Positions 1 through 36,529 are shown, counted from the stretch's first letter. The stretch: DNA of 36,529 nucleotides from a virus (IMGVR_UViG_3300009507_003420:1-36529), one strand, 5' to 3'. Translations and numbers: made by a program. Notes: a model not told the origin generated them from the sequence alone.

Positions 1-992
1 AAGGACGTGATCCTAAGTTATATAACATTGCCGCTGATTATATTGTTAATAATCTATTAGTACGTGATCGTATTGGTGAAAAACCCAGCTTCATTGATTG
101 TTACCAAGACTTTAAATATGACACTTGGACTAGTGAAGAAGTATATGATGATATTTATGAACAAGCAAAACAAAACGGACAAGACTTTTTAGACCAACTT
201 GGAGAAATGTTAGACGAACATCTTGACGGATTAGGTAGCGATGACAGCAATGCTGAAGGTGATGCTGGTGAAGAAAAAGATAGCAAAGGTAATAAAGTAA
301 GTAAGAAAAAACCTAAATTTTCTAAAGAAGAAATGCGTAAGATCAAAGACGAAGTCAAAGAGAGTATGCTTAGTGCCGCACAAGCCGCAGGCGCAGGTAA
401 CACTCCTGCTGAAGTACAACGTATGATTAAAGATCTTACTGAACCTAAAATGAACTGGCGTGAAATTATTCGACAGCAGATTCAATCTACTATTAAACAT
501 GATTTTACTTTTAGTCGTCCGTCACGTAAAGGCTGGCACACTGGTGCTATTCTTCCTGGTATGAATTTTGATGATGAAATTGATATCTGTGTAGGACTAG
601 ATATGAGTGGATCAATTGGTGATGATCAAGCAAAAGATTTCCTAAGCGAAGTCAAAGGAATTATGGAAGAATTTAAATCTTATAATATTAAATTATGGTG
701 CTTTGATACAAAGGTATATAACGAACAAGATTTTAGTGCAGATGGCGGACAAGACTTGCTTGATTATGAGATCATTGGCGGCGGAGGTACTGACTTTGAT
801 GTTAACTGGTCTTACATGAAAGAAAATGATATACAGCCTAAAAAGTTTATTATGTTTACAGATGGTTATCCGTGGAGTAGTTGGGGTGATCCGGACTACT
901 GTGAAACTGTTTTTATTATACACGGTCATCGAGATAAGGATTTAGAAGCGCCATTTGGCATAACAGCACATTATGAACAAAACGTTGCATAA
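1..992 (+). CDS. DUF2201-type putative metallopeptidase + C-terminal VWA domain protein (5'-truncated by window)
   Basis: The frame is open from base 3 (GRDPKLYNIAADYIVNN..., a DUF2201_N-like motif) into the listed 207 ORF. It has a MIDAS motif LDMSGS, plus GGGGTDF and FTDGY, typical of DUF2201/VWA proteins that usually follow a MoxR-like AAA ATPase. Confidence 0.85.
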   Translation, partial: GRDPKLYNIAADYIVNNLLVRDRIGEKPSFIDCYQDFKYDTWTSEEVYDDIYEQAKQNGQDFLDQLGEMLDEHLDGLGSDDSNAEGDAGEEKDSKGNKVSKKKPKFSKEEMRKIKDEVKESMLSAAQAAGAGNTPAEVQRMIKDLTEPKMNWREIIRQQIQSTIKHDFTFSRPSRKGWHTGAILPGMNFDDEIDICVGLDMSGSIGDDQAKDFLSEVKGIMEEFKSYNIKLWCFDTKVYNEQDFSADGGQDLLDYEIIGGGGTDFDVNWSYMKENDIQPKKFIMFTDGYPWSSWGDPDYCETVFIIHGHRDKDLEAPFGITAHYEQNVA

Positions 993-1263
993 ATTTAAAG
1001 AACCAAATCCACTAAATTTGTTCGGAATTAGGCAGTTAAAAGTGCCTAGCCCCCATTGCGATTATATTAAAATACCACTTCGTTATAACTTAGAACGTAG
1101 TATACAAAAATGGATCGATGATAACCTAAAAGGGCGATATTATATTGGTACTACTGTAGCAATTACAGATGGCAGTGCCGAAACTGTATGTAAAATTGGA
1201 TTTGAAGATACTAAAGAACTTTCGTATTTCACTTTGGCATGCCCACTTTTAAAATACAAGTAA
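973..1263 (+). CDS. hypothetical phage protein (96 aa)
   Basis: ORF overlaps the VWA stop, as in translational coupling; no motif recognised. Confidence 0.7.
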   Translation: MNKTLHKFKEPNPLNLFGIRQLKVPSPHCDYIKIPLRYNLERSIQKWIDDNLKGRYYIGTTVAITDGSAETVCKIGFEDTKELSYFTLACPLLKYK

Positions 1264-1266
1264 ATA
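1261..1266 (+). promoter_or_regulatory. possible late-promoter core TAAATA
   Basis: TAAATA overlaps the stop of the 973 ORF, upstream of RBS AGGAGA and the 1301 ATG. Same arrangement as other motifs in the window. Confidence 0.45.
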
Positions 1267-1300
1267 TATGCGTAGTTTATATAAACACAGGAGACAATAA

Positions 1301-1555
1301 ATGAGCGAAGATAAAAAGAACGCTGACGCAACAGAAGCTCAGGCTCAAGCGCCGGCACAAGAAAACGCCACAGAACTTACTATTACTGATCTTAATGCAC
1401 TAAAGCAGATCATTGATGTAGCAAGCCAACGTGGTGCATTCAAACCAAACGAAATGATGACTGTTGGGTCAACATATAACAAACTAGAAACGTTCCTATC
1501 AGCGGTAGCTGCACAACAACCAGCACCTGCACCAGATGGAACAAAAGGAGAATAA
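1301..1555 (+). CDS. hypothetical phage protein (84 aa, Ala/Gln/Pro-rich termini, helical core)
   Basis: Strong RBS (AGGAGA) before the ATG; core LTITDLNALKQIIDVASQRGAFKPNEM. Confidence 0.8.
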   Translation: MSEDKKNADATEAQAQAPAQENATELTITDLNALKQIIDVASQRGAFKPNEMMTVGSTYNKLETFLSAVAAQQPAPAPDGTKGE

Positions 1556-1556
1556 T

Positions 1557-2165
1557 ATGGCCGCATTAAAACATGTCGGAAGAGTAGTAAAAACTAAGAA
1601 AAAATGTGCAGTAGCATATAGAGTGTTACCAGGTGATCCTGATAACTGCTTGGTAGTATTTACAGAATCATTGGATGCAGCTGATCACGATTCTTTAATT
1701 AATTTGATTGAATCTAATGCTGGACAAACAGCTGATGAATTTGCAGATGCTATGGCTAGATCATCTTTATCAGATGGTAGAAATATGTTAGCTGGTTTTC
1801 ATAAAACTGGTAAACTTACTAAAGTAGCAACAAATTTAATTGAAATGACTCCAAATAATAATACGTCATTACCATTAGATGAACTTAATAAAACTATTGC
1901 AGAGCAAAAAGGTGTTACAGTAAATGACCTTGCTATGAAAGATCCACAAGGAGCAACTATTGCAGAAGTAAAAGATGCACCTGTAGCTGATCCAGCAGCA
2001 TCATATACAGCACCTGCAACACCCGATGTCTTAACTGATGAGGCACTTGCGGCACAATATCGTTCGCAAGCAGATTCTTTGTTTAAAGAAGCAAAGACTC
2101 TTAGAGAGCAAGCAGAAGAACTTGTTCCTACAAAGCGTAAGTCAAAGACAACGGCGGATGGCTAA
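1557..2165 (+). CDS. hypothetical phage protein (MAALKHVGR...)
   Basis: AAGGAGA RBS precedes the ATG at 1557, preferred over the track's 1536 start. C-terminal coiled coil and basic tail. Confidence 0.8.
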   Translation: MAALKHVGRVVKTKKKCAVAYRVLPGDPDNCLVVFTESLDAADHDSLINLIESNAGQTADEFADAMARSSLSDGRNMLAGFHKTGKLTKVATNLIEMTPNNNTSLPLDELNKTIAEQKGVTVNDLAMKDPQGATIAEVKDAPVADPAASYTAPATPDVLTDEALAAQYRSQADSLFKEAKTLREQAEELVPTKRKSKTTADG

Positions 2166-2469
2166 TAAAGGCAAGCTACCCTCTGATATCGTTAATGCTT
2201 GGCCAGAAATATTTAAAGATATTACTATCGATGTAGTACCTATTGAATATCTACATAGTGTTAAGATATATTTCAACGACGGAAAAATATGGGAAATTGA
2301 CGTAAAAAAGTCTAGATCTAAGCCTACTTTAGATATTGAAACCGCTTTAGAAGATTTATTTGCCGAATACGAAAGTAGCATTAAAAACATAGATTTTAGG
2401 CTAGATACACATAAAGTCAAAAGAGATATTAAGAAGCGTACTCAAATATTTATGAAGAAAAGAAAGTAA
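2158..2469 (+). CDS. hypothetical phage protein (MANKGKLPSDIVNAWPEIF...)
   Basis: The ATG at 2158 overlaps the upstream stop; the track's 2038 start overlaps the preceding gene too far. Confidence 0.75.
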   Translation: MANKGKLPSDIVNAWPEIFKDITIDVVPIEYLHSVKIYFNDGKIWEIDVKKSRSKPTLDIETALEDLFAEYESSIKNIDFRLDTHKVKRDIKKRTQIFMKKRK

Positions 2470-2474
2470 TCGGC

Positions 2475-2491
2475 ATAAATACATGTAACAA
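2475..2491 (+). promoter_or_regulatory. T4-like late promoter motif ATAAATACATGTAACAA
   Basis: ATAAATA in a short intergenic gap upstream of the AGGAG RBS of a structural gene; 16/17 identical to the motif at 30922-30938 (-). Confidence 0.7.
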
Positions 2492-2509
2492 ACACTCAGG
2501 AGTTAATAG

Positions 2510-3715
2510 ATGGCATTACAAGTTAGAAGAGGTACCAATGCAGAAAGATTAGGTATCACACCTGCAGAAGGTGAATTAATATTCACAACAGACACTAAAC
2601 AATTATACGTTGGTGACGGAACTACAGCAGGTGGAATAACATCTATTGCTGGTACTATTGACTCACTTTTAGCTGATTCTACTCCACAACTAGGCGGCAC
2701 ACTAGACTTAAACAACCACGACATTACCGGTACAGGTAATATTAACATTATAGGTACTATACAAGCATCAGGAAATATTAACCTAGGTGACGGTGTTGGC
2801 AGTGATGTAATTAATATAGGTGGTGTAATGTCAGGTGATTTAGTTCCTAATGCTGATGCAACACACGATTTAGGTTCTACTACAGCGTATTGGAAAGAAG
2901 CATTTATTTCTCAATTAACAGTTGATAGCCAGATCACAGCTGAAAGAGTACAAGCAGATATTATTGCAGATGATAGCACTGTTGTATTCAATGCTGCAAC
3001 AGGACAAATTGCTGCTGCACAACTTGTAGGAACATTTACAGGAAATGTAGTAGGAGACACCAGAGGAAATCACATAGGTACAGTTGACGGTGATCTTACA
3101 GGTAGTGTTTTTGCTGATGATAGTACACCATTAATTGATGCTGTTACCAGTTCAATTGTTGGTAATATTGACACATTAAGATATGTAGGAGTAACAACAA
3201 GTGGAAACAATGCAGGCTTAGTTGTAACTGGTATAGCAGGTGATTCTTCAACAGGACCTAAATTAGAGATTAAATCTTCAAACGGTACAACGGCAAATCC
3301 AACAGTAAGTGTTGGTGGTACCACAGGTGACGGACTTGCAGACATACATGGTCTAGGCTTTGACGGAGCAGCATATAAACTTGCAGCTTTAATGAGAGTT
3401 GCAGTTGATCTAGATACTACTGTAGCGCCTAATGTTGTTCCAGGTAGAATAAATTTTGTTACAGCAGACAGTACAGGAAATTTAGCAAACCTACTTACAT
3501 TTAACAGTAGAGGTAAGTTAGGTATTGGATTACCTAGACCAGATGAAAAACTTCATGTCAATGGTAATGCTAAAGTAGCTGGCTTTGTACAGTTTGGTTC
3601 TCTTACAACCGTAGAACGCGATGACCTTACAGCAGTTAACGGTATGGTTATCTACAACGAAACTGATGAAAAGTTCCAAGGTTACGAAAACGGTGCTTGG
3701 ACTAATTTAATTTAA
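2510..3715 (+). CDS. tail fibre / virion fibre protein with Mtd_N-like N-terminal domain
   Basis: N-terminus MALQVRRGTNAER...PAEGELIFTTDTKQLYVGDG (Mtd_N/hyaluronidase-N type), DSTPQLGG motif, ADDST repeats, Gly/Thr-rich beta repeats, GIG..P.EKLHVNG, and C-terminal GMVIYNET..KFQGYENGAW. Confidence 0.85.
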   Translation: MALQVRRGTNAERLGITPAEGELIFTTDTKQLYVGDGTTAGGITSIAGTIDSLLADSTPQLGGTLDLNNHDITGTGNINIIGTIQASGNINLGDGVGSDVINIGGVMSGDLVPNADATHDLGSTTAYWKEAFISQLTVDSQITAERVQADIIADDSTVVFNAATGQIAAAQLVGTFTGNVVGDTRGNHIGTVDGDLTGSVFADDSTPLIDAVTSSIVGNIDTLRYVGVTTSGNNAGLVVTGIAGDSSTGPKLEIKSSNGTTANPTVSVGGTTGDGLADIHGLGFDGAAYKLAALMRVAVDLDTTVAPNVVPGRINFVTADSTGNLANLLTFNSRGKLGIGLPRPDEKLHVNGNAKVAGFVQFGSLTTVERDDLTAVNGMVIYNETDEKFQGYENGAWTNLI

Positions 3716-4685
3716 ACTTAGTAATCATTATTTCATCAAGAGTACTACAAACTTCTTTATTACAGATAGTCCATTCTTCTTTAAATAGATCTATTTCTTT
3801 TTCAAATATGTTACCAATAATGCCTGTAGCAGCACAAGTTCCATACTTTACATTTCCGTTAGCTTCTATTAATATTTTCTTGTTTGTAATGCCGCACTTC
3901 CAGCCTTGAAATTTGTTAATCCTTTGTTGTAGAAAATCTATAGCATTTGTTTCAATTGTATCATTTATTGTAAAATTTAAATAAGATGGAGTTTTTTGTT
4001 CTAATGTTTCTATAAATTCTAGTTCTTGTTTAGTATAATAGTTTAAATCACCGTTATCTAATTTTTGACGATACCCTTTTAATTCTCTACTAGATTCAAA
4101 TGTTTGATTAGTAATTTTTGTTGTTTTATTATATAGAGGATTTACCGGAATCTTATATATAGGTGTATCTTTTAGTTTCTTTTCAAGTTCAAATATCTTA
4201 TCGAATAAACCTTGTGCTAACATTGCCCTCACTTCAACGTTACCGTCATTGTCTTTAATCATGTTAACAAAGTCTACTATTTTATCTACATCAGCACTTT
4301 CAGGATGAAAACTAATTTTAATATTAATGTTTTTAAATGATTCTTTACTATAGTCGTATACCCGCAAAGGTAAACTACCGTTAGTAAAGATAGCAACACG
4401 CATTTTATTTTCGCCCATCCAATTAAGCCATTTATGTACATCTTTGACTAAGAATGGCTCGCCGCCTGTTATATAAACTAATACAGACTTGTTAGTAGGA
4501 ACAGCATCTCTAATTTTTTTTGATGCCGCAATTAACCTATTAACATCTGGTAATTTTGCTTTATTAATTGCAAGATGATTGCTCGGATCGCAATAACTAC
4601 AGTCGTAGTTACACATATCCGTAGGACGCCAATGTACAATATAGTCTTCGTACCAATCAGTTTTTTCTATTTTTGATATATTCAT
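3702..4685 (-). CDS. radical SAM enzyme with C-terminal SPASM/Twitch-like domain
   Basis: CNYDCSYC (CxxxCxxC), TGGEP, TNGS and ISFHPE motifs; C-terminal GWKC...GNVKYGTC...IGNIF...ICNKEVC. Confidence 0.9.
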   Translation of the reverse strand: MNISKIEKTDWYEDYIVHWRPTDMCNYDCSYCDPSNHLAINKAKLPDVNRLIAASKKIRDAVPTNKSVLVYITGGEPFLVKDVHKWLNWMGENKMRVAIFTNGSLPLRVYDYSKESFKNINIKISFHPESADVDKIVDFVNMIKDNDGNVEVRAMLAQGLFDKIFELEKKLKDTPIYKIPVNPLYNKTTKITNQTFESSRELKGYRQKLDNGDLNYYTKQELEFIETLEQKTPSYLNFTINDTIETNAIDFLQQRINKFQGWKCGITNKKILIEANGNVKYGTCAATGIIGNIFEKEIDLFKEEWTICNKEVCSTLDEIMITKFKLN

Positions 4686-5826
4686 TTAACAACTCCTTTC
4701 TGTTAATTTTTCCTTGGCCTTTGCGGTTAATAGCATCTACTTGATAAAACTTTATAGGAATTTTGTATTCAACTAGTTTAGACTGTAGGATATCCATGTC
4801 TACTTCGCCAACTACTTCAGCATAAACTTTGTCATAACCAAATACAACAGCATCACTAGCACCTGACTCAAGTAGTGCCTTTTCTACTTCATAAGGCATA
4901 ATTTTCCAGCCTCCTGCTATAATTGTTTCCTTTTTACGTCCTGTAACAAATAAGAATCCGTCTTTATCTATATGTCCAAGATCACCTGTAGCAAAACCAT
5001 TAGCAATAATTTCATTATCTTCTGCTATGGTTACGTCCATTTTATCTAGTACAAAACCTACACTTCCATGTTTTTGAGGATAGTGCATGATACTAATTGT
5101 GCCTAGTTCATTTACACCATAACTGTCTGTTGTGATACAATTAAAGTAACTTGTAGCACGTTCTTTTAATTCTCTATACATAGGCGCACCTACTGTTCTT
5201 ATATGGCGTATACTCATATTGTCGTAAGGCACAGTAGGATTCATCATTGCCTTGAGTACGTTTGGACTGCCTACTACAAATGTAGGATTAACACTAGGCC
5301 ATGTTTTCCATGGTTGCTCTAATACATGGTATGTACATCCGTATTTGTAACATATACAAAACGTTTGAAAACCTATACATACCCAATAGGGTATAAAATT
5401 TACGGTGCTGTCATTTGTACCAAGATTAGCATGTATTTGTATATTATTGTCTAGTCCATCTATGTTATATTGTTTTTCTGTAATAGGTACTATACGTGGT
5501 TCATCAGTGCTTCCACTGCTACAAATACCCACTACTTCATCTGTAGAACATTGATTATATCTTGGTTTAGGTAAATCATCTACCCATATATCAATGTCGT
5601 AAAAATTCTTTTCAAAGTCTTTAAACTGGTTATCTACAATGACTGGGCTACAAACTTTCATAGCACCAAATATTTTAAAAATATTAGTCCAGTCACTGTA
5701 AACACCAATACGGCAAGTTTTATCATAACCTGCTTGTCTAAGCTGTTCAGCGTATGTTTCTGCTATACTATCAAATTCGTCTTTGGTATATGCTTTACCA
5801 TTTTCAAATTTAAGTATGTATGACAT
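4657..5826 (-). CDS. AMP-binding (ANL superfamily) acyl-CoA synthetase-like enzyme, compact 389 aa
   Basis: A3-like SSGSTDEPR, A5 YGVNE, A7 ATGDLG, A8 GRKKETIIAGGWKI and A10 GKINRKEL. Confidence 0.85.
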   Translation of the reverse strand: MSYILKFENGKAYTKDEFDSIAETYAEQLRQAGYDKTCRIGVYSDWTNIFKIFGAMKVCSPVIVDNQFKDFEKNFYDIDIWVDDLPKPRYNQCSTDEVVGICSSGSTDEPRIVPITEKQYNIDGLDNNIQIHANLGTNDSTVNFIPYWVCIGFQTFCICYKYGCTYHVLEQPWKTWPSVNPTFVVGSPNVLKAMMNPTVPYDNMSIRHIRTVGAPMYRELKERATSYFNCITTDSYGVNELGTISIMHYPQKHGSVGFVLDKMDVTIAEDNEIIANGFATGDLGHIDKDGFLFVTGRKKETIIAGGWKIMPYEVEKALLESGASDAVVFGYDKVYAEVVGEVDMDILQSKLVEYKIPIKFYQVDAINRKGQGKINRKELLNEYIKNRKN

Positions 5827-6493
5827 TCTTGATATCCTCGTAAATCAAGTTAAGATAGTGCCACCTCATATCTTCGTTAGACTTTAATATAGTCCATTGA
5901 TTTGTATGACCGTAAGTTACAGCCATGTACATATGATTAGGTTTTACACTTCTAAATTCTTCTTCACTCATACACTTACCTATAATGTTGTACCTAACCA
6001 TGTCAAATGATCTTTCTAAGTCAGTGTTCATAAAGGCATGATGAGTGTTAGGCAAGTAGTAGTGTGATAAAGGTGGCTTGACGCATTGTTCTTTAAAAGC
6101 ATTGTATTTTTCTTGGCCTTTGTCTTCCATACCCGAAATGACCCAAGCATTACTGTAATCTTTGTTTATCATATCTTCTGTAAAACCTAGCACACCTGGA
6201 TAGAACAGATAGTTCTTAACAAACTTTTCATGATTAATTATACCAAAAAATCCACCTAAACTAAAACCTATATGGTAGATAGGTTCATCGGGTATTTCTA
6301 TTGTTTCAAACATTTCAACAAAAGACATTTCGTAGTCGTCCGGAAAATCTTCGTGCCAACGTAACATTTTAATATCATATTGTGTAAAGTAATCGTTTAC
6401 AATTACATCAAAACCTTTGTCGCGAAAGAAGTCAGCAGTAAAACGTTCTGCTGACCCTACTCCACCACTACCGTGTGTGATCATTATTTTCAT
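5810..6493 (-). CDS. dienelactone-hydrolase-like alpha/beta hydrolase (Ser nucleophile)
   Basis: HGSGG oxyanion loop, GFSLGG nucleophile elbow, FYPG, SGMED (Asp) and THHAF (His). Confidence 0.8.
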   Translation of the reverse strand: MKIMITHGSGGVGSAERFTADFFRDKGFDVIVNDYFTQYDIKMLRWHEDFPDDYEMSFVEMFETIEIPDEPIYHIGFSLGGFFGIINHEKFVKNYLFYPGVLGFTEDMINKDYSNAWVISGMEDKGQEKYNAFKEQCVKPPLSHYYLPNTHHAFMNTDLERSFDMVRYNIIGKCMSEEEFRSVKPNHMYMAVTYGHTNQWTILKSNEDMRWHYLNLIYEDIKNVIHT

Positions 6494-7533
6494 TTAGATG
6501 CTAGTTCCATTTTAAATACACTTGCAAGACCTAAAGCGTTTGTATTAAAGTATACAAGGTCTTCTAAAGCTGAAACAGTAACAAAACTCATAAGTGTATC
6601 TCTATGAGCATTGCCTTCTGCGCCAATCTTCCATTCGTATTTACCAACCTTCTTTTCTATGATTGCTCTGCTTTGGGCATTTAAAGACATTTCAGTCAAT
6701 GCAGCTTGTAGTTTCTCAGCATTAGGATTACCTTTGTTTACCCATAGTGCTTTTTGCATACCATCTCTAAACGATTTTACTAGTTTGTAAGCATCATAAA
6801 ATTCACCGCTTGGTGCAACACCCCAACGCTGTTCATATAACTTTTCAAACTGAAAGCCAGGGTAGTTTGGATCATCAGCATGTGTTCCATCTGCTTGTAG
6901 TATACCATGATGGAACCAAATTTCTGCATTGTCGTCTGGTGCTACATGCTTTTTATATGCCGCTGGATTTTCTCTTGTACCAGTAAGTTCTCCACGTCTA
7001 AATGCAAGACGTCTTTCACTACCACTCATACCTTTTACCCATTGTACATTCTTTTTAAAGCATTTTACATACGCATCCATAGACATTTGTGGTCCACAGA
7101 TAAGCATAGTCATTGCGTATGCTTCAGGTGTCTGACCGCTACCTGCTGCAAAACTTGGACTATTCATATCTTCGCCAATGCGTCTGCCCGCAATAATATT
7201 TAAGTTCATAAGTCCTACTGATTCATATTCACCGTAGTTATAGTCAACTTCTTCTTGTAAGAATGCAACGCCATTACCGCCATGTGAAACCATAATAACT
7301 TTGTCGTCATTTCTCATTTCGTTGTGCCAAGCGTTAAAACCTGGAATATCTCTTGCACCTGGAATATGTGTTATATTCACTGGCTCATCTAAATATTTAG
7401 ATAGTTCTTTAGCAACAATTTCTGCCCATACACTTGTTCCACCACCTGGTTTTTGTGGTACAATCATTGTATAATCTGCGTGGGCAACTGTTGCAAACAT
7501 TGCTACCACAATTCCTAATAACATTTTACGCAT
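6490..7533 (-). CDS. tctC: tripartite tricarboxylate transporter substrate-binding protein (TctC/Bug-like)
   Basis: Signal peptide MRKMLLGIVVAMFATVAHA, IVPQKPGGGTSVWA and HIPGA motifs, SGSERRLAFRRGELTG; directly downstream of tctA. Confidence 0.8.
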   Translation of the reverse strand: MRKMLLGIVVAMFATVAHADYTMIVPQKPGGGTSVWAEIVAKELSKYLDEPVNITHIPGARDIPGFNAWHNEMRNDDKVIMVSHGGNGVAFLQEEVDYNYGEYESVGLMNLNIIAGRRIGEDMNSPSFAAGSGQTPEAYAMTMLICGPQMSMDAYVKCFKKNVQWVKGMSGSERRLAFRRGELTGTRENPAAYKKHVAPDDNAEIWFHHGILQADGTHADDPNYPGFQFEKLYEQRWGVAPSGEFYDAYKLVKSFRDGMQKALWVNKGNPNAEKLQAALTEMSLNAQSRAIIEKKVGKYEWKIGAEGNAHRDTLMSFVTVSALEDLVYFNTNALGLASVFKMELASK

Positions 7534-8959
7534 AATTTATTTTCCTTTTTGATGTTAGTCCCCAAACTAGCGTAACAATAATTGAAACACATAATCCGAG
7601 AAAAATGTATCTATCCATCAGTTTATCAACTGTGTACAATCCTGCCATTTGTACCGTTAACGCTTCTATTCTATCTGCTAGAATAAAAGCAAATAGCAGT
7701 GCAGGTCTGCTAAATTTGTATTTCTTTGCTAGTAGTCCTACGATACTACATACTACTAGGATAAAGTAATCTTCCCAACCGCCTGTGTATTGTACACATG
7801 CAAGTACAATAAAGCCCAACAACACTGGGAAGTAGTATTTGTAGGGTATTTGTGCAATTCGTGCTATTAATGGTGTCGTAAACAAGCATATAGCGCCTAC
7901 AAGCACTGTTGCGAGCATAAACCCGTATAACATACTATCGAAGAATTTAGCGTCATTTGCAAGTTCTAAGGTACCTAATTCAAAGTCCAAATATGCAAAT
8001 AATCCAATTACAATAGCCGCAAAACTTGCTCCTGGTATTCCAAATAATACTGTAGGAATCATTGATGTTGCCTTTTGTGCATTGTTGGCTCCTTCAGGTC
8101 CTATCACTCCTTTGATATTACCGTTACCAAATTTTTCTTTAGGATGACTTGCAACTGTAGAACTATAAGCCATCCAGTCTGCAACTGTACCTCCTAGTCC
8201 TGGTAACAATCCTATAAAGGCTCCAATGAATCCGCCTCGCATAGCGTCCCACTTATTATGCCATACAGCCATTATACCTTGTTTAGTTTGTACACCATTT
8301 GCAAGTACTACCATGCTTGTGTTTGTTCTTTGCTTCAATCCATCAAGTAGCTCTGGTATTGCAAATAGACCTGCAACCAAAGGCATAAGTTGTACACCGT
8401 CTCCAAGATACTCCCAGCCACCGGTCCATCTATCTGCATTGGTACTAGGATCAACCCCAATCAATCCTACAAACAATCCTATACATAGTGCTAACAAACT
8501 TCTAAACCAAAATTTGTTTGTTACAAAAGTTACACATACCATGGCTAACATTGTGAATGCCCATAGTTCAGGCACACCAAAAATCATTATTAGTTGTGTG
8601 TAATATGGTAACAGAAAGAATGTAAGCGAGCCCCATAATAATCCATTAAGTGTGCTTGTAGTAACAGCAGCACTAATTGTATATGTTGCTTGTCCTTGCA
8701 ATGCTAACGGAAATCCGTCTATCATTGTAGCAGCCGCACTATTAGCACCAGGTATTCCTAGTAACACACCTGTGTAAGTATCTCCTGTTGTACTAGCAGC
8801 AACAACTGCCATTACAAATATCACTGCTAGATACGGATCAGGAAACAGTGTAATAAATGAAAACACAAATATTAATCCTGTAGTAGCGCCTGCACCTGGC
8901 AGGATTCCAATTATTAGTCCGTATATTGTTCCTGCAAGTAATGCCAATACTGAAGCCAT
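7526..8959 (-). CDS. tctA: tripartite tricarboxylate transporter large permease TctA
   Basis: Polytopic membrane protein with two repeats of the TctA signatures: GLIIGILPGAGATTG / GAFIGLLPGLGGTVA, LLGIPGANSAAATMIDGFPLA, and GPEGANNA...MIPTVLFGIPG. Confidence 0.92.
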   Translation of the reverse strand: MASVLALLAGTIYGLIIGILPGAGATTGLIFVFSFITLFPDPYLAVIFVMAVVAASTTGDTYTGVLLGIPGANSAAATMIDGFPLALQGQATYTISAAVTTSTLNGLLWGSLTFFLLPYYTQLIMIFGVPELWAFTMLAMVCVTFVTNKFWFRSLLALCIGLFVGLIGVDPSTNADRWTGGWEYLGDGVQLMPLVAGLFAIPELLDGLKQRTNTSMVVLANGVQTKQGIMAVWHNKWDAMRGGFIGAFIGLLPGLGGTVADWMAYSSTVASHPKEKFGNGNIKGVIGPEGANNAQKATSMIPTVLFGIPGASFAAIVIGLFAYLDFELGTLELANDAKFFDSMLYGFMLATVLVGAICLFTTPLIARIAQIPYKYYFPVLLGFIVLACVQYTGGWEDYFILVVCSIVGLLAKKYKFSRPALLFAFILADRIEALTVQMAGLYTVDKLMDRYIFLGLCVSIIVTLVWGLTSKRKINYA

Positions 8960-8972
8960 GCTTTTTTCCTTC

Positions 8973-8990
8973 TATATAATTAATTATATA
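8973..8990. promoter_or_regulatory. perfect 18-bp palindrome TATATAATTAATTATATA between divergent genes; probable bidirectional promoter/operator
   Basis: Self-complementary; gives TATAATTA on both strands (one mismatch to TATAAATA); flanked by TTCCT/AGGAA. Confidence 0.55.
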
Positions 8991-9047
8991 AGGAAGATAC
9001 TTTTTTGAAGAAAAGTGGAATTTTTTTAATAGAAAGTGAAAAAAATT

Positions 9048-9773
9048 ATGAATTCACGAATTTTTTCGTTAGTTATGCAAAATTTAGAACAAGCGTTTAG
9101 CTTGCCTAAATACAGCGACTTGCAATTAGATAAGCATAGTATTATTGACGATATGCCATTTACACCTGTACGTAAAGAAAAGTTCTGTCAAAGTTTAATG
9201 CATGAATTAGATATTGAACATTTAGATTTGACTGGCACTGTAGAACAATTTGTACAATCATTAGATACATTTTATATGAAACGGTTCTTTGGAGAAATTT
9301 GGAAACCTAATACAGATGACCATACCTATAGTGGTTGGAGCATTGTTGATAGAATAAATGAGCGTGATCCAAAAAATGTTTTAGACTTTGGTTGTGGTTA
9401 TAATCAATTTAAACCACGTATAAAGAATCTTACAGGAATAGATCCTTTTAACGAAAATGCTGATTACATGGTAGACATATTAGACTTTAATGTAGATGAA
9501 AAGTATGACCATATGATTGTGTTTGGTAGTTTAAACTTTGGTGATGAAAAGGATATACGTACACGCTTTAAAAAGTTACATTCGTTACTAGACGTAGGTG
9601 GAAGGATGTATTTTAGAGTCAATCCAGGAATACTTTGGCCCAAAGGACCTTACGTAGATATATTTCCATGGAGTTTTGAATTTGCGTATGCACTTGCAAA
9701 AGAATATAACTGTAAGTTAGAGCAATTCAAAAAAGATAGAAAACGTTTCTATTTTGAAATACTAAAGATGTGA
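9048..9773 (+). CDS. class I SAM-dependent methyltransferase with N-terminal ACP-like helical domain
   Basis: Motif I VLDFGCGYN, GIDP, YDHMIVFGSLNF and LLDVGGRMYFR. The N-terminal ~75 aa follow acyl-carrier-protein spacing. Alternative GTG start at 9036. Confidence 0.8.
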   Translation: MNSRIFSLVMQNLEQAFSLPKYSDLQLDKHSIIDDMPFTPVRKEKFCQSLMHELDIEHLDLTGTVEQFVQSLDTFYMKRFFGEIWKPNTDDHTYSGWSIVDRINERDPKNVLDFGCGYNQFKPRIKNLTGIDPFNENADYMVDILDFNVDEKYDHMIVFGSLNFGDEKDIRTRFKKLHSLLDVGGRMYFRVNPGILWPKGPYVDIFPWSFEFAYALAKEYNCKLEQFKKDRKRFYFEILKM

Positions 9774-10490
9774 TCTGTTTTCAAACAGTACTTTACACTT
9801 ATCATAATTTTCTTTGTTAATTACAAGTTGCAATTTATTACATACTTCTTCATATACATCATACTTTAAGATATCATTTATTTCTGTAATAACAACATCA
9901 TCTTCAGTTGAGTGTGTTTTATAATTTTCAATTTGTATTTCAAACTCATTAGCAAGTACTTGCTTCATAGTAATACCTTGTTCTTTAGCTCTATCTTCAT
10001 ATAAATCTTTGTACAAATATTCTTTGTTTTTAGGATCAACAAAATAATAATAACTTGATCGCATCCATCTTTCAATTAATAATTCAATATCATCTGGTAT
10101 TACAACAATATACTGTGCAGGATTAAAAAACTTTTTAGTTTTATCTAAGTCATCATGCAATGTATATATAAAGTGATTAGGATATAATTTTTTCTTCCAT
10201 GCTTGAATGTCCGCAGAAGTAGTTGTTATTCCTCTTGACTGAGCAAAACTTAATACTGGAGGTATAGTAAATTCAGGATCTAGTCCTTCAGGTTTAGCTC
10301 CTTTAAATCTTTTGTTAAAGTGCATTTTACTAAAGTCTTTATCTTTGCCCATATAAGGTAACCAAGGATGTTCATTATTTTGTTCGTGGTCAAACCACAC
10401 TACATTTTCGCAACAGGCTATCATACGCCCAAGCATGTGTCCTCCACTTCCTTGTGGGAAATTTAGTGTTATACAATTACTTTCTACCAT
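9762..10490 (-). CDS. hypothetical protein, possibly sulfotransferase/P-loop-like fold
   Basis: N-terminal strand-loop-helix ITLNFPQGSGGHMLGRMI resembles the PAPS-binding/P-loop start. ATG at 10490 is coupled to the upstream stop. Confidence 0.5.
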   Translation of the reverse strand: MVESNCITLNFPQGSGGHMLGRMIACCENVVWFDHEQNNEHPWLPYMGKDKDFSKMHFNKRFKGAKPEGLDPEFTIPPVLSFAQSRGITTTSADIQAWKKKLYPNHFIYTLHDDLDKTKKFFNPAQYIVVIPDDIELLIERWMRSSYYYFVDPKNKEYLYKDLYEDRAKEQGITMKQVLANEFEIQIENYKTHSTEDDVVITEINDILKYDVYEEVCNKLQLVINKENYDKCKVLFENRSHL

Positions 10491-11160
10491 AGTACCAATA
10501 ACTTCCTTTTTCAAATTTTATAATATCGCCTGTAGCAAACCAATCATCGTATACACAAATATCACCTTTAACCATTAATTCATTCCATTCAGATATTTGT
10601 ATATCACAAAATGCTGTGTCGCCCATTATAGTATATCCTGGCAAATCATATGCTACTGCATCTTGTGGCGTATATGTTTTGTTTATGGCCATTGGACCTA
10701 CTTCGCTCATTCCCCAGTTGGCAATAAAAGTGGCACCCTTGGCTACAAATCTGTTAATAGATTCTGCAGGTACTCTATCGCTACCACAAGCAATAATCTT
10801 ACCTTCTAAGTCTAAGTTGTTCCATCCTTTAGTCTTTGATATAGCAAGACACATTCCGGGTGTTAAATGGCTGTGAGTAAAATGTTTGATATTGGTTACC
10901 CAACGAAAGGGATTAAATTGCTCTATATGCACTTCGGCATCAATTTCTATAGCTGGTAATGTTTGTGCAAGCAATCCTCCTGCATGATCTAATTTGCAAA
11001 CAGTATAAATTTTACTTGTGCTTGTAATCTTTTGCACATCACGTGCCGCTTGATTTGCATATTTAATTTTATCAGGGCTTTGATATATTTGTTTTGCAGC
11101 TCCTGTTGTACCGCTAGAAGTAATACTAGTCCCGTTTTTTAAAATGCTTTTCAGTTCCAT
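10477..11160 (-). CDS. minimal AMP-binding enzyme (core only, 227 aa)
   Basis: TSSGTTGAAK near the N-terminus, LDHAGG, WGMSEVGP and WFATGD; ends at YYGRK with no C-terminal subdomain. Confidence 0.8.
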   Translation of the reverse strand: MELKSILKNGTSITSSGTTGAAKQIYQSPDKIKYANQAARDVQKITSTSKIYTVCKLDHAGGLLAQTLPAIEIDAEVHIEQFNPFRWVTNIKHFTHSHLTPGMCLAISKTKGWNNLDLEGKIIACGSDRVPAESINRFVAKGATFIANWGMSEVGPMAINKTYTPQDAVAYDLPGYTIMGDTAFCDIQISEWNELMVKGDICVYDDWFATGDIIKFEKGSYWYYGRK

Positions 11161-11332
11161 CCGTAATCTTCTTGGCTAGTTTGTATGGCGTAAATGCAAA
11201 TAAAGGAGGAAATATGGCATGTATTGTACCAGTTATAAACACTAATAGAGCTAGTATGTTAAAGTACATAGCATAAAATAAATGCTTAAAGTAACCTGTT
11301 TTTATTTTTTTTAAATGGTTCCATTCTATCAT
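11126..11332 (-). CDS. small membrane protein, DUF6356-like
   Basis: Pattern HL...GYFKHL.YA...IHAIFPPLF with a hydrophobic helix. ATG at 11332 follows the AAGGA RBS. Confidence 0.65.
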   Translation of the reverse strand: MIEWNHLKKIKTGYFKHLFYAMYFNILALLVFITGTIHAIFPPLFAFTPYKLAKKITDGTEKHFKKRD

Positions 11333-11377
11333 AACATATTTTCCTTTAATAATGACCAACTGTGTTTACCCATTACA

Positions 11378-11899
11378 TTATACATATCGTTCCCTTATTT
11401 CAAAATATTTTTTCACGTTTAATTTCCATACGCTTTGAACAGCATTAAAAATTTGTTCATCACCTATATAATCTACCATGCCGCCTTTGGCCATAGCAGA
11501 AAAGCTATTATGTATCCTATTCATTCGTCCACTATTATCCCTGTTAGTGTTTGTTGTAATATATAATGGTTTATTTTTTGCAAATTCAATCTGTAGTGGA
11601 AGGTGTGCATATATTGGCCAACTTTGCATTTGGTATCTGTTCAAACCTTTTATAGGATGTTGCTTTAACTGTGCTCCGCGATACACCGCTCTATATCCGT
11701 TTTTAAAAGGATGGATACCTGACATACTAATTATGCTGTCTTCTTCGTATGTAACATACCACATGCCTCCTTCTAAACACCAGTTCCAACGAAGTTCTTT
11801 TAAACTGCTATTATTTTTATAACCTAACAGGGTGCATTGTTCTATAAAGTCTTCTAGAGCAGGAGTGACTTGGGTTAGTTGGTTAGTAGAGTAATTCAT
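11378..11899 (-). CDS. hypothetical protein, probable divergent GNAT-fold acyltransferase
   Basis: The WYVTYEEDSIISMSGIHP beta-hairpin and KPLYITTN strand resemble GNAT strands; the acetyl-CoA loop is not clearly canonical. Confidence 0.45.
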   Translation of the reverse strand: MNYSTNQLTQVTPALEDFIEQCTLLGYKNNSSLKELRWNWCLEGGMWYVTYEEDSIISMSGIHPFKNGYRAVYRGAQLKQHPIKGLNRYQMQSWPIYAHLPLQIEFAKNKPLYITTNTNRDNSGRMNRIHNSFSAMAKGGMVDYIGDEQIFNAVQSVWKLNVKKYFEIRERYV

Positions 11900-12516
11900 C
11901 TAATTGCTAAATTATCCAACATCTTTTGTACAACTTCTTTGTTTGTTGTAATGTTTAGCACTATCATATATGCATCTTCGATGCCGGCATTAAATAAATG
12001 ATGTGTTTTTGCTGTATTAAGAAAATACACAGCACCTTTTTCCCAGGGTAGAATTTTGTCTTCTAACATAAATGTGAATCTTGGATAATCCATATTCATC
12101 AAAGGTACAATAATCCTAAAAGTTTCTAATTGTAAACTTTTGAAATCTCTGTGTGGAGGAAAATATCCACCTGGAGGTATTTTTAAAAAGTGCGATCTCC
12201 CTACATATGGCTGGAAAAAATCACATAATTTTTTTATTTCTGGATGTTCATAAACTGGAGTAGGAACATTCATATCTTGTTCTGTAGGCATGTTTGCAGG
12301 ATCTTCTGTCCATATACTGTCTAAATCTGGTCTCCCTGACAATCCGCCGTCTAAACTTGTAATACTTAATCCATACCTGTTTATTTTTTTGTTCGGATTA
12401 TACTGTACATAATCAAAATTTTCTTCAGTCCATTTAACTAATCCTTTAGGATCTTTTATTTTAAAGTTTAGCTTAGTTAAATCTCCGTAACTGCACAATG
12501 TTAAATATTCGATCAC
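11896..12516 (-). CDS. 2OG-Fe(II) dioxygenase, aspartyl/asparaginyl beta-hydroxylase-like
   Basis: GRSHFLKIPPGGYFPPHRD (HxD), RIIVPL and YFLNTAKTHHLFN (distal His). GTG start with AGGAG RBS. Confidence 0.85.
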   Translation of the reverse strand: MIEYLTLCSYGDLTKLNFKIKDPKGLVKWTEENFDYVQYNPNKKINRYGLSITSLDGGLSGRPDLDSIWTEDPANMPTEQDMNVPTPVYEHPEIKKLCDFFQPYVGRSHFLKIPPGGYFPPHRDFKSLQLETFRIIVPLMNMDYPRFTFMLEDKILPWEKGAVYFLNTAKTHHLFNAGIEDAYMIVLNITTNKEVVQKMLDNLAIR

Positions 12517-12536
12517 CTGCTTCTCCTACTCAAAAG

Positions 12537-12544
12537 TATTTATA
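12537..12544 (-). promoter_or_regulatory. T4-type late promoter TATAAATA (leftward)
   Basis: Exact TATAAATA on the minus strand just upstream of the RBS of the 2OG oxygenase. Confidence 0.7.
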
Positions 12545-12577
12545 TAGCCAGTAACACATATACAGTAAGTAATGGCT

Positions 12578-12585
12578 TATAAATA
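12578..12585 (+). promoter_or_regulatory. T4-type late promoter TATAAATA (rightward)
   Basis: Exact TATAAATA 7 nt upstream of ATG 12593, heading the 12593-20864 operon. Confidence 0.7.
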
Positions 12586-12592
12586 TTACATA

Positions 12593-13441
12593 ATGATAAA
12601 CATAGTAGTTACAAGCAAACCAGTTGACGGCTTATTCTATTACAGTTATGAATACTGTACGATTCTAAATCAAATGGGCTATGATGCTAGGGTTGTAGTA
12701 GTTCCACATAGAAAATTTAGTGGCGATAACTACATCAAATCCATTTCCAACAAATACATACACTGCAAAAATCTAGAATTCAGCAGTTTGCCAGATCCAG
12801 ATGATGTAACTCTCATACTAGGACGCAGCATGATGACACTGAGTTGGCAGAGTTTCAATGACTATACACCCGCACAAAAAACCAGCCTGCGATTACTGTT
12901 TGCTGGCAAGGTAATAAGTGTGTACAGTGAAAACCATCCCCTAGGATATCCCAAGGCAGTTGATTTTTATCAACCAGAAAAAATCGTAGATTTATGTGAC
13001 ACTGAAGTCTATCCAAACGGTGTTGGTGCTCATTTTGAAAAAACCATAAATTTCAGCATATACAAACCACACACAGACAACATAAAATTCAAACACTTAT
13101 TCCTAGGTACCAACCCTGAATACTATGCCTCAGTTGAAAAGGTAATAGATCAATTTCCTGATCATGGGATCTTGACATATGACGCAAAGTATGTTAATAT
13201 AAAGCATAATAATATATTTGTACCAGTAGAAAATCTTATGAGCATGTTTGAAACATATGTGTACACAAAAGAAACATTTGATCCTGCTCCTAGAATTTTT
13301 CAAGAGTGCAAGTACTATGGCAAGGATATAATTTATTTGAGAGACAAAAACATAGTTGATGGTGGTAGCGTGTATTGGAACCGTGATCCAAAACAACCAG
13401 ATGTTACCGCAATAACATCTGCGATCAAGGAGTTTGAATGA
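12593..13441 (+). CDS. divergent GT-B-fold glycosyltransferase-like protein
   Basis: N-terminal INIVVTS..DG..Y..E....L..MGYDARVVV and C-terminal YVYTKETFDPAPRIFQECKYYGKDII echo the GT4 motifs (..E.FG...LEAMA.G.PVI). Confidence 0.5.
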   Translation: MINIVVTSKPVDGLFYYSYEYCTILNQMGYDARVVVVPHRKFSGDNYIKSISNKYIHCKNLEFSSLPDPDDVTLILGRSMMTLSWQSFNDYTPAQKTSLRLLFAGKVISVYSENHPLGYPKAVDFYQPEKIVDLCDTEVYPNGVGAHFEKTINFSIYKPHTDNIKFKHLFLGTNPEYYASVEKVIDQFPDHGILTYDAKYVNIKHNNIFVPVENLMSMFETYVYTKETFDPAPRIFQECKYYGKDIIYLRDKNIVDGGSVYWNRDPKQPDVTAITSAIKEFE

Positions 13442-13788
13442 AAATACAACCTAAATGTTTAGCGTTTGGTACTAGAGACAACAAAGGAGCAGCATATACT
13501 TCTGATGGTTTTATGCTGCCGTGTTGCTGGATGGATGATCCTCCTGTATATAGATATATTGTAGAAGCCGGGTTAAAAGATGAAGAATTATTACTTTCTA
13601 ATAACGAAAGTTTAGATGATATCTTTACATCAGACCAGTGGGAAAACTTTTTTCAAACACTACTTAATAAACCCGATTGTGCTTCTTATATGTGCAAAAA
13701 GAAATGCGGTGTTGATATAGACAAGGACAAAGTAAGAGAAGAAGAACGTAAAGAAGTAAGGGAGCAAGCAAATGGCGCGGATTACTGA
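13438..13788 (+). CDS. stand-alone SPASM/Twitch Fe-S cluster domain protein
   Basis: PKC...AYTSDGFMLPCCW...SLDDIFTSDQW...CASYMCKKKC. Confidence 0.75.
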   Translation: MKIQPKCLAFGTRDNKGAAYTSDGFMLPCCWMDDPPVYRYIVEAGLKDEELLLSNNESLDDIFTSDQWENFFQTLLNKPDCASYMCKKKCGVDIDKDKVREEERKEVREQANGADY

Positions 13789-14521
13789 TGAATACGTAAT
13801 TAAACAAAAACTATGTCGTCCTAACATTGATGCTTCTCATAGATGTATTTTTAGATGTCCACAGTGTATTAGACAAAAAACATCTAGTCAAGATCAAATT
13901 AAAAGATCTTTTGATTTAGAAGCAGAACAGTTTAAAAAAATACTTGACTACTATGATTATGGTTTAACGTTTTGTGGACAGATCTCAGATCCAATATATC
14001 ATCCTAAGTTTTTAGAACTACTTAAAATGTGCGACGGACAAGGTAAAGCTGTACGTATTGCTACAGTAGGCAGTGGTAAGAGCGATGCTTGGTGGGATGA
14101 AGCGTATAGTTATGGTGTAGGCGAAAACGCTTGGTACTTTGGTGTAGATGGTATTGACGAAAAGAGCGAATTGTATCGTGTTGGGTCAAAGTTTACAGAT
14201 GTATGGAAGCGTATGAAGCAAGGTAGAGATCAAGGTCATGTTATTGTTTGGCAATATATTATTTTCGGTTACAACGAACACGAAGTTAACGAAGCAATAG
14301 AAATAGCAAAGCAAGAAGATTTTGCCCTACTACTTATTAATACTAATAGAGGATTTAATCCGGATAGCCCATTGTTAAGAAAGAATGTAGATTTTAAACT
14401 TACATCTCCTGATAAAAAACATACGCAAGAACGTGTAAAAAAAGAATACTGGGGACATAAAACTACAGCGTTAGAACAGTGGCACAAATTACCTCGACGA
14501 AAGTTAGAAGGAAAAGCATAA
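13772..14521 (+). CDS. radical SAM enzyme (core only)
   Basis: CIFRCPQC, FCGQISDP, FGVDG...YRVG and WQYIIFGYNEHEV; no C-terminal Cys cluster; has its own AGGGAG RBS. Confidence 0.88.
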   Translation: MARITDEYVIKQKLCRPNIDASHRCIFRCPQCIRQKTSSQDQIKRSFDLEAEQFKKILDYYDYGLTFCGQISDPIYHPKFLELLKMCDGQGKAVRIATVGSGKSDAWWDEAYSYGVGENAWYFGVDGIDEKSELYRVGSKFTDVWKRMKQGRDQGHVIVWQYIIFGYNEHEVNEAIEIAKQEDFALLLINTNRGFNPDSPLLRKNVDFKLTSPDKKHTQERVKKEYWGHKTTALEQWHKLPRRKLEGKA

Positions 14522-15607
14522 ATGATAACATATGATGCGTGGGACAGAGAGTACCAAGAAAATAAAGAAGCATATTTAAAAATCTTTGATAATTTTATGA
14601 GTCAAATGAACTACGAAAACAATGAAGAGTTTGAAAGTAAATTTGCACAACGTATAGGACGTAAGCATTGTATTAGTGTTTCTAGTGCTACAGATGCACT
14701 ACACTTTGCACTACGAGCCCATGGTATCGGTCCAGGAGACGAAGTACTAGTAACAGATTTTAGTTGGATCTCTAGTGCTAGTTGTGTAGACATGGTAGGC
14801 GCTACTCCTGTTTTCTGTGACATAGATATAGACAGTTATCATATGTCATTAGATAGTATAAAACGCATGTACAGTGACAACGTAAAAGCAATTATATATC
14901 CGCATCTATTTGGAAATATGTCAGACACTTCAGAGATACAAAAATTTTGTAGAGAAAGAAATATATTGTTTATTGAAGATGCAGCACAATCACTAGGAAG
15001 TAGTTTACATGGAATAAAAGCAGGTACCATAGGTGATTGCTCAGTATACAGTTTTAATTCTAACAAAGTAATCGCTGGAATTAATGGCGGCGGTGTCGTA
15101 CTAACAGACGACGAAGATATTGCAAAACGTGTTAAAATGATTAGACGTCATGGTAAAGATAAAGATTTTAGTATGCTAGGTTATAACAGTCGTATGTACG
15201 TTTTCAATGCACAAATTATAAATTTACGTTTACGTCATGCCGAAAAAAATCAAGAACGAAGACAACAAATTGCAAAACATTACAATGAAGCATTTGCTGA
15301 TTTAGATGTTTATACACAATCTATGTCAAATGGCCTTAATCACAACTACCATAAGTATGTTGTAAGATTCAAAGATAAAGATACTCGCAAGCGTGTAAAA
15401 ACTGCTTTAAACGCTAGTATACACTATGAAGCACCTTTGAGTGCAAATAGTATGTATGACGGCTTAGAGTGCAGGAGAGACGCTTGTACAGCGTCTAAGA
15501 CGGCATCTAACACTGTTTTATCTTTACCTATACACGCTTATCTTACAGATGAAGAAGTAAATGAAATTATAGATAAAGTGAAATCAGCATATGAACATAA
15601 CGTATAA
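14522..15607 (+). CDS. DegT/DnrJ/EryC1/StrS-family PLP sugar aminotransferase
   Basis: SSATDALH, GIGPGDEV, GATPVFCDID, HLFG, IEDAAQSLG, SFNSNKVI (PLP Lys), GYNSRM and LSLPIH. Confidence 0.95.
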   Translation: MITYDAWDREYQENKEAYLKIFDNFMSQMNYENNEEFESKFAQRIGRKHCISVSSATDALHFALRAHGIGPGDEVLVTDFSWISSASCVDMVGATPVFCDIDIDSYHMSLDSIKRMYSDNVKAIIYPHLFGNMSDTSEIQKFCRERNILFIEDAAQSLGSSLHGIKAGTIGDCSVYSFNSNKVIAGINGGGVVLTDDEDIAKRVKMIRRHGKDKDFSMLGYNSRMYVFNAQIINLRLRHAEKNQERRQQIAKHYNEAFADLDVYTQSMSNGLNHNYHKYVVRFKDKDTRKRVKTALNASIHYEAPLSANSMYDGLECRRDACTASKTASNTVLSLPIHAYLTDEEVNEIIDKVKSAYEHNV

Positions 15608-16322
15608 TAATCAGACAATAGATTTTACTATGCCTAATAATCATGAAATAGTGATTTCATTGTCAGGCGGAGCAGATTCTGCGGCTTTGTTTTATCTAGC
15701 ATGTAAACACTATCCAGAAAAACTATATATTCCCTTCACAGGATTAGATGAAAATGCGCCTAAAGATGCAGAAGCAGCATTGCTTATCACAAAGTTTATG
15801 AAAAAAAAATTTAAAAGATTACAAATAAGAAATCTTAGTGTATTTAATTTTAACGATAGAGAATACAAATACACAACTTATAAACAAGTAAAAAAAGTTA
15901 GAAAAAGAAGATTTCCGGAAATGAATATGAGACAAGTTTCTAAAATGGTTCAATTAAATAAAATAGGATTGGATATGTATAACAATTTTCCTTTTTCTAT
16001 AGAGATAGACGGAATGACAGCTAACCCTTCAATAGAAGACATGCAAAATAATAATTTTGGTCATTTTGGCGAAGATCGTAGAAATTTAAATGAAGAAATA
16101 CTGACATTTAGAAATAACAGATGGCAACCTTTTGTAAACGTAAATAAAAAATTTATTGCAGATATCTATAAGAAAAATAAATTACTAAATAGTTTGTTCC
16201 CAATTACAAGATCATGCACCGGAACAGCTATAGAGACAAATAATTTTACTAAAGAGTGTCATAAATGTTTTTGGTGTTTTGAAAGAAAATGGGCATTTAA
16301 TTTAGACTGGAGGGGATACTAA
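15591..16322 (+). CDS. QueC-like PP-loop ATPase (adenine-nucleotide alpha hydrolase) with C-terminal Zn motif
   Basis: SLSGGADSA PP-loop; PF...NK..I; TRSC...CHKCFWCFER. Confidence 0.8.
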   Translation: MNITYNNQTIDFTMPNNHEIVISLSGGADSAALFYLACKHYPEKLYIPFTGLDENAPKDAEAALLITKFMKKKFKRLQIRNLSVFNFNDREYKYTTYKQVKKVRKRRFPEMNMRQVSKMVQLNKIGLDMYNNFPFSIEIDGMTANPSIEDMQNNNFGHFGEDRRNLNEEILTFRNNRWQPFVNVNKKFIADIYKKNKLLNSLFPITRSCTGTAIETNNFTKECHKCFWCFERKWAFNLDWRGY

Positions 16323-16326
16323 AGTT

Positions 16327-17115
16327 ATGATAGAAGAAGTATTCAGTAAAAGAAGACAAATTAGAGCGGCTTGGGATCAAAAAAAGATTCCATCTAAAGA
16401 AACAATATACGATTTATTAAAGCGAACATTAAATATTGCACCATCTAAACAGAATTTATTTCCCTTTAAGATACATGCGTTTGGACCAAAAGACATAGAA
16501 GAAAGAGAAATAATAGGACAAATTTGTTCTTTATGGGAAACTGGATCAGTAAATCATTGGGATGACAAATCTAAGAACGGCGATTTTTATAGTGCGGCAG
16601 GCGATTTAAATATTAAGGATTGGGTGCTAGACGATGAAGGGAACGACATGCGTAATGCTCCTTGGGTGCTTGTGTTTGAACAACGCCTTGCTGAAGAAAA
16701 TAATTTTGTTCGAGAACATCACAAGTTACATCAAGACGGTCATAGATTTACTCAAACTGATCCTAAAAGGTTTAGAGAACTCTGTAATACAAAACTAACC
16801 TGTATTGAAATAGGTATGTATTTGCAAACATTAGCTGGATTATGTTTAGAAAACGATTTAAATATTTCATATATAAGAACCTTTCCTGAATGGAAATGGC
16901 TCGGAGTAAAAGGTGAATATAAGAAAGAATCAAATAAAGCTGGTCGACTAGACTGGAGTTCTCTGCCTCAAATCACAGAATCTCCTCTGATGATTGCACA
17001 GATTGGCTATGTTGCAAATGTTGACGATTATTTCAAAAGTAATAGTGTTAATCCTAAGGACATTCATTGGGAAAACAAACCAAGTATTGATGAAATAGTG
17101 AGGTTTAACACATAA
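16327..17115 (+). CDS. nitroreductase-family flavoprotein
   Basis: KRRQIR...APSKQNLFPF, NAPWVLVF, EIGMYLQTL..LC.E..L, IGY and KPSIDEIV. Confidence 0.8.
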   Translation: MIEEVFSKRRQIRAAWDQKKIPSKETIYDLLKRTLNIAPSKQNLFPFKIHAFGPKDIEEREIIGQICSLWETGSVNHWDDKSKNGDFYSAAGDLNIKDWVLDDEGNDMRNAPWVLVFEQRLAEENNFVREHHKLHQDGHRFTQTDPKRFRELCNTKLTCIEIGMYLQTLAGLCLENDLNISYIRTFPEWKWLGVKGEYKKESNKAGRLDWSSLPQITESPLMIAQIGYVANVDDYFKSNSVNPKDIHWENKPSIDEIVRFNT

Positions 17116-17855
17116 TGGACATAAAAGATCAAATAAAAAATGCTTCTACAGTAACTAATAAAGCACAAAGAAATTATGATCTAACTAAATTTATTCCACA
17201 AGAGGATTTAGATACGCTTATCTATGCTGCTGCTAATTCTCCTAGTAAACAAAATGAAACACATTATTCGTTACATGTGTATACTGATCAAACTATTATA
17301 AAACAAATATACAGTCATACAAAAAAATTTACATTAGCTAGAACTCAAGAAGACAAAGACCAAAGTTTTAGTGTAGAAAACGATGTCTTTATGCAGCATG
17401 ATGACAATTCAGTAACTAATTCGCAAATATATGCCAATGCGTTATTTGTATATGTTAAAGACGCAAGCACCATTAACAAATACAATGTGCAACATCATGC
17501 AGCAAAACTAAATCCTAACAGTTCTGCGGCAAAGAAATACGAAGAGCAAATAGCATATTCAATAGGTATATCGGTTGGAGAACTTATATTATCAGCGGGA
17601 TTACTTGGATACAACACAGGTATTTGTTCAGCATTAGACACAAGATCAATACGTGATATACTAGGAATAAAACAAAATCCAAAATTGCTTGTAGGTGTAG
17701 GGTATCCTAACAGCCAGCTTGAAAGGACACAACACTCAGAATTATTAAATAAAGATATACCTGAAAGATTTAGAACCGGTGAGCTAGACGAGCATATGAA
17801 ATTTCCAAGTTTTGACAAACACACAAAGGTAATTATTAATGGCATTGACACTTAA
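17115..17855 (+). CDS. nitroreductase-family flavoprotein (second, tandem)
   Basis: KAQRNY...AAANSPSKQN, IGISVGELILSAGLLGYNTGIC and LLVGVGYP. Confidence 0.82.
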   Translation: MDIKDQIKNASTVTNKAQRNYDLTKFIPQEDLDTLIYAAANSPSKQNETHYSLHVYTDQTIIKQIYSHTKKFTLARTQEDKDQSFSVENDVFMQHDDNSVTNSQIYANALFVYVKDASTINKYNVQHHAAKLNPNSSAAKKYEEQIAYSIGISVGELILSAGLLGYNTGICSALDTRSIRDILGIKQNPKLLVGVGYPNSQLERTQHSELLNKDIPERFRTGELDEHMKFPSFDKHTKVIINGIDT

Positions 17856-18678
17856 ACAGCTAAAAGGCAGTGAATATAGAACTGTAGACTTTTATCTATC
17901 GAAATCTTGTAATAAGAGCTGTCATTACTGTACAGCATGGACATTAGAAATGCGCTATTTACATGTTGATATGGATCTAGTGCGTACTATCCTAAAAGGA
18001 CTTGCACCGTATAAAACAAGAATCTGCTTACTTGGCGGCGAGCCCGGATTGATTAAAAATCTCGACGAAGTTATAGCAGAAATAAAAAAGCATCCTAATC
18101 TTATTCCTCAAGTACTATCCAATTCTTTAGTTCGTAAGTTTTATCCCCATGTTTTAGAAGATCCAGATATTATATACATTGAACACTTGGTACTAGATTT
18201 CTATGAGGATCGAATTGAAAAGCTAGGTAACTATCCTTTCCTACCAAAAAACGATATGAATAATTATAATCTTATTATAGAAACTCCTAACTACTTCAAA
18301 TACAGAGAAAATTTTGATCTATCAGAAATTGATCACGAAAATACAGAATTCAAAGAATATAATTCAAGATCACCTGACTTCTTTAATGATCACAAACTTG
18401 TACAGGCTCCGGAAATTGAAAGACGTATATGTGCAAAGTTTCCACAAGTGCCTGTGTTTGATTTTGAAATACAAAAGATCAGACACTGTAGCAGAAAAGC
18501 AATAAACGGATCAAGAGAGTTCGATATTACAATAGAAAATATTGAAAAAATGATGAACTATGATTTATTTGAATTTGAAAAATATTGCACAGTATGTATG
18601 GATATAATACCTAAACGTCCTGAAGCTAGAAGAAACGAAATACTTAACATAATCGAGAGTGAAAAACAATTAGGATGA
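17839..18678 (+). CDS. radical SAM enzyme
   Basis: CNKSCHYC, LLGGEPGL and LSNS; C-terminal C...HC...YCTVC cluster. Confidence 0.88.
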   Translation: MALTLKQLKGSEYRTVDFYLSKSCNKSCHYCTAWTLEMRYLHVDMDLVRTILKGLAPYKTRICLLGGEPGLIKNLDEVIAEIKKHPNLIPQVLSNSLVRKFYPHVLEDPDIIYIEHLVLDFYEDRIEKLGNYPFLPKNDMNNYNLIIETPNYFKYRENFDLSEIDHENTEFKEYNSRSPDFFNDHKLVQAPEIERRICAKFPQVPVFDFEIQKIRHCSRKAINGSREFDITIENIEKMMNYDLFEFEKYCTVCMDIIPKRPEARRNEILNIIESEKQLG

Positions 18679-20147
18679 ACATATATTCAGTTGCTGTGAA
18701 TATTCACGACCATAATACATACGACGGAATGTTTCATAACCAAGTAGAGCGACACAATAGGGTAAAACACAATCTTAACCCTAACAATTCGCATGACGAA
18801 GAACCAAGCAGACAGTTTTTTTGCGAACATTTCTTATCAAATTATCTTGATAAAGATGAGTTGTTTGCATTTACAGTAAGTAATCTAGGCCAACAATTTG
18901 TGTATGACATGCTAGAAGAAAGTCTTCCTGATATGGAATTTTTAAAATTTAAGCCAAAAGGCCTCTGGGACTATTATAAAACTGATACCTATTACTATAT
19001 TGACCATCATCAAAGTCATGCCGCTTATGCATACTTAACCTCAGGATATGAAAAATCAGACATACTAGCAATAGATGGAAGAGGCTGGCATTATAATTGT
19101 ATTTTTATTGATAAGTTTGATAACATTATAGATCTAAGTGAACGACTTCCAATAGGCGGTTTGTGGAATAGGCTTTCGCAAGACATGGGATTTGGTTATT
19201 TAGGTGCAGGAAAGACAATGGGGTTAGCAGGTTTTGGAAAATATAATGTTGAAATAGCTGATATGCTACACATGTATATGCAAAATCCTAATCACAAACT
19301 TCCAAGCGGATACCAAAAAGTTTTAGATAGAGTACCAAAAGAAGATGTTGCTTATACCTTACAAAAATTTACAGAACAATTAATAGAAGAATATGTATTT
19401 CCGTTAAAAACTTGTGATAATTTATGTATAGCAGGCGGTGTTGCATACAACGGTTACGTAAATGAGCAATGCACACATCATTGGTCAAATGTTCATGTAC
19501 CTCCTGCAGCTGGTGATGAAGGACAAGCATTAGGCACATATATGCATGCTGATTATACACAGAATGGTAACGTACACATTCCTGATGTATATGCTGGATT
19601 AGAATATGAATACAAAGGCAAAGAAAAAGTAAATTTGAAAGAAGTTGCACAAGCTATAGCTGATGGGAAAATAGTAGGATGGTTTCAAGGAAAAAGCGAA
19701 AGCGGTAACCGAGCATTAGGTAATAGAAGTATACTAGCTGATCCTAGAAATCTTAAAATTAAAGATATTATAAATTCTAAAATTAAACTACGTGAAGACT
19801 TTAGACCATTTGCTCCTAGTGTCCTTGAAGAACATTACAAACAATATTTTGATACTAATCAACCAAGTCCGTATATGAGTAGAATAATGCCTGTAATAAG
19901 TGATCAAATACCAGGCGTAACACATGTCGACGGAACAGCCCGTATACAAACTGTAACTAGAGACTTTAATCAAATTTACTATGATTTAATACATGAATTT
20001 TATAAAATTACTGGTATTCCTATGCTATTGAATACTAGTTTTAATTGTCAAGAACCTATTGTTGAAACACCAGAAGATGCACTTGCTACATTTAACAAAT
20101 GCGGACTTGATATTTTAGTAATAAATGAATATATTGTAAAGAAATAA
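18675..20147 (+). CDS. carbamoyltransferase, NodU/CmcH/TobZ family
   Basis: HHQSHAA, IDGRG, GKTMGLA, AGGVAYN, PAAGDEGQALG, ESGNRALGNRSILADP, KLREDFRPFAP, HVDGTARIQTV and LNTSFN. Confidence 0.95.
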   Translation: MNIYSVAVNIHDHNTYDGMFHNQVERHNRVKHNLNPNNSHDEEPSRQFFCEHFLSNYLDKDELFAFTVSNLGQQFVYDMLEESLPDMEFLKFKPKGLWDYYKTDTYYYIDHHQSHAAYAYLTSGYEKSDILAIDGRGWHYNCIFIDKFDNIIDLSERLPIGGLWNRLSQDMGFGYLGAGKTMGLAGFGKYNVEIADMLHMYMQNPNHKLPSGYQKVLDRVPKEDVAYTLQKFTEQLIEEYVFPLKTCDNLCIAGGVAYNGYVNEQCTHHWSNVHVPPAAGDEGQALGTYMHADYTQNGNVHIPDVYAGLEYEYKGKEKVNLKEVAQAIADGKIVGWFQGKSESGNRALGNRSILADPRNLKIKDIINSKIKLREDFRPFAPSVLEEHYKQYFDTNQPSPYMSRIMPVISDQIPGVTHVDGTARIQTVTRDFNQIYYDLIHEFYKITGIPMLLNTSFNCQEPIVETPEDALATFNKCGLDILVINEYIVKK

Positions 20148-20150
20148 AAA

Positions 20151-20864
20151 ATGTTAGACAGAGAAAACATAAACTTACTGAAAAATATACTAGGTTTACA
20201 TAACAAAAATCTAGATACAGAATTCTTGTACAAAGTTCTCACTGTGATAAAAGAAAAACCAGAATTAGAAAGAGATTTGTTTGATTCTTTTAGTAGTAAT
20301 CAATTTGCATCTAAGTCAGCATTATTAGGTGTTATAGATAATTTAAATATATTAGATAAAAAATCAAATGTAGCTATTTGGGGAAGCTGGTATGGAAGTA
20401 TATTGATACCCATGCTTGCAGAAAAAGTTAACAAGATTATATGTATAGATTTAGATAACAATGCTTTACAAATTGCAAAAAACAGATTGTTTGATAATTA
20501 TAAAAATGTAGATTACATATGTGACGATATATTTGCAAGTTGTAGAAAACAATATCGTGAAACAAATTTAATTATAAACACAAGTTGTGAACATATGAAA
20601 CCTATGAATGAATGGCCTTGGTTTGGCCCAGGTGCATTAAAGGAAGATAATATTTCAGGAAAAGATCCTAAACTATCTAGTAATTGTTATTTTGCATTCC
20701 AATCAAATAATATGTTTGATATAGAAGGACACGTTAACTGTGTTAATAGTTTAGAAGAGTTTAAAGATCAAATGCCCGAACGTGCAGAAATACTTTTTGA
20801 AGAAGAAGTAGAAGATACTAGAGGAACACGTTATATGCTAGTTGGTAAACTTAATCCCCTTTAG
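20151..20864 (+). CDS. class I SAM-dependent methyltransferase-like protein
   Basis: VAIWGSWYGSIL (motif I variant), CIDLD, ICDDIF, IINTSCEHM, FQSNN and RYMLVG. Confidence 0.7.
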   Translation: MLDRENINLLKNILGLHNKNLDTEFLYKVLTVIKEKPELERDLFDSFSSNQFASKSALLGVIDNLNILDKKSNVAIWGSWYGSILIPMLAEKVNKIICIDLDNNALQIAKNRLFDNYKNVDYICDDIFASCRKQYRETNLIINTSCEHMKPMNEWPWFGPGALKEDNISGKDPKLSSNCYFAFQSNNMFDIEGHVNCVNSLEEFKDQMPERAEILFEEEVEDTRGTRYMLVGKLNPL

Positions 20865-21473
20865 GATATCTCTAGCTATTAATTTTTGCGATTCTGGGCC
20901 TGGATGGTTACCATCAGCTGCTTTATCAACATAATGCAAAGACTGATTAATTAAGTCTACTTTATGCCATGTTGGATATTTATAATCTGTAAATATAGAG
21001 TTTTCCTCAGTCCTCATTCCCACAATAAAATTAAAAACATGTGGATGTTCTTGTAAATTATAGTTTGCTAAATTTATAGCCTCCAAAGATTCAAGAAAAC
21101 TATTATACGGATTATGAACCCACTTATAATAATTGTTAGATGTTTTAGAAAAATCTGTAGGTCGTATGTGTTTTGTCGTTTCTAGGTCTTTTAAAAATAC
21201 TGTTGATCTGTCAAATTCAGTCCATAATATTACTACTATGTCTTTTTTTGATATGTCAGTATTTAATATTTGATTTGCTATATATCTGTTAGAAGCTCCT
21301 GGGAATCCAACATTAACAACTTCTATACCTAAAATTTTTCCTAATAGTGCAGGCCAGGCATACTGACTAGGATTATTTGCTTTAGTTTCTCCATATTCGT
21401 TATGGTAATTTAGACAGTCTACTTGTCCTTCACCATAGGTATGACTGCACCCAAAAGCAAATAATCTACTCAT
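20838..21473 (-). CDS. SGNH/GDSL hydrolase-like protein
   Basis: FGCSHTYG (block I), G.PGASN (block II) and DGNHPG (block V). Confidence 0.8.
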   Translation of the reverse strand: MSRLFAFGCSHTYGEGQVDCLNYHNEYGETKANNPSQYAWPALLGKILGIEVVNVGFPGASNRYIANQILNTDISKKDIVVILWTEFDRSTVFLKDLETTKHIRPTDFSKTSNNYYKWVHNPYNSFLESLEAINLANYNLQEHPHVFNFIVGMRTEENSIFTDYKYPTWHKVDLINQSLHYVDKAADGNHPGPESQKLIARDILKGIKFTN

Positions 21474-22128
21474 TATATTTTTCCTTTAACCAATCAAAAT
21501 CGTTTATTAAGTTAATATCAGAGCTGCTAGAAAGGCCAAAGCGCATGCCATCGCGAGCACCTCGTAACGCATCTCCGCTATAATCTCCACTAGCATAAGT
21601 AGTCCAAGTTTTAAGTCGTTCATCTGTTTCCTCCTTGTTTTGTCTATCTATTGTTTTACTTGCCAATTTAGCACATTCTCTAAACGCACTACGCCAAGTA
21701 CTAAATGCATCTACATTGAATGCAGATATATTTGACAACTGATTCATTACAATAAATTTATTTGATATACTAGTCGTCATATCTGTAGACGTAGTGTCTA
21801 AATTTAAAGTTGCATCTCTAGGCAATAGTTTTACTCCGCCGTATCCGTATTCTAATCCATTTATAGGATTCTTACTAGTGTAAACATGTACAGCATCTTG
21901 ATTAATAAAATCTGGAATGTAAGTAAAATCAAAATCTTCTACAATAATTGCATCAGCATCAACTACCCAAAACATATTTGTAATAGCAATTTTAGCAGCC
22001 TCTATATGTGCTTGGTGTATTCCTTTTATACCATGTACACGTTTGACATAAGGAAATCGTTTTTTTAACACAGAATACCTATGTTCTGCATTAGGTTCTT
22101 GATAGCTTATAAAAACTATATCATACAT
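21466..22128 (-). CDS. GT-A-like glycosyltransferase (phage type)
   Basis: DIVFISYQEPNA, KRVHG..GIHQAH, DxD motif VDAD, YGYGGVKL and WRSAFRE; paralogue of 24961-25851. Confidence 0.7.
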   Translation of the reverse strand: MYDIVFISYQEPNAEHRYSVLKKRFPYVKRVHGIKGIHQAHIEAAKIAITNMFWVVDADAIIVEDFDFTYIPDFINQDAVHVYTSKNPINGLEYGYGGVKLLPRDATLNLDTTSTDMTTSISNKFIVMNQLSNISAFNVDAFSTWRSAFRECAKLASKTIDRQNKEETDERLKTWTTYASGDYSGDALRGARDGMRFGLSSSSDINLINDFDWLKEKYNE

Positions 22129-22148
22129 TGCATTTCTCTTGTAAGTAG

Positions 22149-23594
22149 TTATTCATATGTTCCAAGTGCCTTGTCGATATTTTTTGGATCTGGTTTTAGT
22201 ATCCACCCTTCTTTTTCTGCAAGTTCTATAATACTTGCATCAGTATCTGGAATACTTTTAACCCAGTCTGTTAGTATTTTAGGAAATACATCTAAACTTC
22301 TATGTCGACGTAAATCGTACTGTGCATAGAATGTTTTAAAGTCACGCCATAGTGTAACAGGATTGCTTGTACGTCTATGTGGAGCATCTACAGTTACTAA
22401 GTAATCTATCAAACGTTCGATACTTGCACGTTCATGTTCATTCCAGAATTCCTTGTTTTTGTTAACTTCATACCATATTGACAATTTGTTATGACAATAA
22501 TCCTTAATATGATTAGGTAGTGCTAATGGTGATTGAAAACTTGGAAAACGTAATAAGTTTAAACTAACTGTTGGCGATCTTGCCCCTGTATGTTGTTTTA
22601 ATTTATACACTTGATCAAGAAATTCTGTAATACTAAACAAACACAGGCTATTAATAGTCATCATAATACTTAAATTAGCATCAGTTTCATCTAATATACG
22701 TGTTGTATTTTTTAACCACATATCGTAATCTAACCCATCACGAATATATTCCGCTTGATCTCCAACAGCTTCACAACTTGTATAGATATCGAATCTTCTA
22801 ATACCTTTTGTTTTTTCGATTAACTTATCAATAATACTATCTTTAGCAATTAGATTACTATTAATAGCAAAGCGCATATTAGTTTCTTGCGAATTGAACC
22901 AATCAAACAACTTCCAAGTGTTTGCACTCATTAACGGCTCGCCGCCGGTGATACGTAATTCGTCTAAACTATCTGCTAAACCATTATCCCACCATTTCCA
23001 AAATGCTTGAATATAGGGATTGTCTTCATCGTCTTTATATGGTTGTGTCCAACTACCGTCTTGCTTAAATGCACCGGCGCCATCACTTACTAAGTTTGTA
23101 TACTCGCCATTCTTCTTAATGTCTTTTGCCCAAGTAGTTGAGAAACTTGCATTACAATAAGAACACGCTAGATTACAAGTTCTATCAAACGCAATTTCAA
23201 AAGTTTTAAGATTGGTATTTTCGTTTGCATCAGCATCATATGCTTGTTGTAATTCTTCGTCAGTATAGATAATACTTTTGAAAGTTCTGTCACTGACAGC
23301 ATCTTTTTTCATATCTTCCATCTTCCAACAATACTCGCACTCTGCAGGACGCTCTCCGTTTTGCATCATGCGCCGCATTTCTTTTTTATGCTTAGTATTA
23401 TGAATTGCTGTATAATTTTCTTCTATTTCTTCAAGAGGTATTTTATGTGCAGGTGGATGATGACAACTAGCCGTTGTACCGCTTCCTAGCCATGTAGTGG
23501 CATTATACCATTTAGCACCACAAAAACTTTTACCTTTTGGATCAATTACTCTTTCTTTATACTGTTGTAAAGATTCGTTCTTTTTACTAGGCAT
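22149..23594 (-). CDS. radical SAM enzyme with N-terminal Twitch-like domain
   Basis: FCGAKW...SCHHP...ECEYCW, then CNLACSYC, ITGGEPL, INSNL and EYIRDGL. Confidence 0.9.
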   Translation of the reverse strand: MPSKKNESLQQYKERVIDPKGKSFCGAKWYNATTWLGSGTTASCHHPPAHKIPLEEIEENYTAIHNTKHKKEMRRMMQNGERPAECEYCWKMEDMKKDAVSDRTFKSIIYTDEELQQAYDADANENTNLKTFEIAFDRTCNLACSYCNASFSTTWAKDIKKNGEYTNLVSDGAGAFKQDGSWTQPYKDDEDNPYIQAFWKWWDNGLADSLDELRITGGEPLMSANTWKLFDWFNSQETNMRFAINSNLIAKDSIIDKLIEKTKGIRRFDIYTSCEAVGDQAEYIRDGLDYDMWLKNTTRILDETDANLSIMMTINSLCLFSITEFLDQVYKLKQHTGARSPTVSLNLLRFPSFQSPLALPNHIKDYCHNKLSIWYEVNKNKEFWNEHERASIERLIDYLVTVDAPHRRTSNPVTLWRDFKTFYAQYDLRRHRSLDVFPKILTDWVKSIPDTDASIIELAEKEGWILKPDPKNIDKALGTYE

Positions 23595-24960
23595 CTTGCC
23601 AATCCTTTAATAACGTTGAATATTCTGGAAATATATTTGTAAAGTTTTTGTTCCTACGCTTATCGTATGCTTGTATATATCTTACAAACTTACTGCGCTG
23701 TTCTATTGCTGGTTGGTTACTACGTAAGTAATCGCATAGTCTTTGTATTTGATCCCATTCTTCTAAATATATTCTGCCAAATTTTTCAGTCTTTAATGTA
23801 GATTTTAACCACTTTTTGCAATTACTTTCAATTGCATCAGCATACATATTTCTATCTTCATTATTTAATAGCGTACATTGTAAATTCTGTGGCCAATGCA
23901 TTATATTAATACTAAGCGGAACTCTATTATCTTCAAGTCTTACATTATACTTTGATCTAAGTTCCATAAGTTTAATTATAAATTTGTTAAATGTTGGTAA
24001 ACTAAGAATATTTATAGTTGTCATTATTGCAACTTTGCATTTTGTATTAGACAGCATATCATGTACATTTAATAACCATTGATTATAATCTAGTCCGTCT
24101 CTTGCATATTCAGCTTGCTCACCTATACTTTCTATGCTGGTGTATATGTCAATTTGTTTTACATTGTTTTCAATTGCATTTATATTTTCTTTCAATCGTT
24201 CTATTAATACATTTGGTACACCTAAGTTTGTATTAATTGCAATATCAAGTTGAGGTTGCGGATGTTCTTTTATATAATCAAACAACTTCCATAAGTCCTT
24301 TGACATAGTAGGTTCACCGCCAGTAATACGCAATACTTTCAAATGAGGTAAAACTTCTGGAAACCATTTCCAAAAGGCTTCTACATAAGGATTGTGTTCG
24401 TTATTCTTGTAAGGCATCTTACCTATTTTCTTTAGGTAATTTAAATTATGGGCACCGTCTGGATAAGGACCGTTTTGCTTTACGTCTTCCATCCACTTGC
24501 TACTAATCTCGGGTGAACAGTAAGCACATGCAAAGTTACACGCATTACTAAATGATACTTCTAAGTAACTTGGATACACATTGTCTTGTGGATTACTTTT
24601 TGCAATTTCTTCAAACCTATCCCAAGCCCAGTTGTCACTTGTTTTATAATGTCTATCGCTAAAATATTCTTTGTTTAAATCTTCAATTTTCCAACAGTAC
24701 CCGCATTCACTAGGACGTTCACCTTTGAGCATTTTAGCACGTTGTTCTTTTTTAAACTTACTATTGTGTAATGCCGACGGATCTGCTTCTATTTCTTGTA
24801 ACGGAATCTTATGTGGAGCAGGATGGTGACAACTATGATTGTAACCGTTTTGTAATAGTAGCGTGGTTTGTAACCATTTCGCCGTGCAGAATGAACAACT
24901 TACATTGTTAATTTTATCACGTTTTTCTTCTAATACTTTTATATGCTGTTCATTGCTCAT
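23587..24960 (-). CDS. radical SAM enzyme with N-terminal Twitch-like domain (tandem paralogue)
   Basis: FCTAKW...SCHHP...ECGYCW, then CNFACAYC, ITGGEPT, INTNL and EYARDGL. Confidence 0.9.
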   Translation of the reverse strand: MSNEQHIKVLEEKRDKINNVSCSFCTAKWLQTTLLLQNGYNHSCHHPAPHKIPLQEIEADPSALHNSKFKKEQRAKMLKGERPSECGYCWKIEDLNKEYFSDRHYKTSDNWAWDRFEEIAKSNPQDNVYPSYLEVSFSNACNFACAYCSPEISSKWMEDVKQNGPYPDGAHNLNYLKKIGKMPYKNNEHNPYVEAFWKWFPEVLPHLKVLRITGGEPTMSKDLWKLFDYIKEHPQPQLDIAINTNLGVPNVLIERLKENINAIENNVKQIDIYTSIESIGEQAEYARDGLDYNQWLLNVHDMLSNTKCKVAIMTTINILSLPTFNKFIIKLMELRSKYNVRLEDNRVPLSINIMHWPQNLQCTLLNNEDRNMYADAIESNCKKWLKSTLKTEKFGRIYLEEWDQIQRLCDYLRSNQPAIEQRSKFVRYIQAYDKRRNKNFTNIFPEYSTLLKDWQDA

Positions 24961-25851
24961 TTACAATTTTATGTTTCTAGCAGGCTGAGTGTAAACTTTT
25001 TTAAAAAATTTACTCTGTTGCTCATCTAAAGGCATTTGACCTATTGGTAGTTTAAGTTCGTTTACTAACGAAGCTCCTAGAACTTCTATAGCTTCTAACA
25101 AATCATTACCTGTTATTTCTGTTTTTTGTTTTTCATTCCAAAGATTATTTAAATATGTAAAATCTCGCACTTGTATGTGATCCCAGTCTGTACACATTGT
25201 TTTAAAAACACCTTCTCTGGCTCCATATATAGTCCATAATCCGTTATCGACATCTGCGCCAACCATAGTCCATACCAATAATCTATTATAATTTTGCCAC
25301 CATAGTTTTTCTAAATCAGTAATAACTGATCCCCTGTTTAGAGACATTTTTACACCTTCACGAAATCCTGCTCTCCACGCCTGTTGAGGAGTTGAACTAA
25401 TAATACTAGTCGAAAAGTTTTCATTTAGTTGAAGATAATTGTCAAAGTAACAAAATTCTATACTTGTATCATCAGATCCGTCTGTATTTTCATGTGTTTT
25501 CATATTTTTTACAAACTCTCTTGTCCACATTTTAATACTACCATTACCATACATTAATCCGTTTACGTCTATCTTGCCGGCCCAGCTAAATTGAAAGTCT
25601 TTTGTTGCATTTAATTTATTTAAATCAAGCTCTACTTCTAAAAACTTAGGATTAATTATTGTATCTCCATCAATAGTGATAAAATTTTCAGTTTGGCTTA
25701 TGTCAGCACAGGCTTTGTGTGCCGCATCTGAACCTTCTACACCGTGTACACGTTTTGCCCAGGGCACTTTAGTTAATAAGTCTGCATAATTTTCTTCAGC
25801 ATTAGGTTCATCATAACTTAAAAATATTATATCTTGATCAATTATCTTCAT
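24961..25851 (-). CDS. GT-A-like glycosyltransferase (phage type)
   Basis: DIIFLSYDEPNA, KRVHGVEGSDAAH, DxD motif IDGD, YGNGSIKM and AWRAGFREG. Confidence 0.7.
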   Translation of the reverse strand: MKIIDQDIIFLSYDEPNAEENYADLLTKVPWAKRVHGVEGSDAAHKACADISQTENFITIDGDTIINPKFLEVELDLNKLNATKDFQFSWAGKIDVNGLMYGNGSIKMWTREFVKNMKTHENTDGSDDTSIEFCYFDNYLQLNENFSTSIISSTPQQAWRAGFREGVKMSLNRGSVITDLEKLWWQNYNRLLVWTMVGADVDNGLWTIYGAREGVFKTMCTDWDHIQVRDFTYLNNLWNEKQKTEITGNDLLEAIEVLGASLVNELKLPIGQMPLDEQQSKFFKKVYTQPARNIKL

Positions 25852-26380
25852 TTTTATATCCTACTGTATGTATGTGCGGTATATGACTACTATTAGTTAA
25901 CACCGATACTATTTTATGTGACGAGCAATTACTAATTTTTATTTCTTTTTGTATTGCAAGTTCTTTTAAATTAATACTAAATTTATCTAATAATATAAAT
26001 CTGTTAGTGCTATCTACAATATAATATTCTTTTAGATAATCTTCGCCGATTGATAACGCTGTACAATTTACATCGTCTATAAGATTATTTACAACCCATC
26101 CATTTTTTTCTTGTACAATTTGAATGCCTGATTCTAATGTATCTGCTTTATTTACAAAATTTGTATGGTATACTAGTTCTTCATCAATGTTTATAGGAAC
26201 AATGTGATAACTTCCTTTTGTTTTAACATTTTCAATCACTTTGTAATCAAACATTGCTTTTACGCCATTATTAAATTCATCAAAAGTCTTTTTATCAATT
26301 TTGATATAATTTTCAAGTGTTGCTTTAATATTAGAAACCGAAGTTATGTTGCCTTCTTCGTCATAGTGTATGTAAAACAT
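25838..26380 (-). CDS. hypothetical protein
   Basis: ATG at 26380 overlaps the upstream stop (TAATG); no motif recognised. Confidence 0.7.
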   Translation of the reverse strand: MFYIHYDEEGNITSVSNIKATLENYIKIDKKTFDEFNNGVKAMFDYKVIENVKTKGSYHIVPINIDEELVYHTNFVNKADTLESGIQIVQEKNGWVVNNLIDDVNCTALSIGEDYLKEYYIVDSTNRFILLDKFSINLKELAIQKEIKISNCSSHKIVSVLTNSSHIPHIHTVGYKNEDN

Positions 26381-27207
26381 TATATTTTCTCCTCTAGCCA
26401 CTTAACTATATCATTTGATAAAAAGCTGTTTTCGACATAATGCAATACGCCTGATTGTTTATATCCATTAATAATAATATCGTTATTTCCAAAATCAACA
26501 GTTAAAAGTTCTGTCCATTTAGATGGCGGATTATATAAATTTTGTAAATGCGGTTTCATATGTGTAAACTCTAATGTACTATTATCTAAACAGTATCCTT
26601 GCATATCTAATATTTTTAAGGCTATCGAAGCACTAACATCAACACTGCACCAGGCTTGAAAATCGTTAGGTGCATATTTTTTGTAAAATTCTTTCCAGTT
26701 TTTCATTATTATGTCTAGCAATACAAAAAACCTATGCGTACTTTCTGATTTTGAAAATTGATATAATCCTGTATACACATCAGGTAACCCGTTTGAATCA
26801 AACGTTTTCCTATAGTATCGAGAAGTAATTAGTTCGTTACGATAAGTCTTAACATTTTTTGTAAACAATAGTGGAGGTGATTTTGTAAAGCGTTGCCAAA
26901 CTTTATTAATATTATCTAACACTAACATATCTACATCCATAACAACTGTATTTTTGTATGGTGTTATGTGATAAACTTTCCAACGATTTTCAATTTTCCA
27001 TTGTTTGTTATTAGCACTATCTCCCCAAGGTATAGGTATAATTTTATCAAATACCTTTTGATACTTAGGAAGTACTTCGTCGTTAGTAATTAAACTTATA
27101 TTTGTTCTAGGACTGTTAGCAAGAACACTTAACGCTAGTGCATACGCTTGTCTAATATAATCTGTTGTATTGTTATTTTGTGCAACAAGACAAATGCCAT
27201 TACTCAT
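26380..27207 (-). CDS. GT8/mannosyltransferase-like nucleotide-sugar transferase
   Basis: YIRQAYALALS, TPYKNTVVMDVDML (DxD), YTGLYQFSK and FTHMKP. ATG at 27207 follows the AGGAG RBS. Confidence 0.7.
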   Translation of the reverse strand: MSNGICLVAQNNNTTDYIRQAYALALSVLANSPRTNISLITNDEVLPKYQKVFDKIIPIPWGDSANNKQWKIENRWKVYHITPYKNTVVMDVDMLVLDNINKVWQRFTKSPPLLFTKNVKTYRNELITSRYYRKTFDSNGLPDVYTGLYQFSKSESTHRFFVLLDIIMKNWKEFYKKYAPNDFQAWCSVDVSASIALKILDMQGYCLDNSTLEFTHMKPHLQNLYNPPSKWTELLTVDFGNNDIIINGYKQSGVLHYVENSFLSNDIVKWLEEKI

Positions 27208-28051
27208 TAGCAAACTCCTTGTCAATAAATTTATCTAAACTAAACTTGTTCATAATATGAGTAGTAGCATCGTCTAACTTAACAGCAAGATAATTGTTTT
27301 CTTTTTGTGCTAATAATTTTATACTACTGTTGTTTATATCTACTAGTACATCTTTATCAGTAGATACCCACATATCGGTAGGAATATCTAAAGGCCAGCT
27401 ACTATCCTCTACAAATCCTCGCATTGTATGTAATGCAATACTAAACGCGAAATCGTTTCTAAATTTTGTTTCTACAATATTATAAACTAATCTATAATAA
27501 TTATAATTTTCTTTAATGTGTGTTACTAAATCAAATACTGTTTTTGACGTATAACTCTTAGTAAAATAAAGTATTGTTGCCCAATACATTGGTATAGAAC
27601 TGTCGCTTATTCTATCAAAACTTTTATAAGATTTACTAGTATTTACTAATTGATAACTTTTAGCAATCATAAAATCTTCTGACATAGAAAAACAAGTTAG
27701 TAACTTATCATTACTAATTAATAAATCAGTATCAATAACTAACGTTTGTTCAAATACTGTAAGATCAAATGCACTATCTCTTGCACTGTTTTTCCAATCT
27801 AACTTGCCGTGGTTTCCATGTATTCCATCATAAAATACTTTGCTAGATGGTATAGGAGCAGTGCTATATGTAACTACATCGATGTATTTTTTATAAAACG
27901 GAAAACTTTTAATTAAATAATCTTCGTCGTCAGTTATTAATTGTACCGACAACTTTAGGTATTTTTTTATACGTTTTGCACAATATACGGCTTGCTTTAT
28001 ATAATCAATTGTATTGTTGTTAAAAGCAAATAAAACTACGCCTTGTTTCAT
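27200..28051 (-). CDS. GT8-like nucleotide-sugar transferase (paralogue)
   Basis: DYIKQA, FEQTLVIDTDLL (DxD), WATILYFTK, RNDFAFSIA and HIMNK. Confidence 0.7.
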   Translation of the reverse strand: MKQGVVLFAFNNNTIDYIKQAVYCAKRIKKYLKLSVQLITDDEDYLIKSFPFYKKYIDVVTYSTAPIPSSKVFYDGIHGNHGKLDWKNSARDSAFDLTVFEQTLVIDTDLLISNDKLLTCFSMSEDFMIAKSYQLVNTSKSYKSFDRISDSSIPMYWATILYFTKSYTSKTVFDLVTHIKENYNYYRLVYNIVETKFRNDFAFSIALHTMRGFVEDSSWPLDIPTDMWVSTDKDVLVDINNSSIKLLAQKENNYLAVKLDDATTHIMNKFSLDKFIDKEFANE

Positions 28052-28398
28052 AGACTAGTTAATCCTTCAACTGATCTGCTGACTTTTATTTTTTTATAAT
28101 CATATAAGTATTTTCTAGATGCAAAGGTGTAGACACCTAGTATCTGTCTTGTAAATTCTTTAAGGCTATTAACATCAAAAGGAATATTATTATCATCTAA
28201 TAAAACTGTTTCATCTTGATCTAATTGAAGCAAACTTTGACAAAAACTAATTAAACCCATGGTTACAGTTATTTTATGTCCGTCAGGAGTATAATGAATA
28301 AGATTATCTTTGTATTGCTTTAAAAAGATTCGTTTTTGATTGTTTTGTGTTTCTAAAAAATTAGAAAATTCTAGAGCTTTTTCTAGTCGTTCGTCCAT
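28048..28398 (-). CDS. hypothetical phage protein (116 aa), first gene of the GT/radical SAM operon
   Basis: AAGGAGA RBS; follows the sigma70 promoter; ATGA overlap with the next gene. Confidence 0.8.
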   Translation of the reverse strand: MDERLEKALEFSNFLETQNNQKRIFLKQYKDNLIHYTPDGHKITVTMGLISFCQSLLQLDQDETVLLDDNNIPFDVNSLKEFTRQILGVYTFASRKYLYDYKKIKVSRSVEGLTSL

Positions 28399-28423
28399 AA
28401 GATCTCCTTGTATATACTGTTAT

Positions 28424-28452
28424 AGTATACACTAAAACTAAGTGTTTGTCAA
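28424..28452 (-). promoter_or_regulatory. sigma70-type promoter TTGACA-N17-TATACT
   Basis: -35 TTGACA at 28452-28447, 17-nt spacer, -10 TATACT at 28429-28424, lying in the intergenic gap before an RBS. Confidence 0.85.
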
Positions 28453-28459
28453 GAGTTAA

Positions 28460-29368
28460 TTAGAAGGTATTTGAGCCGCCAGTAGCTACACTTGGTGCTG
28501 TAACTTCAACGTTTGAGCCTGTAGCACGTCTGTAATAGATAGCACTTGTAAGGGTGCCTTTGACGTTTTCGTCAACTGGTGGGCCTAAACCAGTTTGGTC
28601 GCCTGCATCATCCTCTCTAAATACTACACGTACTCTAATACCATTAGTAATATAGCGTATAAAGATTTGATAATCATTTTCTGCGTATGGATTTGTACCA
28701 CCATCTTGGAATATTTGAACTTCAGTACCGTTTGTATTTAAATCATACATACCTGTATTAGTAACTGTTCCTTGATTGCCGCCTCCATCTGCATATGCAC
28801 TTGTGTAATTTACACTTATATGTTTAGCATCGTTTACTAGACTTTTCCAGTCTAATGTCTTTGCTTCTGATCCTGTGTAAGATAAACTACTAACAACTTT
28901 TATTGTTCCGCCAGCGTTCCAAAATGCTTTAAATTCATTTGCACTTCCCCAGGTCAACTGTACATCATGTTGTTGTGTACCATTCCAATTAGATTTTGTT
29001 TGAGAACGTGCAGTAGATTGTGTACTTTGTGCTGTAGCCATTACAAATCTATTTGATGTTACTGTTGCTAGTGCTGTTTCAAATTCGTTATGTATTGCTG
29101 CTGTAATGCCCGTGTCTGTATCAACTGTTGTTAGTGCTACAGCACTATTAATTTGATGTGCGCTTGCTTTGCGTATATCACCTCTTAAACTGTTCCATTG
29201 TGATGCTGTAATTGTTGACCCTACACTCACTGATGGTGCTGTAATACCAACGTTGTATCCAGCGGAACCGTTTCCGCTTCCGGATGGTGTTCCCATTACT
29301 GTGTTTATACCGCTTCTTAATGTGGTATAATGTGTTTCATTAATACTTGAACCTACTGATACAGCCAT
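28460..29368 (-). CDS. virion structural (tail-associated) protein
   Basis: Ser/Thr/Gly/Ala-rich; ITASQWNSLR and FWNAGGTI motifs; last gene of the tail module, preceded by TATAAATA. Confidence 0.65.
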   Translation of the reverse strand: MAVSVGSSINETHYTTLRSGINTVMGTPSGSGNGSAGYNVGITAPSVSVGSTITASQWNSLRGDIRKASAHQINSAVALTTVDTDTGITAAIHNEFETALATVTSNRFVMATAQSTQSTARSQTKSNWNGTQQHDVQLTWGSANEFKAFWNAGGTIKVVSSLSYTGSEAKTLDWKSLVNDAKHISVNYTSAYADGGGNQGTVTNTGMYDLNTNGTEVQIFQDGGTNPYAENDYQIFIRYITNGIRVRVVFREDDAGDQTGLGPPVDENVKGTLTSAIYYRRATGSNVEVTAPSVATGGSNTF

Positions 29369-29395
29369 TATTTGTCCTTTTTTAAACTACGTACT

Positions 29396-29403
29396 TATTT
29401 ATA
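29396..29403 (-). promoter_or_regulatory. T4-type late promoter TATAAATA
   Basis: Exact motif overlapping the stop codon of the 29399 gene, upstream of the AAGGA RBS. Confidence 0.6.
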
Positions 29404-30907
29404 CTTTTAAAACACACTCGATTAACTTTTCGGAGTCGTCTTGACTTGATTCTAATGCAATTCCTACTAATGCTGTTGACGCAATAGTTGAACAAACACC
29501 ATCTTCCCAAGCATAAACAGGCTGTCCTTTTGTTACAGTTCCTTTTACTCTTACTGGAACACGCCCTTTAAGACCAATTGCTTGACCATCACAGTCGCTA
29601 TTCATTAAGTATGCTGGTTCTGCAGATATAACACCAATACACATATTACTTGCTTTTGCTGCTGTTGCTTCTTTTTCTCCCCCTACACACATTGCTGTGC
29701 CTGTTGGATAATCTTGATCCGTTACATAAACTTCTGCTAAGTCAGCATATCTTGCACTTGTTGCTGTACCTTGGAATAATACTGCATTTAAGTTTCCTGA
29801 TCCGTCTCTTACAGCTACAGTATTACCAGTACCTGTTCCGCTACTGTCTACTGATCCTACTCTAGTATTTCCACCTACAATAAGAGCACTTGCTTTTTCT
29901 GAAATTCCATAATAATTTCCAGCATATACATCATCAAATGGTGCTGCTGTAGACCCTATATCTATACTTCTATAAACGGTTGGACTTAAACTTTGTATAC
30001 CTGGTAAAATATTTCCTGGACGTATGTCAAGAACATTTACATTTGCGCCGCCGGATTCTTTTACTCTAAATTTAATTTCGTCGCCTTGAGAATTCTGTAT
30101 TACGCCTTCATTATCATTTTCGATAAACAATTTTAAATCTAATCCTGCACCAATTGCAATACCTGCATCTGTTTGGAAATTTGTTATTTCTGTGAATACT
30201 GTTGGTGCTCCAGGATTAGCTGTAACATAATTACTAGCAGAAATTCCATTAAGTTTTAATGCGTTAGATGCTGTTCCGTGGAATTGATGATCTGTACTTG
30301 TTACTCCAGCTGTAGCACTTTGCGTATTTTTTAATGTTACACCTTGTCTTACTACGTCAAATCCTGATATAGCGTTTTGGGCATCAGTTGAGTCAATTGT
30401 AAATTCTACTGGGCTTATTAAGAATTGTACATCATCGTTGACTGTTGCTGCAATTACACTTCTACTAATTGATCCAGTATCAAGAACTGTTTTACTTTGC
30501 ATTTGTGTAATGCCTGTACCTGCGTCTTGTGGACCTACAAGTACAAAGTCTGTGCCGTTATATGCATATAACTGTTGGTTAGTTGTATCCCACCAAAAAT
30601 CACCAGTTGATAACCCTGCTGGTGCTGTAGCACTAATCTCAGCGCCACCTGTTGTACGCCATTTGCCACCGTCATAAAATTTTAATTTGCTATTTGCTGT
30701 ATCAAACCATATTTGGCCTTGTATGGCTCTTGGTGGTTGATTTGCTCCTGCAAAGTTTTCTAAAAGAAATACAAAGTTTTCGTTTTGTATTTCGCCGTAC
30801 CCTGCATAATTTTTACCAACTAATTTAATATCAGTTGTTTGATCAATAGTACCATCTTGTACTATTGTAAGCTGGGTAGTATCATATTTGTTTATTGTAT
30901 ACGCCAT
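29399..30907 (-). CDS. tail fibre/baseplate-associated protein with C-terminal Peptidase_G2-like (intramolecular chaperone) domain
   Basis: Shared N-terminal module (GKNYAGYGE..NENF..LLENFA...GQIWFD) and C-terminal ARYADLAE...GVISAEPAYLMN...GRVPVRV. Confidence 0.75.
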   Translation of the reverse strand: MAYTINKYDTTQLTIVQDGTIDQTTDIKLVGKNYAGYGEIQNENFVFLLENFAGANQPPRAIQGQIWFDTANSKLKFYDGGKWRTTGGAEISATAPAGLSTGDFWWDTTNQQLYAYNGTDFVLVGPQDAGTGITQMQSKTVLDTGSISRSVIAATVNDDVQFLISPVEFTIDSTDAQNAISGFDVVRQGVTLKNTQSATAGVTSTDHQFHGTASNALKLNGISASNYVTANPGAPTVFTEITNFQTDAGIAIGAGLDLKLFIENDNEGVIQNSQGDEIKFRVKESGGANVNVLDIRPGNILPGIQSLSPTVYRSIDIGSTAAPFDDVYAGNYYGISEKASALIVGGNTRVGSVDSSGTGTGNTVAVRDGSGNLNAVLFQGTATSARYADLAEVYVTDQDYPTGTAMCVGGEKEATAAKASNMCIGVISAEPAYLMNSDCDGQAIGLKGRVPVRVKGTVTKGQPVYAWEDGVCSTIASTALVGIALESSQDDSEKLIECVLKV

Positions 30908-30921
30908 AGTTTATAAGCCCC

Positions 30922-30938
30922 TTGTTACAAGTATTTAT
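30922..30938 (-). promoter_or_regulatory. late promoter motif ATAAATACTTGTAACAA
   Basis: Intergenic, upstream of the AGGGG RBS; near-identical to 2475-2491. Confidence 0.7.
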
Positions 30939-30945
30939 CAGATCC

Positions 30946-32868
30946 TTACGGATATGCTATTGTGGAATTCCACGTCCACACTCCTGCTGTTATTGTGAAT
31001 GTCATAGTATATCTCGATGGATCTAGTGCTACAGTACCAGTAGCTGGATTAATGAATGCAATATCTTGTATAACTGATTCATTTTGTGTTCCTGCTGAAT
31101 CAACTGAGATAGTTGATTTTTGTAAAACCCCGGTTGCATTTGGCGAGGTAGATACAGTAATTTGAATTCCTGAAATTGTACTACTTGCATATGAAGTACA
31201 ATGTATTTTAGCAACTTTTCCATTTGCTGCTGCTGAAGCAGGATATACTGATTCTATAACAGATTTTACATCTGTAATTGGACCATCACCTACTCCTGGT
31301 GCATTTGGTGTTGTAAATCCTGTAATATCTAACGCCAACGACATTGGTTCAAATGCAATTTGTGTATCTACATAATTTTTATTTGCTACATCAGCTGCAA
31401 GTGTTGGATTAGCTACACCAGTAATTTTTTGTGAGTTAATTGTTATGTCACCAGTGGAACTAATATTTAAAGCACCAGTTGAGCTAATACTTCCAAGTGA
31501 AGCATCTCCGCTTACAGTTACACTAGTTAATATTCCTACATTTTCTAAAGATGAATTTACAACTCCAGCGCCTAATGTTGTTGCTGTAAGTACATTTGCA
31601 TTTGAAATTCTAAAAGACTTTCCTAATTCTAAATCAATATTTTGATTAGATGTAAAGTTTCCGGTAGCATTTTTCCATACAAAGTCTTTACTACCATTTA
31701 AACTATTAACTACAAATCCGCCGCCATCAACTCCTGCATCGTTTAGTTCTGTAGAGTCATCTGTAATACCTAATTGTATTTGCGGATCTTGTACTCTTAA
31801 TGTAGCAGAATCAATAATTGTGCTTGCGCCACCGATTGTTATGTTACCTTCAATAGCTAAGTTGCCTGTAACTCTTGCATCTCCAGTTACATCTAATGCA
31901 ACTGTTGGGGTACTTTGAAAAATACCAAATCTACCATTTAATGTATCAAATGTTAATCCATCTAATTGGTCAGATCCAACTTTTCTTCTGATTGCAAATG
32001 GTTGATTTTGATTTAAAATATCAATAACTGTTTTTGTATCTGTTTCTGTAGTTTTAAATTGTCCGTATGCTGTATCACCGTATCCAACTTTTACTCCAGT
32101 TTCACCTTTAACAAATAATCCACCGTCCATTGTTTGGTCAACAATAACATTACTACTATCTCTTTCGTTATTTCTAACAAAGTCAGTACTAGCAACTGAT
32201 ACCCCTTGTGCATCTACTAAGTTTTCAGCTGTTGATGCAATTCCATTCCATCTAAATGCAATAGCATCTCCGCTGTCTGCTGTATATAATGGATTAAATC
32301 CAACTTTAATTACTCTTCCTGCCGCATATGGTAATATTACATCTTCAGATCTTGGTGTAAACTGTGTTGCACTGTGTATACCAACTAGGTTTCCTTGTAT
32401 ATATTGTGCTAGGATTGCTCTAGTTTGGCCTGATGTATCAATCATAGTTACAGCTTCTAACAAAGTTTTTCCTTGTGTAGCTGTATAATTAGGTCCTACA
32501 GCAACAACATCTGTCCCATCATAAAAATATAATTTATTTTGTTCGTTGTCAATCCATAAATCACCTGCAACCATATTAGGCTGTGATGAACTAATAATTG
32601 GTCCGCCGGCAATTCTAAATGTTGTTCCATTATATATTTTTAAACGCTGATCTGAAGTATCGTACCAAAGCTGACCTGCTATAGCATTTGAAGGAGCACT
32701 AGTACTTGCAAAACTTTCAGTTAATTTAATAAAGTTTTCATTAATATATTCGCCGAATCCTTTGTAGTTTCTTCCTACAAGAGTTAGATCTGAAGATGTA
32801 GTATCAATTACTCCATCTTGTAATTCTACTAGGAGTGAGCCGTCTGTTTTGTTTAGTTTATAACTCAT
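30946..32868 (-). CDS. tail fibre/baseplate-associated structural protein
   Basis: Shared N-terminal module (GRNYKGFGE..NENF...GQLWYD, GDLWID), GIFQSTPTVALDVTG and DVANKNYVD fibre motifs. Confidence 0.75.
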   Translation of the reverse strand: MSYKLNKTDGSLLVELQDGVIDTTSSDLTLVGRNYKGFGEYINENFIKLTESFASTSAPSNAIAGQLWYDTSDQRLKIYNGTTFRIAGGPIISSSQPNMVAGDLWIDNEQNKLYFYDGTDVVAVGPNYTATQGKTLLEAVTMIDTSGQTRAILAQYIQGNLVGIHSATQFTPRSEDVILPYAAGRVIKVGFNPLYTADSGDAIAFRWNGIASTAENLVDAQGVSVASTDFVRNNERDSSNVIVDQTMDGGLFVKGETGVKVGYGDTAYGQFKTTETDTKTVIDILNQNQPFAIRRKVGSDQLDGLTFDTLNGRFGIFQSTPTVALDVTGDARVTGNLAIEGNITIGGASTIIDSATLRVQDPQIQLGITDDSTELNDAGVDGGGFVVNSLNGSKDFVWKNATGNFTSNQNIDLELGKSFRISNANVLTATTLGAGVVNSSLENVGILTSVTVSGDASLGSISSTGALNISSTGDITINSQKITGVANPTLAADVANKNYVDTQIAFEPMSLALDITGFTTPNAPGVGDGPITDVKSVIESVYPASAAANGKVAKIHCTSYASSTISGIQITVSTSPNATGVLQKSTISVDSAGTQNESVIQDIAFINPATGTVALDPSRYTMTFTITAGVWTWNSTIAYP

Positions 32869-34961
32869 GATGTTACTCCTGTATATATAATATAATTAAC
32901 TGTTTGGTATGGATTCATTATATTTAAATCATCACCTACAGTAGGTGCTAGTATTCCGCCACTTTTATCAATTGTTTGTGATAATTGATCAGCACCAGTT
33001 TGTATTGTACTTAATGATGCATCATCTGGCTTGTCGCCTCCTCTACCATCAACAGCTCTAATAGCTGTATATTGAACACCGTTTTCAGCTCGTAAATCGT
33101 GCTCGTGTTCTGGTAAATTATTAACATTTATTGTTGCTTCGTCAGTACCGTCAACAGCACCTAGTACACTTGAGTTAGAGTCTCTTGATCTAGTATCTGG
33201 AACGTCAACAGCTGGATTTGTACCACCCATAGTTAATGATCCTAAAGGAAATCTACCTCTAAGATCTGGTAGAGCAAAGTTTCCTGCTGTTACTAACCCC
33301 TGTGCTTTGTAAGTATATCCAATTAGTTGGTATAAAGTATTGTATACACCTTGACTTAATTCTTGTCCATTACAAAAAAACCAACCTGTAGCTGTAGGTT
33401 CAATATTTCCTGCAAATGGCATAATACTTCCGATAGGTGTAAGACCTGCAATATTTTGGAATAGTGTTCCTCTTGATATTCTTCTTAGCCCTGTACTAGA
33501 TCCGCTAATTCTATCAATAATAAATTCGTCATTTGATAAACTATCAGTTACTTGTTGTTTTCCAGAAATAATTGTATTCTTAATTGATATATTAAAATCT
33601 TTTACAGCTCCGCCTGTTTGTCCGTCAAATACATTTTCAACAGTTTCAACATCTCCTGTTAATCTAAATGTTGTAGAACTTGTAAGTTTATCAGCACTTC
33701 CTGATTTACCACTTACACTACCACTAACCGAGCCTTCTAAGGATCCAATAAATGTAGTTGCATACATTTTACGCCATTTATTTGTAGGACTACCAATGTT
33801 TCTTGTATTGTTTAAGTCCGGCATAATAAGTTCTGATTCAGTTGTGTCAACTGTGAGATCGTTATTACCTAATGTAATGCCTTTTTGTATAATAAGATTT
33901 TCGCCAACGTTTAAAGATTTAGCAACGCCAACGCCACCTTTTACAATTAACGCTCCATTACTTATAGTTGTACTTTCAGTTACATCATTAGTCCTAATTA
34001 TTCCGCTTGTTAATAAATTTCCAGTAACATCAAGTGCTTCATCAGGTGCTTCATTATTAATTCCAATTCGTAAACTACTGTCAACTCGAAGAACCGTTTT
34101 ACTTGCACCTGCATTACGCACACGCATATCAATATTTGATCCTTCAATATTGTGTTGTATTATACCAGCACTTCCTTCAATGCCGATCCCCATTTCGCCA
34201 TTAATACCATATGCAATACCTGTGTTATTTTGGATATTCAGTGGATTAGTTGAAGTAGATTCAACATCTCCTCTTAAAAAGTTTGCTGACGGAACAGCAA
34301 GGTCATTTACAATTAAATTTTCTGCTTGTTCTGCAACTCCATAAAATTTTACATTATTTTTTCCATCAGCATCAGTATCTCTGTTTGCTAAGTTAATACC
34401 TGGCTTAATTGCTGTAAAGCCTTGCACTGTTGCTTTAGGAACAAAGTCATCAAAAGCAACAATAGCAACAATATTTGCACTAACTTGAATTTCAATTACT
34501 GTGTATTCGATATTATCTTGACCAACAATAGTACTAGGTTTTGCACCTGTTGTTAATCCTTGACTAAATTCTGGACCAACTAGTATCCAAGTAGATCCTG
34601 AAAACAAATATAATTGCTGCGATGCTGTGTCAACCCATAAGTCGCCGTCTGTAGCGTCTGTTGGATCAGGTTGTGCTGTACTTTTTGCTAATCCACCGCT
34701 TGGTATCCAAGTTGTTCCATCATAAACTAATAGTTGTCCTGAAATACTATTGTACCAAAGTTGACCTTGTATAGAATTACTAGGTTCAGTTGGACTTGCA
34801 AAATTTTCTAATAAACGTAATAAGTCTTCTGAAATAACAGCACCATATCCTGTTGAATTTCTTCCTGGAAAACTTAGGCTTGTTGTATTGTTAATGGTAC
34901 CGTCTTCTATAACAATAGGATCTTTATCAGCACTATTTGTAAAATTTATTGTATATGCCAT
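32865..34961 (-). CDS. tail fibre protein with C-terminal phage tail-collar domain
   Basis: Shared N-terminal module; PIGSIMPFAG...GWFFCNGQ...LYQLIGYTY...FALPDLRGRFPLG...NLPEHEH...MNPYQTVNYII. Confidence 0.88.
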   Translation of the reverse strand: MAYTINFTNSADKDPIVIEDGTINNTTSLSFPGRNSTGYGAVISEDLLRLLENFASPTEPSNSIQGQLWYNSISGQLLVYDGTTWIPSGGLAKSTAQPDPTDATDGDLWVDTASQQLYLFSGSTWILVGPEFSQGLTTGAKPSTIVGQDNIEYTVIEIQVSANIVAIVAFDDFVPKATVQGFTAIKPGINLANRDTDADGKNNVKFYGVAEQAENLIVNDLAVPSANFLRGDVESTSTNPLNIQNNTGIAYGINGEMGIGIEGSAGIIQHNIEGSNIDMRVRNAGASKTVLRVDSSLRIGINNEAPDEALDVTGNLLTSGIIRTNDVTESTTISNGALIVKGGVGVAKSLNVGENLIIQKGITLGNNDLTVDTTESELIMPDLNNTRNIGSPTNKWRKMYATTFIGSLEGSVSGSVSGKSGSADKLTSSTTFRLTGDVETVENVFDGQTGGAVKDFNISIKNTIISGKQQVTDSLSNDEFIIDRISGSSTGLRRISRGTLFQNIAGLTPIGSIMPFAGNIEPTATGWFFCNGQELSQGVYNTLYQLIGYTYKAQGLVTAGNFALPDLRGRFPLGSLTMGGTNPAVDVPDTRSRDSNSSVLGAVDGTDEATINVNNLPEHEHDLRAENGVQYTAIRAVDGRGGDKPDDASLSTIQTGADQLSQTIDKSGGILAPTVGDDLNIMNPYQTVNYIIYTGVTS

Positions 34962-34965
34962 CTAA

Positions 34966-35580
34966 TTATCCTTCGTTAAAACCAGTTAAACTTTGTACTC
35001 TAACTGTATAATCAATTTGAATAAGTCTATTCAAACTTTTCTGTACAGGGTGGAAAATAACATGTGTTAGTAATCTGCCAGTTCCTGATGCACTATACGC
35101 TTTTAATCCTAATTCGTCAAATACATATAAACTATTTTGGTCTGCTGCTGTATCAAAAGCATCTTGACCTGTAGGTTCACCATAATCTAACAAACATGTT
35201 ACTAAAATATCTGTATAGTTTGTTCCGCTTACATGACGTGTTTCAATTTTATTTCTAGCAGGATCTAAATTGTTAACACTCCTGTCATCTACTATTTTTG
35301 TAAATGTTTCATTGTACAAACTAGCATTTGTACCTGTACTGTTTGGTGTTAGATATGTAATAATACCTGTTGGATCAACGCTTGTGCCGCCGTTTCCAAA
35401 CCCCATTTCGTATATCCAGCCTGTGCCAGCATTGCCTAAACTTTCAGCTAAACTAATACTCATATTTTCATAGTGAATAGCGTTACGTTTGTCTACAATT
35501 ACTTCGCCAGTTTCCGGGTTATGTATTTTGATGTGTCCTTGTAGTAACACACCGCTTTGTTCATTTAATTTATCTGTCAT
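34966..35580 (-). CDS. virion structural protein (baseplate/tail-associated)
   Basis: GHIKI...NAIHYEN...MGFGNGG...FDELGL...LTHVIFHPVQKS...IDYTVRV resembles baseplate/fibre-attachment domains; located in the tail module. Confidence 0.65.
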   Translation of the reverse strand: MTDKLNEQSGVLLQGHIKIHNPETGEVIVDKRNAIHYENMSISLAESLGNAGTGWIYEMGFGNGGTSVDPTGIITYLTPNSTGTNASLYNETFTKIVDDRSVNNLDPARNKIETRHVSGTNYTDILVTCLLDYGEPTGQDAFDTAADQNSLYVFDELGLKAYSASGTGRLLTHVIFHPVQKSLNRLIQIDYTVRVQSLTGFNEG

Positions 35581-35601
35581 AGTTTATACCATCCTGCTGT
35601 T

Positions 35602-35609
35602 GTATTTAT
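35602..35609 (-). promoter_or_regulatory. late promoter motif ATAAATAC
   Basis: Overlaps the stop of the upstream structural gene; precedes the AGGA RBS. Confidence 0.55.
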
Positions 35610-36529
35610 CGCGGCAAGTCAACTGTTGCTGCACGTAAGAATCTGCTTATGTTAGAATCACTATCTGCAAGGGCAATACCTGGATTTGTCCAACTTTGAC
35701 CTTGTTTTCTTACAACAATTACCTTTGTATTCTGTATTGGCGTAGATGTAAGTACTAGCTGATTGCTGTTTATAGTAAATTCAGCCGATAATGTTTCATC
35801 ACCTTCTGGACTATCCAGGGCAACTGGGCCTGTTACTTCATTGAAAATATAATTGTTTATCGAATTTTTACGTAAACGCTTACCTGCAACAAAAACTTCA
35901 AATTCGTTTATATTATTAGGTGTAAAATCAAGTTCATATGTTGACGATGTGCCATCTGCTGTAAATATTGTTGTTAATGTTTCATCTTTGTACGGCATAG
36001 AGTTTTTGCCTGAAATATTTAATACTACTGTATCAGCTGGATACATGTTTTTAACACCTGTTCCTAAAGTTCCTCTTCTAAATTGACTTATTACATTTCC
36101 GTTACGCACAAAGTATTCAATTCTTTCTCCGTCAATCATAATTATTGCTGGTTTAGTTGATCCTGCTACTGGAGACGCTAATGCTTCACCATTAATTACT
36201 GTAATACTTTGATCATATTGATATAAGTCTTTTGCTAATGTAACTTCTTCTTCATTGTTTATCCTAATGTAGTGTGTTCGGTTCAACATATCTTTAAACT
36301 GTGACCATCCAAATTTATTTTGTGTTTTACTAGCCGCAAAATGTACTACTTGGACTACATCATTTTCAGATATAGTTGATTCAATTTTAACATACTGTTT
36401 ATTATCTGTTACAAAATAATCTACACTCGGAGTTAGTAATTGTCCATTAATTGATACCCATAAATATTGTGCATCAATAGCTTCTTGATTTAATTTTATA
36501 AGTCCATTATGTAGATGTATATATTTTTG
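35606..36529 (-). CDS. C-terminal part of a large structural (baseplate-wedge-like) protein, truncated by window end
   Basis: The frame is open from 36529 (QKYIHLHNGLIKL...WVSINGQLLTPSVDY...FKD) into the listed 36289 ORF. Contains IDGERIEY...RRGTLGTG and FTADG...EVFVAGKRL Ig-like repeats. Confidence 0.75.
   Translation of the reverse strand, partial: QKYIHLHNGLIKLNQEAIDAQYLWVSINGQLLTPSVDYFVTDNKQYVKIESTISENDVVQVVHFAASKTQNKFGWSQFKDMLNRTHYIRINNEEEVTLAKDLYQYDQSITVINGEALASPVAGSTKPAIIMIDGERIEYFVRNGNVISQFRRGTLGTGVKNMYPADTVVLNISGKNSMPYKDETLTTIFTADGTSSTYELDFTPNNINEFEVFVAGKRLRKNSINNYIFNEVTGPVALDSPEGDETLSAEFTINSNQLVLTSTPIQNTKVIVVRKQGQSWTNPGIALADSDSNISRFLRAATVDLPR

What the first reader, a model, noticed from the sequence alone, without database searches (positions are those of the whole stretch)
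3702..21473. Phage-encoded 'import-activate-transfer-tailor' biosynthetic island between fibre and tail genes
Seen: about 20 tightly overlapping enzyme and transporter genes lie between a fibre gene and a GT/tail module. They include a TctA/TctC carboxylate importer, two adenylate-forming enzymes, a Ser hydrolase, an ACP-like/methyltransferase fusion, a GNAT-like protein and a 2OG oxygenase. They also include a GT-B-like protein, a DegT aminotransferase, a QueC-like enzyme, two nitroreductases, three radical SAMs, a carbamoyltransferase, a methyltransferase and an SGNH hydrolase. Known: TTT systems import carboxylates, ANL enzymes adenylate carboxylates, DegT enzymes make amino-sugars, and NodU/CmcH enzymes O-carbamoylate sugars. 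Inference: the phage imports an external acid, activates it and attaches it to an amino-sugar glycan on the virion or host surface, or makes a small molecule. I know of no characterised phage pathway of this composition.
Basis: partly seen in the sequence, partly recalled or inferred. Interest (0 to 1): 0.85.

Follow-up and report, generated by a model that had tools for sequence, protein, structure and literature searches.

The report
Mosaic late tailoring island, jumbo phage
A large uncultured ocean phage carries 22 real enzyme and transporter genes beside its tail-fibre genes, but they are three separately exchanged gene cassettes rather than one pathway; they are likely switched on late in infection, and the sugar-tailoring cassette likely decorates the virus particle, which could be tested because a cultured SAR11 phage carries the same cassette.

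Summary
The 22 genes at 3702-21473 are real, tightly packed and phage-borne, not a chimera. They are not one import-activate-transfer-tailor pathway but three cassettes that assort separately in a hypervariable island of Rak2/Atu_ph07-like marine jumbo phages. A2 is methyltransferase-TctA-TctC (no TctB) with optional hydrolase, ANL ligase and radical SAM. A1 is GNAT-like, DUF6356, a C-domain-less ANL and a sulfotransferase-like gene. B is GT-B-like, DegT, radical SAM, carbamoyltransferase and methyltransferase. None of 38 further B-carrying contigs has this TctA clade. The 'ACP' lacks its serine. The island's constant part, a glycosyltransferase core, lies just outside the given coordinates (21466-28398). 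Cassette starts carry the motif found before structural genes, so expression is likely late. Best reading (0.45): B plus the core build an amino-, carbamoyl- and methyl-decorated glycan on virion proteins. A weaker import-and-activate link (TctAC to ANL389) survives. The island type is published in outline (host recognition cluster), and this scan has noted these cassettes on other DNA. Useful here: cultured pelagiphage Mosig carries cassette B, so it can be tested.

The parts
2510..3715 (+). Mtd_N fibre gene, left anchor of the island; chimeric: N-part follows the backbone, C-terminal tip follows cassette A2
   Evidence: Pfam Mtd_N; aa 1-225 81-89% to backbone kin, aa 240-401 73-75% to TctAC+ANL389 carriers
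3702..4685 (-). A2 optional: radical SAM rSAM1
   Evidence: Pfam 7e-10; CxxxCxxC at 25; in 7 of 37 TctA loci
4657..5826 (-). A2 optional: minimal ANL (adenylate-forming) enzyme ANL389, altered P-loop, C-terminal Lys motif present
   Evidence: beside tctAC in 17 of 21 loci
5810..6493 (-). A2 optional: likely alpha/beta serine hydrolase
   Evidence: GxSxG at 76; 1 of 6 relatives has a weak Abhydrolase hit; 7 of 37 TctA loci
6490..7533 (-). A2: TctC/Bug-fold secreted binding protein with an altered ligand cleft
7526..8959 (-). A2: TctA permease (no TctB)
   Evidence: Pfam 1e-92; 37 viral loci
8960..9047 (.). Divergent tctA / methyltransferase gap with a palindromic AT element; in four relatives it reads as a two-way late motif
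9048..9773 (+). A2: class I small-molecule-type methyltransferase with a serine-less helical N-domain (not a functional ACP)
   Evidence: family in 35 of 37 TctA loci
9762..10490 (-).
   Evidence: Atlas nearest named clusters are sulfotransferases, score 0.92-0.94; no PDB support
10477..11160 (-). A1: ANL core without C-terminal subdomain (ANL227)
11126..11332 (-). A1: DUF6356 small hydrophobic protein
   Evidence: in 39 of 80 ANL227 loci
11378..11899 (-). A1: GNAT-like protein (label weak)
   Evidence: 2 of 13 relatives have GNAT/FeeM hits at E 0.02-0.03; no PDB hit; in 72 of 80 ANL227 loci
11896..12516 (-). 2OG-Fe(II) oxygenase (Asp_Arg_Hydrox-like), head of the leftward unit
   Evidence: 46% to the gene in the same position in Mosig
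12517..12592 (.). A|B junction with two divergent late-promoter-like motifs (minus 12537-12544, plus 12578-12585)
   Evidence: DNA identity breakpoint
12593..13441 (+). B core: GT-B-like glycosyltransferase (lead)
   Evidence: Atlas nearest named cluster GT1, 0.93; no PDB hit; in 60 of 80 rSAM3 loci
13438..14521 (+). B optional: split SPASM-like ORF (13438-13788) plus radical SAM rSAM2 (13772-14521)
   Evidence: in 34 and 37 of 80 loci
14522..15607 (+). B core: DegT-family sugar aminotransferase
   Evidence: Pfam 3e-89; nearest structures include QdtB, perosamine synthase, WbpE; 71 of 80 loci
15591..17855 (+). B optional: QueC-like PP-loop enzyme (15591-16322), nitroreductase-like NR1 (16327-17115) and NR2 (17115-17855)
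   Evidence: 22, 20 and 24 of 80 loci at orthologue level
17839..18678 (+). B core: radical SAM rSAM3 with extra C-terminal cysteines
   Evidence: 137 viral relatives
18675..20147 (+). B core: NodU/CmcH/TobZ-family carbamoyltransferase
   Evidence: 75 of 80 loci
20151..20864 (+). B core: methyltransferase MT237
   Evidence: 52 of 80 loci at orthologue level
20838..21473 (-). SGNH hydrolase, last gene of the leftward unit that runs from the GT core
21466..28398 (-). Conserved island core outside the finding: GT-A-like GT220 and GT296, two twitch radical SAMs, two GT8/glycogenin-like GTs, two hypothetical genes
   Evidence: NF033640 above cut-off; glycogenin E 1e-7 for GT281/283; GT220/296 have no PDB hit; core in 22 of 25 backbone-chosen islands and in phage RsoM2USA
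28460..36529 (-). Tail fibre / baseplate genes, right anchor

Best explanation
The region is the variable part of a fibre-to-tail island in a marine jumbo phage, built from three separately exchanged cassettes that are likely expressed late, and cassette B together with the adjacent glycosyltransferase core likely builds an amino-, carbamoyl- and methyl-decorated glycan that is likely attached to virion proteins. SHOWN: gene content, block-wise assortment, DNA breakpoints at cassette borders, the structural-gene upstream motif at cassette starts, and no membrane segments in the enzymes. INFERRED for B, by analogy (recalled) with BtrN/BtrR and WbpB/WbpE chemistry: a radical SAM enzyme oxidises a sugar hydroxyl, DegT aminates the ketone, the TobZ-like enzyme carbamoylates, MT237 methylates, and the GT-B-like enzyme adds the sugar to a chain started by the core GT-A/GT8 enzymes in the cytoplasm during assembly. 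INFERRED for A2: TctC and TctA import a small charged solute without TctB, the methyltransferase acts on it, and in one lineage ANL389 adenylates it. A1 is a separate group-transfer unit of unknown substrate. A1 and A2 are optional add-ons that B does not need.
For: Assortment: rSAM3 keeps CarbT in 75, DegT in 71, GT-B in 60, GT220 in 59 and MT237 in 52 of 80 loci. This TctA clade is in 0 of 38 further B contigs, of which 18 reach the far island end. ANL227 keeps the GNAT-like gene in 72 of 80 loci but the TctAC clade in only 14. DNA mosaic: 1-3140 is 88-91% to backbone kin, 3209-12527 is 74-83% to phages whose backbone is 67-68%, and 12590-20857 is 73-79% to B-only phages. The TctA and backbone trees disagree. 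Late motif [AT]TAAATA upstream: fibre 28 of 28, tail502 13 of 13, baseplate gene 9 of 9, GT-B when first 16 of 25, 2OG when first 8 of 15, rSAM3 when first 6 of 6, CarbT 1 of 73, internal DegT 3 of 75, background 3%. ATAAATA is the predicted late promoter of Rak2-like phage CBB (PMC5259590, passages). Sugar chemistry; relatives insert epimerases, an HldE-like kinase/nucleotidyltransferase and UDP-glucose dehydrogenase. Only TctA, TctC (signal), DUF6356 and one NR2 stretch are hydrophobic. Virion glycans in mycobacteriophages are cited in PMC12619734 (passage).
Against: No product, substrate or acceptor is shown. The GT-B, GT220 and GT296 folds were not confirmed by PDB searches. rSAM3 matches viperin and YydG better than BtrN, all weakly. 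Three backbone loci have no island at this site (L087, L113, L122), so the decoration is dispensable or sits elsewhere. The late motif is not enriched over the window as a whole (5 found, 8.55 expected); only its position argues. The published view favours host-surface modification (PMC7029224, PMC7824862). B is enriched beside this TctA clade (7 of 13 against 1 of 25), and a TctA of any kind lies within 10 kb of ANL227 in 27 of 80 loci, so the cassettes may not be fully independent. Many loci are near-duplicates and most contigs are fragments.
Confidence: 0.45

Rival explanations
1. The cassettes remodel the host surface (LPS, O-chain, capsule) to block superinfection or grazing, as proposed for pelagimyophage and cyanophage clusters.
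For: Proposed in PMC7029224 (passages) and PMC7824862 (section 3.4.10). GT8-like enzymes; heptose- and NDP-sugar genes in relatives.
Against: Cassette starts carry the structural-gene (late) motif, which is late for superinfection exclusion (inference). No flippase, ligase or membrane GT is in the window, although host machinery could be used.
Confidence: 0.2
2. One or more cassettes make a diffusible small molecule (aminoglycoside- or aminocyclitol-like from B; acylated, halogenated or sulfated from A1/A2).
For: B resembles aminoglycoside tailoring sets: TobZ/GdmN hits, inositol and sugar transaminase hits. Relatives insert tryptophan halogenase, class IV aminotransferase and TauD genes into A1. 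A metabolite role is suggested for cyanophage clusters in PMC7824862.
Against: No scaffold synthase or exporter in the window. The island sits between fibre genes in two unrelated phage groups.
Confidence: 0.17
3. One reading: all 22 genes form one pathway in which an imported acid is adenylated, carried and attached to an amino-sugar glycan.
For: A and B co-occur in 7 of 13 extended TctA-clade islands against B in 1 of 25 backbone-chosen islands. ANL389 depends on TctAC (17 of 21). Both halves start from one divergent late gap.
Against: B lacks this TctA clade in 38 of 38 further contigs and in Mosig. TctAC lacks B in 6 of 13 and lacks ANL389 in 22 of 37 loci, some of them short. The carrier has no serine and ANL227 has no C-domain. 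B is inverted or split relative to A in relatives.
Confidence: 0.1
4. B hypermodifies phage DNA (carbamoyl or glycosyl on hydroxymethylcytosine).
For: Phage carbamoyltransferases that act on 5hmC exist (PMC8670742, passages).
Against: In that paper the DNA-acting enzymes co-occur with thymidylate-synthase homologues, while those in unmodified contigs are flanked by GT group 1 genes, as here. There is no thymidylate-synthase-family gene in 5 of 5 B carriers (30-91% complete) or in complete G001 (which has ThyX), and no C5 methylase in 5 of 5. The two thymidylate synthases found in other relatives keep the Asn of dUMP-type enzymes.
Confidence: 0.05

Closest known systems
Host recognition cluster (HRC) of pelagimyophages and cyanomyophages (Zaragoza-Solas et al. 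2020, PMC7029224; passages read)
   Same: Large non-syntenic island among tail-fibre genes with glycosyltransferases (GT8 prominent) and radical SAM cassettes that are added or lost; cassette B is present in such a region of cultured pelagiphage Mosig.
   Different: Here the backbone is a Rak2/Atu_ph07-like jumbo phage, with other anchors (Mtd fibre, tail302) and a fixed four-GT core. The passages read do not name the DegT/carbamoyltransferase operon, the TctAC cassette or late promoters.
Cyanophage sugar/amino-acid modification clusters with carbamoyltransferase, halogenase, 2OG oxygenases and methylases (Iyer et al. 2021, PMC7824862, section 3.4.10 read)
   Same: Same enzyme classes in polymorphic clusters; halogenases occur in relatives of this island.
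   Different: Cyanophage carbamoyltransferases are only 30-39% identical. No radical SAM/DegT/GT-B core or importer is described in that section.
Tripartite tricarboxylate transporters (TctABC, Bug proteins); tctA as a domain hit on SUP05 virus contigs (Roux et al. 2014, PMC4164917, passage read)
   Same: TctA permease and a Bug/TctC-fold binding protein.
   Different: No TctB; TctC is 11-17% identical to solved members, with invariant Arg-Asp where BugD has Gly-Gly-type residues. The clade is nearly confined to phages: 5 hits in GTDB, all MAG contigs.
Aminoglycoside and NDP-amino-sugar tailoring (TobZ, BtrN/BtrR, WbpE, QdtB)
   Same: Carbamoyltransferase, DegT aminotransferase, radical SAM, GT-B and methyltransferase in one operon.
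   Different: No aminocyclitol synthase; rSAM3 is only weakly like BtrN (E 0.016). The pathway roles of these enzymes are recalled.
Phage 5-hydroxymethylcytosine carbamoyltransferase (Yang et al. 2021, PMC8670742, passages read)
   Same: Same Pfam domains.
   Different: No dCMP-hydroxymethylase/thymidylate-synthase partner; GT neighbours, as in the unmodified contigs of that paper.

Membership tests
Tripartite tricarboxylate transporter | TctA permease | tested here: met
   Pfam PF01970 E 1e-92 over 5-422
Tripartite tricarboxylate transporter | TctC/Bug-fold secreted binding protein | tested here: met
   Model pLDDT 90.8; first 14 Foldseek rows are Bug/TctC proteins
Tripartite tricarboxylate transporter | TctB small subunit in the locus | tested here: not met
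   No TctB hit among 42 window ORFs; tctA and tctC overlap; the rest of the genome is not held
Tripartite tricarboxylate transporter | Carboxylate-binding pincer and carboxylate cargo | tested here: inconclusive
   First Gly loop kept, second loop changed to invariant Arg-Asp; cargo cannot be tested
Acyl/peptidyl carrier protein | Conserved serine for phosphopantetheine at the start of helix II | tested here: not met
   Thr-Pro invariant, no Ser, in 10 of 10
Acyl/peptidyl carrier protein | Four-helix ACP fold | tested here: inconclusive
   Helix pattern is ACP-like in the model; fold searches were filled by the methyltransferase domain; profile search found no ACP
ANL adenylate-forming enzymes (ANL389) | P-loop, YGxxE, TGD, GR hinge and C-terminal catalytic Lys | tested here: met
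   All present; P-loop altered (Arg for Lys)
ANL adenylate-forming enzymes (ANL227) | C-terminal subdomain with catalytic Lys | tested here: not met
   Ends at the hinge; 80 of 80 homologues 223-254 aa
NodU/CmcH carbamoyltransferase | Both Carbam_trans domains and metal-binding His/Asp motifs | tested here: met
DegT/DnrJ/EryC1/StrS aminotransferase | Full-length domain with PLP Asp and Lys | tested here: met
Phage 5hmC carbamoyltransferase system | Co-occurring dCMP hydroxymethylase (thymidylate synthase homologue with Asp177) | tested here: not met
   None in 5 of 5 B carriers or complete G001; the window's own genome is a fragment
Host recognition cluster of pelagimyophages | Non-syntenic island among tail-fibre genes with GTs and radical SAM cassettes | tested here: met
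Host recognition cluster of pelagimyophages | Lies between VrlC and gp14 in a T4-like SAR11 myovirus | tested here: not met
   Anchors are the Mtd fibre and tail302; backbone matches Atu_ph07/Rak2-like jumbo phages. It works like an HRC but is not one
Rak2-like / Atu_ph07-like jumbo phages | Shared baseplate-region gene and ATAAATA motif before structural genes | tested here: met
   93 phage records, best 54-58%; motif
Rak2-like / Atu_ph07-like jumbo phages | Terminase/capsid phylogeny | not tested
   These genes are not in the window
Virion-glycosylation systems | Glycan on purified virion proteins that depends on phage GTs | not testable with these tools
   Needs bench work

The most novel reading that the evidence does not exclude
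Marine jumbo phages chemically customise their own particles from a swappable toolkit: a radical-SAM-driven amino-sugar glycan (cassette B plus GT core) on the fibres, and in this lineage a TctB-less late importer that supplies an outside acid which ANL389 activates onto the fibre tip that travels with it.
Probability: 0.15. Interest if true: 0.85.

Novelty: new variant of a known kind. Interest (0 to 1): 0.45.

Why it matters
I found no paper on their chemistry in the searches run. Whether phage glycosyltransferase islands act on the host surface or on the virion is open. Resolving the island into cassettes, and finding cassette B intact in a cultured SAR11 phage, turns that into a direct experiment. 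The integrated 22-gene pathway that gave the finding its high first score does not hold, which lowers the interest.

Tried and rejected
Chimera with bacterial DNA: rejected (GC 29-39% throughout; junction bridged in an independent run; A next to B in other assemblies). Functional ACP: rejected. DNA modification: unsupported; the Tet_JBP search rang nowhere, controls included, so it is uninformative. ANL227 binding the GNAT-like protein in place of its missing C-domain: complex prediction gave no answer (score 0.00), which is no evidence either way. PDB profile searches gave nothing useful for the sulfotransferase-like ORF, GT-B, GT220/296 and GNAT. Expression: two metatranscriptome runs of one study hold near-identical contigs over parts of A and B, but contigs cannot show transcription and DNA may be present. 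Host: not determined; GTDB hits are MAG contigs with discordant labels. Cultured phages with this TctA clade: none, the 7 hits are 25-27% identical. Literature searches for the composition found no paper on this operon or on a phage TctA-TctC pair; subscription journals are mostly not held, and I opened no supplements, which may list these genes. The mycobacteriophage glycosylation paper itself was not held. PMC8504454, PMC5332604, PMC6359870 and PMC12801897 (passages) added no functional evidence. Of G001's 264 ORFs of 140-1300 aa, 146 were scanned with Pfam.


Full report
OBSERVATION. The stretch 3702-21473 holds 22 ORFs; 15 of 21 junctions overlap. TctC has no family hit, but an AlphaFold model (pLDDT 90.8) returns Bug/TctC binding proteins in its first 14 Foldseek rows. 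The GT-B label rests on an Atlas lead. The GNAT, hydrolase and NR1 labels rest on motifs and weak hits in relatives. Three ORFs were missed: a sulfotransferase-like gene (Atlas lead), DUF6356 and a SPASM-like ORF. Two labels need correcting. The ACP-like domain has no serine at the attachment position in 10 of 10 homologues. ANL227 lacks the C-terminal subdomain in 80 of 80.

ORIGIN. The baseplate-region gene at 34966-35580 matches 93 phage records, best Phosso and Atu_ph07 (54-58%), then Rak2-like phages. A complete relative with terminal repeats is 328 kb. Twenty public runs from 8 studies hold the stretch 6400-16300 or part of it, from marine or estuary metagenomes where labelled; 9 are flagged as possible sources. 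In a run not so flagged, one contig is identical across 10434-12664, which bridges the central junction. A 42.7-kb IMG/VR contig is 100% identical over the loci compared. It is phage DNA and not a chimera. The host is unknown.

THE REAL UNIT. I anchored on backbone gene h209 (best 80 of 475 loci) and extended 25 of them. In these, 22 show the glycosyltransferase core before the tail genes, 2 have an empty site and 1 is cut off. Complete islands span about 25-46 kb and differ almost wholly in content. The nearest backbone relatives (96% h209) carry other genes after the fibre. The constant part is GT220-twitch rSAM-GT296-h187-GT281-GT283-h116 (window 21466-28398), which the finding leaves out. 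GT281/283 match glycogenin (GT8, E 1e-7). The same core, in the same order and followed by an MT237-like gene, lies behind a tail gene in cultured phage RsoM2USA (26-44% identity).

THREE CASSETTES. Cassette B: among the best 80 of 137 rSAM3 loci, orthologues (>=40% identity, >=60% cover) of CarbT occur in 75, DegT 71, GT-B 60, GT220 59 and MT237 52; QueC, nitroreductases and the split rSAM2/SPASM are optional. I searched 38 longer B-carrying contigs, leaving out those already known to hold TctA. None has this TctA clade, one has a 24% TctA, and 18 reach the far end of the island; some are near-duplicates. Cultured pelagiphage Mosig carries B among tail-fibre genes (GT-B 54%, DegT 55%, rSAM3 54%, CarbT 59%, MT237 53%), divergent from a 2OG gene 46% identical to the window's, and gave no TctA hit. 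Cassette A2: of 37 TctA loci (window copy and near-duplicates included, some short), 35 have the methyltransferase family, 15 ANL389, 7 the hydrolase and 7 rSAM1. From the other side, ANL389 has tctAC beside it in 17 of 21 loci, 3 are cut off and 1 differs. In complete G001, tctAC lies about 120 kb from the island. Cassette A1: ANL227 keeps the GNAT-like gene in 72 of 80 loci, the sulfotransferase-like gene in 58, DUF6356 in 39, this TctAC clade in 14 and any TctA in 27.

RECENT EXCHANGE. DNA identity switches partner at about 3140-3209, inside the fibre gene, and at 12527-12590. The fibre's C-terminal 160 residues follow the TctAC+ANL389 carriers (73-75%) while its N-part follows the backbone (81-89%); simple linkage can explain this. 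Window TctA groups with L004 and L001 (96/99 and 100/100), while its backbone gene is nearest L026/L033 (85/90), whose TctA is in the other clade. Against full independence: 7 of 13 extended TctA-clade islands carry B, against 1 of 25 backbone-chosen islands. B's orientation and position relative to A differ among them, and the sample was drawn with the window's own TctA.

TIMING. The motif [AT]TAAATA precedes 28 of 28 fibre, 13 of 13 tail502 and 9 of 9 baseplate genes, 16 of 25 GT-B and 8 of 15 2OG genes that head a unit, 6 of 6 leading rSAM3 genes, but 1 of 73 CarbT and 3% of random 75-mers. In the window two copies face away from each other in the 76-bp A|B gap, and Mosig has a two-way copy in the same gap. 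The motif is not over-represented in the window overall (5 against 8.55 expected). PMC5259590 (passages) predicts ATAAATA as the late promoter of Rak2-like CBB. The tctA/methyltransferase gap has the exact motif in 4 of 11 divergent cases and a palindromic variant in the window's clade. The lead to look for late promoters came from earlier scan notes; the counts are mine.

MECHANISM. DegT is nearest to sugar and inositol transaminases and CarbT to GdmN/TobZ. The window has no NAD-dependent dehydrogenase, so a radical SAM enzyme is the likely source of the keto-sugar (inference; BtrN precedent recalled, match weak). The enzymes lack membrane segments, appear late and sit among fibre genes in two unrelated phage groups. 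I therefore commit to virion glycan decoration by B plus the core (0.45), ahead of host-surface remodelling (0.2), a small molecule (0.17), the integrated pathway (0.1) and DNA modification (0.05). DNA modification lacks its known partner: no thymidylate-synthase-family gene in 5 B carriers or in G001, and no C5 methylase in 5 of 5 (compare PMC8670742, passages). For A2, import of a small charged solute followed by methylation, and adenylation in one lineage, is plausible; the TctC cleft is altered and the cargo is unknown.

WHAT IS KNOWN. Variable GT/radical-SAM islands among fibre genes are described in pelagimyophages (PMC7029224, passages). Carbamoyltransferase/halogenase/2OG clusters are described in cyanophages (PMC7824862, section 3.4.10). 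tctA was noted as a domain hit on SUP05 virus contigs (PMC4164917, passage). The Mosig genome announcement (PMC7892664, part 1 of 2 read) does not discuss these genes and reports an impure culture. My searches found no paper on cassette B, A1 or the TctA-TctC pair; supplements were not opened. This scan has noted A2, A1 and B on other genomes, and nothing on this genome.

VERDICT. A real, widespread and chemically unexplored island; a new variant of a known kind; not the single pathway proposed. Interest 0.45.

Noticed in passing
window 2510-3715: The fibre gene is a chimera: N-part 81-89% to backbone kin, C-terminal tip 73-75% to phages carrying TctAC+ANL389.
   Followed up: partly
L161:821-1045 and 21 similar ORFs listed: A highly conserved 74-aa ORF sits just before the MT237-like/GT core in islands with long radical-SAM arrays; it is absent from the window and was not seen in the 80 B loci. 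Possible partner or substrate of the arrays.
   Followed up: partly
window 12592 / 20860 (run X16): One contig joins these places on opposite strands (36-letter side), as expected for a variant with cassette B inverted, the layout seen in L200.
   Followed up: no
window 10477-11899: C-domain-less ANL and GNAT-like gene co-occur in 47 of 47 full-length loci: a conserved unit of unknown chemistry.
   Followed up: partly
G001: L041:15717-17186, L042:13550-14617, L044:16488-16955, L039:17179-18279: The complete relative has a second, distant TctA, a Bmp binding protein, a Na/Pi cotransporter fragment, and a SAM synthetase inside its island.
   Followed up: no
L156:6521-9680: A MAG contig with bacterial-looking neighbours (GC 49%) carries this TctA-TctC clade plus a sulfotransferase-like gene; a possible cellular donor or recipient.
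   Followed up: no
L001:6561 region; L005:6561-7634; L012:277-1116: Relatives insert a tryptophan halogenase or a class IV aminotransferase between the GNAT-like gene and ANL227, where the window has neither.
   Followed up: no
L087, L113, L122: Empty sites: the fibre gene is followed directly by tail genes.
   Followed up: no
L151:23424-30162 (Atu_ph07): Atu_ph07 has a small radical SAM cluster downstream of the same baseplate-region genes.
   Followed up: no
L137:15818-18439; L143:15850-18465: In some relatives GT296, a spacer and GT220 are fused into one 870-aa protein.
   Followed up: no
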